Below are positions 1 through 64,000 of a stretch of 64,000 bases of DNA, in pieces (position 1 is the first letter of the stretch; each line of letters opens with the position of its first letter). Both the position numbers and the translations under genes were made by a program. Under the pieces are notes generated by a model. That model was not told the DNA's origin. It did no database searches and saw nothing but the letters and a program-made list of their open reading frames with translations. This DNA is from an uncultured Chthonomonadaceae bacterium (GTDB taxonomy: Bacteria > Armatimonadota > Chthonomonadetes > Chthonomonadales > Chthonomonadaceae). The DNA is taken from contig CAWFQB010000003.1 of NCBI GenBank assembly GCA_963817895.1, positions 64,001-128,000 on the forward strand, in the 5' to 3' direction.

Positions 1-191
1 GTATTCGCGTTACCAACCTTCGCGTTTTTGTTGTCTGCGGGCGGCAGGGTTTTGCTGCCGGTTTTGCCCGTGTTGTAAATGTCCGGGCTGCCGCTGCTGG
101 ACGTATCCGAACCCTGTCCACTCGTTTGCGCCCACGCGCCCGCGCTTGTCGCCAATAATCCCAATATGAGAACCGTTCGCCACGTTTTCAT
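1..191 (-). CDS. N-terminus of an exported hypothetical protein (runs off window start)
   Basis: ATG at 191 with GGAGG RBS upstream; reads MKTWRTVLILGLLATSAGAWAQ..., a Sec signal peptide; no stop before position 1. Confidence 0.7.
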   Translation of the reverse strand, partial: MKTWRTVLILGLLATSAGAWAQTSGQGSDTSSSGSPDIYNTGKTGSKTLPPADNKNAKVGNAN

Positions 192-259
192 TTCGTTTCC
201 TCCCTTACTGATTCCTGTGATTTTGACGTAAATATTTCGGCGAAAGTTCATCTGCCTAT

Positions 260-354
260 TGTCGGAACCATGATTTTGAGGATTTCGAGATTACCATGAT
301 AAGGACCGATTTAATCCTGATAATTCAATAATCCTGAAAATCATGGTTCCGACA
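260..354. repeat. Intergenic palindromic element, 18-bp perfect terminal arms with inner degenerate GATTTT/AATCCTG units
   Basis: TGTCGGAACCATGATTTT (260-277) / AAAATCATGGTTCCGACA (337-354). Confidence 0.85.
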
Positions 355-358
355 GTAT

Positions 359-1780
359 TCAGCGGGCGGGACGGGGAAAGGCGACGATACTGCGGTTGCC
401 TTCTTTATCCAAGGCGCGGACGCCGAACAAAACGTTGTCTTTGGACAGGCCGGGGAAGGTGTACGTGGTGACGTTGCCGACGCGAACAGAATGTGTCCAC
501 AGGGGGGCGGAGGTGTCACGCCAGACCACTTCGTAACCGGCGACATTCGGTTCCGTATTGGCCTGCCATTGCAGCGTGGTATCATTTGTGAGTTGGCGGG
601 TTTGCAGCGCGACGTTACGGGGCGCATCCGGGGCGAGGGCAAGCGTGGCAAGTGTGGCGGCATTCACCCGCGCCACCTGCGCAATGTACGCGAAATCCAC
701 AAATTGCGGCAGGTCGCCGTACTGAATGCCGTTTTCAACCCGCACGTTCTGGTGCTGATGATGGTAATTCTCGCTCGGTTCCGTAAAGCGAACGGCGGGA
801 TAGCCCCGTTCCAGAAACGGAATGTGGTCGCCCCCGCGCAAATAGCGGTCACGCCGATAAATTAAATTCACCTTGAACCCGCGAACGTACTTTTCCCCAA
901 TTTCTTTGATGCTTCGCGCCAGTTGTCGTGAAGGGGCGTCGTTTTCACCGCCAATGCTGCGCCGCAATGTCGCCTCCGCTACGGATTCGTTGGACGGCAC
1001 ACCCTCGGAAAATACCCGCACGGAACGGTTGTCGCGGCTGCCGTCCTGCCCCGTCGAACTTCCGATGATGTCGTTTGTGAGCATGGCTTCCAGATGCAGG
1101 TTTTTCAGCTTCGCCTGCTCCGCAAAGTATGTGGAACCGAGCAAGCCCTGCTCCTCGCCCGCCACCGCCATAAAGACAATCGTCGCGTTGAACCGATGCC
1201 GCGCCATCACCCGCGCCATTTCCAGCACGGCTGCCACGCCGCTGGCATCGTCATTGGCTCCCGGCGCGTCGTCAATCGCGTTGGTCGGGCTGGTACACAT
1301 CGAATCGTAATGCCCGCTTACGACAAGATAGCGGTCGGTGGATTCGGGCTGCGTGCCGCGCAGGGTGGCGACAACGTTGGTCAGCATGGTGGGTTGGGGA
1401 ACGCGGACGGCAACCGGCTGCTCATACGCCTGCAATTCAACCGTCATGCGCCCGTCCGATGTTGCCGCGATTTTGCGGAACTCCCCGGCAATCCAGTCCC
1501 GCGCCGCGCCGATTCCGCGTTTGGGATCGGTTTGCGTGGAAAGGGTGTTACGAGTTCCAAAGCCGACAAGGGCGCGGATTGTCCGCTCGATGTTCTGCGC
1601 GTCAATCTCTCGCGTCATCCGCGCAATGTCGGACGGGGTAGCCGTTACCTGTGTAGCTTTCGCCGCGCCGCCCGACTGCGCCCGCATCGCGCCCCCACCC
1701 ATCATCAGCAATCCCAACAGCGCGAAGCCGCCCGCAAACACGCCATACCTTTTTCCCTGCTTGAAACCGAAGTTGAACAC
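359..1780 (-). CDS. M28 family metallopeptidase, exported, C-terminal FN3-like domain
   Basis: GHYDS, APGANDDASG, AGEEQGLLGS, DIIG and GGDH motifs; likely GTG start at 1780 followed by a signal peptide. Confidence 0.9.
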   Translation of the reverse strand: MFNFGFKQGKRYGVFAGGFALLGLLMMGGGAMRAQSGGAAKATQVTATPSDIARMTREIDAQNIERTIRALVGFGTRNTLSTQTDPKRGIGAARDWIAGEFRKIAATSDGRMTVELQAYEQPVAVRVPQPTMLTNVVATLRGTQPESTDRYLVVSGHYDSMCTSPTNAIDDAPGANDDASGVAAVLEMARVMARHRFNATIVFMAVAGEEQGLLGSTYFAEQAKLKNLHLEAMLTNDIIGSSTGQDGSRDNRSVRVFSEGVPSNESVAEATLRRSIGGENDAPSRQLARSIKEIGEKYVRGFKVNLIYRRDRYLRGGDHIPFLERGYPAVRFTEPSENYHHQHQNVRVENGIQYGDLPQFVDFAYIAQVARVNAATLATLALAPDAPRNVALQTRQLTNDTTLQWQANTEPNVAGYEVVWRDTSAPLWTHSVRVGNVTTYTFPGLSKDNVLFGVRALDKEGNRSIVAFPRPAR

Positions 1781-1826
1781 GCCGCTGCCTTTCTCAAAAC
1801 GAAACTTGCTCAGTGAAACTTGCCGA

Positions 1827-2096
1827 TTAAGAGCCTGCTGCCGTTGTCGCCAGTTCCTTTGTGGCAAAATAACCCCGTTCGCGCATAATTTCGAGCAATT
1901 CTTGCGCATTGCTGGGATGACGTCCACTCAGTATCTGCTCATCATAAAGTTCTTGCTCTGCCGAAGGCAAACCCTCGCGGTATTGAATGGCATGAACAAT
2001 AGCCTCATCAACAGAAACCACCCCTCGCCACGGTCGAGCGCGAAACATCTCTTCCATTTTGGAAATTATCAATTCCTCGTTGTTCACAGCATCCAC
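1827..2096 (-). CDS. Small hypothetical protein (89 aa), overlaps upstream HEXXH gene
   Basis: ORF overlapping 2084..2713 by 13 bp, same strand. Confidence 0.55.
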   Translation of the reverse strand: MDAVNNEELIISKMEEMFRARPWRGVVSVDEAIVHAIQYREGLPSAEQELYDEQILSGRHPSNAQELLEIMRERGYFATKELATTAAGS

Positions 2097-2713
2097 CCCA
2101 AATTTCTAAAGGCTATTTCGATTGCTGAAGCTACGTTGCCAAAATCGTTGTGTTCCCACTGAACATTGCGGAATACGGCTGGCCCATCCAGATTGCGGGC
2201 CGCTTCTATCTCTTCCAACAGCAGGGCGTCACCTGCTCGTATCGCAATGAACTGCGCGTAAGATCGCGCCCATTGTTCCTGCGGTTCAAGCCAGTACAAT
2301 ATCTGATACCGATGCGTTATCAGCAGGTTTGATGAAGAATGTATCGCCGCGCGCAAATCTGTTACCGCTTGCGTGTTGTTCACTGCCTCCATTACTTCAG
2401 CAAGCGGCGAGTAGGTTAAACTGCTGCTGTAGTCCTCAAAGTTTCCAAGCAGATGATCCAGATAATGACCGATTTCATGTGTTACCGTCAACTCAAAATA
2501 CGGGCTAAAACGCGACAACTCAAAATGGCGCGGCTCGTCCTCACGTTCAGGCGCGTAACCGCCAAAACGAGGCCCTTCTGTGATGACAAGCGGCGTGACA
2601 GGCATGTTGGAAACGGCATGAACACTGGCAATTCTATCCAATGCCCGAAATACAACGTCCTGCAAAGGGTCGCGTGGAACCCGTATTCGGCTGCGGAGGG
2701 AGGTAATGTTCAT
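2084..2713 (-). CDS. Zincin-like HEXXH metallopeptidase (LPD1/MPTase-like)
   Basis: THEIGHYLDH and YWLEPQEQWARSYAQF motifs; ATGA overlap with kptA stop. Confidence 0.65.
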   Translation of the reverse strand: MNITSLRSRIRVPRDPLQDVVFRALDRIASVHAVSNMPVTPLVITEGPRFGGYAPEREDEPRHFELSRFSPYFELTVTHEIGHYLDHLLGNFEDYSSSLTYSPLAEVMEAVNNTQAVTDLRAAIHSSSNLLITHRYQILYWLEPQEQWARSYAQFIAIRAGDALLLEEIEAARNLDGPAVFRNVQWEHNDFGNVASAIEIAFRNLGWML

Positions 2714-3274
2714 GCGCGATTCGTGCCGATAAACTCAGGCGGAATAGTGGTGGATAGGTACAGACGCGGTTCGGGATTGTAGAATTTCACGCCCGCCTGC
2801 TGCGCGTCCTGCGCCCGAATAGTTAAAATAGTGGGCTGTGGAGTTCGCCTGCGTCCGACAATAACGGCCTGATCTACGGTTGAGGACAGGTGTACGTACT
2901 GCCGCTGCATGGACTGCAAGCCGGTTTCTAAGATCGCCTGCGCCGCCTGCGCGGTTGTGCCGTGATATAAAATGGCGGGCGGGTCGGCTTCGGGGTACGT
3001 GACGGCTTCGGCAACCGAATGGCCGTAACGCGCCCGTATCTGCCCCTCCACAATCTCATACCGCTGCTTGTCCGAGGCCTTGCACGACTTCGCGGATATG
3101 CTCTTCGCGTATCCAGTGCCAGTTGCGCTGCCTGTTCACCGCCGCCACAAACGTATCCAGCGGCACAAACCCCTCGTCGCCCAATGTCAGCCCGATTTTT
3201 TGCGGCTCATGGCGCAGCACGAGGGACATAAACTTGCTCAACTGCCGCTGCTGTTCGGAAGAAAGAAGACTCAT
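2710..3274 (-). CDS. kptA: RNA 2'-phosphotransferase Tpt1/KptA (frameshift near 3080)
   Basis: SKFMSLVLRH in the first ORF; DKQRYE..IRARYGHS, LYHGT and RQYVHLS in the shifted frame; one extra base in CAAGGCC. Confidence 0.9.
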
Positions 3275-3287
3275 GATAACACTCCGA

Positions 3288-3398
3288 GTTGTTAGGTTGT
3301 TAGGTTGTTAGGTTTTTGCTGTAAAGGGTTCAGTACATATCCTTCGTTTTGAAAAGCGGTCTACCTAACAACTAACAACCTAACAACCTAATAACCTA
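3288..3398. repeat. Inverted pair of octamer tandem arrays (GTTGTTAG)3 ... (CTAACAAC)n
   Basis: Arrays at 3288-3314 and 3364-3398 are reverse complements. Confidence 0.85.
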
Positions 3399-4049
3399 CT
3401 CCTTCCATCCCTGTTCGCCAATCAGCGGCACGAACTGGCACTCTTCCAGCGTTTGCGTCGTGATTTGCCCCTGCGCGTCTTTAACGATTACGGTCAATCG
3501 CTGTACTTCGGCGGTTCCAAGCGGCAGCGTCAGTCGGCCATTCAGGGCAAGCTGCGCCACCAGCGCGTCGGGAACCTGCGGCGCACCTGCGGCAATGGCA
3601 ATGACGTTGTAGGGCGCGTTGGCCTCATAACCTTGCGATCCGTCCCCGACAACGACTGTCACGTTCGCGTACCCTGCATTTGCCAGCGTTTGGCGGGCGC
3701 TTGCCGCGAGATCGGCGTGACGCTCAATGCTGATAACCTGCGCCGCCAGTTCTGAGAGAACCGCCGCCTGATAGCCTGAACCTGTACCCACATCCAGAAC
3801 ACGCTCATCGCCCCGCAATTTCAATTCCTCCACAATCCGCGCCACCATGTACGGCTGCGAAATCGTCTGCCCGTTCCCAATCGGCAGAGCGCGATCCTCA
3901 TACGCCCGTTCCGCCAATTCAGATGGCACAAACAAATGGCGCGGGACACGGCGCATGGCGGCCAGAACGCGCGCATCCGCAATCCCGCGCCCCTGCAACT
4001 GCTCCCTCACCATGCGCTCCCGCGCCTCACTGTATGCCTGCTCGTTCAT
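3396..4049 (-). CDS. pcm: Protein-L-isoaspartate O-methyltransferase
   Basis: VPRHLFVP, QTISQPYMVA, VLDVGTGSGYQAAVL, FVPLIG. Confidence 0.95.
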   Translation of the reverse strand: MNEQAYSEARERMVREQLQGRGIADARVLAAMRRVPRHLFVPSELAERAYEDRALPIGNGQTISQPYMVARIVEELKLRGDERVLDVGTGSGYQAAVLSELAAQVISIERHADLAASARQTLANAGYANVTVVVGDGSQGYEANAPYNVIAIAAGAPQVPDALVAQLALNGRLTLPLGTAEVQRLTVIVKDAQGQITTQTLEECQFVPLIGEQGWKE

Positions 4050-4053
4050 ATTA

Positions 4054-4193
4054 TTTCACCACCAAGACACAAAGAACACCAAGAGGCAGAAAAGGAGAAA
4101 AGGAGAAGAGGAGAAATAAACGGCTTTGCTGCCTTTGCCTCTTTGCAGTTCCTTTTGTTTTTTCCTGGTGTTCCTGGCGTCCTGGTGGTGAAA
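4054..4193. repeat. Palindromic element TTTCACCACCA...TGGTGGTGAAA with nonamer arms and inner GGAGAA(A/G)A array
   Basis: Direct reading; same end sequence as the element at 33395-33529. Confidence 0.85.
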
Positions 4194-4204
4194 ACTCCTC
4201 ATAT

Positions 4205-5764
4205 CTACTTTTGCGCGGTTTCGGGGCGCATGAGCGGGAAGAGAATCACGTCGCGGATGCTTTCGGCTCCGGTAAGGACGAGGGCGAGGCGGTCAATGCC
4301 GATGCCCAACCCGCCCGTCGGCGGCATGCCGTATTCCATCGCCCGCAGGAAGTCCTCGTCCATCGGGTGCGCTTCGTCGTTGCCCGCTTCGCGCTGTGAC
4401 ACCTGCCCCTCGAACCGTTCGCGCTGATCTATGGGGTCATTGATCTCGCTGAAAGCGTTGCCCAACTCCTGCGTCGCCATGTATATCTCGAAACGGCGCG
4501 TCAGGGCGGGATTGTCCGGGCGCTTTTTGGCGAGCGGCGAGGTTTCCGTCGGGAAGTCCGTGATGAACGTCGGCTGGATCAGAGTGGGCTGCGTGTAGAC
4601 TTCGTGCAGTTTTTCAATCAGCCCGCCGAGCGTCTCTTCTTTATCCAGCTCGAACGGCGCTTTCATGCGGCGACACGCGGCTTTGGCCGTTTCCAGATCG
4701 GTCATTTCCTCCGGCTCAATGCCCGCGTACTGCGCAATGCCTTCCAGCATCGGCAGACGCCGGAACGGGCGCGCGATTTCTACGGTCTGTTCGCCATACT
4801 GGAAGGATGGCTTGCCGTTGATCGCCGTGCAGATGGTTTCGTACATCGCCTCGACCAGTTCCATGATGTCTTCCAGATTGGCATACGCCTGATATAGTTC
4901 CATCAGGGTGAATTCCGGGTTGTGCCGGGTGGACATGCCCTCGTTGCGAAACACGCGCCCGATCTCGAATACCTTCTCATAGCCGCCGATAATCAGCCGC
5001 TTCAGGTACAGTTCGAGGGAAATGCGCAGTTTAAAGTCGTGGTCGAGGGCATTATGGTGCGTCATAAAAGGACGGGCCGCCGCGCCGCCCGCCACCAGTT
5101 GCAGCACAGGCGTTTCCACTTCCAGAAACCCCTGATCCTCCAGAAACCGCCGCATGGTGGAAACCACTTTGCTGCGCCGGGTCAGCACATCGCGGGAATC
5201 GGGATTGGCAAGCAGGTCCAGATAGCGATAGCGATACCGCTCTTCTTTGTCGGCGAGCGCGTTATATGTGTTGCCCTCGTCGTCCTGTTTGCCCAACGGC
5301 GCGGGGCGCAGGGCTTTGGCTAGCAGCGTAAACTCCGTGACGTGAATACTGGGTTCGCCCGTGCGCGTGTGGAACGGAAAGCCCCGAACGCCGATGATGT
5401 CGCCCAAATCCAGATCTTTGAACTGCGCAAACGCCGCTTCGCCCAGATCGTTGATACGCGCATACACTTGAACGCGCCCGCTCTCATCCCGAATATCGGC
5501 GAAAATAGCCTTGCCCGCGCCCCGGTGCGCCGTGATACGCCCGGCTGCGGTAAAACTCAGCGCTTTCTGCTCCTCTTCCGGCAATTGCCAGTGCGGCGCG
5601 TCCGGCGCGACAATCTGAGCGGCATGATGCGTGCGCTCGTAGCGCTCCTGCGCGAACGGGTCCTGTCCCTGCGCCCGCAGGTCATTTAATTTACGCAGGC
5701 GCTGCGCCACCAGTTCATCTTCGGGCTGATGATGCGCGGGCAAAGCCTCTACCGGGTCCTGCAT
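4205..5764 (-). CDS. lysS: Lysine--tRNA ligase (class II)
   Basis: RYRYRYLDL, GGAAARPFMTHHNAL, FRNEGMSTRHNPEFT, YGMPPTGGLGIGIDRL. Confidence 0.98.
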   Translation of the reverse strand: MQDPVEALPAHHQPEDELVAQRLRKLNDLRAQGQDPFAQERYERTHHAAQIVAPDAPHWQLPEEEQKALSFTAAGRITAHRGAGKAIFADIRDESGRVQVYARINDLGEAAFAQFKDLDLGDIIGVRGFPFHTRTGEPSIHVTEFTLLAKALRPAPLGKQDDEGNTYNALADKEERYRYRYLDLLANPDSRDVLTRRSKVVSTMRRFLEDQGFLEVETPVLQLVAGGAAARPFMTHHNALDHDFKLRISLELYLKRLIIGGYEKVFEIGRVFRNEGMSTRHNPEFTLMELYQAYANLEDIMELVEAMYETICTAINGKPSFQYGEQTVEIARPFRRLPMLEGIAQYAGIEPEEMTDLETAKAACRRMKAPFELDKEETLGGLIEKLHEVYTQPTLIQPTFITDFPTETSPLAKKRPDNPALTRRFEIYMATQELGNAFSEINDPIDQRERFEGQVSQREAGNDEAHPMDEDFLRAMEYGMPPTGGLGIGIDRLALVLTGAESIRDVILFPLMRPETAQK

Positions 5765-5773
5765 CCCTCTCTC

Positions 5774-6253
5774 CTACTTTCGTATACTGTCAATGCGATA
5801 CTGAAGCGCGCCGTTGGGGACGTGAATAATGACAGTTTGGCTGACCGCTTTGCCCATGATGGCTTCGCCAATGGGCGACTCGTCGGAAATCAGGTCATTG
5901 TCGGGGTCGGCTTCAGCCGAGCCGACGATGGTGAATTCCCACTCATCATCGTTTTCCAGATTGGTCATTTTCACGATGGAGCCGATGCCGACAAAGTCGG
6001 TGGGAATATCCGCGTTTTCCAGCACACGCGCCACTTGAAGCACGCGCCGGATGTCGAGAATCTGGCTTTCCACCAGCGCCTGCTCCTGCTTGGCGTCTTC
6101 GTACTCGGCGTTTTCCGTCAGGTCGCCGAATTGTTTGCTGTCGCGCAGGCGCGCGGACACCTGGGGCCGCAGAACATTACGCAAGTAGTCCAGCCGCTGC
6201 TCCAGCTTCGCGTGTCCGCGCGGTGTCAACACAATATCTGCATCCTGGGACAT
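5774..6253 (-). CDS. greA: Transcription elongation factor GreA
   Basis: GDLTENAEY, EADP..ISDESPIG; ATG at 6253 with GAGG upstream. Confidence 0.95.
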   Translation of the reverse strand: MSQDADIVLTPRGHAKLEQRLDYLRNVLRPQVSARLRDSKQFGDLTENAEYEDAKQEQALVESQILDIRRVLQVARVLENADIPTDFVGIGSIVKMTNLENDDEWEFTIVGSAEADPDNDLISDESPIGEAIMGKAVSQTVIIHVPNGALQYRIDSIRK

Positions 6254-6533
6254 TCCCTCACATCTCCTTGACAACATTGTGAACGCGGTTGTCGCACTCT
6301 CCGAACGCCATTTCAGGGTAATTTCTAACACAAGTACGAATGTTGCAGGCCTGTTTGCGCCCGATTTTGCAGGATTATCGGCGAAATTGTTAATAGGAAT
6401 TAAACAAAAACGCGAAGGCTGTTCCAGTCTTCGCGCCTGCATACACATTCTGAAAGCGAATTTCGTGCCGCTGAGTATACCGCGTCCCTACACGTAAAGT
6501 CAATTGCCGCAACGCGCTTTTACGCGAACCGCC

Positions 6534-6592
6534 TTGACACTCCCGCGACGCGGCTAGTATAATGAATACTCTACTATGTTGACCAATTAGAT
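6534..6592 (+). promoter_or_regulatory. Sigma70 promoter (TTGACA-N18-TATAAT) plus putative Rrf2 operator (6565-6592)
   Basis: Consensus hexamers at 6534-6539 and 6558-6563; operator matches the reverse complement of 12559-12586 at 20/28. Confidence 0.8.
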
Positions 6593-6641
6593 AACCATTT
6601 GCAGGGCCATGCGGATACAGAAGTATATAAGGAGTTTTTCG

Positions 6642-8286
6642 ATGTCGAAAGCCGATGTTGAGGCGATTAAAAAGGCAAAAGACGGTTTGGACGTGTGGGA
6701 CGATGTGCTGCGCTACGCCCAGACCGGTTTTGATACTATAGCCCCCGACGATTTCCCCCGTATGCGCTGGTACGGCATTTATCAGCAGCAGCCGAACGAG
6801 GGCCACTTTATGCTGCGGGTGAAAATTCCCAGCGGCGACCTGAGCGCCAATCAGATGCGGGCGGTTGCGGAAGTGGCGCGAGAGTATGGTGGCGACATCT
6901 CCGATATCACCACGCGCCAGAATTTTCAGTTTCACTGGCTGACCATTCACACCCTGCCGCTTGCCATCGAGAAGCTGCGATCGGCGGGCCTGACCACGAC
7001 GGGAGCCTGCGGCGACATTACCCGCAACGTGTGCGGCTGTCCCGTCGCGGGCGTAGACCCCCACGAACTGATATGACACGCGCCAGATCGTGCAGGACGT
7101 GACCAATTTTTTCCTGGACAACAAAGATTTCTCCGATCTGCCGCGCAAGTATAAAATCTCCATTTCCGGCTGCCCCATCCACTGCAATCAGCCGGAAATC
7201 AACGATCTGGGCATACAGGCCGTGACGCGGGTTCGGGACGGCAAAGAAGAGATCGGCTTCCACGTTCGCGTGGGCGGCGGACTGAGTACGCAGCCGTATT
7301 TCGCGCAGCAGTTGGACATTTATGTGAAGCCGGAACAGGTACTGGATGTGTGCCGGGGCGTGACCGAGATTTTCCGCGATGACGGCTACCGCAAGCGCCG
7401 CAACCACACGCGCTTGAAGTTCCTTGTGGCGGATTGGGGCGCGGAGAAGTTCCGCGAGGCGTTGATTCAGCGTTTGGGCTGGACGCCGGAAGCCGCCGAA
7501 CCCTACGCCGAGCCGGTCGGAACCGTGCAGCAGGACCATCTAGGCATCCATCCGCAAAAGCAGGCGGGCAAATTCTGGATCGGCGTCTCCGTAATTACGG
7601 GGCGGCTGACAACCGCGCAGATGTTCGCGGCGGCTGATATTGCGGATAAATACTGCGAGGGCAACCTGCGCACGACCAACCAGCAGAACTACCTTTTCCC
7701 GCACATTGACGCGGGCCAACTGGAAGCCGCCAAACAGGATTTGCGGAACGCGGGCTTTACGTGGGACGTGTCGGAGTTCCACAAGGGCGCGGTGTCGTGT
7801 ACGGGCAACGAGTTCTGCAATCTGGCGATTACCGAAACTAAGGCCCGCCTGCGCGAGATCGTGGCGCATCTGGAATCGCAACTGCTGTGGGACGAGCCCA
7901 TTCGTATTCACTTGAACGGCTGTCCTAATAGCTGCGGCCAGCATCACATCGGGGATGTAGGCTTGCAGGGCTGCCTTGCCCGCTTGAATGACGGGACGCA
8001 GGTGGAAGCGTATGACGTGTGTTTGGGCGGGCGGTTGGGCGCGGACGCAAAGTTTGTGCGCCCCATTTCGCGCAAAGTGCCTGCCGACAAGGTGAAGTAC
8101 GCGCTGGAAAACCTGCTGCGCGCGTTCAAGGCCAATCGCAAACCGGAAGAAAACTTCGGCCAGTGGGTAGACCGCCATTTGAATGAAGAGTTGGGCGAGT
8201 TCCTCGGCCTGCACCTGCTCGCCAACGACGACCCTACCTGGACGCCCCCGCCCCCGCGTTCTCACGCACCCGTCGGCGTCGAGTAA
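6642..8286 (+). CDS. Ferredoxin-type nitrite/sulfite reductase (frameshift near 7070)
   Basis: RWYGIYQQ, ITTRQNFQ, LPRKYKISISGC, siroheme/4Fe-4S cysteines CTGNEFC and GCPNSCGQH; extra base in CTGATATGAC. Confidence 0.92.
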
Positions 8287-8331
8287 CTTAAACATGTGTT
8301 AGTTTTCATTCTAAACGTGTGCCTTGTTCTG

Positions 8332-8381
8332 AAAAATCCCGTTGTTTACGCCTGTGGGCAGGCATAGACAACGGGATTTTT
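8332..8381. terminator. Bidirectional hairpin terminator between convergent genes
   Basis: AAAAATCCCGTTGTTTA..TAGACAACGGGATTTTT. Confidence 0.8.
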
Positions 8382-8425
8382 GCATCACGGCGCAGGATTG
8401 AAGGACTGTTTTTAGCAGGATGGTT

Positions 8426-9196
8426 TTACTGGATGGTGGGGTTGCGCCGCCAGAAGTTGTTGATGTGCGTTTTGTAAGTCTGCTCCGGCTTGTACCATTT
8501 GGCGTGGCCGTCCGCAAAGCCCACGTTACCGCCGCCCGTGTGTCGCGGGATGAAGCGTGACTGCGTGGTTTCGTCGAATTCCCACGGCTGCGGATACAGG
8601 CCGCCGCGCGACGGGCTGGTATCCGATGTGCGCCCCGCATCGGCAACCACAATGAACTGCGCGGCATAGGTAATCGCGGCGAGCGGCGTTGAGGCATTAA
8701 ATCCAAAGTCCGCCAGTTTGTTCGGGTCCTGGTAATCGGCGCGGTGCGGCGCGTTGCCGGACGGGTCAATGTTGGCTTCGTTCAAATGGCAGCCGTAATC
8801 GGTGGGATACCAGTTGCCCGGTCCAACCACAGGCCAGGGGTACGCGGACGGGCATTTGAAAATCTGCTGATTTTTGGTGTAGGGCTGAATCACCATGCGG
8901 TAACTGTAAGGGGCGCGGGCATCCGCCGTGTCGGGAACGCTCGACGGGGCCTGCCGCTCCGTGACCGTCGGCATAAATCCCTCATCGTAATCCTGCAAAT
9001 ACATGGCAAAGGCCGTGCCGATCTGCTTTACGTTGGAAAGGCAGGCCGTACCCCGCGCTTTCTCCCGCGCCTGCGCGAAAACGGGGAATAGAATAGCCGC
9101 GAGGATCGCGATAATGGCGATGACGACGAGCAGTTCAATCAGGGTGAAGCCCCGAATTGGTGTTCGGCGTTCGGTGTTCAGTCTTAAACGATGCAT
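8426..9196 (-). CDS. Prepilin N-terminal cleavage/methylation protein, DUF1559 / H-X9-DG type
   Basis: [56 protein letters not shown]. Confidence 0.92.
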
Positions 9197-9242
9197 TGGT
9201 TTTCTCCTCTGTGAGTAGTGAGTAATCTGAAATTCAATACTG

Positions 9243-9270
9243 ACTTAGTCTATTGATTTAGTCGAGTATT
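9243..9270 (-). promoter_or_regulatory. Putative Rrf2 operator upstream of the prepilin-like gene
   Basis: ACTTAGTCTATTGATTTAGTCGAGTATT, 24/28 identical to 12559-12586. Confidence 0.8.
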
Positions 9271-9373
9271 ATTGGTTAAAAACGCGCCCCTCCATGATTG
9301 CCAATTGCCTCATGGTAGAGCGTACTACAAACTTGCTTGCGCTGATGTCCACATGGCGTAACTGAATGGCCGC

Positions 9374-9402
9374 ATACCTGAATACCTGAACACCTGAACA
9401 CC
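9374..9402. repeat. Octamer tandem A(T/C)ACCTGA x3.5
   Basis: Direct reading. Confidence 0.75.
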
Positions 9403-9407
9403 GACGT

Positions 9408-10163
9408 TTACGCCAGTCCCCAGCGTTCGCGGACGCGGTTTTCCAGTTCCATGAAAATGGTGCGGTCTACCAAAAGGCCGAGCGCGACAATGACCAGCAT
9501 CACGGCGATGACGCGGCTCATGTCCGCCAGGTCGCGCCCCGCCTGCAACTGCTGTCCCAATCCCAGGCCGACCACGAGCAGTTCCCCGGACATCAGCGCG
9601 CGCCAGGCGAACGACCAGCCCAGTTTCGCGCCCGTCATAATCGCGGGCAGGCTTGCGGGCAGCAGAACACTCGCATACAGCGCAAGCGGGCGGGTTCCCA
9701 TCGTGCGCGCGGCCCGCTCGTACATGGGAGGCACGTTCTTCACGCCATCCTGCACGGCCACCGTGACCGCCAGCAATGCGCCGGTCACGACCACAAATAG
9801 TATCGCCCGGTCATTCAGGCCGAACCACAGCAGCGCGAGCGGCAGCCAGCAGATGGAAGGCAGGGTTTGCAGTCCAAGCACGAGCGCGCCAATCGTATCC
9901 TGCGCCCATTTCGCCCGCGCCAGCAACATGCCGAGCGGAACGCCCACCAGCAGGGAAACGAAATACCCCAACAACACGCGCTGCAAACTGACGTGAATGG
10001 CGATCCACAGCGAACCGTCGCGATTCATCTGCCATAGCGTATGGGCCACCTGCCAGGGCGAGGGAAACAGCGTCGCGTCCCATATATGCAGTTTAGATAT
10101 TGTCGCCCAACACGCCGTCAACAGGACGAAGAACGCCGCTCTGCGCAGGATGCCAATCCTCAT
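9408..10163 (-). CDS. Sulfonate/nitrate/taurine ABC transporter permease (SsuC-like)
   Basis: FPSPWQV, SLQRV, LQTLPSICWLPLALLWFG, EAA-like RAARTMG. Confidence 0.9.
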   Translation of the reverse strand: MRIGILRRAAFFVLLTACWATISKLHIWDATLFPSPWQVAHTLWQMNRDGSLWIAIHVSLQRVLLGYFVSLLVGVPLGMLLARAKWAQDTIGALVLGLQTLPSICWLPLALLWFGLNDRAILFVVVTGALLAVTVAVQDGVKNVPPMYERAARTMGTRPLALYASVLLPASLPAIMTGAKLGWSFAWRALMSGELLVVGLGLGQQLQAGRDLADMSRVIAVMLVIVALGLLVDRTIFMELENRVRERWGLA

Positions 10164-10936
10164 CGTACTCCTCCCGCCGCGCTTTCTCCATGCCGGCTTT
10201 GAGCGCGTTGGAAATGTTACGCGATACCCCGATGACATCCACATCATCAATAAAGCGGGGACGCGCAGATCTGAATATTAAATACCTGCTGTATGCGTCC
10301 GGGCCGCGAGGACATTAAAGCCACGCGGTCGCCCAGGCACACGGCTTCGCGCACGTTATGGGTGACGAACACGATGGTTTTGCGCGTCCGCTCCCAGATC
10401 TCTTGCAGCACGATATACAAATCTTCCCGCGTCTGCGCGTCCAATGCGGAGAACGGCTCATCCATTAACAGCACTTCCGGGTCGAAGGCAAGGGCGCGGG
10501 CAATCGCCACCCGTTGCCGCATCCCGCCCGAAAGTTCGTGTAGATAGCTGTCTCGAAAACGCGACAGATGTACCAGATGCAGAAAATATGCTGCGCGTTC
10601 CGCCCGCTCTTTAGGAGCCATTCCCATCTGTTTCAGGCCGAACTCCACATTTTTTTGCGCCGACAGCCAGGGGAACAGGCCATGCTCCTGAAACACCACG
10701 CCTCTATCCCGCCCCGGTCCGGTCACGCGCAGGCCATTCGCCAGCACGTCGCCGCTGTCTGCCGGGTCCAGCCCCGCCACAATGTTGAGCAGCGTGGACT
10801 TGCCGCACCCGGACGGCCCGATCAGCACGAGGAACTCGCCCTCCTGAACGTCCAGATTGATGTCGTCCAACGCCAGCACATCATTGCCACGTCCCGCAAA
10901 CCGCTTGCGCACCTGTTGTATGGACAATTTCGCCAT
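10093..10936 (-). CDS. ABC transporter ATP-binding protein (SsuB-like); frameshift near 10265
   Basis: GPSGCGKST, LSGGMRQR, LLMDEPF, FVTH; the RPR-containing C-terminus continues in another frame to TAA at 10093. Confidence 0.9.
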
Positions 10937-10942
10937 AGAAAA

Positions 10943-12055
10943 TTATTTTCTTTTTATATTATCTACAGGTAGAGCGGCAATTTGCAGCAGACTGGTGTCG
11001 AGCAGTTGCGCCACATCAACCGTGTGAGGCAGATAGCCGGCTTCAAATTGCGCCTGCATGAACGCGGCGATGCTTGCCGGGTTCGGATCGGCGGTGAAGT
11101 CGCACCGATGCCAGGCTTCGCGTAGAACGTTCGCGGAAAGGGCTTTGCCGGTCAGCCGCTTCAACTCTTTATTGGTTTCCGTTTGGGCCTCATCGCCATG
11201 CGTCTGCATCCAAGCCAGCGTTTGCAGATGCGCGGCAAGGATTTGCTGAACGTCCTGCGGATGCTGTTCCAGAAACGCGCGGCGGGCGACAACGACGGTT
11301 GTAGTCACTTTATGATCGGGCCACAGGTCGCGCTCATCCAGAACCAGATTCGCGTGGGCGTCGTGGATAAGGCGGGAGGCCCAGGGTTCGGGAACCCAGG
11401 CCGCGTCCAGTTCGTTGCGCAGAAACAGGGTCAGCATATCGGCGTTTTTCACGGGCAGGATTTCCACCCCGCCGCCCTGTTCGGTTCCGCGTAACCCCTG
11501 CTGCGCCAGAAAGTGCCGAAGCGAAATGTCTTGTGTGCCGCCAATTTGCGGCACGGCTACGCGCTTGCCTTCCAGATCGCGAACACTCGTAATATTGGTT
11601 CCACTCCGGGCGATTAAAGCCGCGCCGCCGCTGCAAGCCCCCGCAATGATTTTCAGAGCGCGGCCATTCGATTTCAGAAACGTATTGGCGGCAGGGCCGG
11701 GGCCGACGTAACTAACATCAATTTCGCCTGCTAACAGCGCTTCCATCGCTTCCGGCCCCGCGTTGAATACTTTGGCGTCCAGCGCGACCTGACTGCCCAA
11801 CGCCTGCTGAAACGTACCCCTGCCAACGCCGATAACAGCGGGAGCATGGGTGACATTGGCAAAATAGCCCAATCGCACTCGTCTCGCGCCTGACCGCGCC
11901 ACATCCGGCGGACGCCCGATGACGAACGCCAGAAGAAACAGCGTGACGATGCCGAACAGTGGCATAGCGTTTTGCCGCAGGCTTTGTATCCACTGCGCTG
12001 TTTGTGATTGTGGCTGCTGCAAAATTAGCCCTCTTTTGCCAGGGGTTGAAAACAC
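10943..12055 (-). CDS. ABC transporter substrate-binding protein (SsuA-like); start uncertain
   Basis: RLGYFANVTHAPA, FNAGP, YVGPGP, GGTQD, DAAWVPEPW. Confidence 0.9.
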   Translation of the reverse strand: MFSTPGKRGLILQQPQSQTAQWIQSLRQNAMPLFGIVTLFLLAFVIGRPPDVARSGARRVRLGYFANVTHAPAVIGVGRGTFQQALGSQVALDAKVFNAGPEAMEALLAGEIDVSYVGPGPAANTFLKSNGRALKIIAGACSGGAALIARSGTNITSVRDLEGKRVAVPQIGGTQDISLRHFLAQQGLRGTEQGGGVEILPVKNADMLTLFLRNELDAAWVPEPWASRLIHDAHANLVLDERDLWPDHKVTTTVVVARRAFLEQHPQDVQQILAAHLQTLAWMQTHGDEAQTETNKELKRLTGKALSANVLREAWHRCDFTADPNPASIAAFMQAQFEAGYLPHTVDVAQLLDTSLLQIAALPVDNIKRK

Positions 12056-12060
12056 CCGAC

Positions 12061-12519
12061 TTATATCACGTAATCAAAAATCTCGTTTTGCTGCGCCAGC
12101 AGGGTTCCGTGCCGTTCGGCGAGTTGGGCGAAGGTGGTCGTGTCCAGCACTTTCGCCAGCGCGTCGCGCGCCTCTTTCCAGGCCGCGCGCAGGCTGCACG
12201 TCAGCGGTTCCGGGCAGCCGCACTCGTTGTAGTTCGTCGCGCTGACGCAGCTCATGGGCGCGAGCGGGCCATCGGTTGCGCGCACCACCGCCCCAAGCGT
12301 AATCGAAGCAGGCGACATAGCAAGCATATAGCCGCCCCCCGGCCCCTTGCGGCTCTTGACAAACCCGAACCGCTTCAGCGTGAGCAGTATCTGTTCCAGA
12401 AACTTCACGGGAATATTCTGCCGCGCCGCGATCTCATGGATCAGTACAGGGCCTTCGCTGCTGTGCAGCGTGAGATCAATCAGGGCGCGGGTCGCGTATT
12501 TTCCTCGGCAAGATAACAT
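12061..12519 (-). CDS. Rrf2 family transcriptional regulator (CymR/IscR-like)
   Basis: YATRAL, IAARQNIPVKFLEQIL, SRKGPGGGY, Cys cluster C..ECGC..C. Confidence 0.93.
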   Translation of the reverse strand: MLSCRGKYATRALIDLTLHSSEGPVLIHEIAARQNIPVKFLEQILLTLKRFGFVKSRKGPGGGYMLAMSPASITLGAVVRATDGPLAPMSCVSATNYNECGCPEPLTCSLRAAWKEARDALAKVLDTTTFAQLAERHGTLLAQQNEIFDYVI

Positions 12520-12558
12520 CGGATTTATGGCTCTTACGAACCAACAAATTGATTCGTT

Positions 12559-12612
12559 ACTTAGTCTATCAAATTAGTAGAGTATTCTAGCACATGTCCA
12601 TGTAATTGTCAA
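12559..12612 (-). promoter_or_regulatory. Sigma70 promoter (TTGACA-N17-TAGAAT) overlapped by Rrf2 operator 12559-12586
   Basis: Minus-strand -35 at 12607-12612 and -10 at 12584-12589. Confidence 0.8.
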
Positions 12613-12848
12613 TAGCCACCCGCCTTACCAGTAAGAATATTGTTGCTACAATGTTGAAGTCGCTTGGAGGGATCACGTTGAGAAAAGAGACACAATTTTG
12701 ACTGATGGTGTCATTTTCAGCGCGATATACGGCGATAACCCTGCTCATGTAGAAACATTTACACCCGAAAAGCGTAGAAGAGTGGGTACGTTTTCAGGAA
12801 TACGGCAAGTTTGATGAATAGCCGCCTGAACAGGAGAATCACCCCCTT

Positions 12849-15125
12849 ATGGAACCCACTCGAAGAGATTTTATTCAGACCGGCATCGCGCTTGCGGGCG
12901 CGGCGGGACTGGCGCTGACGGAAACCGCCGCGAATGCGGCAGAGCCACAGCCTGCGCTTGCGGCAGCCGGAGAATCGCTTGCCGTCAGCGCGACGGACAA
13001 GGCACAGGACCTTGCCACCGCAACCACAATGGATAAAGGGCCGCTGACCACCAACATAGGACAGCCGATCAGCACCGACCAGAACTCGCTGCGGGCGGGC
13101 GGCCGCGGACCGACGCTGCTGGAAGATTATGTTCTGCGCGAAAAGCTTCAGCATTTCGACCATGAGCGCATCCCGGAGCGTATTGTCCATGCGCGCGGCG
13201 CGGCAGCGCATGGACACTTTCAGGTGTATCAGTCGCTTGCCGACCTTACCGCCGCCAAAGTGCTGCACGATCCCGCTGTGAAAACTCCCGTATACGTCCG
13301 GTTTTCCACAGTGGCCGGGTCGCGCGGTTCGGCGGACACGGCCCGCGATGTGCGCGGCTTTGCCGTCAAGATGTACACGCAGGAGGGCAACTGGGACATT
13401 GTAGGCAACAACATCCCTGTGTTCTTCATTCAGGACGCCATCAAGTTTCCCGACCTGATACATGCCGTGAAGCCGGAACCGCACAACGAAATTCCGCAGG
13501 CGGCTTCCGCGCACGACACCTTTTATGATTTTATTTCGCTGACGCCCGAATCTATGCACATGCTTATGTGGGTAATGAGCGACCGTTCGCTTCCGCGCAG
13601 CTATGGCATGATGGAGGGTTTTGGCGTTCACACGTTCCGGCTGGTCAACGCCGAGGGCAAATCCACCCTTGTCAAATTCCACTGGAAGCCGCTGTTAGGC
13701 GTCCATTCGCTGGTGTGGGACGAGGCGCAGCAGATTGCGGGCAAAGACCCGGATTTTCACCGCAAAGACATGTGGGAAGCCATCGAAAAGGGCAACTTTT
13801 TTGAGTGGGAATTGGGAATACAAACCATTCCCGAAGGCGAAGAGGGCAAGTTCGACTTTGACGTGTTGGACGCCACCAAAATCTGGCCCGAAGAATTGCT
13901 GCCCGTCCGGCGCATCGGCAAAATGACGCTCAACCGCAACCCCGACAACTACTTTGCCGAAACCGAACAGGTCGCGTACAGCACCACCAACATCGTGCCG
14001 GGTATTGATTTCACGGATGACCCGCTGTTGCAGGGGCGCAACTTCTCCTATCAGGATACCCAACTCAGTCGGCTTGGCAGTCCCAACTTTCACGAACTGC
14101 CCATCAATCGCCCGATTTGCCCCGTGTCCAACAATCAGCGCGACGCGCACATGCGGCATACCATCAACAAGGGTCGCGTCTCGTATGCGCCCGCGTCATT
14201 AGACGGACATTCGCCCGATGAGGCCGTTCCTCCGCGCGGCGGGTTTGTCAGCTATCGGGAAACGGTGAGCGGGCCGAAGGTTCGCGAGCGCAGCAAAAGT
14301 TTCGACGACCATTACGGACAGGCGCGGTTGTTCTGGAACAGCATGACGCCGCCCGAAAAAGAGCATATCGTCAAGGCGCTGCAATTCGAGTTGAGCAAAG
14401 TGGAAACCCGCGCCGTTCGGCAGCGGATGCTCGGCCATCTGGCGAAAATCAATGACGTTCTGGCCTCACAGGCGGGCGCGGCGCTTGGCGAAACGGTTCC
14501 GGGCCATGCCCCTTCCGCCAAACCCGGCGGCACAGCGGACAGCGTGGAGGAAACCCGCGCGCTTGCCAGCGCCACGACGCCAACCACGTCATCAGGCGGG
14601 GTTCAAAAGTCCAAAGCGTTGAGCATGGCAGGGCAGCCGGCAAGCGCAAAGAATCGTAAAGTGGCGATACTGGTGGAAGCCGGGGTAGATGCGTCGCAAG
14701 TGGAAGCCATGCAGCAGGCGCTGAAAGCGGCGGGCGCGGCGGGCGATGTTGTCGGCCCGCATCTTGGAGCCATAAGCGGCAAGAACGGCGCGAATGTGGA
14801 GGCCACCAAAACGTATGCCAACAGCAGTCCGGCAACTTACGATGCCGTGTATGTGCCGGGTGGCGCAAGCGCCGCCGCTCTGAAGCTAAAAGGGGACGCA
14901 CGCGTGTTTGTGGCGCAAACCTACAAGCATGCCAAAGCGATTGGGGCGACGGGCGAAGGCGTAGACCTGCTGGTGGCAGCCCTCCCGGAGGGCGCGGCGA
15001 TGAACCAAATGGGCGTTGTCGGGGAGCGGGAGGGCGCGCAGCGCGACGGCGCAATCCAGAAGTTTGTCGCCGCCATCGGGCCGAGGCACTGGGGCCGTCC
15101 CGCGCTGGATCGCGTCTCGGCCTGA
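12849..15125 (+). CDS. katE: Large-subunit catalase HPII with Tat signal and C-terminal DJ-1-like domain
   Basis: [38 protein letters not shown]-terminal TRRDFIQ..ANA. Confidence 0.95.
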
Positions 15126-15246
15126 TCCGCGCCACGACAGGATTACGTCGTTTTTGCGACAATGCTTTGTACAGAAAGGATTACGAAAAGTTATGTAGCA
15201 GGGCTTCCACCAAACCGCTTGCCGCTTTCGTCATAATATATGGATA

Positions 15247-15675
15247 ATGAAGGAGCGGCAAGTGGGTATGGAACGAAAACAGGTGCTACGGATTCTTATC
15301 GTGGATGACAACGCTTTCGTGCGGGAGGGGTTGGCGGCTATCATAGGAAGGCAGAGCGACATGGAAGTTGTGGGCGAGGCCGGCAATGGCGCGGAAGCCG
15401 TCACCCTGTACTGCCGCCATCAGCCGGATGTGACGCTGATGGACTTGCGGATGCCGATCATGGACGGGATTGCGGCAACGCATGCTATTCGGAAAGAGTT
15501 TCCAGAAGCCCGTATCCTCGTGGTCACGACTTTCGTTGAAGATGAGTCGATTACGAGCGCGCTTCACGCCGGAGCCGCCGGATACGTGCTTAAGGACGCG
15601 CCTATGGCGCAGATTATGGAAGCCATACGCGCCACAGGCGGGCAGGCGGAGCCGGTTGTTCCTCCGCAGTCTTGA
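15247..15675 (+). CDS. Stand-alone receiver-domain response regulator (NarL-type REC)
   Basis: ILIVDD, DVTLMDLRMP, YVLKD; no HTH. Confidence 0.85.
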   Translation: MKERQVGMERKQVLRILIVDDNAFVREGLAAIIGRQSDMEVVGEAGNGAEAVTLYCRHQPDVTLMDLRMPIMDGIAATHAIRKEFPEARILVVTTFVEDESITSALHAGAAGYVLKDAPMAQIMEAIRATGGQAEPVVPPQS

Positions 15676-15728
15676 AGCCTCACCGGGCGTCCACAGGTGG
15701 ACGCCCGGTGAGAATAAAGTGTTTTCTA

Positions 15729-17189
15729 TTATCCTGTATGCTTTGCGGCGCGGGTGGGGACAACTACCAGAATTTCGGTACCTTTTCCCGGCTGGCTGCG
15801 AATGGAAAGGGTTCCGCCGAGACGGTCGGCGCGTTCCTGCATGCCCACCAATCCGTAGTGTCCGGCGGGAGTGGAAGCCAGCGCGTCGAAACCCCTGCCA
15901 TTGTCCTGTATCCACAGTTGCACGGATTTGAAAGTGAAGGTCAATTCCACCCGCAGGCGCGTGGCATCCCCGTGCCGCAGACTATTGGTGAGGGCTTCCT
16001 GACCGATACGCAGCAGGTCGTCTTCCACACTGGGCAGGAGGGGCCATGCCTTTCCCTGTACGGCAAACTCCCCCGCGACGGATGTTCCCGCCGTGACCTG
16101 CTCGACAAGCTGCGTCAGCGCTTCGGGCAGTGTTTTGTCTTGCAGCAGGAGAGGACGCAGCGCCTGCACGGAGCGGCGGGCCTCCATCAAACTCTCTCTC
16201 GCCGCCGTCGCCGCGCGTTCCAGATGGGCTTCCGCCTGTTCCGGCTCCGTTTTCAGCAATCCTCTGGCGGCTTCCACCTGCATGGTGATGCCCGTAAACC
16301 CCTGCGCCAGCGTGTCATGAATCTCCTGCGCCATGCGGTTACGCTCCCGCAGCACGGCGATTTCCGCCTCGTGCCGGACGCGCTCCTCCCCGGCGATTTT
16401 ACTATGGGTCATGTCGCGCATCACCTTGATATAACGATGCTCCGCTCCATCATGCATCGTCATCAGAACGCCCGACGCCCAAAACCGCGACCCGTCCCGC
16501 TTCACATGCCAGCGCTCATCTTCAGCGCGCCCCTCATTCGCGGCCTGCTCCAACTCCTTACGGTCTTCACCCGCCGCCACATCTTCGGGCGTGAACAAAA
16601 TAGCCGAAGGCTGTCCCACAATGTCTTCCGCCCCATAACCCAACAAGCGCTCCGCGCCGATGTTCCAGTCGGAGATACAGCCCTCCGCGTCGAGAGTAAA
16701 TATGGCGTATTCCGTCACGCTTTCCACAATACGGCGATGACGCTCTTCACTGAAACGCAAGGCATCTTCCAGCTGTTTCTGCTGCGTGTTATCGCGGAAG
16801 ATGATGGAGTAGCCGCTGATACTGCCGTCAGAATTTGAAAGCGCCTGATCAATGCCGCTGGCATAATAACGGCTGCCATCTTTTTTCATCTGCCAGCGCT
16901 CGTTGAGGGCTTTACCGTGTTCGCGCGCCATCTGCAGTTGCCGCTCGGGAATGTTCTGCGCCTGGTCTTCGGGCGTATAAAAGCGATGGGTGGTTTGCCC
17001 CAGGATTTCGGCCTCATCGTAGCCCAGAATACGACGAGCGCCCTCATTCCACGTCGTAACCCGTCCCTCGACATCCAGCAGGAAAATAGCGTACTCGGTG
17101 GCGCGTTCCACCAAAAGGGCAAATTGGGAGGCGCTACGCGCCTCCCAATTTGCCCCGGCGCATTCCGGAAAACTTGCAGTGCTGTTCAA
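15729..17189 (-). CDS. PAS-PAS sensor histidine kinase (HisKA_3 type)
   Basis: Two YAIF..WN.GA PAS repeats, ERNRMAQEIHDTLAQ, DNGRGF, GLVGMQER. Confidence 0.93.
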   Translation of the reverse strand: MNSTASFPECAGANWEARSASQFALLVERATEYAIFLLDVEGRVTTWNEGARRILGYDEAEILGQTTHRFYTPEDQAQNIPERQLQMAREHGKALNERWQMKKDGSRYYASGIDQALSNSDGSISGYSIIFRDNTQQKQLEDALRFSEERHRRIVESVTEYAIFTLDAEGCISDWNIGAERLLGYGAEDIVGQPSAILFTPEDVAAGEDRKELEQAANEGRAEDERWHVKRDGSRFWASGVLMTMHDGAEHRYIKVMRDMTHSKIAGEERVRHEAEIAVLRERNRMAQEIHDTLAQGFTGITMQVEAARGLLKTEPEQAEAHLERAATAARESLMEARRSVQALRPLLLQDKTLPEALTQLVEQVTAGTSVAGEFAVQGKAWPLLPSVEDDLLRIGQEALTNSLRHGDATRLRVELTFTFKSVQLWIQDNGRGFDALASTPAGHYGLVGMQERADRLGGTLSIRSQPGKGTEILVVVPTRAAKHTG

Positions 17190-17268
17190 GGCATTTCCTT
17201 TCTCTTTTCTATTAGAGAATTGCCTTTGCTGTTAATCGCGTTTCGATAATCGGCTGGCGCGAACATTC

Positions 17269-17901
17269 TCAGGTCAATTGCGCCATGCCGCGCTTGAGGG
17301 CGAGGGTCACGGCCTGAGTGCGGTCACTCACGCCCATCTTTTTGAAGATGCTGGCGACATGCACTTTGACGGTGCCTTCGGCGATGAAAAGTTTGTTGCC
17401 AATCTCCTGATTGCTCCGGCCCGCCACCAGATTTGTCAGGATTTCGTGTTCTCGGGCGGTAAGTTCCGGCACGCGCATACGTTCGGCAAGCTGGCTGCTG
17501 ATATACGCGGGCAGGTAGGTTTGTCCGGCGGCGACCTGCGCGATGGCATGGAACATTTCGGTCGGCTGCGTGTCTTTGAGCAGGTAAGACCTGGCGCCAT
17601 TTTGCAGCGCGCGGTAAATATCATCCTGCGCGTCAAAGGTGGAGAGCATCATTACCCGCGCCTGCGGAAATTCGCCGCGTATGGCTTGCAGCGCGGCCAG
17701 GCCGTCCAACTGCGGCATGTGCCTGTCCAGAAGCGCGACATCCGGCTGGTGCCGGCGATACAGGGCGACGGCCTCTTCGCCATTGCCGGCTTCCGCCACA
17801 ACACACATATCCGTCCGCTGCTTAATCAGGGAGGCAAATCCCTCGCGGGTTACGGGATGATCATCGGCAATAAGAATCCGCACAGGAGAAGAACCGTTCA
17901 T
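17269..17901 (-). CDS. NarL/LuxR family response regulator
   Basis: REC domain plus LTAREHEIL..GRSNQEIG..TVKVHV HTH. Confidence 0.93.
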   Translation of the reverse strand: MNGSSPVRILIADDHPVTREGFASLIKQRTDMCVVAEAGNGEEAVALYRRHQPDVALLDRHMPQLDGLAALQAIRGEFPQARVMMLSTFDAQDDIYRALQNGARSYLLKDTQPTEMFHAIAQVAAGQTYLPAYISSQLAERMRVPELTAREHEILTNLVAGRSNQEIGNKLFIAEGTVKVHVASIFKKMGVSDRTQAVTLALKRGMAQLT

Positions 17902-18066
17902 AAGAACCTCCACATCAAGGCAGACAAACCGGCAAACGCAGCCAGGCATTGCCGACAAATAGAGATTTACGCCCCAATAGTAATGCAGTCTTCGCTGTCA
18001 CCCTCTCGGCGCATCGCGTCGAAGCCTGCGAAGGAGGGAGAAGCGTCCATGTCACAGGACCTATAG

Positions 18067-18213
18067 TCAGCCGGCTTCGCTTGGCTTTATCATGCGCAGT
18101 TTCACCTGGCACACAGCGCACAGAAAATCCTCGCGGTTGCTCTGCGCCTTCTCCACACGCGCCCATACGGCAGGACGGCCACAACCAATAACCTCGCAGA
18201 GTAGAGTTTCCAT
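18067..18213 (-). CDS. Putative 48-aa Cys4 zinc-binding microprotein (below ORF-track cutoff)
   Basis: AAAGGTGA RBS; METLLCEVIGCGRPAVWARVEKAQSNREDFLCAVCQVKLRMIKPSEAG. Confidence 0.55.
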   Translation of the reverse strand: METLLCEVIGCGRPAVWARVEKAQSNREDFLCAVCQVKLRMIKPSEAG

Positions 18214-18241
18214 ATCGTATCACCTTTTGAAAATAAAAACG

Positions 18242-18287
18242 ACAAAAAGCCACTTTCGGGCAACACTGATCGAAAGTGGCTTTTTGT
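18242..18287. terminator. Intrinsic terminator-like hairpin
   Basis: ACAAAAAGCCACTTTCG / CGAAAGTGGCTTTTTGT, 17-bp perfect stem. Confidence 0.8.
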
Positions 18288-18413
18288 AAGCGTCCGGACT
18301 TGGTTTATCTTACTGCCTCGTTCTAATAACAGGCTACTCCTCTGTTTGCGTGTTTTCAACTATCTCTTACGGCCTACTATACCGATGTCAACTACAATAT
18401 GGTCAAGACATTC

Positions 18414-19968
18414 TCATTTGCGGCTTTTGGTGGCAAGGGTGGCGCGCAGAGTGACGAGCTGTAGCGGGCTGACATCGGGGATAGTGACAACGCCGTTGCG
18501 CATCGTCACGACACTCTCCTCCACGTCATGCAGGCTGGCGCTGTTACGGTGGACGCGAAAGGTTACGCTGCCGACATTGGCGAGTTCCGGTACGCGCAGG
18601 ATCACGGCAAACGTTCGCGCCGGCTGTCCCGTGTTGTCGCGGTCGAACTGTGTCATGTTGGCAAACTCGAATGCGTCCGAGGTGTAGTTGCTCAGGGCAA
18701 TAGCCCACGTTCCGTCCGGGTTGCGGGCAGCGGCGGCGGTCAGGCGGGGCTTGCGGCCATACGTCCACGCCATGTCGCCCTCAAGAGAGCTTTGCGAACT
18801 GCGAAAAACCGCGCCCACATCGAAGGTCAGGCTCAAACGCTTGAAATAGTAGTATTTCAGCAGCGGCAGATACCAGTCCCCTTCGCGCAGGGGCTGGTAC
18901 TCAATCAGCCGCTGCACGTTGTCGTAATCTTCGGGCCATTTCGTGACCTCTTCCGCGCCCAAAAACCAGACCCAATGCGTGACGCGGTGGTTCATGTCAT
19001 TGATAAACCGGGAAGACAGAGAAGCCGCCTGTCGCGCGTCGGATGGCGGTTCGCTGGTCGGCAACCCTACCCCGCCGCCCGAACTCGGTAATCCAGAATT
19101 CCCGGCTGTTACGCCCGTTCGCGCCTGCCACGAAACCGGCTTCCGCTTCCCGCGCCGCCATGTTGTAGGAGTGGGTCGCGATACCGGTCAGACTGTTCCA
19201 CGCGCCCGCGTCCGCTTTGAGCGCGGCCAGAAATTTATCCGTAACGGCGTCGTTGTTGGACTGTTCCGTCGCTACAATGCCGACCTGCTTCAGCCCGCGC
19301 TTATCCAGTTCGGAGCGCAGGGCGCGAACCGTAGCCACCATTGTTTGGGGCGTGAACCAGGGCGGCTCGTTGGCGATTCCCGTAACGTTAATTTGAACTT
19401 TGTACTTGTCGCGCAACAATTGAATGAACTCGGCAATCAATCCCGCGTAGGTTTGGGTCGCAGAGGCTTTGATGGGCGAGTCGGGTTTGGCGGGGTCTTC
19501 CCGCAGTTCCGAGGGGACATGATCGGGCGCGAGCAGCAACGTGGTCACGCCATTTGCCCGCGCATCGGCAATGATTCCCGATGTAATGTAGGCTTCGGCA
19601 AAGGGGGCGGGATTGCGCGGGCCGGACGGGGGCGCGAATGTCGGCACATCCCACCACAAGCGCAGGATTTTCAGGCGCAGGTCGCCAAACAACAATCGCG
19701 CCAGCAATGCGCGGCGTTCCGGCGTCAGTTTGTTATACGGCGATTGAAAATTGTTCTGGCTGGTTCCCATGCCCCCGAATGTCTGGCGCATGCCCGACTG
19801 CACGGTAATCTTGACAGGTTCCCCCTGCGCAATCAATGGCACGGTAATTGTCGGCACGATTTTCACAGCCGTCGTACTCTGTGATCTCGCGCAGACGGGA
19901 TACCCAAATAGCGCGGCAGTAGTCAGCGCAAATGAAAATAAGATAGTATCTAATAGAGTTCTTCTCAG
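18414..19968 (-). CDS. Exported clan GH-A glycoside hydrolase, GH30-like (frameshift near 19080; start approximate)
   Basis: QTFGGMG, ANEP acid/base, THSY, FWITE nucleophile; second ORF supplies KYYY and AARNPDG beta-sandwich. Confidence 0.7.
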
Positions 19969-20002
19969 GGTCTTCGTCCTTCCTGATGCAAGTTTAACAA
20001 CC

Positions 20003-21271
20003 TTATGTGCGCCGCAGTACCGGACGCCGGGAGCAGAGCGCGTCGAGCGTGATTTCGGCGGCGGCTTGCGTCCCGTCACATCTTGCAATTTCGGCCTGCA
20101 ATGCCTGCGCCCGGTTGCGGTAAGCGGGCTGCGCGAGTACCTTTTGTACCGCCGCTCCAAGCCGCTCCCGGCTCAATTTAGACAGCGGAACCATCTCGCC
20201 CGCTCCCGCATATACCAATCGCGCAGCCACTCCGGGCTGATCGTTGGTGATGGGAATTGCCACGAGGGGAACGCCCTGCGCCAGTGTTCCCAGAGCGGTA
20301 TTCATTCCCGCATGGGTAATGACGAGGGCCGCGCGCTTAAGCAGTTCCCGCTGCGGCGCGTAGGCGACGACAATCGGCGAACCCGGCAGGTCGCTTGGTA
20401 TCGTCTGGTTTTTGTTGCCGAGCGAAATTACCAATTGCGCGTCCAGACCGTCACACGCGGCGGCAATGGTTTGAAACACGCGCTGCACCCGATTTTGCAG
20501 CGTTCCCATCGCGGCGTAAATCAGCGGCTGTCCGGTCAGCTTATCGAAAGGAAATTCTACGGCATCTTCGCTCTGCGCGTCATTCAGCGGCCCGACGTAG
20601 TGAAAGTGGGGCGGGAGCATGGCGCGGGGATAGTCCAGACACGCGGGCAGTTGAGTGATCTGGGCGAGGGGAGAATCGCACACCGCAGAAGCCAGCGGAG
20701 GCAGGTTCCACGTCAGCCGCTGCGCGTTGAGCGTGTGGCGGATGGGAGCGGAAATTCTGTCCAGAAGGAGATAGCCTAACTGGTTGCGGACGCGCGCTCC
20801 GACGGAGGCGCGATACTTCCAGGCGAAATTCAGGGGCGGAATATTCGGTTCTCTGTTCGCGGGGAGGGCGTTGCAAAGCGTCACGTAGGGCAGGCCCATA
20901 TGCTCGGCGACGGTTGCCGCCGCGGGCGTGAACTGATCCACGACCAACCCCTCGATGCCGCCGGTTTGGACAGCGGCAGGCATATCGCGCAGCCATAATC
21001 GGGCCGCGTCGCGAATAACCTGAATCGTGAAGCGCAGCGCTTTGCCCCCGGACAATTGCCCCAGCGTCTCGTACTGCCGCGCCATGCTTCCCGGCGGCGC
21101 TTCCGCCAGACCGATGGGAAGATACGCAAGACCGGCGGAAAGAGCCTTGCGCTCCGCGTCGGGCAGGGCAAGCAGGGTGACGCGATGGCCCTGACGCAGC
21201 AATTCGCGCCCCAACGTAGTCGTGGGATTAAGATGTCCGCTTGCTACTGAACAGCATAGACCGATGTGCAT
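20003..21271 (-). CDS. GT1 (MGT/UDP-glucuronosyl-type) glycosyltransferase, CrtX-like
   Basis: GHLNP, YAAMGT, YAPQRELL, ITHAGMNT, DQPGVAAR. Confidence 0.9.
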   Translation of the reverse strand: MHIGLCCSVASGHLNPTTTLGRELLRQGHRVTLLALPDAERKALSAGLAYLPIGLAEAPPGSMARQYETLGQLSGGKALRFTIQVIRDAARLWLRDMPAAVQTGGIEGLVVDQFTPAAATVAEHMGLPYVTLCNALPANREPNIPPLNFAWKYRASVGARVRNQLGYLLLDRISAPIRHTLNAQRLTWNLPPLASAVCDSPLAQITQLPACLDYPRAMLPPHFHYVGPLNDAQSEDAVEFPFDKLTGQPLIYAAMGTLQNRVQRVFQTIAAACDGLDAQLVISLGNKNQTIPSDLPGSPIVVAYAPQRELLKRAALVITHAGMNTALGTLAQGVPLVAIPITNDQPGVAARLVYAGAGEMVPLSKLSRERLGAAVQKVLAQPAYRNRAQALQAEIARCDGTQAAAEITLDALCSRRPVLRRT

Positions 21272-21440
21272 TGCGCCTGCTTTCTTCGCGTACTTTCTTG
21301 CTTGCTTTTCTGTGTGGTTGACCCAGACCTTCCGATTTTTTGGTTATGGCTTTGTCCAAAAGGAATTGCCCGCATCGCCCTTGAATAGTATGCCATTCTT
21401 CACCTGAAGCGCGGCGGAATCCTTCTGCAAAGGAGCCATA

Positions 21441-24207
21441 TTGACGATTAAAACTATACGACTTTTGGGATTACCTCTCTTTGCGCTGTCAACTATGGGC
21501 ATAGTGTGCAGGGCGCAGACGGCATCTTCTACGCCCCCACCACCGGTACAGAAACGCACGCCGTACGATCTCAAAATGCTGGTGGAGCAGTCGAATTGGT
21601 ATGTGACGCAGCGCGGCCCTCTGCTCGCGCTCGATCCCGTCCTTGTGTATCGCGACTCTCGTATTCCGCTTCCGGTTCCCGGCCCCGCCGGTTACGAATT
21701 GCGGCTTGCCGCTCCCGGTTTTGACCGGATGCTCGTCAGTACGGGTGCGGTTTCCATCCTCGCGCCTGCGCAAATGACGCTGATTGACGACAAGCCCCGC
21801 GAACGCCCCAACCTTTACGATGGCCTGCCCCGCGACCTCAAAGTAAAATACCTGATGGCGACATTGACCCCGTCGCAGTGGAAAATGCTGGGCGAAAAAG
21901 GGCTGGGAGTGGGCGACCTGACGGGCGAACAGCAGCCCGTCTACCTTTCGCTTTTGCCCGACCCGTTTGTCGTGAAACGCTGGAACCGAGACGCGAACGG
22001 CGTTATGATTGGCGATAGTTCTTCCGTTACGCTCACGCCGGAACAGCGCGCGCAGACGCGATTGCGAATTCACCGCAACGCGCAGGTCATGGCTCCCCTG
22101 CAAAACAAGCCTCATACCTACATGTATGCCTCCCCTGACAGGTTTGCGCCGGGGGAGCCGAACGGCGCGGCATGGGAACGCGACACGCGGGACGAGGATA
22201 AAAGGACAGACCTGTTCGGCGTTAATTTACTTTCGGTCGTTCCCAACAAACTCAAGTCGTCACAACTGGATTACGCCTCGCCGCGCTTGAACGCGGTGGT
22301 TGAACTGACAGGCGCGGCCACGCCGGGCGAGTTGATTGCCCGCATCAGCGCGGCCACGCATCTGGAAATCTATGCGGATGGGCGTGTGGCGGGGTTGCCG
22401 CTTCTGATACGCGGCGAACGGGCGCGGGCCGGGGACGTGCTTAAAGGCTCTTGCGCTTGGCGTGACGGGAACGTTTCGCAAAGTAGACACGGCCTTTGTC
22501 CTGACCAATGACCTGACCGGAATTGGAACGCGGCAAATGCGGCTGGCAGAGTGGCAGGAACAGATTAAAGAAAAAACCGATCAGTTGGAAAAGGAGCTGA
22601 CAAAGCAGATTGTGCAGCACAGCGGCAAGGAGGGCGGCGTTCTCGCGCTCGGTTACGCCCCCAACGACCCCTGCCCATTGACGCCTGCCATAGAACAGGC
22701 CGTCCGTAAAGACCGCGTTATTTCCGCCGCAAACCTGACGCCCGCGCTGCAGCAATTGCTGCGCGATGCCGTCGCGGAACAGGCAAAAAATCCGAATGAC
22801 GAACAACTGCGCGATGACTCGGCCAGCATTGACATCTACTGGCAGTTCGCGTTTCAACTGCCAAACGGCGCAATCTTGCAGCATGAACGCGGATCGCTTG
22901 GCTCTTACCGGCAGTATTCTCCTGCACAGGAAACGAACCGGGCGGCAAATGGCGTGGGCGCGGCAGCGGAATTAAAGCCTTTTGCCCGCCATCCCCTGCC
23001 CGCGGGAACCAATCCGCGCGTCCTGTTTTTAGCGCCGCGCCATTCGCAAGACGCTGTTGATATGGCGCAAACGGCGCATAGCCTCGGATTTACGGAACTG
23101 ATTCTTTATACGGATGACAGAACCGTCCTTAAAGCGGCGATTGCCGAAGCCGGTAAAACGCGGGGCGGCACAGGCAACGCGCAACCCTCTTTGCGCGTTT
23201 GCGCTGCTGTCGCGCCGTTTGCCCCCGCGCCGAATGAAGCGCGAGCGCGAACGGCCTTGATGTAAATTTGATCGGAGAAACCGCCGCGCAAATCGTGGCT
23301 GCCCGCAGCGCGCAGACGCGCTGGAACCAATTTCAGAGTTGGACAGTGAAGGGGCCGTTTCCACGCCTTGTGCCGGAAAAGATCGTGGGCGTGACGAACG
23401 CGCTTGCTCCGGTCGGCCCGGAACAGCGCGCGCATTTCCGCAAGATCGCGGAACTGGCGCGAACGGAAGGATTGGCGGGACTGTTCCTGTACGACACGCA
23501 GCCCGGAGGCTACGCGGGCAAGCGTCCCCCGACTTCCTTCAGTACCAATGATGAAGTGCTGGCCGAGCGCGAAAATCTGGGCTACACGCCCGCTCTGCGC
23601 CTCGCATTTTTGCGTAAGGCAGGCGCGGACCCGCTTGATCTCACCCCGCCGCGTATCAGCGTGGATGTAGACCTCCTGCTGCCGTTTTTCCCTGACAAAG
23701 AGGCCACTCCCAGTTCCCGCGAGCCGCAACGGCAATCCCTGTCGGAGTTTGCCTCCCAGGAAGAGGAGGCGTGGGATGCGTTTCGGGCGGAAACCAACCG
23801 CAGAGCAATGTCGGATTTGTTCGCTCTGCTGCGCGAATCCGCGCCCAACCTGCCCCTCATGCTGGAAGTTCGCGCCGCCCTGAATAACGTCGCCGATTTT
23901 CAGCGATTTCTGGCCCGCGTGGGCCAGTTGGACGCGCCCGGAACACCTGCTCGTCGGCTCACCTGAATTGCATAACAGCGACAAGCGCCCACAACTCCCA
24001 AAGGGCGAACGGTATCTGTTCCCGATTCAGTTTTCCGCGTCCGAATTGCTGCCTGCCCGCCCGATACTCCGCGAAGAGATGGAACATTTACAAAGCGTTC
24101 AGGGCAAATTAAGCGCGGACTATCCGTTCGTTCTGGATTTTCGTTACCTGCCCGCTCCCCGCGCATTGTCACTGCTCAACGAGTTTATTGCGCCGGCAAG
24201 TCCGTAG
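21441..24207 (+). CDS. Large exported hypothetical protein (~920 aa) split by three frameshifts
   Basis: Signal peptide; ORFs 21441-22511, 22462-23265, 23268-23966 and 23968-24207 join by single-base shifts (e.g. VLK-ALALGVTGTFR). Confidence 0.65.
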
Positions 24208-24209
24208 AA

Positions 24210-24252
24210 GATACGAGATACGAGATACGAGGCACAAGCCGAACACCGAACA
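24210..24252. repeat. Heptamer arrays (GATACGA)3 and (CCGAACA)2
   Basis: Direct reading. Confidence 0.75.
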
Positions 24253-24271
24253 CCCACGAAATGGAGGGGGG

Positions 24272-25135
24272 ATGCAGGCGCGTCTGGTTTCTTTGCTGAC
24301 AACGCAGGATCGCATGGAAATGTTCGTTCGCGGCGAACGCTGCGCGACGTATCGCTACGCCGAAGGGCAAATCCCCGGCTTCGTCAGTCTGTCCGCTCCC
24401 GGCGAACGCCTGATTACGCAGCCCAACGCGGACGGATTGGGAATGTGGCTGACATGCGAGGGAAAAGGGAAAAGGGTAAAGGGAAAAGAAGAGGAATCCC
24501 TCTTAACTCTCGACTCTCAACTCTCAACTCCTTCATCCTTTGCTACTATCGAAATGACGGCGCGGCGGGGGGCGTATTCTGTGGGATTTCAGCACGAATG
24601 CGCGTGGCTGAATGGGGCGGGGGAACGGCTGCTGACGGATACGCGGACGGTTCGGGTTGCGCCGGGGCCGAGCGAGGGGGCGATACTTGACATTGCCCTG
24701 CGCTTGCAGGCGGAAGCGGAACGGGGCGTGAGTTTTGCGCCCTCACAAGGGGGATTGCTGTGTCTGCGCGTGGCGTCCGGGCTGTTCGATTCGGGTACGG
24801 AGTTGATCGGCGGCGGGCAAATCCGCAACAACCGGGGCGAGTACGGCATGGCCGCATTGCACGGACGGCAGGCAAAATGGTGCGCGGGCGCGGGCGTGAT
24901 ACAGGGCGAAACGGTTGGCTTCGCGTTTCTGGAACATCCGCACAACCCGTATTTCCCCTCCCCGTGGATTGCCCGCGCGGATGGCCTTTTATCCCCCTCG
25001 CCCTTCGGCTGGCGCAGCCTGACGCTTGCTCCCGGCGACCGTCTCGACCTGCGCTACCGTATTTTGATTTACATGGGCTACGTCAATCAGGGATGGGCGG
25101 ATGCGCGTTTACAGGATTTTGCGCGGGAGGTTTGA
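24272..25135 (+). CDS. PmoA/DUF6807-like hypothetical protein with in-frame repeat insertion
   Basis: WL..GE.LL.D.R, LEHPHNP..P.PW..R..G, LDLRYRILI; GGAGG RBS. Confidence 0.6.
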   Translation: MQARLVSLLTTQDRMEMFVRGERCATYRYAEGQIPGFVSLSAPGERLITQPNADGLGMWLTCEGKGKRVKGKEEESLLTLDSQLSTPSSFATIEMTARRGAYSVGFQHECAWLNGAGERLLTDTRTVRVAPGPSEGAILDIALRLQAEAERGVSFAPSQGGLLCLRVASGLFDSGTELIGGGQIRNNRGEYGMAALHGRQAKWCAGAGVIQGETVGFAFLEHPHNPYFPSPWIARADGLLSPSPFGWRSLTLAPGDRLDLRYRILIYMGYVNQGWADARLQDFAREV

Positions 25136-25151
25136 AGCCCTCAACCCCCAG

Positions 25152-25179
25152 CCCCTTCTCCCAACATTGGGAGAAGGGG
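25152..25179. repeat. REP-like palindrome / terminator CCCCTTCTCCCAA-CA-TTGGGAGAAGGGG
   Basis: 13-bp perfect inverted repeat between convergent genes. Confidence 0.8.
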
Positions 25180-25190
25180 AGTATGTGAAA

Positions 25191-26181
25191 TTAACGTCGT
25201 ATATTGGTGGAAGCGCGGGAACGGGCGGCTTCGATCTCCTTGCGCGTGGACAGCAGCAGGTCGCCGGGCATGGTGTGTTTCAGCGCGGCCATCGCGACTC
25301 CGTATTCCAATCCGGCGTGAAAATCGTTTTGCAGATAGCCCAAAATCACGCCCGCGTTGAACGCGTCCCCGGCCCCGACCCGATCCACAACCTGCCCCAA
25401 CGTGTGCGGCGACGCGGCCCAATCCCCCGCATCGTCACAGGCCAACGCGCCGCCCCCGCCCAACGTCACCACAACCGTTCCGCAACCGTAACGCGCCTTC
25501 AATTCTCGCGCAACCTGCGCCCCTTCCCCCGTAATTCCGAACAGCAGTTCCGCATCGGCAAGCGGCGTCAGCAGCAAGTCAATGTGAGGCAGGAGCGGTT
25601 CCAGAACCTGCTTCGCCTGCTCCGCGTTCCACAGTTTGGCGCGATAGTTGATGTCGAACGAGATGCGCGTACCCGCCTGTTTCGCCGTCTGCATGGCGTG
25701 GAGAATGGCCTCCGCGCAGGACGGACTGAGCGCGGGCGTGATGCCGGACAGGTGCAGCAGGCGGGCGCGGGCAATACGGTCGTCGTCAACATCTGTCGGG
25801 CGTGAGCGTACTGGCCGAAGATTCGGCGCGGTCATAATACACGTCAATGCCGCGCGGCGGCAGGCCGAAATCCAGAAAATAGGTTCCGGCGCGGGCGGTT
25901 GGGGTTTCGTCCCAGACCACATCGGACGTATCCACGCCCCACCGCCGAATTTCGTTTTCAATGCGCCGTCCGAGCGGGTTGGCGGGCAGTTTGCTCCACC
26001 ACGCCGTACGCAAACCGAGCCGCGCAAGCGCCACAGCGGTATTCGATTCCGAGCCGCCAATCCGTACGTCCAGCGTGATGGCCTCTTCCAGTCGGCTGAA
26101 ACCCGGCGCGCTCAACCGCAGCATCGTTTCTCCGAAGGTCAGTACATCTAAGTCGCGCCCAGTTTGCTTGTCCTCAATCAA
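25191..26181 (-). CDS. kdgK: PfkB sugar kinase, 2-keto-3-deoxygluconate kinase-like (frameshift near 25795)
   Basis: FGETMLRL, GGSESNTA, YYDRAES; SFDINYR, DRVGAGDAF. Confidence 0.8.
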
Positions 26182-27080
26182 CTTGCTTTCGTCTCCGCTT
26201 CTGCTCGTTCCAGCATTGCAATTATGGCATCATAGCCGTGTGTTGTCGCTTCCTTCACTTCCCGCGCATAGTTCCGCGCATAGTTAGACTCGCTAAAAAT
26301 GTGTCGTCTCGCAATTGCTGCTTCCCGCGCCGTTTGGTTGTCTGGCTTAGTCTTTAGATACGGATTAGCGTGATATTCCAGCAGGACGGGAACAACACTC
26401 GTACAATTGCATGTGGCGGCTAGGTATAAAGCCGTACTGCCGTCATACCCCTGCGCATTTACATTTGCGCCAGATTCCAGCAACAGCCGTATGACTTGCG
26501 GGTAATCCCATAAAACGGCTTCATGCAGTGGCGTATGTCCCGATGCATCACAAGCATTCACATCCGCGCCATGCGCCAGCAAATCCTCTATCATACCCAA
26601 TCGCCATGGAATTGCATGCTCGTATTCTTCATACTCACGGCAGCAAGCATTACACAGTGAAGAACCACCCGGTCGCTCTGTTTTGGCTCCTTTTTGCAAT
26701 AACATGTGAACCGTTTCAAAGGACAGTCCGGCAGCGGCTTCCTCTAAAATTGTCGTGTCATAGATTCCCATCGCATTGATGTCCTCCCCATGTTCCAGTA
26801 ACAGGGCGACAATAGAAACATGGTTATTGTACGCGGCGTGATAGATTGCAGAAGCGGGATTTGCTCCCTCTTCGAGCAGCAGGCGAACAATCGCTTCGTG
26901 CCCTGATCTCGCCGCGTTGATAATAGCGGTTTCATCTCCTTCATCCACAGCATTCAGAAACCGCAAATACTCGGACGAAGATAATACTTCGCGCTGTTGA
27001 TTCAGTAAACGGTTTACTGTGGCGAAATCACCCTGTTCCACAGCAGTATGAAGATCATCTGGATTAGCAACGTGATCCAT
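26178..27080 (-). CDS. Cytoplasmic ankyrin-repeat protein
   Basis: Several G.T.LH/GADVN repeats; AGGAG RBS; no signal peptide. Confidence 0.9.
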   Translation of the reverse strand: MDHVANPDDLHTAVEQGDFATVNRLLNQQREVLSSSEYLRFLNAVDEGDETAIINAARSGHEAIVRLLLEEGANPASAIYHAAYNNHVSIVALLLEHGEDINAMGIYDTTILEEAAAGLSFETVHMLLQKGAKTERPGGSSLCNACCREYEEYEHAIPWRLGMIEDLLAHGADVNACDASGHTPLHEAVLWDYPQVIRLLLESGANVNAQGYDGSTALYLAATCNCTSVVPVLLEYHANPYLKTKPDNQTAREAAIARRHIFSESNYARNYAREVKEATTHGYDAIIAMLERAEAETKAS

Positions 27081-27100
27081 AGCGTCACCGCTCCTGTTAA

Positions 27101-28242
27101 CTCACCTTACGCAGGCGAGCAGTTTGTAGTCACAGATTTGCTGTTGTTGACGGTAGAATAGTGTCATGGACAAACAACTTCTGGACCTTTACTCAGACTA
27201 TCTCCTTTGTTCGTTCGGCCTGACTACCGCGACGGGCCTTTCCACCCTGCTCGACGGCGCGATTAGCCACGACAAGATCACGCGGTTCTTGTCAGGACGT
27301 GACTTCACTTCTTCGGACCTGTGGCATCTGGTCAAACCCTTGGTACGGCAGGTACAATGTGAAGACGCAGTTCTGGTCTTCGATGACAGCATCGAAGAAA
27401 AACTCTATACGGATGAAAGCGAACTCATTTGCTGGCATTGGGATCATTGCTTCAACCGCAACGTGAAGGGCATCAACATTCTGACCTGTTTGTATCGCGC
27501 GCCGACTGCCGCTCTGCCCGTTGCCTTCGAGTTGATCCAAAAGTCGGCTTGGGAAACGCATAAGAAGACGGGCAAACCCAAGCGAGTGTGTCCCAAGACC
27601 AAGAACGAATACCTGCGCGAGATGGTGGCGCAATGTCAGAAGAACCAATTGCCTTTTCGCTATGTCCTGGCCGACGCTTGGTTCAGCGCGGCAGAAACGA
27701 TGATGCACCTCAAAAACGAAGGCAAAACCGACTTTATCTTCCCGATTAAGGCCAACCGCAAGGTGGCTTTGTCCCAGGAAGACAAGTTGGCAGGCCGCTA
27801 TATGCCCGTATCCTCGCTTTGCTGCGAAGCGGACGCCGTATTGAACATCTGGCTGGAGGGGGTAAACTTCCCCCTTCTGCTGTGTAAGCAGGTCTTTACA
27901 AACAAGGACGGCAGCCAGGGCGTTCTCTATCTCGTGACGAGTGACACGACGTTAAGCGGTTGCGACATCCAGACGATCTACCAAAAACGGTGGAAAGTTG
28001 AAGAGTATCACAAATCGGTCAAGAGCAATGCGAGTTTCGCCAAGTCGCCGACCAAAACTATTCGGACCCAGAGCAACCATATCTTCGCCTGTTTATGGGC
28101 GTATGTGAAGTTGGAAAGTCTGCGTTTGCAGACGCGCTTGAACCATTTTGCGATGAAAGGCAGGCTCTACAAAGCGGCCCTTGCCAGCGCCTACCGCGAA
28201 CTACAACTGCTCAAAGGCATGAGTGCGCCTGCGTAAGGTGAG
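27101..28242 (+). mobile_element. Intact insertion sequence (1142 bp), DDE transposase, IS701/ISH3-like
   Basis: 17-bp perfect TIRs CTCACCTTACGCAGGCG (27101-27117, 28226-28242); 7-bp TSD CTGTTAA (27094-27100, 28243-28249). Confidence 0.93.
27166..28236 (+). CDS. DDE transposase
   Basis: SHDKITRFL, VFDDS, LADAWF, YQKRWKVEEYHK. Confidence 0.93.
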   Translation: MDKQLLDLYSDYLLCSFGLTTATGLSTLLDGAISHDKITRFLSGRDFTSSDLWHLVKPLVRQVQCEDAVLVFDDSIEEKLYTDESELICWHWDHCFNRNVKGINILTCLYRAPTAALPVAFELIQKSAWETHKKTGKPKRVCPKTKNEYLREMVAQCQKNQLPFRYVLADAWFSAAETMMHLKNEGKTDFIFPIKANRKVALSQEDKLAGRYMPVSSLCCEADAVLNIWLEGVNFPLLLCKQVFTNKDGSQGVLYLVTSDTTLSGCDIQTIYQKRWKVEEYHKSVKSNASFAKSPTKTIRTQSNHIFACLWAYVKLESLRLQTRLNHFAMKGRLYKAALASAYRELQLLKGMSAPA

Positions 28243-28245
28243 CTG

Positions 28246-29400
28246 TTAATGAACAATTAAGACGTGAGCAACGCCGACGATTGCGCCGCCGAGCACCAGC
28301 CATGCGGAGTTGACGCGCCAGCGCAGCAACAACAGGAGACTTATTCCACATAAAACGATGGTAGTTACATCTTTGAGCGCGTTCTGCGCGAGTTATCCTG
28401 TCACCAAAGCCATTAAAGCGAGGGACGCGACATTCACGCCGTCCAGAAACGCGCCCGCTAACTTAGATTGTCGGATACGCGCAACGAGCGGGCCGCTCAG
28501 GGCGACAAAGGCGAACGCGGGCAGGAAGATGCCTAACGTCGCCACGATTGCGCCTTTGGGACCGGCCAGAATGTACCCGATAAACGTTGCCGTTGTGAAT
28601 ACGGGACCGGGCGTTACCTGTCCGATGGCGACCGCGTCCAGCAGTTGCCCTGTTGTCAGTCATGCGCGTTTTGTCACCAGATCGTCGCGTAGAAAGGCGA
28701 GCAACACATACCCGCTGCCGTACACGACCGAGCCGAGTTTCAGAAACACAAGGCCGAGAGTGGTCAAGCCGAGCGTGGAAGACGCTCCGGCATAGCGGCT
28801 TAATACGAGGGGCAATGCAATCACTGCGCCGAACGTGAGCAGCAGTACAAGCAGCGGGCGTAAACTCTCTTTGCCCTTTCCATTTATCCACGCCGTGCCG
28901 CCCGCTGCCAGCCCGGACGCGCCTAATGCCAGCAAGGGATTTGCGCCCATTGCCGCCATCAGCAACGCGCCGACACCCACTGCGCCGAGGAACCGCGTCT
29001 TGATCGCTGTTTTACGCAGATTCCACAACGCCTGCGCGACAATGGCGACCACAACCGGCTTCACGCCGTACAATGCGCCCGCGATTTGCGGCAATTGCCC
29101 GAAGCGCGTATATGCCCACGCCAACAGCATGACCAGCAGAAACGCGGGCAAAATAAAGCACGTTCCCGCCAGAAACAGGCCCATCCATCCGGCTTTGCGA
29201 TACCCGATATGGATCGCCAATTCCGTTGAAGAGGGGCCGGGAACCAGATTGGACGCGCCAAGCAGGTCCAGAAACTGCTCCTTCGTGAGCCACTGCCGAC
29301 GCTCCACAACCTCCTGCTGCATCATGGCGATGTGCGCGGCAGGCCCTCCGAACGCCGTTGTTCCCAACCGCAGAAACAGGCGGGCCAGTTCCGCAGGCAC
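28246..29400 (-). CDS. chrA: Chromate efflux transporter, in-frame TGA at 28660-28662 (start approximate)
   Basis: FGGPAAHIA, PGPSSTE, YGSGYVL; same frame continues after TGA as LTTGQLLDAVAIGQVTPGP to TAA at 28246. Confidence 0.88.
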
Positions 29401-29494
29401 AGCCGATTGCGTTGTCGCTTCCGCAGGCCCAGTCGATGCGGGCGTTGTTTCCGGCAGGGCGGCATTATCTTCGGGTTCAGGATTTATCCGTCGC

Positions 29495-29971
29495 TCACAA
29501 TGCGTTTTCCGCGGCTTCGCGAATGGCGGTCAGTACCTCATCGCTGTGTCCCGGCACTTTCACCTTGCGGAAAATGGTACGAATTTTGCCGCCGGGGGCA
29601 ATCACATACGTCGCGCGTTCAATGCCCATATATTGCCGCCCGTACATGGATTTTTCCGCCCACACGCCGTACTCCTCCGCCGTCTTGTGTTCCGTGTCCG
29701 CCAGCAGGTGAAACGGCAGGTTGTACTTGTCGGCAAACGCGAGCTGCGCTTTGCTTTCGTCGGGGCTGATACCGAGCAGTACCGCGTTTTCGCCGCTGAA
29801 CTCTTCCCGCGCGTCCCGAAACGCGCAGGCTTCCGCCGTGCAGCCGGAGGTATCCGCTTTGGGGTAAAAGAACAGCACAACGGTTTTATCTTTCAGGCCG
29901 GACAGCATAACCGTTTCGCCATTCTGGTCGGGCAGGCTGAAATCGGGGGCCATATCGCCAACATGCAGCAT
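29495..29971 (-). CDS. bcp: Peroxiredoxin BCP/PrxQ
   Basis: FFYPKADTSGCTAEACAFRD, GIERATY. Confidence 0.95.
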   Translation of the reverse strand: MLHVGDMAPDFSLPDQNGETVMLSGLKDKTVVLFFYPKADTSGCTAEACAFRDAREEFSGENAVLLGISPDESKAQLAFADKYNLPFHLLADTEHKTAEEYGVWAEKSMYGRQYMGIERATYVIAPGGKIRTIFRKVKVPGHSDEVLTAIREAAENAL

Positions 29972-30227
29972 CGCGTATAATCCTTTTTGATCTTGGTGTG
30001 GTTTTCAAGCCGACCGTGTTAGCCCTTGCAAAGCAGTTGGCAGCCGACAGTCTGCTATTCGACACGCGCATTATCATTTCCTGTGATTTGCGCTTGCGCG
30101 GACAATATTTCGGCATGATTCGGAATATGCCTGCTTGCCGAGTCTGAGTAGTCGGGGTATCATAGAGAGACAAGCGCTTTGATTTGTGTCACATTTTCGT
30201 TTCAACGTCACTGAGGAAAGCCACCCC

Positions 30228-31196
30228 ATGAACCCTATTGCTGCTAGTGTTATCCATCCGGCGCAGATTCCGATGCGGGGAAGCCGCTTGTTCGGCGCTT
30301 TGGTCGCGCTTGGCTTGCTGTTGTCGTGTTGTCAGGTCGTGTTTGCGCAAAGCGCGGGAGAACATTTTCAGGCCGTTCCCTTGCTTGGTCCCGCCACCCG
30401 TCTTGAACCGGGCATTCTGCTGCATCAGGTGACACTGACGCATAACGGCGTACCGCAGAACCTCTGGATTTACGAGCCGGAACAACCGGCAGACGGCAAA
30501 CGGCCGGTCGTGCTAATTGGGGGCGCAGGCAGCCATTTGATTGACGGCATGACACTCAGCGCCAGTGACCGCCCGGAACATTTGCCGTATGTCCGCGCCG
30601 GGTTCGTGGTTGTCGCGTATGACATCAGCGGCATGTTGCCCGCAAAAAAGAGCGATCAAGGGTTTATCCGCGCTGTGCGCGATTTCAAGGCCGCGCAAGC
30701 CGGGGTTGTCAATATGCGCGCCGCGTTGGAATACGCCCTCGCGGGAATTCCCAACCTTGACGCCAAACGGCTGTATACGGCGGGACACAGTTCGGCGGCT
30801 ACCCTATCCCTGTTGTCCGCAGAGCGCGAACCCCGTATTGCAGCCTGCATCGCGTATGCGCCCTGCTGCGACCTCAAAAAGCGTGTGGGCGCGGAAGCCA
30901 TCAAGACGCTCACCTCCGTTATGCCGGATTATCCGGCTTTCGTGCAGCAGAGTTCTCCGCTGGAAAATACCGCGCTATTGAAGTGTCCTGTGTTCGTGTT
31001 TCATGCCGATGACGACACCAACGTTCCGACAGAAGATAATATTATTTTTGTGAACAAACTGAAACAGACGAATGAGAGAGTGACGTTCATGCGTGTCCCA
31101 ACAGGCGACCACTATCACTCCATGATTAATCAGGGCATTTCCAAAGCTATTCAATGGCTGCAACAGTTGCCACTTCCCGCTTCTGCGACAAAATAA
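30228..31196 (+). CDS. Exported alpha/beta hydrolase (S9 peptidase-like)
   Basis: Signal peptide; GHSSA nucleophile elbow, HADDDTNV, GDH. Confidence 0.8.
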   Translation: MNPIAASVIHPAQIPMRGSRLFGALVALGLLLSCCQVVFAQSAGEHFQAVPLLGPATRLEPGILLHQVTLTHNGVPQNLWIYEPEQPADGKRPVVLIGGAGSHLIDGMTLSASDRPEHLPYVRAGFVVVAYDISGMLPAKKSDQGFIRAVRDFKAAQAGVVNMRAALEYALAGIPNLDAKRLYTAGHSSAATLSLLSAEREPRIAACIAYAPCCDLKKRVGAEAIKTLTSVMPDYPAFVQQSSPLENTALLKCPVFVFHADDDTNVPTEDNIIFVNKLKQTNERVTFMRVPTGDHYHSMINQGISKAIQWLQQLPLPASATK

Positions 31197-31211
31197 GGAC
31201 AGCACAACACT

Positions 31212-32708
31212 ATGGAAGAACAGATAACGGTTATCGGCGGCGGTTTTGGGGGCGTGGAAGCGGCGTGGGCGGCGGCGCAGCAGGGCAGCAGAGTAACGCT
31301 GTATGAAATGCGCCCTGTGAAGAAAACGCCCGTGCATCAGTCGGGCGACCTGGCCGAACTTGTCTGCTCCAACTCGTTCAAATCCAACCTGCTGACCAAT
31401 GCCAGCGGCGTGTTGAAGGAGGAGATGCGGCGTTTGGGTTCCCTGATTTTGCCCATTGCCGAACGCCACCGCGTTCCTGCCGGGGAAGCGCTTGCCGTAG
31501 ACCGCGAACCGTTCGCCCGCGAAGTGACCTGCGCCTTAGAAGCCCACCCCAACATCACGCTTGTGCGCGAAGAAGTCACCAGTCTACCGACAACGCGCCC
31601 CTTAATTATTGCCACCGGCCCGCTCACTTCCGATGCCTTCGCAGCCGAAATCGCCCGACTGACCGGCGGCGACTCGCTCGCCTTCTACGACGCCGTTGCC
31701 CCCACCGTCACTTACGACAGCCTGGACTTGAGCAAAGTGTTTCGCGCCTCTCGACGGGGAAAAGGGTCAGGACTTACGGGAAAGGCAATAGAAGAGGAGA
31801 AAAGGAGAAAAGGAGAAGAGGAGGCGGAAGAACTGGAAACGGCAGGAGAGGATTCATCCCTCATCCTTCATCCTTCATCCTTGCCCGCCGAAGGCGTCGG
31901 CTGTGGCGGCGCGCCGGAAGCCAGCGCGGATTACCTGAACTGCCCTTTTGAAAAGGACGAGTATATGGCGTTCTGGGAAGCGCTGAACGGAGCGGAAAAA
32001 GCGCCTGTACATAACTTTGAATCCGAGGACGCTAATCAGAACGCGGCGAAAATGGTGTTCTTCGAGATGTGCGTGCCGATTGAGGAACTGGCGCGACGGG
32101 GGCCGCGCACCCTTGCCTTCGGCCCGATGAAGCCTGTCGGCCTGAGCGACCCACGCACGGGGCGGCGTCCTTATGCTGTTGTGCAGCTGCGGCAGGAGAA
32201 CAAAGAGGGGACATTGTGGGGGCTGGTGGGCTTCCAAACCCGGCTGAAATGGGGCGAGCAGAAGCGTATTTTGCAGATGATACCGGGTCTGGAAAACGCT
32301 GAATTCGTCCGCTTTGGCGTGATGCACCGCAACACCTACGTCAACGCCCCGCGCCTGCTCGATTTGACGTGCCAACTGCGCGAACATCCGGGCATTTTCC
32401 TTGCCGGACAAATGACGGGCGTAGAGGGCTATCTCGAATCCGCCGCTATCGGCATCTTGGCGGGACTGAACGCGCATCGGCAGCGCGTGGGATTGCCGCC
32501 TGCCATTCCGCCCCGCGAGTCCGTGCTTGGTTCGCTGTGCTATTACCTCGTGGAAACCGACCCGAAACACTTCTCGCCCATGAACAGCAACTGGGGCGTT
32601 GTGCCGGAACTGCCCGGCCCCGTAGTGCGCGACAAGCGGGAAAAAGCAAGATTGAAGGGCGTCCGCGCTCTGTCCGCGTTTGACGATTTTCTGGCGACGC
32701 TGAGATAA
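31212..32708 (+). CDS. trmFO: FAD-dependent tRNA m5U54 methyltransferase with ~50-aa insertion
   Basis: AELVCSNS, IATGPLTS, DYLNCP, FGPMKPVGL, QLRQEN, GVMHRNT, AGQMTGVEGY. Confidence 0.96.
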   Translation: MEEQITVIGGGFGGVEAAWAAAQQGSRVTLYEMRPVKKTPVHQSGDLAELVCSNSFKSNLLTNASGVLKEEMRRLGSLILPIAERHRVPAGEALAVDREPFAREVTCALEAHPNITLVREEVTSLPTTRPLIIATGPLTSDAFAAEIARLTGGDSLAFYDAVAPTVTYDSLDLSKVFRASRRGKGSGLTGKAIEEEKRRKGEEEAEELETAGEDSSLILHPSSLPAEGVGCGGAPEASADYLNCPFEKDEYMAFWEALNGAEKAPVHNFESEDANQNAAKMVFFEMCVPIEELARRGPRTLAFGPMKPVGLSDPRTGRRPYAVVQLRQENKEGTLWGLVGFQTRLKWGEQKRILQMIPGLENAEFVRFGVMHRNTYVNAPRLLDLTCQLREHPGIFLAGQMTGVEGYLESAAIGILAGLNAHRQRVGLPPAIPPRESVLGSLCYYLVETDPKHFSPMNSNWGVVPELPGPVVRDKREKARLKGVRALSAFDDFLATLR

Positions 32709-32813
32709 ACTTCCTGAAACAAACCGGGAGTGGCGGCTGTCTTCCGCGCAATGATGCAGGCGAATGCCGGTATTCGCATTTGCCTGCATTTCTGTGCCGG
32801 AGGAACTCCCCGA

Positions 32814-33461
32814 GTGAATTTAGATCGCCAGATATTTATAGAATTCAATGAACGGTTGCACAACAGCGTTTTCGACGCCATTCTGCCCATTCTCACTAAC
32901 GCGCTGCAATACCCGCTGTTCTGGCTGTTGATGCTGCCTCTCGCGTGGCTCTTATGGGCGCGGGGCGGCAAACAGGACCGAACGGTTCTCGCTCTTCTGA
33001 TTGTCATGCTGCCGGTTGTCAATACGGTCAGCAGTCATGTTCTCAAACCGTTGCTTCCCCGTCCGCGCCCCAGCGCCGTTCTCATCGTAGATGGCAAAGA
33101 AGAGTCGGTCGTACCCGGCGCGCGTCTGCCGGCGCACTGGAAACCGCTCGGCACGTCCTCATTCCCGTCCTCCCATTCCGCTGTTACCGCCGCTGCCGCC
33201 GTTATTCTCCTCTGGGGGTATCGCCGCCGAACCCGTCTTGCGTGGCTTGCGCTGCTGTTGCCGCTTACCATCGGCTACTCGCGGGTGTATGTGGGGGTTC
33301 ACTATCCCTCCGATGTGCTGGCCGGATGGACGCTCGGCTTTGCCCTGACCTCTCTGGTATGCTATCTGGTTGGGCGACAGCAACAAAATGCGTCTTCACC
33401 ACAGAGACACAGAGACACAGAGGGGTTACAGAGAAAAGGAGAGGAGGAGATCACGCATTAA
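32814..33461 (+). CDS. PAP2 family phosphatase
   Basis: K....RPRP, SFPSSHS, SRVYVGVHYPSDV; GTG start after GGAGG. Confidence 0.92.
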   Translation: MNLDRQIFIEFNERLHNSVFDAILPILTNALQYPLFWLLMLPLAWLLWARGGKQDRTVLALLIVMLPVVNTVSSHVLKPLLPRPRPSAVLIVDGKEESVVPGARLPAHWKPLGTSSFPSSHSAVTAAAAVILLWGYRRRTRLAWLALLLPLTIGYSRVYVGVHYPSDVLAGWTLGFALTSLVCYLVGRQQQNASSPQRHRDTEGLQRKGEEEITH

Positions 33462-33529
33462 ATGTACTCGCTTCCTCTCTTTTTGTTTTCCTCTGTGACC
33501 CCTCTGTGTCTCTGTGTCTCTGTGGTGAA
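33395..33529. repeat. Palindromic element with 39-bp arms built of ACAGAGAC(A/C)-type nonamers
   Basis: 33395-33433 pairs with 33491-33529 with one G-U; left arm lies in the PAP2 3' end. Confidence 0.9.
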
Positions 33530-33534
33530 AGAAT

Positions 33535-34437
33535 TTACCCCCCCTTCGCCACTTGCAGCAAGCCCTCCGCCGCTTTGAACTGTATGGCGAGTTCCTTCTT
33601 GACGCTTTCCCACGCGGCTTCATCGAAGGCGAGCCACTCCGCCACTTCAGGGTCGAGCGCGCCGGGCTGCGTGTGTTCCGATGTTTTGTAACCGCACTCC
33701 CATGCCAGCCACTCCCCCGCATGAACAATCAGCACCAGTTCCGAAATCTCTTTATAGCGCATGGGGTCGTGATGCCCGCCCATGATGGATACCAGATGCT
33801 GCGGAAAATTCCAGTGTTCGCCGATGCGCCGCCCCACAGTAGCATGGTCGAGCCCCAGCACCATGAGTTCGGCGTCACGGGCCGATTTGGATTCGCGAAC
33901 GGCAAAAGCCATCGCGACGGCGTACTGAACGGGAAAATAGCTGTCCAGAAATAATGCGCCCACATCGTGCAACAGACCGCCGACAAATGCCTCTTCGCCC
34001 GCGCTGCGCACTTTGGGCAGGCGTTTTTTGCCGATGATGTTGCCCGCGATTCCCGTTGCCACAGAGTGTTCCCAGAACTGCGTCCGGTTCAGGCCGTAGG
34101 GCATGCTTTTCTGACTGAGCAGCCCGAAAGCGGAAACGCCCAGCACCAGATTGCGCACCGTGTTGTAGCCCAGAATTACAATCGCTTGCGTCAGTGTGCT
34201 GATGCGCTTGGGAAAGCCGTAATAGGCCGAGTTGACGATGCGCAACACTTTGGACGCTAGCCCCTGATCCATAGAAATCAGGCGGTTGAGTTCCTCGGAA
34301 GAGGTATCCGGGTTATTGATCGTCTCCATGATACGCGCTACGACTGCCGGCAAAGGAGGCAGGTCCGCCAGCTTTTTCTCCAGTGTCTGGTTGAAAACCG
34401 TACGGTCAATACGTATTGATTTTATATCAGGCGGCAT
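33535..34437 (-). CDS. HDOD domain protein
   Basis: LPPLP, DQGLASKVLRIVNSAYYG, FWEHS, GLLHDVG, DHA.VG..WNFP. Confidence 0.92.
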   Translation of the reverse strand: MPPDIKSIRIDRTVFNQTLEKKLADLPPLPAVVARIMETINNPDTSSEELNRLISMDQGLASKVLRIVNSAYYGFPKRISTLTQAIVILGYNTVRNLVLGVSAFGLLSQKSMPYGLNRTQFWEHSVATGIAGNIIGKKRLPKVRSAGEEAFVGGLLHDVGALFLDSYFPVQYAVAMAFAVRESKSARDAELMVLGLDHATVGRRIGEHWNFPQHLVSIMGGHHDPMRYKEISELVLIVHAGEWLAWECGYKTSEHTQPGALDPEVAEWLAFDEAAWESVKKELAIQFKAAEGLLQVAKGG

Positions 34438-34743
34438 AAGCCTTCTCATCCTCCCCTGCGGCAACGGCCATAATTGTCGAACGCATATCTATATTCGGAC
34501 GCGCGGGGAAACAACTTTAGAGAACTTCAGAGAACTTTTGAAGGGCGGCAGGAAAGCCGCAATAGCATGAAGAATGAACATTGCTGTTCGCGAGGCTGTC
34601 AATGAAACGATAAACACGCCCCGTAATCATGCGGTATTTGCATGAATTATGCTATTTATGTCAAAATTCGCTGTCACAAACGTTCGTATTTTCTCGTTGC
34701 TGTGGAATAATAGAACCATACAGCGGCGGATTAAGAGGTTATT

Positions 34744-37287
34744 ATGATCAACCTGCCTGAAGAAGTGTCCCGTTCCCTGCGCGGCGCGACACAATCTGCC
34801 GATAGTAAACCACAGCTAAAAACGGGGCCGCGATTGCGGCCCAAACCCTATAGAAAGCAAGCAAATACCGTTCGATGGTTCGCGCAGGCCATTGTATTAA
34901 CGGCAAGCGCACTCGGGACGCGCGCTATTTTGCCCCACACAGCAATGGCAAACACAACGCTTCCTGTCAAAGAAGACAGGCTCATTATTGCCCGCCCCGC
35001 CGGCAAAACGACATCCAGGCGGGTTCAGCGTCAATCGGCGCGCGTAGATGTCCGCCGCGCCCCTTCCACCCGCGCTTTGTTTCAGTATCGGCGCGACGAT
35101 ACCACGCCGAATAAAGTAACCCTTGTGCAGATAGACGCGGCGAAGCAGGCGGCAACGCCGGTCAGTCCGAATATCTTCGGCAACTTTATCGAGCATCTCG
35201 GCGGCGTGGTCTATCAGGCGCTCTGGTCACAGATTTTGCTCAACCCGAACTTGGAGCGCATCGAAGCCCGCGATATCCTGCCCAATGCCTGGCAGAAATC
35301 GGGCGCGGCCACCTGGCAGGCGGACGGTTTCAAGTCGCCCATGTACATGCGGCTCGGCCCGGATACGAAGAAGACCACTTCCTCGGGATTTCTGCCGGAC
35401 AGCAGACTGGCCGCGCCGGTCGCAAGGTTATCCGTCGCGAGTGGCGGCAACGTCGAAAGCGCGGGGCAACAGCGCAAATCGGGTTCCGTATTGCAGATCG
35501 GCTGGAAGCAATCTGTATCCCGTCCTGCCACGCTATGGCAGCACGTTTCCCTGCCCGCGCAGCGAGTCACGCATTATAATGTAACGCTTGTAGCGCGCGC
35601 CCCAATGGGAACCGGCAAGATTCGAGTCACGCTGGCGCGGGAACAGGAAACAGAAGAGGAGAAGAGGAGAAGAGGAGAAGAGGAGAAAGCAGCAACCCTA
35701 TCAACTCTCAACTCTCAACTCTCAACTACATTTGCGGTGACGCAAACGAACTGGCAGGCGTTTCGCTGTACCCTTGTCGTGCCGAAATCGGCTACGCCGG
35801 AAGAGAATCTGTGGCGTTTTATGATTGCGCATGAGGACGGGCAGGCGGTAGACGTGGATCAGGTGGAGATGCTGCCGAGCGACAGCATGGACGGGTTCGA
35901 CCCGGAAGTTGTGGGCCGAACAAAAGTGTGGGGCGTTCCGCTGTTGCGCTATCCGGGCGGCAATTTCGCCAGCGGCTACAACTGGCAGGACGGGGTTGGC
36001 CCTCACGCGAATCGCCCGACTCGACGCAACCCGGCGTGGGGCGGCGTGGAACCCAACCATGTCGGCACGAACGAGTTTATGACGTTTGCCCGACTGGTGG
36101 GCGCGACGCCGCAACTGACCGTCAATGCGGGGGACGGAACGCCGCAGGAGGCCGCCGAGTGGGTGCGCTACTGTAACGCGCCCGCCGCTAACGATAAATG
36201 GGGCCGGATGCGGGCGGCGAACGGCGCGACAAAACCGTTCGGCGTGAAAATCTGGGAAGTGGGCAACGAACTGTACGGCGGCTGGCAGATCGGACACGCG
36301 GAAGCGCAGGATAACGCCAACCGTTTCGTGAAATTCCGCGACGCCATGCTTCAGGCCGACCCGACGCTGCGCCTGATCGCGACCGGAAAGGGCGACGAGT
36401 TCACGCCCACAGGCCAGAAGCGCGACGATGCGTGGAACGACGCGCTGTTGCAAGCCGCGGCAAAAGACGGCGGACAGGCGCCCGACTGGATTTCGCTGCA
36501 TCCTCTCGTTCCCCTGCCGGATTACGCGAAGGGCGCGACGTATGACGAACAGTTGGAAAGCGCCCTTGCGCATCCGACCTATTTGGATAACACGCTGATA
36601 CCAGACGTAATCGGCCACATTGAGGCCGTTGAGGGTAAACACGCGCACACTCGTATCGCGATTACGGAGTGGGGAATCATTGTTGGCGGCAGGGAGTGGG
36701 AAAGCGGCCCGAACCATGACACGCTTTCGGGAGCCATTTACAACGCTCTAGCCCTGAACGCTATGCTGCGCAACAGCGATTGGGTGACGCTGGCGAACAT
36801 GACCGCGCTGCTGCACGGCGGCGGCATTAAAAAGTGGGAAGGCATCGTGTACGTGGACCCGCAGTATTACACGCAGCAGATGTATACGCTGGCCCATCCC
36901 CACGCGCCGATTGCCACGACGACAACAGGGCCGGGAAGCGATGTGCCTGCGCGGGGGCAAATGCCCGCCGTGAAAGACGCGCCGGATGTCGACGTGTTCG
37001 CCGCCCGAACGCAAAACCATCGGAAACTGGTCGTGTTCGCCGTCAACCGTCACCGGAGCGAAGCCCGCGCCTTGCGCCTGCAAGTGGATCATTTCCAGAC
37101 GCAAGGGGTTTCGGCCACCCTGCTGACCGCCGATAACCCGCAGGCGCGTAATACATTGGCCTCGCCCAATGCCGTAGAACCGCGCCCGATGGAGGTTCCC
37201 GCGTGGCCGACCGAACCCGGAACCGACTGGCAAATCAGCATCCCGCCCCATTCGCTGGTTGTTCTGACATTGGAGGGGAAAGGTTAA
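34744..37287 (+). CDS. Alpha-L-arabinofuranosidase (GH51)-like, start uncertain
   Basis: IFGNFIEHLG, RYPGGNF..YNWQDGVGP, WEVGNE, AITEWG. Confidence 0.88.
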   Translation: MINLPEEVSRSLRGATQSADSKPQLKTGPRLRPKPYRKQANTVRWFAQAIVLTASALGTRAILPHTAMANTTLPVKEDRLIIARPAGKTTSRRVQRQSARVDVRRAPSTRALFQYRRDDTTPNKVTLVQIDAAKQAATPVSPNIFGNFIEHLGGVVYQALWSQILLNPNLERIEARDILPNAWQKSGAATWQADGFKSPMYMRLGPDTKKTTSSGFLPDSRLAAPVARLSVASGGNVESAGQQRKSGSVLQIGWKQSVSRPATLWQHVSLPAQRVTHYNVTLVARAPMGTGKIRVTLAREQETEEEKRRRGEEEKAATLSTLNSQLSTTFAVTQTNWQAFRCTLVVPKSATPEENLWRFMIAHEDGQAVDVDQVEMLPSDSMDGFDPEVVGRTKVWGVPLLRYPGGNFASGYNWQDGVGPHANRPTRRNPAWGGVEPNHVGTNEFMTFARLVGATPQLTVNAGDGTPQEAAEWVRYCNAPAANDKWGRMRAANGATKPFGVKIWEVGNELYGGWQIGHAEAQDNANRFVKFRDAMLQADPTLRLIATGKGDEFTPTGQKRDDAWNDALLQAAAKDGGQAPDWISLHPLVPLPDYAKGATYDEQLESALAHPTYLDNTLIPDVIGHIEAVEGKHAHTRIAITEWGIIVGGREWESGPNHDTLSGAIYNALALNAMLRNSDWVTLANMTALLHGGGIKKWEGIVYVDPQYYTQQMYTLAHPHAPIATTTTGPGSDVPARGQMPAVKDAPDVDVFAARTQNHRKLVVFAVNRHRSEARALRLQVDHFQTQGVSATLLTADNPQARNTLASPNAVEPRPMEVPAWPTEPGTDWQISIPPHSLVVLTLEGKG

Positions 37288-37366
37288 GGGTTGAGGGTTG
37301 AGGATCATTGACACCAAACCGCGCTCTATTGCTCATTTGCCAGGCGCGCGGTTTCTATCTGCATCA

Positions 37367-37732
37367 CTAAGGAAGACGCGTAATCACCACCCGCCCGCCA
37401 TCCTTGAATTCAATCAGCACTTCGTAGCCATCCAAAAGTGATGTGCCGAGCAGAGGTATGCCTTCGGCTTCTAAAACATCAACGTTGCGCTCTGCGCCAT
37501 CCCAGAGTATCACGGCTTTGTGAACAGCCATCAGAGTGGTACTGCCATCTGCCAGCGTTGCAGGACGGTAGTGGTCCAATGGCAAGCCAAGCGCGGCAAT
37601 AGCGGCAGACGGCAGCGTGAGTTGGCCCGTAAACCCGGTATCCAGCGCGACATCAGCATTGCCCTGAATACTCACGCCGCGTATGGTGAGCATCAGCAAC
37701 GCGTGTCTGCCGGAAACCATACCCTGCATCAT
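37367..37732 (-). CDS. Clan AA aspartic protease, AF_0612-like
   Basis: LDTGFTG, LADG, PLLGTSLL. Confidence 0.88.
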   Translation of the reverse strand: MMQGMVSGRHALLMLTIRGVSIQGNADVALDTGFTGQLTLPSAAIAALGLPLDHYRPATLADGSTTLMAVHKAVILWDGAERNVDVLEAEGIPLLGTSLLDGYEVLIEFKDGGRVVITRLP

Positions 37733-38016
37733 TGTTTTACTCTCCGAGGCCCACTGCCAAACCCATCAACGGCCTCGTAACCAATACGCAACGCGCAAAA
37801 AACAGCGTTCGGATGTCGCTGGCGCAGGCGTTCACTGGCGGCTACGCCCACATCGTCTATTTCGTAGTCGCCGGTATCTGCATCAATCATGATGATTTTG
37901 CCGTCATAGACATTCTCCACCTGCGCGCGGATGTGCTGCTCGTATAAATTCTTGACCCGCTTGTAAATCTCTTCAGGACTATTTTGCGTGACAGCCACGA
38001 CGACACTCCTTTCCAA
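37729..38016 (-). CDS. Small protein (DUF5678-like) coupled to the aspartic protease
   Basis: GKIIMIDADTGDYEID..LRQRHP..LRIGY; ATGA overlap. Confidence 0.7.
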   Translation of the reverse strand: MERSVVVAVTQNSPEEIYKRVKNLYEQHIRAQVENVYDGKIIMIDADTGDYEIDDVGVAASERLRQRHPNAVFCALRIGYEAVDGFGSGPRRVKQ

Positions 38017-38262
38017 ATTCCGCTGGATATACGTGTTGAAACTTTACGGGTGTTGACGCGCCGCCTTCGCAACGGCAGTATACAAATCGAGGATAGACGC
38101 AGGGCAATTGCCTTAACTGCTTGTGCTGTCGCTATAACGCCGCCCCCTGCTAGCAGAAGCAGATGTTGTAGTATGATACCGCAAAATTGATTTGGGCGAA
38201 GGGTTGTAAGCAGAACAATCGCAAAGCGGTTGGTTCTCTGAACTTTATAGCGCAGAAACTAC

Positions 38263-40154
38263 TCAGGAGAGGTCGGCGCCTTCTAGCGCGTACTGGACCA
38301 CTTCCTGTAGAGACATTTCGCGCCCCACCTGCCATTCCGCTGCAAACACGTTTTTATCCAGCGCGGCGCGCGTCGCCGTGACATCCATTTGATAGTGCAT
38401 GCGCTCCGAAGGCGGCGGATGGTCAATGCCGCTTTCCCGAATGGCCTGCGCCGCTCCAAAGAGGCGCGCGGCCTTCACAGGCTGTTCCTGCTTGAGTTTC
38501 AGGGAGGCATAGCCTTCCAGCACTTCCGCAATCATGGCGGGATGGGCGACATTTCGATAGCGTTTCAGCGCAAGCCAGAAACAGTTTTCCGCTTCCGCGT
38601 AGTGGCCCTGATACATCGCGACGTCGGCCAGATTATACAGGGAGTTGGCGTAATTGGCTGCAAGCCCTAACTTTTCGCGAATGGACGCGCTTTTCTCATA
38701 GTAAATCTTCGCTCGCGCATACTGCTGCGCTTGAAATTCCAGCAAGCCCAGATTATCAAGCACTCCCGCCAGCTTGTCCTCATCTCCGATTTCCTCGAAC
38801 ATCTGCCGCGCGGTGTTGTACCGGTCCCGCGCGGTTGGCGTAGTTCTGCTCCTGCGATTTCAGATTGGCGTAACTGTTTAGCAGCGCGGCAAGTCCGTGT
38901 TTGTCCGCGCGGCTTTCTGCGGTGGCAAGCCGCTTCTCATAGATAGCGCGACTCTCCTCAAATCGCTTACGCGCCTGACGGAAATTTCCCTGATGACGCT
39001 TCAGTATCGCCATCCGCCGCAAAGCGTTCGCTACCTCGCGTTCTTGCCCCAGCCGTTTGAAAAGCGCCAGCGCCTCCCTGTACAGCCTCTCCGCCTGAGG
39101 CATATCGGCAAGCGATGCCAGTATTATCAGAGCCTGCCCGCGCCAGATGGTGGGTTTTTCCGCGCCGGGACGAGTTAGCGCGCGTTCCAGCCACTGCTGC
39201 ATTTCAAGGCGCGTGCTGCCTTCAATCGGGCGCATGGTGAGCGCAATCACGAAGCGCAGCGTGGTTTCCACATCCCCATGCTCCAGATACCACTCCAGAG
39301 CGCCTTTCAATTCCGGGAATAAAGGGCGCAACTGCTCCTCGATAGCAAAGTCGCCGTTTCGGGGAAATGTCGAAGTTGGAGTGCTTTTCCGCGCTTTCCA
39401 GCGCCATTTTGCAATAGCGTTCGGCAAAACCGCGCGCTATCGCGGCTGTATCCTGCGTTTGCCGCAAGCGTACAAACAGTTCGTTGTTGATCCGTTCCAC
39501 GCTTATCAGGCCATACGCCTGTAGACGGGATACATGCTGCTCGGCGCCGGGTTCATGACATATCTCCGCCAGGTCTTCGACAGGAACAATTCCCGGCAAT
39601 GACGCCAGGCAGGCAAGCAGTCGCTGTAGCGCAGGCTCCAGGACGATTGCCGTCATGCCCTCTTCCCCAGATGCAGGCGGTTCCGGTTCCTGCCGGACCG
39701 AACCGATTTGCGCTATATCTTCCTCAATGCCGCGCGCAAGGCGCGCGGTTTCTGTCACACGCCGTTCCGAGAACAAATTTTCTTCTCTCTGTACGCGCAT
39801 CGGGTTGGGCGCAGCCGAAACCATGTCTTCGCGTGTTTGTCGCGTCCGCGACACGCGCCCTGCGTCAGAAGACGGCTGAAAAGAGATTTTATCTTCTTCC
39901 CCTCCTTCCCGTGGAGCAGCGGGCGCAAGCGATTCGCCATTTGACAGACGGATTAATTCTTCCGGGGGAATATCAAGCGCTCTGGCGATAGCGCGCAACG
40001 TGCCGGGGCGCACTGTCTGATTCTGTTCAACGCGCCGGAGAGAGGCGATGCCGATACCGGCTTTACTGGCCGCCTGCTCTTGATTTAATTTTAGCGACTG
40101 GCGAGCAGATTTGATTCGCAAAGCCAGGTTCTCAGGTGGGGATAAAACGTTCAT
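38263..40154 (-). CDS. XRE-HTH / winged-helix / TPR regulator (frameshifts near 39350 and 38836)
   Basis: IKSARQSLKLNQEQAA..LRRVE HTH; TPRs; AARLFGAA..RAAL..W..GREMS tail. Confidence 0.75.
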
Positions 40155-40233
40155 TGTAAGTTTAGTATACTCGCTACATCTGCGCCCCGCGAGAAATTAT
40201 TAATGAGAAATACCGACACTGCCTACTAATCAC

Positions 40234-40296
40234 TTGACTCCTTAAACTGTAAGGTGTATACTGGTGAAAACTGATTTATTAGCAAATCAATCAGTT
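40234..40296 (+). promoter_or_regulatory. Sigma70 promoter TTGACT-N17-TATACT and downstream palindrome AACTGATT-N12-AATCAGTT
   Basis: Hexamers at 40234-40239 and 40257-40262; inverted repeat at 40269-40296. Confidence 0.65.
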
Positions 40297-40339
40297 AACT
40301 AAATTTTTATTCCGACGAACAACTGAAAGGAACACCAAA

Positions 40340-41170
40340 ATGCGTCAACTTACGCGCTACACGCTTTTTTCCTTTGCTGCCCTCGCGGTCACGAGTACGT
40401 TTCAAAGCGTGGCATTTGCTCAAGTTTACACTTCTGTCAACTTTACGAAGAACAGAAACATGCAGACTGATTTGGATTCGGCTTTTCCTGTGGGCAACTT
40501 TACGGCGAACAATACGTTTGCCACGCCCTTTCTTCTTGACAGCGACAATTCCGGTCGCAACTACTTCAATACTCTGTATCAGGCAGGTTCCAACCCGCGC
40601 GGCCTCGACATTCCTGTCAACATATTCGGCGTGACGCAGGCGTACACTCTTATCAACAACTTATATGGAGCTGTGGGGCCAACGAGTTACGCCTCTGTCG
40701 AGTTCATCGGCTCTGCGGGGGCGGACCAAAAGTTCAACTTGATTGGCAATCGGGACATTCGAGATTTTTTCAACGGTAGTTTCACAACCCTGATCAACGG
40801 CACTTCAACGAAGAATGCGTTTCAGATTACGAACACAGGGAATGCAGGAGGCAATCCGACTTTCGGAACGTACCGTCTGGACGAGCAACAGTTCATTCTT
40901 GCGCCTGCCTTTGCCACACAAACGTTGGTAGATATTCGTTGGGCGGACAATGGAGCAACGAATGTGCAGCGTACCTTTCTGGCGGGAGTAACTGTTTTCA
41001 CTCCTGCTATAACGCCTGAACCTGGCGTACTGTCCTTTCTGGCGGGTATGTTGGTAACGGGCGGGCTAATGCTGTGTCGAAGACAGAAGCTGGTAAAAGA
41101 AGCGGCAGACAAAACAAACCAGTTCCTGTCAGACAAGGGTATGGCGCAGTCACTACATCGGAGGCCATGA
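40340..41170 (+). CDS. PEP-CTERM-type exported protein
   Basis: Signal peptide; TPEPG + hydrophobic stretch + RRQK. Confidence 0.8.
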   Translation: MRQLTRYTLFSFAALAVTSTFQSVAFAQVYTSVNFTKNRNMQTDLDSAFPVGNFTANNTFATPFLLDSDNSGRNYFNTLYQAGSNPRGLDIPVNIFGVTQAYTLINNLYGAVGPTSYASVEFIGSAGADQKFNLIGNRDIRDFFNGSFTTLINGTSTKNAFQITNTGNAGGNPTFGTYRLDEQQFILAPAFATQTLVDIRWADNGATNVQRTFLAGVTVFTPAITPEPGVLSFLAGMLVTGGLMLCRRQKLVKEAADKTNQFLSDKGMAQSLHRRP

Positions 41171-41176
41171 AAGGCA

Positions 41177-41734
41177 ATGACAACCATGAAAACCTTATCC
41201 ACTCGCTGTTCCGTGACGCTTCTCGTTGTCTCCTGTGTAGCAGCGCCTTCGCTGTCGCCTTTGCGCGGCGCGACGTTGGCGCAGTCCCATAATGGGAAGC
41301 ATAAACCCGCTGCCCATCATGCAAGCGGGCCGCTATTGGTTCGCGTTGCGGGAGCGCAATTGGCGGAAGCAAAAAAGGCGCTCGGCAAGGAACTTCCTGA
41401 GAGCGCTAATATGCCGGAGGGAGACACTATGTTCTCCGGCAGCGCCTGTGGTTGCGACAAAATCAACATCTTTGCAAACGAGAAGGGCAAGATTATCAGC
41501 GTCAGCGCCTATTTTACCCATGAACTTACCTGGCAGGAAGCCTTGAAAAAGGTAGGACTTTCTGACAAAGGCGTGACGGCTAAGGCGAGTGCCATGCCGC
41601 CCCTGCCGGATTTAACCAGGACGGAAACCACGCTTATGGGCGTTCCGGGTGTGAAACCAGGCTTTCGCGCATACTTTTACACGGAAGTACGCTCCGCCGG
41701 GGAGAATACGTACAAGTTCGTCATCGAGAAGTAA
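41177..41734 (+). CDS. Exported hypothetical protein
   Basis: N-terminal hydrophobic signal, AAAGG RBS, operonic spacing; a decayed paralog lies at 50651. Confidence 0.7.
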   Translation: MTTMKTLSTRCSVTLLVVSCVAAPSLSPLRGATLAQSHNGKHKPAAHHASGPLLVRVAGAQLAEAKKALGKELPESANMPEGDTMFSGSACGCDKINIFANEKGKIISVSAYFTHELTWQEALKKVGLSDKGVTAKASAMPPLPDLTRTETTLMGVPGVKPGFRAYFYTEVRSAGENTYKFVIEK

Positions 41735-41758
41735 GCCTCGCAGTAAGGAGGAGCCTCC

Positions 41759-43030
41759 ATGTTCCGTCGCGCTTTTTTAGCATTGCTCTGCTATTTCTGG
41801 CTGTCTTGCGGTTTCGTTTCTGCGCAAACGGACGGCTACCGGCAGGCGATGGCGCAATTCGAGGCTGCCAAACGCATCGGCGATTACGTCGGGGGCGAAC
41901 AGCGTATTTCAGAAGCGCTCAAATACGGGCATGGAGATGAGTACGCCTGGCGATCCCTGGCGTGGTGCCAATCCCATCAGGGCAAGTGGCAGGAGTCGCT
42001 TGCTACCGCCAATGAAAATGTTCGGCGCAATGGACAGACCGCCTGGAGTTTACTTCAACTCTACGAGTTCAACATGGGCGCGGGAGATTTTCGCGTTGCG
42101 GGGCAGGCGTTGGAGGCGGCGGGCAATCTGCGGGACTGGCAGGGGATTGACCTGCGCAAAACTTACGAGCAGTACCTTGCTCGCATATCTTCCAAAACGT
42201 ATGACGTTGAAATCGAACTCGCGCCTGCCGGACACCACGAGCATGGCAATGTCCGTTTTCTGATTCCCATGAACTGCGAACGACAGCAGTTTGTTGCCCG
42301 CGTGGTTCAGGGCGCAGACAATCCAAAATTTACCTCCAATGAGGGCAAAGAGTTTTTGGAGGCGACGCTGATTGAAGGACAAAGAGCCACTCTGAAGGGC
42401 AAACTGACGCTCAAACCCTATCTGGTCGGCTCGAAGATGCTGGCGGCGTCAAGCCCCGAAGACGCCGCCACCATGCAGGCTTACCTGGGCAAATTTCGGC
42501 ACGGCGGGCGGAACACCTACGATCCACAACTGCCGGAGCTTCAGGAAATCTCTTCGCGTCTGGACGGCGGCACCGCGCTGCAACGCGCGTCGGCCATACT
42601 CCTGTGGCTACGCAAGAATTTCCGCTATGAAGACCTGAAAGTGGATGACCTGCCCTCCATCATCGCCGCGCATCATGGCGTATGCCACCACTATTGCGGT
42701 TTATTTTGCGCGCTGGCGCGATCTCTGCAAATTCCCACCCGAATCCTGCATGTCACCGTGATGCCTGACATTGCGCTTAACGAAACCGCCACCATCAACA
42801 AGCCGGGAACGCCTACAAAGGCGCACGGGCAGAATGAAGTCTGGCTCGGCTCCATCGGCTGGATTCCCCTCGAACCGCAGCGCCCGGAAAGTCTGGGCAA
42901 CTATATCAATTCCGTAATGCTGTTCGACCGCGCGGGCAACGGAACAAACGACGACCACTGGCGGTTTCGCTCGACGCAGGGTTGCCCTATGACCATCCGG
43001 CTTGTCAACACCGCGCCTGGTATCAATTAG
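41759..43030 (+). CDS. Exported TPR + transglutaminase-like (papain-fold) protein
   Basis: Signal peptide; GVCHHYCGLFCALARSLQIPTR, HGQNEVWL..GWIPLEP. Confidence 0.85.
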   Translation: MFRRAFLALLCYFWLSCGFVSAQTDGYRQAMAQFEAAKRIGDYVGGEQRISEALKYGHGDEYAWRSLAWCQSHQGKWQESLATANENVRRNGQTAWSLLQLYEFNMGAGDFRVAGQALEAAGNLRDWQGIDLRKTYEQYLARISSKTYDVEIELAPAGHHEHGNVRFLIPMNCERQQFVARVVQGADNPKFTSNEGKEFLEATLIEGQRATLKGKLTLKPYLVGSKMLAASSPEDAATMQAYLGKFRHGGRNTYDPQLPELQEISSRLDGGTALQRASAILLWLRKNFRYEDLKVDDLPSIIAAHHGVCHHYCGLFCALARSLQIPTRILHVTVMPDIALNETATINKPGTPTKAHGQNEVWLGSIGWIPLEPQRPESLGNYINSVMLFDRAGNGTNDDHWRFRSTQGCPMTIRLVNTAPGIN

Positions 43031-43211
43031 CATGACATAAAGCCGGAAACAGGAGCGGAACCGCACTACAGGCACTTGTAGCTCTTTGTAATTATTATAT
43101 TTCGTGATTGAATTAATAATTGAAAATTACACTTGCCAATAACCCTGAAATCAGATATGTGTTCCGTTTGCGGTCGTATGAGCTTACAAAACAAAGGAGG
43201 CGAATCACGCG

Positions 43212-44231
43212 ATGGTTATTCGATTTTACAAGATTATGTTCGTTGCCGTTGGCATGACTTGCTGTTTGATTGGCAGCATGGCTGTCGGCATACATGCCTG
43301 CAACGGCAGCGCGATGGCTCAGAACAGTCAAACGACTCCCCCGGATCCGGGCGTTTCTCTGTCTAACTATCCCAGACTGGTGGCCGCTTACATGTGCATG
43401 GAACGAGGGTATGCCACGAAGAACCCCGCGCAGGTGGCTGCGGTGTGGTCGCCGCTGTACAAACACGTTGATACCGAAGGCGGCAAAACGACAACTGTGT
43501 CGTATGCCAAAGCCCTCGTGGAACTCAAACACTCCTTCCCGGGCAATCGCACCGAAGCCGGATATTACTCGCCGACGCAGTATTTCCTGCCGCAAAGCGT
43601 TCGCGTCGGCTCGGATGGGACCCGTGTTACCGTCATAGGTATCACCTACGGCATTACGCCGAATACGCCACAGGGCGACCCACACTGCAAGGAGGGGAAC
43701 AGCTGCGGCTCACGCTCCTTTACGCACGTCTGGAGCAAGCCAAAAAACGGCGGCGCGTGGCTGTTGCTGACGGATGCGCGTGGAGCGTACAGCGAGGCGG
43801 CAGACCAGGCCATCGAAATGTTCGTGGGCCAGGCCGTGCAATACCATCAGCGCGCCGGCCTGGTTGGACGGGCGCGACCGGAAGACAGCGGCCCAGGTGG
43901 GAGTAATACCGCGCAAAAACGCGCCGCCAACGAAGCGGCGTGTCAGGCCGCGTACAAAGGCGAATTGGAGCTGCTGCAAAAACTGGTGGATGGGGACACG
44001 GACATTAAAGGAAAAGACAAAACGGGCAAATCCCCGCTGCACTACGCGGCAATGGGTGGCCGTCTGGAAGTTGCTCGGTGGCTGATCGCTAACGGCGCGG
44101 ACATCAATGCTCCCGATGCCAAAGGCCACAAGCCTATGCAGTTGGCGCGGCAGGATACGCCGGACGCCGCGCTTTCCCAACGCCGCTCCGAACTCATCTC
44201 TTTTCTGACAGAAAAGGGCGCGGCGGAGTAA
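43212..44231 (+). CDS. Exported protein: unknown (possibly NTF2-like) domain + C-terminal ankyrin repeats
   Basis: Signal-like N-terminus; GKSPLHYAAMGGRLEVARWLIANGADIN. Confidence 0.8.
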   Translation: MVIRFYKIMFVAVGMTCCLIGSMAVGIHACNGSAMAQNSQTTPPDPGVSLSNYPRLVAAYMCMERGYATKNPAQVAAVWSPLYKHVDTEGGKTTTVSYAKALVELKHSFPGNRTEAGYYSPTQYFLPQSVRVGSDGTRVTVIGITYGITPNTPQGDPHCKEGNSCGSRSFTHVWSKPKNGGAWLLLTDARGAYSEAADQAIEMFVGQAVQYHQRAGLVGRARPEDSGPGGSNTAQKRAANEAACQAAYKGELELLQKLVDGDTDIKGKDKTGKSPLHYAAMGGRLEVARWLIANGADINAPDAKGHKPMQLARQDTPDAALSQRRSELISFLTEKGAAE

Positions 44232-44265
44232 ACACGGTCAGCGGAATGCGCTTGAGAGAAGGGAC

Positions 44266-45468
44266 ATGTACATGAACGATCGCTATGCGCGTCGTGAGGC
44301 CATCGGCCTTACCATAAAGGCCGCAGGAAGCCTGGCGGGATCACTGACACTTCTGGCGGCAATGGGCAGGGCGCAGGCGGGCAGTCCCCGCGGTATGCCT
44401 CCCTCCGCGCTTGCTGTGGAAGACGCGGCGAACCGTTTCCGTCAAGTACGCACACTGGATGCTTTCATGACGTGGACCGAACGATTGCGTGAATGGGGGG
44501 ACATCGAGCAGGTACGCGTCAATCTGAAACAGCTGGAACCCTCTCGCGCTGAGTGGGGCAGTCACCGTCCACGGATTGAGGCACTGGGGCGCGAAGTATG
44601 TTATCAGGAATACAGAGCGGCATGGACGATTCCGGCCTCGCGCCTGGCGGACCCGATGTGGCGCGACCCGCTCGTTATCAGTCTGCCCATTCCCAGACAG
44701 AGTTATGAAGGTATACCAAAAACGGACGTTTCTATTGACGGCGTTAAATCTTGGAGCTTCAAGACAGATGCCGTCGGCAATCGCTATATTGAGGCGGTTC
44801 GCCATCCCCGGCAGGATGTGCAGTTATCCTATACCGTTACTCTGGGCCTGGCAAACTATCGCAAGCGACTGCAAAATTTCATGGATACGCCGGTTCCGGC
44901 GGAGATGAGTGTTTATCTGGAAAAGACATGGTCACAGAACCGACGCGAAAGTATCGATCCGGGCGGGAAACGCGCGCAGGAGGCCGCGAGTTCGCTCAGA
45001 CTGCAAAACATGAATTTGCTGGAACGCCTGGAAACGATTTTGAAATGGGCAAAAGATAATGTGAAATGGCTGCCCCCCGGGTCGGAACGCGCGCCCATCG
45101 ATTCGGAGTCCGCGCTCGGATATGGAGGCGGGCATTGTATGCATCAGACATGTATGATTGCCGCAGTGGCGCGCGCGGCGGGTATTCCGACACGGCAGGT
45201 GCGCGGCAACGCAAGCGTCGTTGTCGGCAGCAAATATCCGCTATGGCACTCCACCCCGGAGTTTTATCTGCCGGGCATAGAATGGATTACTCCTTACTGG
45301 GCAAATGAGAGGCATTGGGATACACTACATGGCTGCGTCTGGATGTTTCATACCGCCGGCACGAACGACGCGATTCTGGGGAATCTACAGTTTTTGGAAG
45401 CCGTAGAGTATAACCCCGCGCCGCGTATCGCTATAAGCAGCCTCACACTGCTAAGAGAGTGGCTGTAG
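44266..45468 (+). CDS. Tat-exported transglutaminase-like protein
   Basis: ARREAI twin-Arg leader ending AQA; GHCMHQTCMIAAVARAAGIPTRQVRG, WHSTPEFYLPGIEW. Confidence 0.82.
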   Translation: MYMNDRYARREAIGLTIKAAGSLAGSLTLLAAMGRAQAGSPRGMPPSALAVEDAANRFRQVRTLDAFMTWTERLREWGDIEQVRVNLKQLEPSRAEWGSHRPRIEALGREVCYQEYRAAWTIPASRLADPMWRDPLVISLPIPRQSYEGIPKTDVSIDGVKSWSFKTDAVGNRYIEAVRHPRQDVQLSYTVTLGLANYRKRLQNFMDTPVPAEMSVYLEKTWSQNRRESIDPGGKRAQEAASSLRLQNMNLLERLETILKWAKDNVKWLPPGSERAPIDSESALGYGGGHCMHQTCMIAAVARAAGIPTRQVRGNASVVVGSKYPLWHSTPEFYLPGIEWITPYWANERHWDTLHGCVWMFHTAGTNDAILGNLQFLEAVEYNPAPRIAISSLTLLREWL

Positions 45469-45594
45469 AAGCAAGAAGCAGTGCCAGGTACATCGAAATG
45501 ATACAGGGACAGGCTGTAAACTGCCGCCTCCCTTTGCAAGATAGCGAAGCAGTTATTTCAGCCGATCTCGGAAATGCAAAGAAAAGGAAACGCT

Positions 45595-46854
45595 ATGCGC
45601 TGTTACAAACTTGTACTCTCGCTTTTGCTGGCCTTGCTTCCGGGCGCGATCTGTTCCCGCGCCTGCGCAGAGGGGATAGACGACTACGCCCCGCCACTGC
45701 ATACGCTTGCTCGCGCCGCGTTCGATGGAAATTTGTCTCTGGTCAAAAAGATGCTGGCGCAAAATCCCGCACTGCTGAACAAGCCCGTTAATTTGTGTTC
45801 ACCTATCAGCTTTGCCGCATGGCATGGCAAGGTAGAGGTGGCGCGCTATCTGCTGGAAAAGGGGGCGAAACTGACGGCAGAAGACCCCGACAAGGCTCCG
45901 CTTTCCAAAGCGGCGGCTGCGCAGAATATCGAAATTATTGACATGCTTCTCGCAAAAGGCGCGGATCCCAAATTTGGATGTCCTCTGTACTGGGCCTCCA
46001 ACAATCCGGCTGTGTTTCGCCACCTGGTGGAAAAAGGCGCTGACATTCATGCGCTCGGCATCAATAAGGAATCTCTTCTATGGGACACGGTGGCTGAACT
46101 GAATATGGACAACACTCGCTTCCTGCTGGAACATGGCATGGATGTCAATAAAGGTCAATTTGGCTGTCCGCCTTTGAATAACATTGCCCGCTTCACTTTT
46201 GAGGATACGCCGACCGAGAAAGTTCTTAACATGGCGCGGTTCCTGTTGGGCAAAGGGGCCGATCCTAATCTCGCAGATGAATCGTGGCACCGCAGCGCGC
46301 TTTCCGAAGCGGTCATTGAGAAGTTCCCGGCTATGGCGCGGCTTTTGCTGACCTATGAAAGCCCTGTGCGTTGCTCCAAAGCAACTATCAACGCCGCCCG
46401 CAAAGACCTGCATTTCGCCGCTTCCAAAACTGACAAACTGACGAAGAAAGATGTGGCCGCGCTACAGGAAATCGCAGAATTGCTTCACGAACCGCTGACC
46501 GACCTGCCTGTCTCGGAACAAGCGCGGGCCGTACCCGCCACGCCTTTGCCTGCCGACCCGCTGTTTGCGGCCGCCTGTAACGGGGATACGAAAGTCTTGC
46601 AGAGACTCGTGAAGGGCGGCAAGAGCCTGAAAGCCAAAGATAAGGACGGCAGAACGCCGCTGCACTTCGCCGCGCTTGGTGGCAGGCTGGAAGTGGCGAA
46701 GTGGCTGCTTTCGCAGGGCGCGGAATTGAACGCCCGTGATACTAAAGGAGCTACCCCGCTCGCCCTTGCGCGGCAGGACACGGAAGACGCCAAACTTGCC
46801 GCGCGCCGCGCCGAACTTATCTCCTTCCTGTCGGAAAAGGGCGCTGTAGAATAA
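45595..46854 (+). CDS. Exported ankyrin-repeat protein
   Basis: Signal peptide MRCYKLVLSLLLALL; many ankyrin repeats. Confidence 0.9.
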   Translation: MRCYKLVLSLLLALLPGAICSRACAEGIDDYAPPLHTLARAAFDGNLSLVKKMLAQNPALLNKPVNLCSPISFAAWHGKVEVARYLLEKGAKLTAEDPDKAPLSKAAAAQNIEIIDMLLAKGADPKFGCPLYWASNNPAVFRHLVEKGADIHALGINKESLLWDTVAELNMDNTRFLLEHGMDVNKGQFGCPPLNNIARFTFEDTPTEKVLNMARFLLGKGADPNLADESWHRSALSEAVIEKFPAMARLLLTYESPVRCSKATINAARKDLHFAASKTDKLTKKDVAALQEIAELLHEPLTDLPVSEQARAVPATPLPADPLFAAACNGDTKVLQRLVKGGKSLKAKDKDGRTPLHFAALGGRLEVAKWLLSQGAELNARDTKGATPLALARQDTEDAKLAARRAELISFLSEKGAVE

Positions 46855-46957
46855 CTGAATTGGTTGACGAAAACGTGGGGTTATACGGATACGCCGCCTA
46901 CCGGAAAACATATACTCGCCAGTAAACTCTGCAAGCAGACTGAAAGGTAAAAGGAAG

Positions 46958-48179
46958 ATGATACGTTCCCTGTACGCCGGATGGTTAGCTCTGGCGCTCT
47001 GCGCGCTTGCAATGCCTGTGGCGCAAGCGCAAACGCTTTACTCCATTGACACTCTGGGACTTTTTCCCGGCGGGTATTTACCTTCGGCTCTCTCCCTGAA
47101 CGCGAATGGACAGATTACCGGTCAAATTTTCGCGAGCAGCGGCCACTATCAGGCCATGCGCGTCGCGCCGAACGCCTCCCTTGCCAATGCTGCCGCTCTC
47201 GGCGTACTGCCCGGTTACACGCGCAGTTTCGGAGCGAGCATTAATGCCGCCGGACAGGTTGCCGGATTTAGCGAAACCAGCGATATTCAAGGACCGGGAG
47301 ACCAGATACGCGCTTTTCGAACCAGCGCCACAGGACTGGTCAGCGATGCAGGAACGGATTTAGGCGTTCTTCTCGGCTATACAAGCAGCCATGCGTGGAG
47401 CATCAATGCCAGTGGGCAGGTCACCGGCGACTCAAGCAAGTACGACCCGGTCGCGAACAACTATCCCACTCACGCTTTTCGCGCCTCTGCCACCGGCTTG
47501 ATCAGCGATCCCGGAACCGATCTGGGAGATTCAGGAGGAGGATTTAGTCATGGGCAATCTATCAACGCCAGCGGGCAGGTAACCGGATACAGCCTGACCG
47601 GAACTGGCGATGCCCATGCCTTCCGCACTTCTGCCACAGGGTTGATCAGCGATCTCGGAACCGATCTGGGCACGCCTGCGGGAGCCGGGGATAGCTTCGG
47701 CACAAGCATCAATGACAGCGGGCAGGTCGCGGGCTACAGCGTGGACAATAATGGAAGTGGTTACGCCCGCGCTTTCCGGGTTTCTGCCACAGGGCTGATT
47801 AGCGATCCGGGCGCGGATTTCGGGGACGTTAGGAGGCAATGAGAGTATTGCCAATGCCATCAATAATGCAGGGTATGTTGTCGGCACGGCAAGTCTGGCA
47901 GACGGCAATTATGATGCCTTTCTCTATACGGACAGGATACTGGATTTGAACACGCTGCTTTCGAGCAGCGACCAGTTGCAATGGTCATTGTACGAGGCAT
48001 TCGCTATCAATGACAGGGGCCAGATTCTCGTAGACGCCACTTTTTTGGACGGAAACGACTACGCGATCCTCCTGACGCCAATGGCGACCCCGGAACCAGG
48101 CGCGATGGCTCTGTTCCTGGCAATGGCGTGCTGTGGAGGCCGTTTGCTCGCGCGTCGCCGTAAGCAGGCGTATAAATAA
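46958..48179 (+). CDS. HAF-repeat extracellular protein with PEP-CTERM tail (frameshift near 47822)
   Basis: Repeats INASGQVTG..HAFR.SATGLISD.GTDLG; shifted frame GTLGGNESIANAIN..TPEPG-TM-RRRK. Confidence 0.85.
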
Positions 48180-48191
48180 AGGAGGGACGCG

Positions 48192-50532
48192 ATGTTTCGT
48201 TGGTGGGTATGCTGTTTGATAGCGCTGTTTATCTTTCCCCTGTCTGTGAGGGCGGACAGTGACTGGCTGACGCAGGAACTGGTCTTTGCGGATTTCGAGT
48301 CCGGAACCTATCAGGGCTGGAAATTGGAGGGCAACTGCTGGGGCAAAGGCCCGGTAGACGCCTCCTTTCTCCCCGGCTATATCGCTGGATGGAAGGGGCG
48401 AAGGTATCTCTGCACCTCTCAGCCTAATGGATTGGCGACGGGCAAAGCCACATCCACCTCCTTCTTTATTCCTCGCCGCTATCTCTCGTTTTACATCGGC
48501 GGCGGCAATCACCCCACGACGTGTTACATGCAGTTGGTCGTGAACGGCAAGGCCGTTCGGACCGCAACCGGAAACAACAAGAGCGTTCTGGAACCAAAGC
48601 GCTGGAACGTCCAGGATTTGATCGGGCAGGAGGCGCATATCGAGATCGTGGATGATGACCGGCGATCCAATGGCTATCTTCTTGTGGATCATATTGCCTT
48701 CACGGATGGCGATGATAGCCCGCTTTCCGACCGGAAAATGGCGGCGGATGTCAGGGAATGGCTTTCGAGCCTGAACCAATCTTCCCCCGCCACCCCGAAC
48801 AACGCGCAGACCCGCGTATGGAAAATGCTCGTTCTCTTTTATCCCAAAACGGACACCGACTACTACACGCTCAAAAAGGAGAAAAAGCGCTTTTCCGGCA
48901 CCCTGACGCCATACCAGATCAATCTTGCGCTGAACGGGTTGCGCAAATTGCCGGGTATCCTGAACGCCGTGTCCAACGGGTATTGCAGGCTTGATCTGGA
49001 TGTCAAAGTAGTTGACCGCGCGGTGACATTCTCAAACAACTCCAATTACATTGCCACCGGCAAAAACCGTCTCACGCATCAGACGCCGGTCGAGCCGGAT
49101 ACGAAACCTGAAGTCTTGCTGTACAACACCCCGCCGATATATGACGCGCAGTGCATACTTTACAATCCTGGACCTGTTCCGCAGGACTTGGCCGGGTATG
49201 GCGGTGGCGGCCCCAGGGGGATTGATGAAACCATTACCTACGGCTCAGATAGAGACTGGGACCCTCGCAGCGCCATTAGCAGACAATTGAGCGTGTTCGT
49301 TCATGAGATGTCGCATGGCTTCGACGGCTTCTTTGGCTCCAAAGGCTACCAGTTCGAGCCGCTGCACCATCTCACGATTCCGCGCTACGCCGATCTGGGA
49401 CTCAGGGACACGAATTTGTTTGTCGCCCTCCATCGTGGCCTGCTCGTTCACAATGGCGATGCGCGTTATGGGTACTCCCCGGCGGCATGGCTCAGTGGAA
49501 CCCCGCGTTCGCCCGTTGCGCTGCCTCCCTGCCAGCTCCTGTCTCCACTACCGGAATCGGTTCTGCCCTCCTCCGATGTGGAGGTATCCTGGTCCCCATC
49601 CCCCGCCCCGGACGGTTATGAGGCGCATTTCTGCCGCGCGGATAATCCCGGCGTATCTCTGCTGACGATTCCCTCCCGCCGAACCCGCCTCCGACTGACA
49701 GCAGGCCAACTCCCGTCCGGCAACTATATCTGGTACGTACAGGCATGCAGGAAAAAAGAGCGCAGCCTCGTTGCCGACCAATTCTCCTTGAAAATTGCAG
49801 AACCCGCCACGATGGGGCCGATTGTTGTGGGCCAGCCGCGCCTTTCTGCTTTCGAGGTGGCGGGGAACGGGCAGATGGCGCGTGTCCGCGCGTCTGTTAC
49901 AAGCCCCGCGGGCGTGACCGGCGTGGAAGTGGAATACACGCATGCGGACGGACACAGGCAACGGCTTCTCCTGAAGCGGCGGTCGTTTTATCAGGGAGAT
50001 ACCGTCTGGATAGGGGCGATCTGGCTGCCCGAAAATCGGGGGGACGCGCGTTATGTCAGTTTCGTTCGCATTGTCGCGACCGATCATGCGGGACGGGAGG
50101 GCGTTTCCGAGCCGAATTATATTGCGGTAGCGCCTGCGGCGAAAGCGGCGCCAGCATCCGGGGCGGAGCGCACGACCGCAAACTCTCCCTCCCGGGTGAT
50201 GACTCCCATTCCCCTGCGTTCCCCGGACGCGACCGGAATCACGACTCTCATGGCATTCCCCGCCATGTCTCTCGGCTCCGACACGGATGGCAAAATATGG
50301 GCGGAAATCACAGGCGAAGACGGCAATACGGACTACGCGCCCCTGTTGCTCAAAGATGGGGAGGCGGATGACTGGCGAGGTCCCAGCCGCCGCGTCAAGA
50401 GAGGCCGCTTACCGTTTTTCGGCTTTGAGTGGATCGAAATGGAGCGTCGTTTACGCGGGGCGGGACGCCGCCGGCAATATCTATCGCTCCGATCCTCTGA
50501 CAGTATCTACGCCCTTGCTTTCCGGAAAATAA
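48192..50532 (+). CDS. Exported multidomain protein: levanase-type CBM (CBM38-like) + HEXXH metallopeptidase + Ig-like domains (probable frameshift near 50375)
   Basis: ADFESGTY..IGGGNHP..VRTATGNN; VHEMSHG; alternative frame WSVVYAGRDAAGNIYRS ends at 50532 and mirrors the earlier ATDHAGR motif. Confidence 0.7.
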
Positions 50533-50650
50533 TTTTCAAGCCTCTCTCCCCAGAAGCCCGGAGTAAGGGGAGCCACCTGTTTTCATGCTCACAGGCGAAC
50601 AGAGTTCATCAGGGCTATCCTGAAATGCTTTCGTTCAAGTAAGTCCGTCG

Positions 50651-50833
50651 CAAGGAAAAGATAACCGGCATTAACGCCTGCTTCAGCCAGAAACTTATCT
50701 GGCAGGAGGCCTTAAAATAGGTGGGACTCTCTGACACCGGCGTGACCGCAACAGAAAAAACTCTTCCACCGATAGCGACAAAAAGCGCGTCACAACTACG
50801 CTCACGGGCATTACGTTAGCGCGCGGACTTCAA
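50651..50833 (+). pseudogene. Decayed paralog of the 41177-41734 gene
   Basis: ITGINACFSQKLIWQEALK*VGLSDTGVTA vs IISVSAYFTHELTWQEALKKVGLSDKGVTA; TAG at 50718, no N-terminus. Confidence 0.8.
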
Positions 50834-50865
50834 CGTGACGTTCGACCCGGAAAGGATTCTCCGCC

Positions 50866-51762
50866 ATGCGCTCTTTCAAATTCTGTGCCGTTGCAGTAAC
50901 GCTGCTTGTTTCCGGCGTTCCAGGACTTTGCTGCCTTCCCGCTAAAGCACCGGCTCAAAACAGCGCGGTTACAAAATCGTCTTCTTCCCCCTCTTCTGCG
51001 GAAGAAGAGGCGATGCAGGGATTCAAGCCGGGTACGCTGCACTACTACTGCGCCAAAGGCGATCTAAAGGGCGTAAAGGGCGAACTTGCGAAACACCCGA
51101 CAGAGATAAATCAGTCCGGCAGGGAATATGGCCCGTCACTGCACGTTGCCGCCGCTTTCGGACGCCTCAACGTGGTCAACTATCTTCTCAGCCAGAATGT
51201 GCCGGTAGATTCTAAAGATAGATACGGGCAAACCGCTTTGATGCTTGCCGCCGGTGGCCCCAATAAGGAACCCGCTCTTGATATGGTCAAGTTCCTTCTG
51301 AGCAAACATGCCGGCATCAAGAGCAAGCGGATCAATGGAGAAAATGCGCTGACCAACGCAGTCACCGCGAATAATCTGTCGGTCGCCAATTTTCTCTATG
51401 AACAGGGGTTGAAAGACCTGCCCAAAAACATTCTCCTCACTTGCCTGCAAACGAATACTGCTGAAGGCGATGAGAAGAAACTTCCTGTAGTGGGATGGCT
51501 TATCGCGAAAGGGGTCAATGTCAATGCCGCGCTTGAGCAAACAGGGGAAACCGCCCTGCATCTGTGTGTGATATCAGGGTATCCGGCCATCGCGCAACTC
51601 CTTATCGAAAAAGGAGCGAATGTCAGCACCAGAACTGTAGGGATGCAAACCTCTCTGAGTCTCTGTGCAGAACAACTCAGCATCGGCAATCAGGACAGGA
51701 AATTGCAATCGGACAGGCAAACAATTGCCGATGCGCTGCGAAAGGCGGGCGGCAAAGAATAG
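50866..51762 (+). CDS. Exported ankyrin-repeat protein
   Basis: Signal-like N-terminus; LHVAAAFGRL, GQTALMLAA, GETALH. Confidence 0.9.
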   Translation: MRSFKFCAVAVTLLVSGVPGLCCLPAKAPAQNSAVTKSSSSPSSAEEEAMQGFKPGTLHYYCAKGDLKGVKGELAKHPTEINQSGREYGPSLHVAAAFGRLNVVNYLLSQNVPVDSKDRYGQTALMLAAGGPNKEPALDMVKFLLSKHAGIKSKRINGENALTNAVTANNLSVANFLYEQGLKDLPKNILLTCLQTNTAEGDEKKLPVVGWLIAKGVNVNAALEQTGETALHLCVISGYPAIAQLLIEKGANVSTRTVGMQTSLSLCAEQLSIGNQDRKLQSDRQTIADALRKAGGKE

Positions 51763-51818
51763 GGATCGCCTTATTTCATCCTATAGCCTCGCAGCCGATA
51801 CGCGACGCGCAGAGGGTG

Positions 51819-52463
51819 TTATTCCCAATAGTCTTCCCATTTGTCGCCGATAGCGCGTTTTAGCTTCTCCATATAGGCCATTGTCTTGATTTTGACCATC
51901 CATACGTCTTCGCCGCCGGTTCCACCCTTGCAGACAACGCCCTCATCCACTCTGTATTTGCCGCTGCGAACGTCATCAATGAATTTGCCGTTCAATTTGC
52001 CCTCGTAAATAACGCGGGGAATGGACAGGTGGCCGAAGTCCGTTACGAACGCTTTGGGGCCAATCATGCCGTAGCTTTCCGCCCAAACATCGAATAGCAT
52101 TAACTGCTTGGCGTCTTCCGTTTTGTGCAGTCCGGCAAACGAGTTCGGCCCGACAAACTCTGTAAACACCTTGCAACTGTCGAACTTCTGGTACTCAGCG
52201 TTGTTACGGAAAACCTGTTCAATGCCGTCCGCCAGCGTTTGCAGAAACACTTCGGCGGCCTCTTTCAAATGCGCGTGGGTCTGCCCGAACTGCGCGATGC
52301 CGGTGTCCGTCAGATTGAACTCGTCCCGGCGCGTGCCAAAGCTGTGCCAGCCGAAATCGCGTTCCCAATCCCAGTGCAGATTGGTTCCATCCACCTTTTC
52401 AAAGGCGATACAGCGCCCGGTCGGACATGAAAGACTGCCCGGAATTTTAGGATAGTGCAACAT
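51819..52463 (-). CDS. RNA ligase-like nucleotidyltransferase (Rnl2-type core only)
   Basis: YPKI, motif I EKVDGTN, GTR, III TEFVG, IIIa LFDV, IV EGVVCK, V VKIKT. Confidence 0.75.
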   Translation of the reverse strand: MLHYPKIPGSLSCPTGRCIAFEKVDGTNLHWDWERDFGWHSFGTRRDEFNLTDTGIAQFGQTHAHLKEAAEVFLQTLADGIEQVFRNNAEYQKFDSCKVFTEFVGPNSFAGLHKTEDAKQLMLFDVWAESYGMIGPKAFVTDFGHLSIPRVIYEGKLNGKFIDDVRSGKYRVDEGVVCKGGTGGEDVWMVKIKTMAYMEKLKRAIGDKWEDYWE

Positions 52464-52528
52464 AATCAACTCACAAGACTGATCCGCAAATGTGGGGAAG
52501 AACTTGTGCTGTGTTCCTCGTTAAAGTT

Positions 52529-53146
52529 TCATTGGGTTTCAACATTTGTAACTTCGAGAAGAGGCGCGCCCGCGTACAGCACATCCGCGCGCAACAGGTA
52601 TTTGCGTCCGCTTTCGATTGCCGCGCCCTCGTGCTTGCGCTCATGGACGAAGAACAAGCCCATGCCTGTTTGTGGAACCACTTTGATCTCATGGGTGAGG
52701 ATACCTTCAGGCGTATGTGTGTAATTGCGGAATTTGGTTTCGCCGCCCGTATAATCCTCGTTCAGATAGATGAGAAAAGACAGTCGGCTGATCGGCCCCT
52801 CGGCGGTTTGTACGCGCCCATCCTGATGGCGCTTGAAACGCTGTCCCACGTCGTAGCGATAGAACCGCAGGCGCGGGTTCAAGCCTACGACGGCAAAGCC
52901 CTCCATCTCCTGCGGCACATACGCGCGGACGCGCTCCCACAAATCTGCTGTAAACGTCGCATCTTCCCACGTCACGCGGTCATTGTTGCGAATATGGGGC
53001 AGCATCTGCGCGCCGGATGCCATCGCTACAGAAGCCGCCTCAAACCCAATGCCTTCACCCCGCGCAATCAGTTCTCGACACTCTTCCACATCAAAAACAT
53101 CAGCAACCGTAAAAACATTGACATCCAGTGTAACAAGATTGTTCAT
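52529..53146 (-). CDS. 2OG-Fe(II) oxygenase (prolyl-4-hydroxylase-like)
   Basis: RFYRY..GQRFKRHQDG, LIYLN..GGETKF, HEG, KYLLRAD. Confidence 0.9.
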   Translation of the reverse strand: MNNLVTLDVNVFTVADVFDVEECRELIARGEGIGFEAASVAMASGAQMLPHIRNNDRVTWEDATFTADLWERVRAYVPQEMEGFAVVGLNPRLRFYRYDVGQRFKRHQDGRVQTAEGPISRLSFLIYLNEDYTGGETKFRNYTHTPEGILTHEIKVVPQTGMGLFFVHERKHEGAAIESGRKYLLRADVLYAGAPLLEVTNVETQ

Positions 53147-53161
53147 CCTTCATCCTTGCTT

Positions 53162-54760
53162 TTAATCTTCCATCAGGCGCATGATGGCTTTTGCCAGCAG
53201 TCCGGCGTCGTGGCGCACGACGTCGGTTTCGTTGATGTAGTTGCCGGGAAGGGGGCGGTAGCCGTCGGATTTCAGGCGATCCAAATCCGGCTCGACGAGG
53301 ATTGCGCCGGTTTTGCGGTACTTTTCCAACAGCGTAATGTCGGGGTGCTGCGTGTTGACCAGAACGTAGTTGAAAATGCGGGTTCCGGCATGGCGCTCGA
53401 TGGCGCGGACGTGATCGGATGCGGAAAATCCGTCCGTTTCTCCGGGCTGCGTCATCACGTTGCACACGTATACCTTTTTGGCTTTGGAGCGGCGAATGGC
53501 TTCCGGCACGCCGCGCACCAGTAGATTCGGAATCACGCTGGTATACACGCTGCCGGGTCCCATCACGATTACATCGGCTCTGGCAATGGCGTCCAGAACC
53601 GATTGCAGCGGGCAGGCGTCTTCGGGAACCAGAGTGACGCGCTTGATTTTCAGGGGCGAGTGGGCAATATTGGTTTCGCCATCCACAAACGAACCGTCCT
53701 CCATCTCGCCACGCAGTTTCACCTCATCTACGGTTGTCGGCAACACCTGCCCGCGTATGTTCAGAACCCGGCTGGTTTCCCGAACGCCCCGCTCGAAGTC
53801 CCCGTCATTGATGGCGCACATGGCCGCAATCAGCAGGTTTCCAAACGCATGATCGCGCAGGCCCTCGCCCATTGAGGATTGCCGATTGTCGATTGCCGAT
53901 TGAAGATTAGGGATCGAGGATTGGGAGTTGTCGCTTATTGTGTTCTCGCCTCGAATACCATTCCCATGTTCCGGCAATAGCACGTCACGAACCGTTGAGA
54001 GTTGAGAGTTGAGAGTTGAGGGTTCCGCGACTATGGATTGCGGATTGGAAATTGTGAATTGACTTTCCCCTTTTCCCTTTTCCCTTTTCCCTTCCTCTGT
54101 CTCCCTGTCTCCCTTTCTCCTCTTCTCCTCTTCTCCCTTTCTGTTCCCCTCCTCCGGCTTGACGTTGTTGCGAAAGCGGTACTGGAACAGTTCGGTCATT
54201 TGCGGTTCGGCGTCGGCGAGCGCGACAAGGCAGTTGCGAATGTCGCCGGGTGGCAGAATGTGCAGTTGTTTTTGCAGTTTGCCCGATGAGCCGCCATCAT
54301 CGGCAACCGTGACAATCGCGGTGATGTTGGCGGAATACCGTTTCAGGCCGCGCAGCATCGTAGACAGGCCGGTTCCGCCGCCGATGACGACAATCCGCCG
54401 TCCATGTGTGAGCCTGCGCCGCTGGTATACGATGTCCACCAGTCCGCCGGGAGCCATTTCAGGGTCGAGAACGCTGGTCAGCGATTGGATCAGGCGGGCA
54501 AGGGCAATCAGGCACAGACTCGCGCCGATTACCGTCAACATCACGCCAAGCTGACCCGGACGCAACGCGCCGACATGCGCGTGATGGATCAGCCAGTCGG
54601 CGAAGCGCACGGCAAGTGGTTTGTCCAGCCCCTCGTGCGCCTGAATAATCACGCCCATTCCTGCCATGAACGCCAGAAACCCAACGATGGCAAGGGCTAT
54701 CCAGCGCTTGACGTGCATGTTTGGGTACAGCCATTTCAGCGACGCGCGCAGTCGGCTCAT
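53162..54760 (-). CDS. yvcK: YvcK/GlmR UDP-GlcNAc-binding protein with N-terminal TM helices and ~100-aa insertion
   Basis: GGGTGLSTMLRGLK, DDGGSSG, PPGDIRN, GPGSVYTSVIPNL, NVMTQPGET, VRHD. Confidence 0.93.
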   Translation of the reverse strand: MSRLRASLKWLYPNMHVKRWIALAIVGFLAFMAGMGVIIQAHEGLDKPLAVRFADWLIHHAHVGALRPGQLGVMLTVIGASLCLIALARLIQSLTSVLDPEMAPGGLVDIVYQRRRLTHGRRIVVIGGGTGLSTMLRGLKRYSANITAIVTVADDGGSSGKLQKQLHILPPGDIRNCLVALADAEPQMTELFQYRFRNNVKPEEGNRKGEEEKRRKGDRETEEGKREKGKGESQFTISNPQSIVAEPSTLNSQLSTVRDVLLPEHGNGIRGENTISDNSQSSIPNLQSAIDNRQSSMGEGLRDHAFGNLLIAAMCAINDGDFERGVRETSRVLNIRGQVLPTTVDEVKLRGEMEDGSFVDGETNIAHSPLKIKRVTLVPEDACPLQSVLDAIARADVIVMGPGSVYTSVIPNLLVRGVPEAIRRSKAKKVYVCNVMTQPGETDGFSASDHVRAIERHAGTRIFNYVLVNTQHPDITLLEKYRKTGAILVEPDLDRLKSDGYRPLPGNYINETDVVRHDAGLLAKAIMRLMED

Positions 54761-54789
54761 GGGCGTGCCGGCCTTTCCAGGAAGGGGAG

Positions 54790-54824
54790 GGTGTTCGGTA
54801 TTCGGTATTCGGTGTTCGGTGTTG
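54790..54824. repeat. Heptamer array GGT(G/A)TTC x5
   Basis: Direct reading; between rapZ and yvcK. Confidence 0.8.
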
Positions 54825-54830
54825 GGAGGC

Positions 54831-55766
54831 TCATTTTGACCTCCGGTTGTCTTGCGCCGAAGTTGCGCCTGTTACCGTTTCCGCGCCGCCGGGTAGGGGG
54901 GGATTGGTTACGTCCCGGTGGCGAATGGCGACGTTCAAACCCTCGGCGCGCAACTGCGCCGCGAGGTCTTCCGTCAGCACGACGGAACGGTGTCTGCCGC
55001 CCGTGCAGCCGATGGCGATATTCAGGTACGCTTTGCCTTCGCGCTCGTACTGCGGCAGGGCGAAACGAATCAGATCAATCATTTTCTCATGAAACGGGTG
55101 GGTGAGCGGGTCGGCGTGGACATATTCGGCAACGGGCGCGTCCGTGCCATTCAGCGGTTTCAGGTCGGGAACGTAGTGCGGGTTGCGCAGAAAGCGAACA
55201 TCGAAAACAAGGTCGGCGTCAATGGGCAGGCCGTGCTTGAAGCCGAATGAGATCACGGTAATCAACATGCCGGGGCGCGTGTCGGGCGCATACGTGGCAT
55301 GAATCACGTCGCGGAACTGCGTGGCCGAGAGTTGGCTGGTATCCAGAACGCTGTCGGCAAGCGTCCGGGTAAATTCGAGCAGGCCGCGCTCTGCGTGGAT
55401 AGCGTCCACAATGCTGTCGCGCATCACGCCGTCTTCGGGGGCGCGTAACAGAGGGTGGGGGCGGCGCGTCTCTTTGAAGCGCTGCACGAGAGCCGCGTCG
55501 CTGGCGTCCACGAACAGCGTTTCCACGTCCACGCAGGCTTTGTCCAGTTGTTGCAGCACGTCGGGCAGTTCGGCAAAGGCCGCGCCCGCGCGGGTGTCAA
55601 TCACGACCGCGCCCCGCGCGTAGCCCTCCTCGCGGCAAAAGTTAATCAGCGCGGGCAGCAGGCGCGGCGGCAGGTTGTCTACCGTGTAGTAGCCCGCGTC
55701 CTCGAAACTATGCAGCGCCAGCGTTTTGCCCGCGCCCGATGGCCCCGTCAACACCACAAATCGCAT
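54831..55766 (-). CDS. rapZ: RNase adapter RapZ/YvcJ
   Basis: TGPSGAGK, VDNLP, ETRRPHPL, SFGFKHG, DVRFLRNP, GCTGGRHRSV. Confidence 0.96.
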   Translation of the reverse strand: MRFVVLTGPSGAGKTLALHSFEDAGYYTVDNLPPRLLPALINFCREEGYARGAVVIDTRAGAAFAELPDVLQQLDKACVDVETLFVDASDAALVQRFKETRRPHPLLRAPEDGVMRDSIVDAIHAERGLLEFTRTLADSVLDTSQLSATQFRDVIHATYAPDTRPGMLITVISFGFKHGLPIDADLVFDVRFLRNPHYVPDLKPLNGTDAPVAEYVHADPLTHPFHEKMIDLIRFALPQYEREGKAYLNIAIGCTGGRHRSVVLTEDLAAQLRAEGLNVAIRHRDVTNPPLPGGAETVTGATSAQDNRRSK

Positions 55767-56231
55767 CGCGTCTCGCCCTTCCCCACCAACCGCAACCAGA
55801 ATAGCGTCTTGCTGTTCTCATTATACCGCATTGCGCGTGGACAACTCTCTGGCCGCATTGTCAAGCCCGGGGCAGCGTCTTTAAATGGGGAGGAAAATAT
55901 GTAGAGACAGCGTCGAAATAGTGGCAATGCAGCGCTTCCAGCCCGGTGTCTCGTTGTGTCAAGTTTTTAAGAGGAGGCGTCGCGACCTCGAAAGCGTCAG
56001 GGCGAACGGGAGTAGTAGTACATTGCCTTGCGCCTCCTTTATAATGTAGTAGACATTTGTTTATGTAGACCGCGTTTGTGCCGCGAAAGTTTCCTTGTTT
56101 CGCGTTGTTCAGAACTTTATTCTGTATTCGCGCCTTTTTTTGGGCGGGAGCGTGTTTGCCGCAGGTCTACTGCGTAACTCACCGCGCCCAAAAAGAGAGA
56201 TTTCTGCAAGCAATAAATATTTGCGCAAGTC

Positions 56232-56260
56232 TTGACACAGCAATTGACCTGTGCTATAGT
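56232..56260 (+). promoter_or_regulatory. Sigma70 promoter TTGACA-N17-TATAGT with extended -10 TG
   Basis: Hexamers at 56232-56237 and 56255-56260, upstream of the C39-Rhs locus. Confidence 0.7.
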
Positions 56261-56474
56261 CTCACAATCCTGTTGTGTTAATATGCCGGAAGATATAAAT
56301 TCAGGCGAACAGCGCCAGGAGCGCCATCCTCGAAGCCCCTTTTGTCCCGACGCAGAACGCTTCCCGCATCCGTTCGCATTATCTTGTTCTCTTTTCTCTC
56401 GCCCTGTTGTTTGCAGGATTGTTGGCAGCCGTTTTGTGTTCACCTGTGTTTCCTCGTGAAAGGCATGGTGGGTC

Positions 56475-57302
56475 ATGGTTGTTTCTTGTCCTGTTCGCCT
56501 GCGCCCTTATTCTTTACGGCTTCTGCTGCTGGCAAGCCTGCCCCTGCTTGTCGGCTGCTCCCATGCGCCCCCTTCCGCAACCCTGTCACAAACGCGCTCC
56601 ACGCCGCGTATGCAGAGGACTGCCGCGCTCGTTACCCTCACGCCGCAACAAACCGCCCTTGCAACTGTACAAGCCCTGCCCCTGTACCAGCAGGCGCGGC
56701 AAGCCTGCAACGCGCGGCAATTCCGCCGCGCTTCCGACCTCCTTGCCCAACTCGCCGCTTCTTCTACTCTTTCCGCCGAACAAGTCGCCTTTGTGCAGGA
56801 ACAACGCGACCTGTGCCTGCATGATGCCGGACTGCCGCTGGAGGAGAGAAAAGGAGAAGAGGAGCAGAGGAGAAAAGGAGAAGAAGCAACCGCAACCCCA
56901 ACACCCGACACCCAACACCCAACCCCCTCTGCCGATTGTGGGCCGCGCGCTCTGTTGCTGGCGTGTGAGCGGTTGGGCGTGAAGACAACCCTGCCGCAGT
57001 TGCGGAAGGGGGCAGGCACGACGGCAGGGGGAACCAGTTTAGCAGGATTGGCGGACGCGGCGAAGCGGATGGGGTTGAAAGCGGAGGGCGTTCAGGTCAG
57101 CCGCGAAGCGCCTGGCGATGTGGAGATGCCCGCTCTGGCTTACGTCAACGGCAACCATTTTGTGGCTGTGCTGAGTGTGCAGGGAAGGGGTGAAGGCGGC
57201 ACGGCGCGTATTCACGACCCCAACAAGGGAGAGGAAGAGACGATTTCACAGGAACGCTTACTGCGCCTGTGCAGTGGCTATCTGCTGTTAGTGCAGAAGT
57301 AG
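56475..57302 (+). CDS. Lipoprotein with stand-alone C39 cysteine peptidase domain
   Basis: Lipobox LLVGC; DCGPRAL, GTSLAGL..AA..GL, NHFVAV, IHDPN. Confidence 0.88.
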   Translation: MVVSCPVRLRPYSLRLLLLASLPLLVGCSHAPPSATLSQTRSTPRMQRTAALVTLTPQQTALATVQALPLYQQARQACNARQFRRASDLLAQLAASSTLSAEQVAFVQEQRDLCLHDAGLPLEERKGEEEQRRKGEEATATPTPDTQHPTPSADCGPRALLLACERLGVKTTLPQLRKGAGTTAGGTSLAGLADAAKRMGLKAEGVQVSREAPGDVEMPALAYVNGNHFVAVLSVQGRGEGGTARIHDPNKGEEETISQERLLRLCSGYLLLVQK

Positions 57303-57361
57303 CTTCAATGATTTACACGATTTACATGGATGTGGACTCTGCTTTGCGCAGAGAAAACGAA

Positions 57362-57563
57362 CCGCCCTTCTCCTCCTGTTCTTTGGTCGGACCAGAGGAG
57401 AAAGAGCGGCAGAAGGCCCGAAGGCTTGGGGGTATTGTACCCGAGTCCTTGCGGTCTGTCAACCGGAGCAGCGACAACGGTCGTTGTTCCCGCTTTGCGG
57501 CAACACGAGTGCTGCAAAGCGTCTGCGGTCTGTTCCGCACACCCTCTATCCTGTTCGACAGGA
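57362..57563 (+). ncRNA. Putative structured RNA leader of six consecutive hairpins upstream of rhs
   Basis: Hand-paired stems, e.g. 57465-57490 (11 bp) and 57491-57521 (12 bp), with G-U pairs valid on the + strand. Confidence 0.45.
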
Positions 57564-57577
57564 GAAAGGCAGGACTC

Positions 57578-60500
57578 ATGCTTGATTCTTCGCAACTCTG
57601 GCGGCGCAACGACTGTGCCGCCACGCGGGAAGGTTCCCCGCCTCCTCTGCGGGAGGGTTTCTCGGCCCTCTCTTCACGTTCGCCGCGTTGTCGTCAGCCG
57701 CGCTGGTTGCGTCTGAGCGCATCGGGTATGACGGCCCTCTTCGCGTGGATGGTTCTGCTTGCCACGCCCGCGCAGGCGCTCGCCCATCCTGCTCTCACGC
57801 CGCAACATCGGGACGGCATTCGCCTGCTGCCGTCTGCCGAAATGACGCGGATGGTGGGGGCGCAAAGCACGGGGCATCCCCTCTCCATCTCGCCGCAGGC
57901 CAGTTCCACTTTCCCGTGGGAAGGCAGCGTGGGCGGCACGAACACGGGCAACGGCAACAAGCTCACGCAGATACCCCTCGTGGGCTGGACACAAAGAGGC
58001 GGCTTGCCGGTCGGGTTGACCCTCGCCCACAACAGCCAGAGCAGCCACAGCGGGGAGTTGGGACCCAAGTGGACGCACTGCTTCGACGTGTACCTGACCG
58101 CCGTCAGCGGCGGCGCGACCACGGACGACGGGCCGCCCCCGCCCAGCTACTCTGTGCATTGGGGCGATGATCTCTCCTACACCTTCGCCAACAACGGCAG
58201 CAACGTGTTCTCCCCACCCACCGGCATCTACGACACGCTGGTTCAGAACGTGGACGGCACCTACACCCTGACCACGAAAGGGCAGGTGAAGTACCACTTC
58301 AACACCAGCCTCTACTGCGACACCATTACGGACAGCAACGCAATGCTATCTCCATCAGCCACAACACGGGCAACTACGTGACGAGCGTTGCGGACGCGAC
58401 AGGCAGAACCCTCTCGTTCAGCTACGACACGAGCAGCCGCATCTCCACCGTCACCGATCCGCTCAGCCGGGTGTGGACGCTCAGCTATGACAGCAGCAGC
58501 AACCTCAGCCAGGTTGCCCTGCCGCTCCTTGCCGGGCAGACAACCGGCAGCAACTACCACTATACATTGGGCTACAACACCGCCCATGATCTCACCAGTC
58601 TGACCACGCCCGGCGGCAGAGGCTGGACCGCGACGTACAACGCCGCAGACAACAGCCTCGCCACGGAAACGGATGGCTGCGGCAACCAGACGGGCTATTC
58701 TTACACGGCTTCCGCGACCACCATCACGGACGCCAACAGCCACAGCGTGACTCACAACTACTCCGGCGGCAAACTCAGCAACGAAACCGACAATCTGAGC
58801 CATGCGGTGTCGTATACGTATGACGCGAGCTACAACAAGACAGCCGTGCAGGATCAGCGGGGCAAGACGTGGAACTACACCTTCGACAGCCACGCCAACG
58901 TTCTCACCACAACCGATCCCCTGTCCAATGTCACCACCTACACTTACAACAGCCACAACAAAGTGTTGACGGTGACAGACGCGCTCACGCATGTCACGAC
59001 CACCAACACCTACGACGGCTGCGACAACCTGCTGACGAGTACGGATGCTTTGTCCCACCAGACGAGCTACGGCTATGACAGCAACGGGTATGGTCTGCTC
59101 GTCACCGTTACCGACCCGCTCACCCATGTCACCAGCATGGGCTATGATGCGGACGGGAACCTGACCAGCGTAGAAGATGCCAATAGCCATACATCCACCA
59201 TCAGTGTTAACGGCCTGGGCTGGAAGACCGGCACAACAGACGCGCTCAGTCATTCCTCGACAATCAGTTACGACACGTGGGGCCGAACAACTAGCGTCAC
59301 CACGCCCGCAGGCACGACCGCAACCGTCTACGATGCCGACAGCAATGTCACGTCCGTAACCGATGGCAACAGCCACACGAGCAGCACCACGTATGACAGC
59401 GACAGCAGGCCGCTGGTGGTCACATCGGCCAATGGCGACACCTTCACCTACGCCTACGATGGCACAGGGCAGAAGGGGTTGTTGAGCAGCACGACGGACG
59501 GCAACAGCCACACAACGACGTTCAGTTACGACAGCCTGAACCGGAAGACAGGCGCAAGTTACGCCGACAGCACAAGCGAGAGTTGGGCGTATGATTACGC
59601 TTCCAACCTGAGCAGCCACACGGACGGCAACGGCAAAACCATCGCCAACACCTACGATGATGCCGGACAGTTGACAGCCGTGACCTATCCGAGTGGAAGC
59701 GGGGCGGGAACGGGCATTTCGTACACGTATGACGTGGCCGGCAGGCGGACGGGCATGACGGATGTGACCGGCAGTTGGGGCTATACCTTCGACAACGCCA
59801 ACCGCCTGACGCAAATTGCTGCGCCGAACGGCAACACGGGGTACGGCTACGACAACGCCAACAGACGGACGAGCATGACCGTCAGCGGCGTCACAGGAAG
59901 CTGGAGTTACAGCTACGATGCGGGCAACCGTCTCACGTCCACAAGCAACCCCTACTCGGAAAGCACCAGTCTGAGTTACGACGATGCCAACCGGCTGACC
60001 AGCCAGACCAACGGCAACAGCAGCGTCAGCACGTTCGGTTACGATAACGCCAACCGAACAACGGACATCTGGCACAAGGACAGCAGCGCAAGCGTTCTGG
60101 CGCACTACGGCTATACGTATGATTATGCCAACAACGTCCTGACCCGAACCGATACGAACGGCGATGTGACCACGTTCGGCTACGACAATGCCGACCAACT
60201 CACGGGCGAAAGCCGGGGCAACGGACATGGCCTGGGCTACTCCCTTGCCTTCACCTACGACCACAACCACAACCGCCACACCAAGGTGACGGGAACGGGA
60301 GGCGGCGCGGTCACGGACACGTACAGTTACGATGCCCATGACAAGCTGACGGGCATCTCAGGCGGCACGAACAAGACCTACGGGTACGATAGCAACGGCA
60401 ACTGCACGTCCGTTACCGTCGGCAGCAATGTCACGACCGTTGCCTACGATGTCGAGAATCGCGTCACGCAGATCACGTATCCGAGCAGCGCGGTCAACAC

Positions 60501-61428
60501 GTTCGCGTACAACGGCGAAGACTTGCGAACGCAGAAGGTGGACAGCAGCGGCACGAAGAACTACGTCTGCGATGGTTCCTCTCCCGCTTCTGCCGTGTTG
60601 AAGGACGGTTCTGCCGTCTACACGCCCGGACTGTCGGAACGGAGAAGCGGCACGAGCAAGTTCCTGCACGGGGATGCGCTTGGCAGTACCAGAGGCATAA
60701 CGGACAGCAGCCAGAGCGTGACGGACAGCCTGTTGTACGATGCGTTCGGCAATGTGCTGAGCCGAACGGGAACCACGCCAACCCCATTCGGCTTCGTGGG
60801 AAGCCAGCAGTACCAGAGTGACAGTGATAGCGGACTGCAACTGCTTGGACACCGCTACTACGATCCCTCTGTTGGACGCTTCCTCTCCTCGGACCCGAAA
60901 AAGGCCGGAACCAACTGGTACGCCTACTGCAACAACAATCCACTACGTGGAGCCGATCCGCGCGGATTGGACTGGGTTGATAATGCGGCCAACTTCTTTG
61001 CCGGTTGGGGTGACACACTCACAGGGGGTATTACGCACGATATTCGGGTTGGCATTGGCGGTGACGGGTCAGTTGACCCAAGTTCTGGCTGGTATCATGG
61101 TGGTCAAGTTGTAGGCATATTGCATGAGATCGCCTTTGCAGTAGTTACAGGTGGTGTCGAAGAGCCTGGCATCCCCGAAGGCCCAGGCATTCCAGAACCA
61201 GTAGGACCAGGCGTGCCAGCAGAACCATACCCCGGATATCCAGGTACGCCAGCGGCGCCAAGTGCGCCCGCCGTTCCAGCAGAACCATACCCGGGCTATC
61301 CAGGTACGCCAGTTGGGCCAGGCACACCAGCAGGGCCAGGCACCCCACCAGCACCAAGCGTACCGCTGCCACCGCGGCCATACTACGTACCGCACTCATT
61401 TCCGGTAGACTTCGACATGCTTGTGTAG
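57578..61428 (+). CDS. Rhs/YD-repeat protein (frameshift near 58340) with Pro/Gly-rich C-terminal domain
   Basis: NTGNGN..LGPKWTH N-terminal domain, YD repeats, HRYYDPSVGRFLSSDP..YAYCNNNP..DPRGL core end; one G missing in AAC G[G]C AAT. Confidence 0.92.
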
Positions 61429-61441
61429 TGTTGCTAAAGTG

Positions 61442-61536
61442 CAGTATCTTTGCACTTTTTGAAAAATGAGATAGCGAATTACTACTGCCTGCCCGCTTGC
61501 ATATATCTCAAAATGTGAAAACGTGCAAAGATACTG
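61442..61536. repeat. ~95-bp imperfect palindrome directly after rhs
   Basis: CAGTATCTTTGCAC / GTGCAAAGATACTG plus inner TGAGATA / TATCTCA. Confidence 0.75.
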
Positions 61537-61557
61537 TAAACTGACAGTTCCTCGTCA

Positions 61558-62154
61558 TCATTTTTGAAACGGCGCAACCAATCGATCCGCTAACTCTATC
61601 CGTATTCCAGGACAGTGTTTCTGGATAAGTTGCGAGGAAATAGAGGAGATCGTCGGCTGTTCCTGCCGAAGCGCGAGTATCGCTCCACTATCGAAAGCCA
61701 ACAACTCCGAAACAAGCGTGGCGGCCTCGCGGTACGATGACATCTGAGTGGCAATGCTGATACCCAACCGCGTAGCGACATACTGCTCCTGAAAAACAAC
61801 GCACAGACCCTCCTCTAAAACAGTGGTTGCCACGGACAGGTTCGGTGATATCAGATGAACACATTCATGAGCAAGCTGCCATAGAGCCATGATCATGCTG
61901 CCCGCGTTTACCAGTTGCAGCTGAATCACAACGTGCTTTCGCCCGCCGGGAAACCATATTCTCGGCCCATCTGCGGCAAACTCGATGCCTAAAATGGTAT
62001 AAGACTGGTCTCGACAGCCGAATCGCGCTTCGACCATTACCAGCATGTCGCTGAGCCATGAAGCGAGCGTATAGGAGTATCCTGAGCGTTCTGCTAACGG
62101 TTCCGCTACGACCAGTTGCTTTGCAAGGGTGATGGTATTTTGCGTTTGCGACAT
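61558..62154 (-). CDS. HEXXH metallopeptidase-like hypothetical protein
   Basis: WQLAHECVHL..EEGL; AAGGAG RBS. Confidence 0.7.
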   Translation of the reverse strand: MSQTQNTITLAKQLVVAEPLAERSGYSYTLASWLSDMLVMVEARFGCRDQSYTILGIEFAADGPRIWFPGGRKHVVIQLQLVNAGSMIMALWQLAHECVHLISPNLSVATTVLEEGLCVVFQEQYVATRLGISIATQMSSYREAATLVSELLAFDSGAILALRQEQPTISSISSQLIQKHCPGIRIELADRLVAPFQK

Positions 62155-62285
62155 AAGTAAGTCTCCTTTTCGCCCTATGCTTACAAAGGCAATGGTGACA
62201 TCCCCCGTTTTAGTCCGGTGGAAATGTTAGTATCCTTACGCATTGCGCATGTTGAGGCAGGTTATTTTCCTGTTCTTTGTGCCAC

Positions 62286-62408
62286 CTAGTACACCATCAA
62301 GGTAGGATAGTTGGATGTGTCGTAGGGGTTCTGCTTGCTGAACCCTCCTTATACAAGGCGCAGCAAGCAACGCCCCTACCTAACTATCCTACCTTGACGG
62401 TGTACTAG
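62286..62408. mobile_element. MITE-like element with CTAG ends and nested GTAG-type REP
   Basis: CTAGTACACCATCAAGGTAGGATAGTT / AACTATCCTACCTTGACGGTGTACTAG (26/27); inner GTAGGGG..TGCTTGCTG / CAGCAAGCA..CCCCTAC. Confidence 0.7.
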
Positions 62409-62709
62409 CTCTGAATTCACCGAAGTTAAGTAGCTCAATACTTACATAGACGGATTCTTCATTATACTCTCTTCGCCAATTTCCGATTAGCACCTGCGCT
62501 TCGCTGAGGATGGCAAAGGGGTTCCATATAAGAACCCGTCGTGGAAGCGTCCATGAAAACTCTCGAAATCGTTTTACCAGGGACTTCCTTTCTCATTAGT
62601 ATATCATGTTCGCGCCAAAAGAATACGCAGAGTGCTGTAACCGACGGTACTCGCGCTCTGGTATAAGAAAAACTCGACCGTTCGGCACGTCCGGCGCGAA
62701 AAACCAGAG

Positions 62710-62929
62710 TGGTCACAGACACGTACAGTTACGATTCCCATGACAAGCTGACGGGCATAACGGGAGGCATGAACAAGACGTATGGCTACGACAGCAACGG
62801 CAACTGCACCTCCGTTACTGTCGGCAGCGCGGTTACGACTGTCGCCTACGATGTCGAGAACCGCGTCACGCAGATCACGTATCCGAGCAGCGCGGTCAAT
62901 ACGTTCGCGTACAACGGCGAAGACTTGCG
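62710..62929 (+). pseudogene. Orphan rhs core fragment
   Basis: Near-identical to about 60309-60527 (VTDTYSYD.HDKLTGI..AYNGEDLR), cut off at both ends. Confidence 0.9.
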
Positions 62930-62946
62930 CTACGCGTGCTTATGGC

Positions 62947-64000
62947 TCACCGCATGGAACTTTGCAGCGTTTGGAGGTCGGTTTCGGGAAGGTGGCCTGT
63001 GTAGAGGAGGGTCAGGTCGCCTTCGGGAACGGTTTCGCGCCAGGCCCAGCCGCCGGGGACTCGGCGCGGGCGCATCTGGCCGGGACGCGCCGGTTTGGCG
63101 GCGTTGGCGGGCGCGAGCGTCTCGAACAGGCTGAAATGGTTGACGCCGCTCGAATAGCGCAGCAGCACGGACGCGCGGTTGGCCCGAAGGTTCTGCGCGA
63201 ATACCCACACGCCGTCCAGTATGTAGCCGGGCGGAAGCTGCTTCGGCTCCCGAACGGTAAACGGAACCTGACTCCGCGCCTGCTCCACACTCGTAAACAT
63301 CGGTTGCTCCTGCGGGAACAGCGGGAACGTGGTGGCCGGGGGCAATAAGCGCGGATCGAATTTTGTCGCGTCCGGGGTTGTTCCCACCGCAATGTTCTTC
63401 ATGTACGTGGAGGAAATCTGCCGTCCCGCGCTGTCGTAGCGATCCATGCGCAGCAGGATTCCCGTCTCTTTATCCAGATACACGACCTTCCGCGCCTCGT
63501 CCGTTGCCCCGGTCAGCGCGGTCACGGTGACAATATTCGCGCTTCGGCCCGCAACCATCTCCTCACCCGTAACCTGAATACGGACGCGGCCCGTTTTTGC
63601 CATTGCCCGCAGGCGCGCGTTTTTGTCGCCTTGCTCTACCGGCCAGTGCGCGGCGAATAGCTGCCGGTCGCGATTGTGGAACTGATAGGATTGGTTCGGC
63701 AGGGTCAGAACCACGTCGCCCCTGATCGTTTCGGGGGAAAGATATTCGCGCCGCGTTCGCCCGGTCGTGTCACCCGTAATCATCTCTTCCGAAGCCGAGC
63801 CGTTCATGCTGGCGTTCGAAACCTCCACGCCCTCGTAATTGACGCCGGGACGAAACATCTTCCCCAGCATTTGCAGAGCGGTCGGGTCAATGTTCCCCTG
63901 CATCTTGATTCGCGCTCCGCCGCCGGGGAACGCCCCCACAGCGCGATTTGGTCGCGCCGGGGCCGGAGTTGGGGTTTGTGACTGCATGGGAGCGGCCCGC
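62947..64000 (-). CDS. MucB/RseB-like (LolA-fold) periplasmic protein, 5' end outside window
   Basis: VAGRSA, YLDKETGILLRMDRYD, P..LPPGY, LRYSSGVNHFSLFE. Confidence 0.7.
   Translation of the reverse strand, partial: RAAPMQSQTPTPAPARPNRAVGAFPGGGARIKMQGNIDPTALQMLGKMFRPGVNYEGVEVSNASMNGSASEEMITGDTTGRTRREYLSPETIRGDVVLTLPNQSYQFHNRDRQLFAAHWPVEQGDKNARLRAMAKTGRVRIQVTGEEMVAGRSANIVTVTALTGATDEARKVVYLDKETGILLRMDRYDSAGRQISSTYMKNIAVGTTPDATKFDPRLLPPATTFPLFPQEQPMFTSVEQARSQVPFTVREPKQLPPGYILDGVWVFAQNLRANRASVLLRYSSGVNHFSLFETLAPANAAKPARPGQMRPRRVPGGWAWRETVPEGDLTLLYTGHLPETDLQTLQSSMR

Follow-up and report, generated by a model that had tools for sequence, protein, structure and literature searches.

How do short tandem repeats come to lie in frame within unrelated genes? 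The question is raised by a 64-kb stretch of DNA (the window, meaning the whole stretch analysed) of the genome designated G000, for which the original prediction had claimed five in-frame repeat inserts in five unrelated genes. Inspection of the sequence confirmed all five, with the reading frame kept, and their coordinates were refined:

24272..25135, plus strand: DUF6807 gene, PF14100 family, formerly labelled PmoA (PmoA-like in the original prediction)
24459..24545, plus strand: mixed cassette in the DUF6807 gene, GGGAAAA x4.3 at 24459-24488 and CTCAACT-type x4.4 at 24500-24530
31212..32708, plus strand: trmFO gene, GIDA family
31790..31882, plus strand: mixed cassette in trmFO, GGAGAAAA x4.2 at 31790-31823 and TCATCCT x4.3 at 31853-31882
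34744..37287, plus strand: GH51 alpha-L-arabinofuranosidase gene (family assignment)
35652..35727, plus strand: mixed cassette in the GH51 gene, GGAGAAGA x4.5 at 35652-35687 and CTCAACT x3.9 at 35701-35727
53162..54760, minus strand: yvcK gene, CofD family
53867..54154, minus strand: stacked cassettes in yvcK, four arrays (purine octamers at 54097-54154, GGGAAAA x4.4 at 54063-54093, CTCAACT x4.4 at 53994-54024 and GGCAATC-type at 53867-53908)
56475..57302, plus strand: gene of a peptidase C39 domain protein (family assignment)
56846..56927, plus strand: mixed cassette in the C39 gene, GGAGAA(A/G)A x4.9 at 56846-56884 and CCCAACA x5.1 at 56893-56927

The DUF6807 cassette, which has a leftover TCATCCT unit behind its right arm, encodes the peptide EGKGKRVKGKEEESLLTLDSQLSTPSSF. 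In trmFO the remainder of 31765-31922 is a loop without repeats that varies family-wide. Compared with PDB 3g5q, trmFO has 53 additional residues between positions 182 and 183 of that structure, and YvcK has 99 additional residues compared with PDB 2hzb. The same window contains further cassettes and arms outside the five inserts:

3288..3398: intergenic cassette downstream of pcm, one arm built on the TAGGTTGT octamer and the other on its complement, fold z -4.2
4055..4195: intergenic hairpin, its outer arms of the CACCAAGA type and resembling those that flank one GxxExxY gene, with a GGAGAAAA block inside, fold z -6.0
9374..9402: lone arm of the CCTGAACA octamer
24209..24254: mixed cassette upstream of DUF6807, AGATACG then CCGAACA
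33395..33530: nearly perfect hairpin built of CACAGAGA arms, lying between convergent genes and reaching into the end of the PAP2 gene, fold z -20.3
37282..37303, plus strand: lone arm of GGTTGAG, G-rich, at the stop codon of GH51
53142..53157: short arm of TCATCCT at the 3' junction of yvcK
54790..54823: CCGAACA arm between rapZ and yvcK

Genome-wide, G000 has about 1,000 two-armed cassettes, each arm being about four copies of a word of 7-8 bases (up to 10 for some words), and a genome uses about 50 words. About one fifth of the cassettes are inside genes, with 187 cassette clusters in 166 called genes (about 170 genes overall); genes were called by a custom script at 75% coverage on an 81%-complete assembly with many frameshifts. 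Arrays occurred at densities of 147 (period 7) and 59 (period 8) per Mb, against 0 in 1.5 Mb of fifth-order Markov sequence, and copy number peaked at 4 (752 of 1540 arrays), with at least 6 in 16 arrays. The commonest words, ACGAGAT, AAGGATG and AAAAGGAG, have no GGG run, though a few words have one. Coding cassettes are 50-110 bp long and mostly non-palindromic, and their peptides are combinatorial; spacers of mixed cassettes are short and unique (median 12 nt). Close partners in another gene (score of at least 0.75) were found for 36 of 116 multi-arm coding cassettes, and near-identical composites, spacer included, recur in unrelated genes. Among hairpins of one word family the loops are related too, the 99th percentile of the null being exceeded by 25% of the pairs that share a word. 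Two word-armed hairpins without a gene lie inside the 16S and 23S rRNA genes.

All the inserts do share one order of arms, as was originally claimed, but the proposed tie to the sense strand did not survive. A G-rich arm was followed by a C-rich arm within 200 nt in 445 cases and the order was opposite in 7, which makes the order a property of the cassette, and since this layout is its own reverse complement, the polarity is uninformative about the gene strand.

The five inserts are coding members of this genome-wide family. Given their anatomy, sites shared with relatives but holding changed words, genome-specific vocabularies, recurring composites and a filter acting on the peptide, we regard it as probable that they are old slots overwritten by copying from other cassettes. 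Comparison with the sister species G002 covered 1.89 Mb of an 8-Mb genome. The flanks of 40 coding G000 sites (about 4 of them read-through of intergenic DNA) matched one G002 reading frame, and 36 of these had an array in G002, against 0 of 89 control windows; the 4 unfilled sites include at least two paralog comparisons and one false array. Words were exchanged at these sites: among 24 in-frame filled pairs, 12 had no word in common, 9 had some and 3 had all. Gene junctions (346) were filled in both genomes in 86 cases, in G000 only in 14, in G002 only in 50 and in neither in 196, and 58 of the 86 filled pairs had unrelated words. Both arms were changed in 20 of 30 hairpin-hairpin pairs, and loops of matched hairpins with changed words were no more similar than random (n = 29, p = 0.16). 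Vocabularies differed: per Mb, ACGAGAT occurs 22 times in G000 against 0 in G002, and AGGCATT 0 times against 23.

In homologs at 73-93% identity the words at cassette sites differ again. Each of 7 close homologs has a different word pair at the DUF6807 site; the trmFO position is filled with different words in G002; one or both GH51 arms are changed in homologs P0173-P0176, and the most distant homologs are shorter by about 17 residues at that site; the inner yvcK modules differ in homologs at 93%, 87% and 82% identity; and the C39 linker has different words in the G002 homolog (56% identity) and is a non-repeat linker in the homolog from G001, a genome of the same genus. An assembly artefact of a noisy long-read genome has next to no probability, although 21 of 105 G000 control windows were frameshifted relative to G002, because same-site cassettes appear in an independent genome, in independent protein records and in contigs from a public run, which settles their existence.

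A spreading process restricted to a lineage, as originally proposed, is borne out by the (TCATCCT)3 tandem, present in 7 of 61 related genomes. The accompanying idea of fresh insertion into empty sites is not: the alignment of orthologs found sites common to relatives, with the content replaced. Yet, starting from G002, 12 of 57 sites had no cassette in G000, so new insertion also occurs. No target-site duplication was recognisable in 12 alignments (about 5 of them filled versus empty), whose flanks were just about 80-85% alike. One clean single-arm insertion (locus L129) adjoins a one-mismatch copy of its own word.

These empty orthologous sites would also be expected under the alternative nearest to the original prediction, in which cassettes are inserted and lost independently, unguided by any old cassette, at hot spots, and sites coincide since tolerant loops and junctions are few. 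In trmFO the loop was colonised independently in another family (G053 and G056) and in 4 metagenome contigs, and repeat-free versions of the trmFO and yvcK loops are already long and variable. We nevertheless consider such hot spots unlikely, since the observed co-occupancy would need near-saturation of all tolerant sites; moreover, outer arms are often retained while inner modules change (for example in yvcK homolog P0002), and some arms are exchanged in register for related words, as in the change from AAGGATG to AATGATG. A test of whether the inner arm is younger gave no significance (48:32 and 29:23).

The in-register changes also fit a process without mobility, in which in-place slippage and palindrome-guided correction make words drift and both arms follow. 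Changes within arrays are mostly transitions, and non-coding arm pairs at matched sites were identical or one base apart in 46 of 158 cases against a null of about 8; a share of the arms therefore stays or drifts at its site. As the sole process this is largely refuted, and we rate it highly improbable: one word forms 166 arrays in G000 and 0 in 1.89 Mb of G002, near-identical composites sit in unrelated genes, copy number is capped near 5 and matched hairpins have unrelated loops. It may act alongside the copying between cassettes that we favour.

What is retained within genes differs from what lies between them. Arms are complementary in 256 of 334 non-coding cassettes but in 13 of 110 two-armed coding ones, 97 being non-complementary. 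The claimed filter for stop-free arms holds, with stop-containing arms in 8 in-gene arrays out of 691 possible; pure AAGGATG arrays are absent from the sense strand (0), against 7 of a stop-evading variant. The argument that complements are excluded by their TGA stands for some words, but neither CCCAACA nor the purine octamers have a stop in their complement, and those complements are still almost absent from genes. Across 46 stop-free orientations hydropathy correlated with in-gene frequency at rho -0.65, and in mixed cassettes only, hydrophobic arms made up 6 of 97 coding against 33 of 86 non-coding orientations (p = 1e-7). Stop-free hydrophobic arms are thus nearly excluded from genes, so the filter acts on the peptide and not, as had been supposed, on stops alone; complementary arm pairs are removed too. 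The different words at matching protein positions of relatives likely reflect a selfish hairpin element that repeatedly overwrites the same loops, with selection keeping the hydrophilic, stop-free versions.

The suggestion that the inserts add disordered loops held in part. The DUF6807 insert, the sole one with a usable predicted structure, forms a low-confidence loop (residues 61-90, pLDDT 48-57, the mean being 89). More than simple addition is involved, however: the trmFO and yvcK cassettes lie in loops already variable, and comparison with homologs showed that the DUF6807 cassette replaces a conserved segment and displaces conserved residues.

The four-helix-bundle and GxxExxY genes named beforehand as candidates do lie between such arms elsewhere in G000, where both PF05635 genes and all four PF13366 genes, and not transposases, were found between matched inverted word arms in the 81%-complete assembly. 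In relatives, 25 loci of PF05635, the four-helix-bundle family of 23S-IVS proteins, were inspected, and arrays flank 20 of them on either side. The GGAGAAAA octamer of the trmFO insert flanks a PF05635 gene in G002, and in G053 its TCATCCT word flanks a PF05635 match that is weaker (E 5e-11). The 7 genomes with (TCATCCT)3 all fall among the 20 of 61 that have at least 2 PF05635 matches; the other 13 of the 20 are without the tandem, and kin not being independent, these counts overstate the association. No PF05635 or PF13366 carrier of ACGAGAT, AAGGATG or AAAAGGAG was found in the 81%-complete G000 assembly, and G001 has five GxxExxY genes yet was array-free in three 20-kb samples.

The other proposed candidates (RAYT-like, DUF559 and reverse transcriptase (RT) genes) were not tied to cassette arms. 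None of the 3 PF01797 (Y1/RAYT-like) matches in G000 has a word array within 800 nt, their flanks being of other kinds. The one RT of G000, a single PF00078 match far from the PF05635 genes, gives some room to de novo templated synthesis, in which a telomerase-like or defence-type RT would add about 4 G-rich words to each 3' break end before the ends are rejoined. Inward polarity and mixed arms would follow directly, and the strict G-strand-inward order, fixed copy number and short unique spacers fit. We hold this to be very unlikely: the RT is retron-like (best match retron_St85, just below the cut-off), no PF00078 match was found in 4 of the 7 word-bearing genomes (G021, G040, G053 and G058, the last 77% complete), hairpin loops are inherited with the word, composites recur with their spacers, and adenine-biased change was absent, since in 5 spacer families A columns were no less conserved than the rest.

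For the copying that we favour, we infer that a word first arrives in a lineage by forming the arms of a cassette with a PF05635 or GxxExxY gene and then spreads through copies without the gene. Such a copy would settle on a cassette already present, or on a sequence that by chance nearly matches the word, primed by short word-to-word homology, and would replace the entire hairpin or a single arm, or stack alongside. The predicted cutter is a GxxExxY PD-(D/E)XK nuclease or a hairpin nuclease of the host, and a four-helix-bundle protein is the predicted nucleic-acid-binding partner. Between genes the complementary hairpin would survive; within genes one arm of almost every hairpin contains a stop or is hydrophobic, and what selection would leave are mixed cassettes with charged or polar loops.

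No published description of the coding form of such cassettes was found. In their action they resemble overwriting REPINs combined with Rickettsia RPEs, yet they belong to neither. Among the REPINs of Pseudomonas chlororaphis, which have RAYT transposases, 13 of 20 fully conserved spaces hold mixed types and overwriting is suggested by the authors; two inverted arms within 200 bp, hundreds of elements per genome, master copies with a gene between the same arms and conserved sites that change element type are further likenesses (10.1101/2024.10.14.618302). The cassettes differ in that their arms are tandem 7-8-mer words and not palindromic REPs, the words are many in each genome, about a fifth of the elements are in genes and the resident Y1/RAYT-like genes lack flanking word arrays. 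RPEs are likewise small repeats in frame in many unrelated proteins, described as palindromes of about 150 bp with one conserved peptide per family (Ogata et al. 2000 via PMC10969869), whereas the coding cassettes are shorter, for the most part not palindromic, combinatorial, and exchanged for others at fixed sites from one close relative to the next. MITEs share terminal inverted repeats with the intergenic hairpins, but the arms of the five coding cassettes are mixed.

Cyanobacterial STRRs are the same kind of 7-mer repeat as the Xanthomonas and Nostoc heptamers. The available passages on those heptamers (Rehm et al. 2015, PMC4692102) and on the TAACTGA repeats of Beggiatoaceae (PMC4679880) describe 7-mer units, a preference for four units, convergent pairs, a G-rich arm past the stop codon and a C-rich one before the start, with stops limiting gene entry, all features that the cassettes share. 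In contrast, they treat one word per genome, favour G-quadruplex or regulatory roles, and mention no tie to cargo genes, word replacement or in-frame mixed cassettes. The three commonest G000 words also lack the GGG tract of a G-quadruplex. Diversity-generating retroelements, too, repeatedly rewrite a fixed site in a protein gene, and PF05635 presumably resembles their Avd protein; the cassettes have no associated RT, no template/variable repeat pair was seen and the change is not adenine-specific.

The 23S rRNA IVS of Coxiella and Leptospira is described as a single rRNA insert with an S23p ORF, removed by RNase III, and in Coxiella tandem heptamers lie upstream of the ORF (PMC4990558). Gene-carrying cassettes resemble it in that complementary ends enclose a PF05635 gene, unlike the five gene-less inserts, which lie in protein genes and not in rRNA; the hairpins in the G000 16S and 23S genes are a further likeness. 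The cassettes differ in that about 1,000 copies are spread between and inside protein genes, a setting in which RNA cleavage cannot restore the message. Hairpins might be maintained by the host as RNase III processing sites between operon genes and in rRNA, the coding cassettes being spill-over or useful loop variation: 86 of 100 junctions filled in G000 are also filled in G002, and RNase III is described as cutting the Coxiella IVS with its heptamers and four-helix-bundle ORF (PMC4990558). This is extremely improbable, as the word is not conserved at junctions, the same-genus samples were array-free, conserved DUF6807 residues are displaced and the spread of words is left unexplained.

It is possible, though doubtful, that the overwriting cassettes represent a mobile class free of transposase and RT, driven by four-helix-bundle and GxxExxY genes, that detects and overwrites its own previous insertions and has a coding-adapted mixed sub-lineage hopping among protein loops. 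If this is true, 15-40 residues in each of about 170 proteins would be rewritten faster than the remainder of the protein changes by 10%.

The five short repeat cassettes that the original prediction had placed within genes of the window are present in the sequence and in frame; their hosts encode a DUF6807 protein, TrmFO, a GH51 enzyme, YvcK and a C39 peptidase domain. The view of them as products of a process that spreads repeats and adds loops to proteins holds in that the inserts are real and genome-wide, and is replaced here by fixed coding slots, changing content and selection at the peptide level. In the assembly of this Chthonomonadaceae genome (G000; 7.48 Mb, 81% complete), 1,611 arrays of period 7–10, an array being one cassette arm, were detected versus none in 1.5 Mb of Markov control sequence, and these formed 1,028 clusters. 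Genes were called by a purpose-made caller (6,542 genes, 75% coverage); 202 clusters lay well within a called gene, and a stricter gene score gave 187 clusters in 166 genes. The modal copy number was four (752 of 1,540 arrays), with six or more copies in just 16. A C-rich arm came within 200 nt after a G-rich arm in 445 cases versus 7 in the opposite order when oriented by base composition alone, and in 453 versus 4 once the few words with equal G and C were re-oriented from context, which is partly circular. Since the layout is its own reverse complement, a purine block followed by a C-rich block is read on either strand; the polarity shared by the five inserts is thus real and says nothing about the gene, and the strands differ in which words occur.

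The G000 sites were compared with 1.89 Mb of the 8-Mb genome of a sister species (G002). Among 40 cassette sites with both flanks matching one G002 reading frame (about four being intergenic read-through), 36 carried an array in G002, versus 0 of 89 control windows; the four unfilled sites included at least two paralogs and one false array. Of 24 filled sites in frame, 12 shared no word with G002, 9 shared some and 3 shared all. In the reverse direction, 57 G002 sites were filled in G000 in 41 cases, empty in 12 and of similar length without an array in 4. At 346 matched gene junctions, arrays were found in both genomes at 86, in G000 alone at 14, in G002 alone at 50 and in neither at 196; the words were unrelated at 58 of the 86 shared junctions, both arms had changed together in 20 of 30 hairpin pairs, and each genome had its own vocabulary of words. 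In a test of the reading frame, which bears on phase variation, a shift or stop occurred at 12 of 40 G000 sites versus 22 of 105 control windows, hence no excess of frame disruption; in G002 the counts were 21 of 57 sites, which include intergenic read-through, versus 6 of 80 controls. Frameshifts relative to G002 were present in 21 of 105 control coding windows of G000, which indicates an assembly with many indel errors or pseudogenes. No target-site duplication was recognisable in the cassette-site alignments, whose flanks are only about 80–85% alike, and the 16 paralog pairs within G000 were too few or too diverged to set boundaries. A metagenome scan gave no relative closer than 82%.

The five host genes were also followed in homologs and in a public sequencing run (X1), which holds relatives at about 85–94% identity and not the strain of G000 itself. 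At the DUF6807 site, each of seven close homologs had a different word pair, and the right arm was CAATCGT in an X1 contig at 92% identity. The HGNVNG...GRIV segment retained by more distant DUF6807 homologs was partly or wholly missing in cassette-bearing ones, and the AlphaFold model (mean pLDDT 89) fell to 48–57 at residues 61–90. Among 28 trmFO loops extracted from 30 loci, four (G000, G002, and G053 and G056 of another family) contained arrays, all different; the length of this loop was highly variable across loci, and the solved TrmFO structure 3g5q is 53 residues shorter there. Single-sequence AlphaFold of TrmFO gave a pLDDT of 37, too low for use. GH51 homologs at 89, 86, 78 and 73% differed in one or both arms, and the site was about 17 residues shorter in most of the distant ones. 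YvcK homologs at 93, 87 and 82% kept some outer arms with the inside changed; an X1 contig at about 94% had 195 nt versus 234 nt in G000, a difference of 13 codons, and the loop ranged from 8 to 126 residues among 120 homologs. The C39 linker had other words in a G002 homolog and was plain in G001, a relative in the same genus. Features next to these host genes in the window are as follows; related RHS pieces are arrayed in G002.

Window 37367-37732: gene for a clan AA aspartic protease (TIGR03698, just below cut-off), immediately downstream of the 3' arm of GH51
Window 55895-56125: repeat dispersed in many copies through G002 and G001, here lying upstream of C39/RHS
Window 57728-61428: C39 peptidase gene, then a 1,016-residue RHS-repeat protein

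Cassettes inside genes differ in composition from those outside. In G000, the arms were complementary in 256 of 334 two-armed cassettes outside genes versus 13 of 110 inside; when only stop-free orientations were counted, the ratios of complementary to non-complementary were 223:78 and 13:97, respectively (p=6e-31). Stop-containing orientations contributed 8 in-gene arrays of 691. Stop-free hydrophobic orientations (mean hydropathy >0.7, a cut-off picked after the table was seen) contributed 8 of 650, versus 260 of 1,211 for the remaining ones, and hydropathy correlated negatively with in-gene frequency across 46 stop-free orientations (rho -0.65). The effect persisted in mixed cassettes, where a long hairpin is impossible (hydrophobic orientations in 6 of 97 coding versus 33 of 86 non-coding). 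Pure AAGGATG arrays were found 0 times on the sense strand, versus 77 non-coding and 43 antisense, and a variant without the stop 7 times on the sense strand. Since a purine word encodes charged residues and its complement F, L and S, one of the two arms of a perfect hairpin is usually unsuitable. These patterns indirectly suggest that the inserts are translated, and loss of long double-stranded RNA may be an added component of the filter. The TrmFO insert corresponds to the peptide EEEKRRKGEEEAEELETAGEDSSLILHPSSL. On the overwriting reading, peptides of annotated proteins such as EEKRRKGEEE, SSFILHPSS or STLNSQL would be repeat products, not functional motifs.

The hairpin loops (median 53 nt) were mostly unique, 38 of 227 matching another spacer, and similarity exceeded the 99th percentile of the null in 25% of same-word pairs versus 7% of different-word pairs. 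Where the word had changed at a matched site, the loops were unrelated (n=29, p=0.16), which means that whole hairpins were replaced. A close partner in another gene, spacer included, was found for 36 of 116 multi-arm coding cassettes. Some arms had turned into a related word without loss of register, and beside one single-arm insertion lies a one-mismatch copy of its word; identical or one-mismatch words were in excess (46 of 158 versus about 8 under the null), the remainder looking random. Judging from the loop, partner, in-register and near-match data, copying would be primed by short word homology. On balance we consider it rather probable that old coding slots are overwritten by copies of other cassettes, the catalysing enzyme being at the candidate stage. 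An inner arm younger than the outer was not significantly favoured (48:32, p=0.09; 29:23, p=0.49; purity equal). Adenine-biased mutation was tested and rejected. In 67 of 223 G000 hairpins and 49 of 104 G002 hairpins (versus shuffle means of 21 and 10), the tetramer ATGC was located no more than 16 nt inward of one arm; it also occurs just inside the arm upstream of some four-helix-bundle genes. A separate intergenic element, some copies of which have gained word arms, is located as follows.

G000 C4:348191, C1:763517, C1:356783 and others: multi-copy intergenic element with a short ORF, set apart from the cassettes

Among the gene families proposed as mobilising partners, two were confirmed between inverted word arms: 2 of 2 four-helix-bundle (PF05635, 23S-IVS protein) and 4 of 4 GxxExxY (PF13366) genes of G000. 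In relatives, 25 PF05635 loci (excluding the own-genome locus and 5 weak matches) had arrays on both sides in 20 cases, on one side in 2 and none detected in 3. The words of coding inserts match words around these candidate genes: GGAGAAAA arms flank a G002 gene, TCATCCT-word arms a weaker PF05635 match in G053, and GGGAAAA arms a gene of a further relative (G019), while the word of the G053 trmFO insert also flanks another G053 gene. The AGTAGTC carrier in G002 corresponds to one of the words most expanded in that genome (22 versus 0.4 per Mb). Two or more PF05635 matches were present in 20 of 61 genomes, and all 7 genomes with (TCATCCT)3 belonged to these 20, kin not being independent. Against a driver role count the commonest G000 words, which have no resident carrier gene, and G001, where three 20-kb samples contained no array although the genome has five GxxExxY genes. 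Eleven other candidate genes within matched heptamer arms of G000 gave no consistent new family. For RAYT-like, DUF559 and RT genes, also proposed as partners, no link to cassettes was found. DUF559 and Y1 were rejected, with two genes each beside REP-like palindromes of other families and none with word arms. The retron-like RT and its two neighbours likely form a defence operon. Of the competence genes, comEC occurred in 4 of 5 and dprA in 3 of 5 genomes searched, cassette-poor G001 included, and the one spacer motif tried for a competence link had no match in G000.

G000 C1:437988 and C5:310841: DUF559 genes between paired REP-like palindromes that belong to another family
G000 C5:223662 and C2:68237: Y1 genes with their own REP-like flanks
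L212:1738-8753 (G000 C6): retron-like RT with two neighbours, one a BRCT-domain protein, the other 1,163 residues long and without NCBIfam match
G000 C1, about 953700: CACCAAGA-type hairpin directly upstream of comEC

Two rRNA hairpins share the cassette design, and the 23S one lies at what we take to be helix 45. An additional insertion of about 69 nt is present near 23S model position 312.

L211:2985-3046 (G000 C4:872001-884000): hairpin of about 100 nt in the 16S rRNA gene, AGATATT arms
L211:6977-7036 (G000 C4:872001-884000): hairpin of about 100 nt in the 23S rRNA gene, AGGGATT arms

The cassettes are REPIN/MITE/IVS-like small elements with fixed coding slots, changing content and peptide-level selection. 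According to the accessible parts of the following sources, REPINs have been proposed to be overwritten at conserved sites (10.1101/2024.10.14.618302), and RPEs enter proteins (PMC10969869); the cassettes resemble each in that respect, yet lack defining features of both. The same accessible texts describe the Coxiella IVS as having tandem heptamers and being cut by RNase III (PMC4990558), its combination of arms and four-helix-bundle gene being that of the gene-carrying cassettes; they further describe four-unit heptamer arrays in convergent pairs in Xanthomonas and Nostoc (PMC4692102), restriction of repeat entry into genes by stop codons in Beggiatoaceae (PMC4679880), and GxxExxY in passing in an RT-classification preprint (10.1101/2021.01.26.428298). 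For bacterial heptamer repeats and for the "23S IVS" protein with its four-helix bundle, no established mechanism was found in the accessible parts of the literature. A search that covered mainly freely accessible main texts gave no account of words being replaced within proteins.

In conclusion, this lineage offers a testable system: its sites are fixed and addressable, its words are specific to each genome, and its candidate genes bear arms of the same words. If the overwriting of coding slots is true, protein evolution would here proceed by way of a selfish element that rewrites one and the same set of loops in about 170 proteins, housekeeping enzymes included. Such an element would be able to displace conserved residues, with selection seen at the peptide level.
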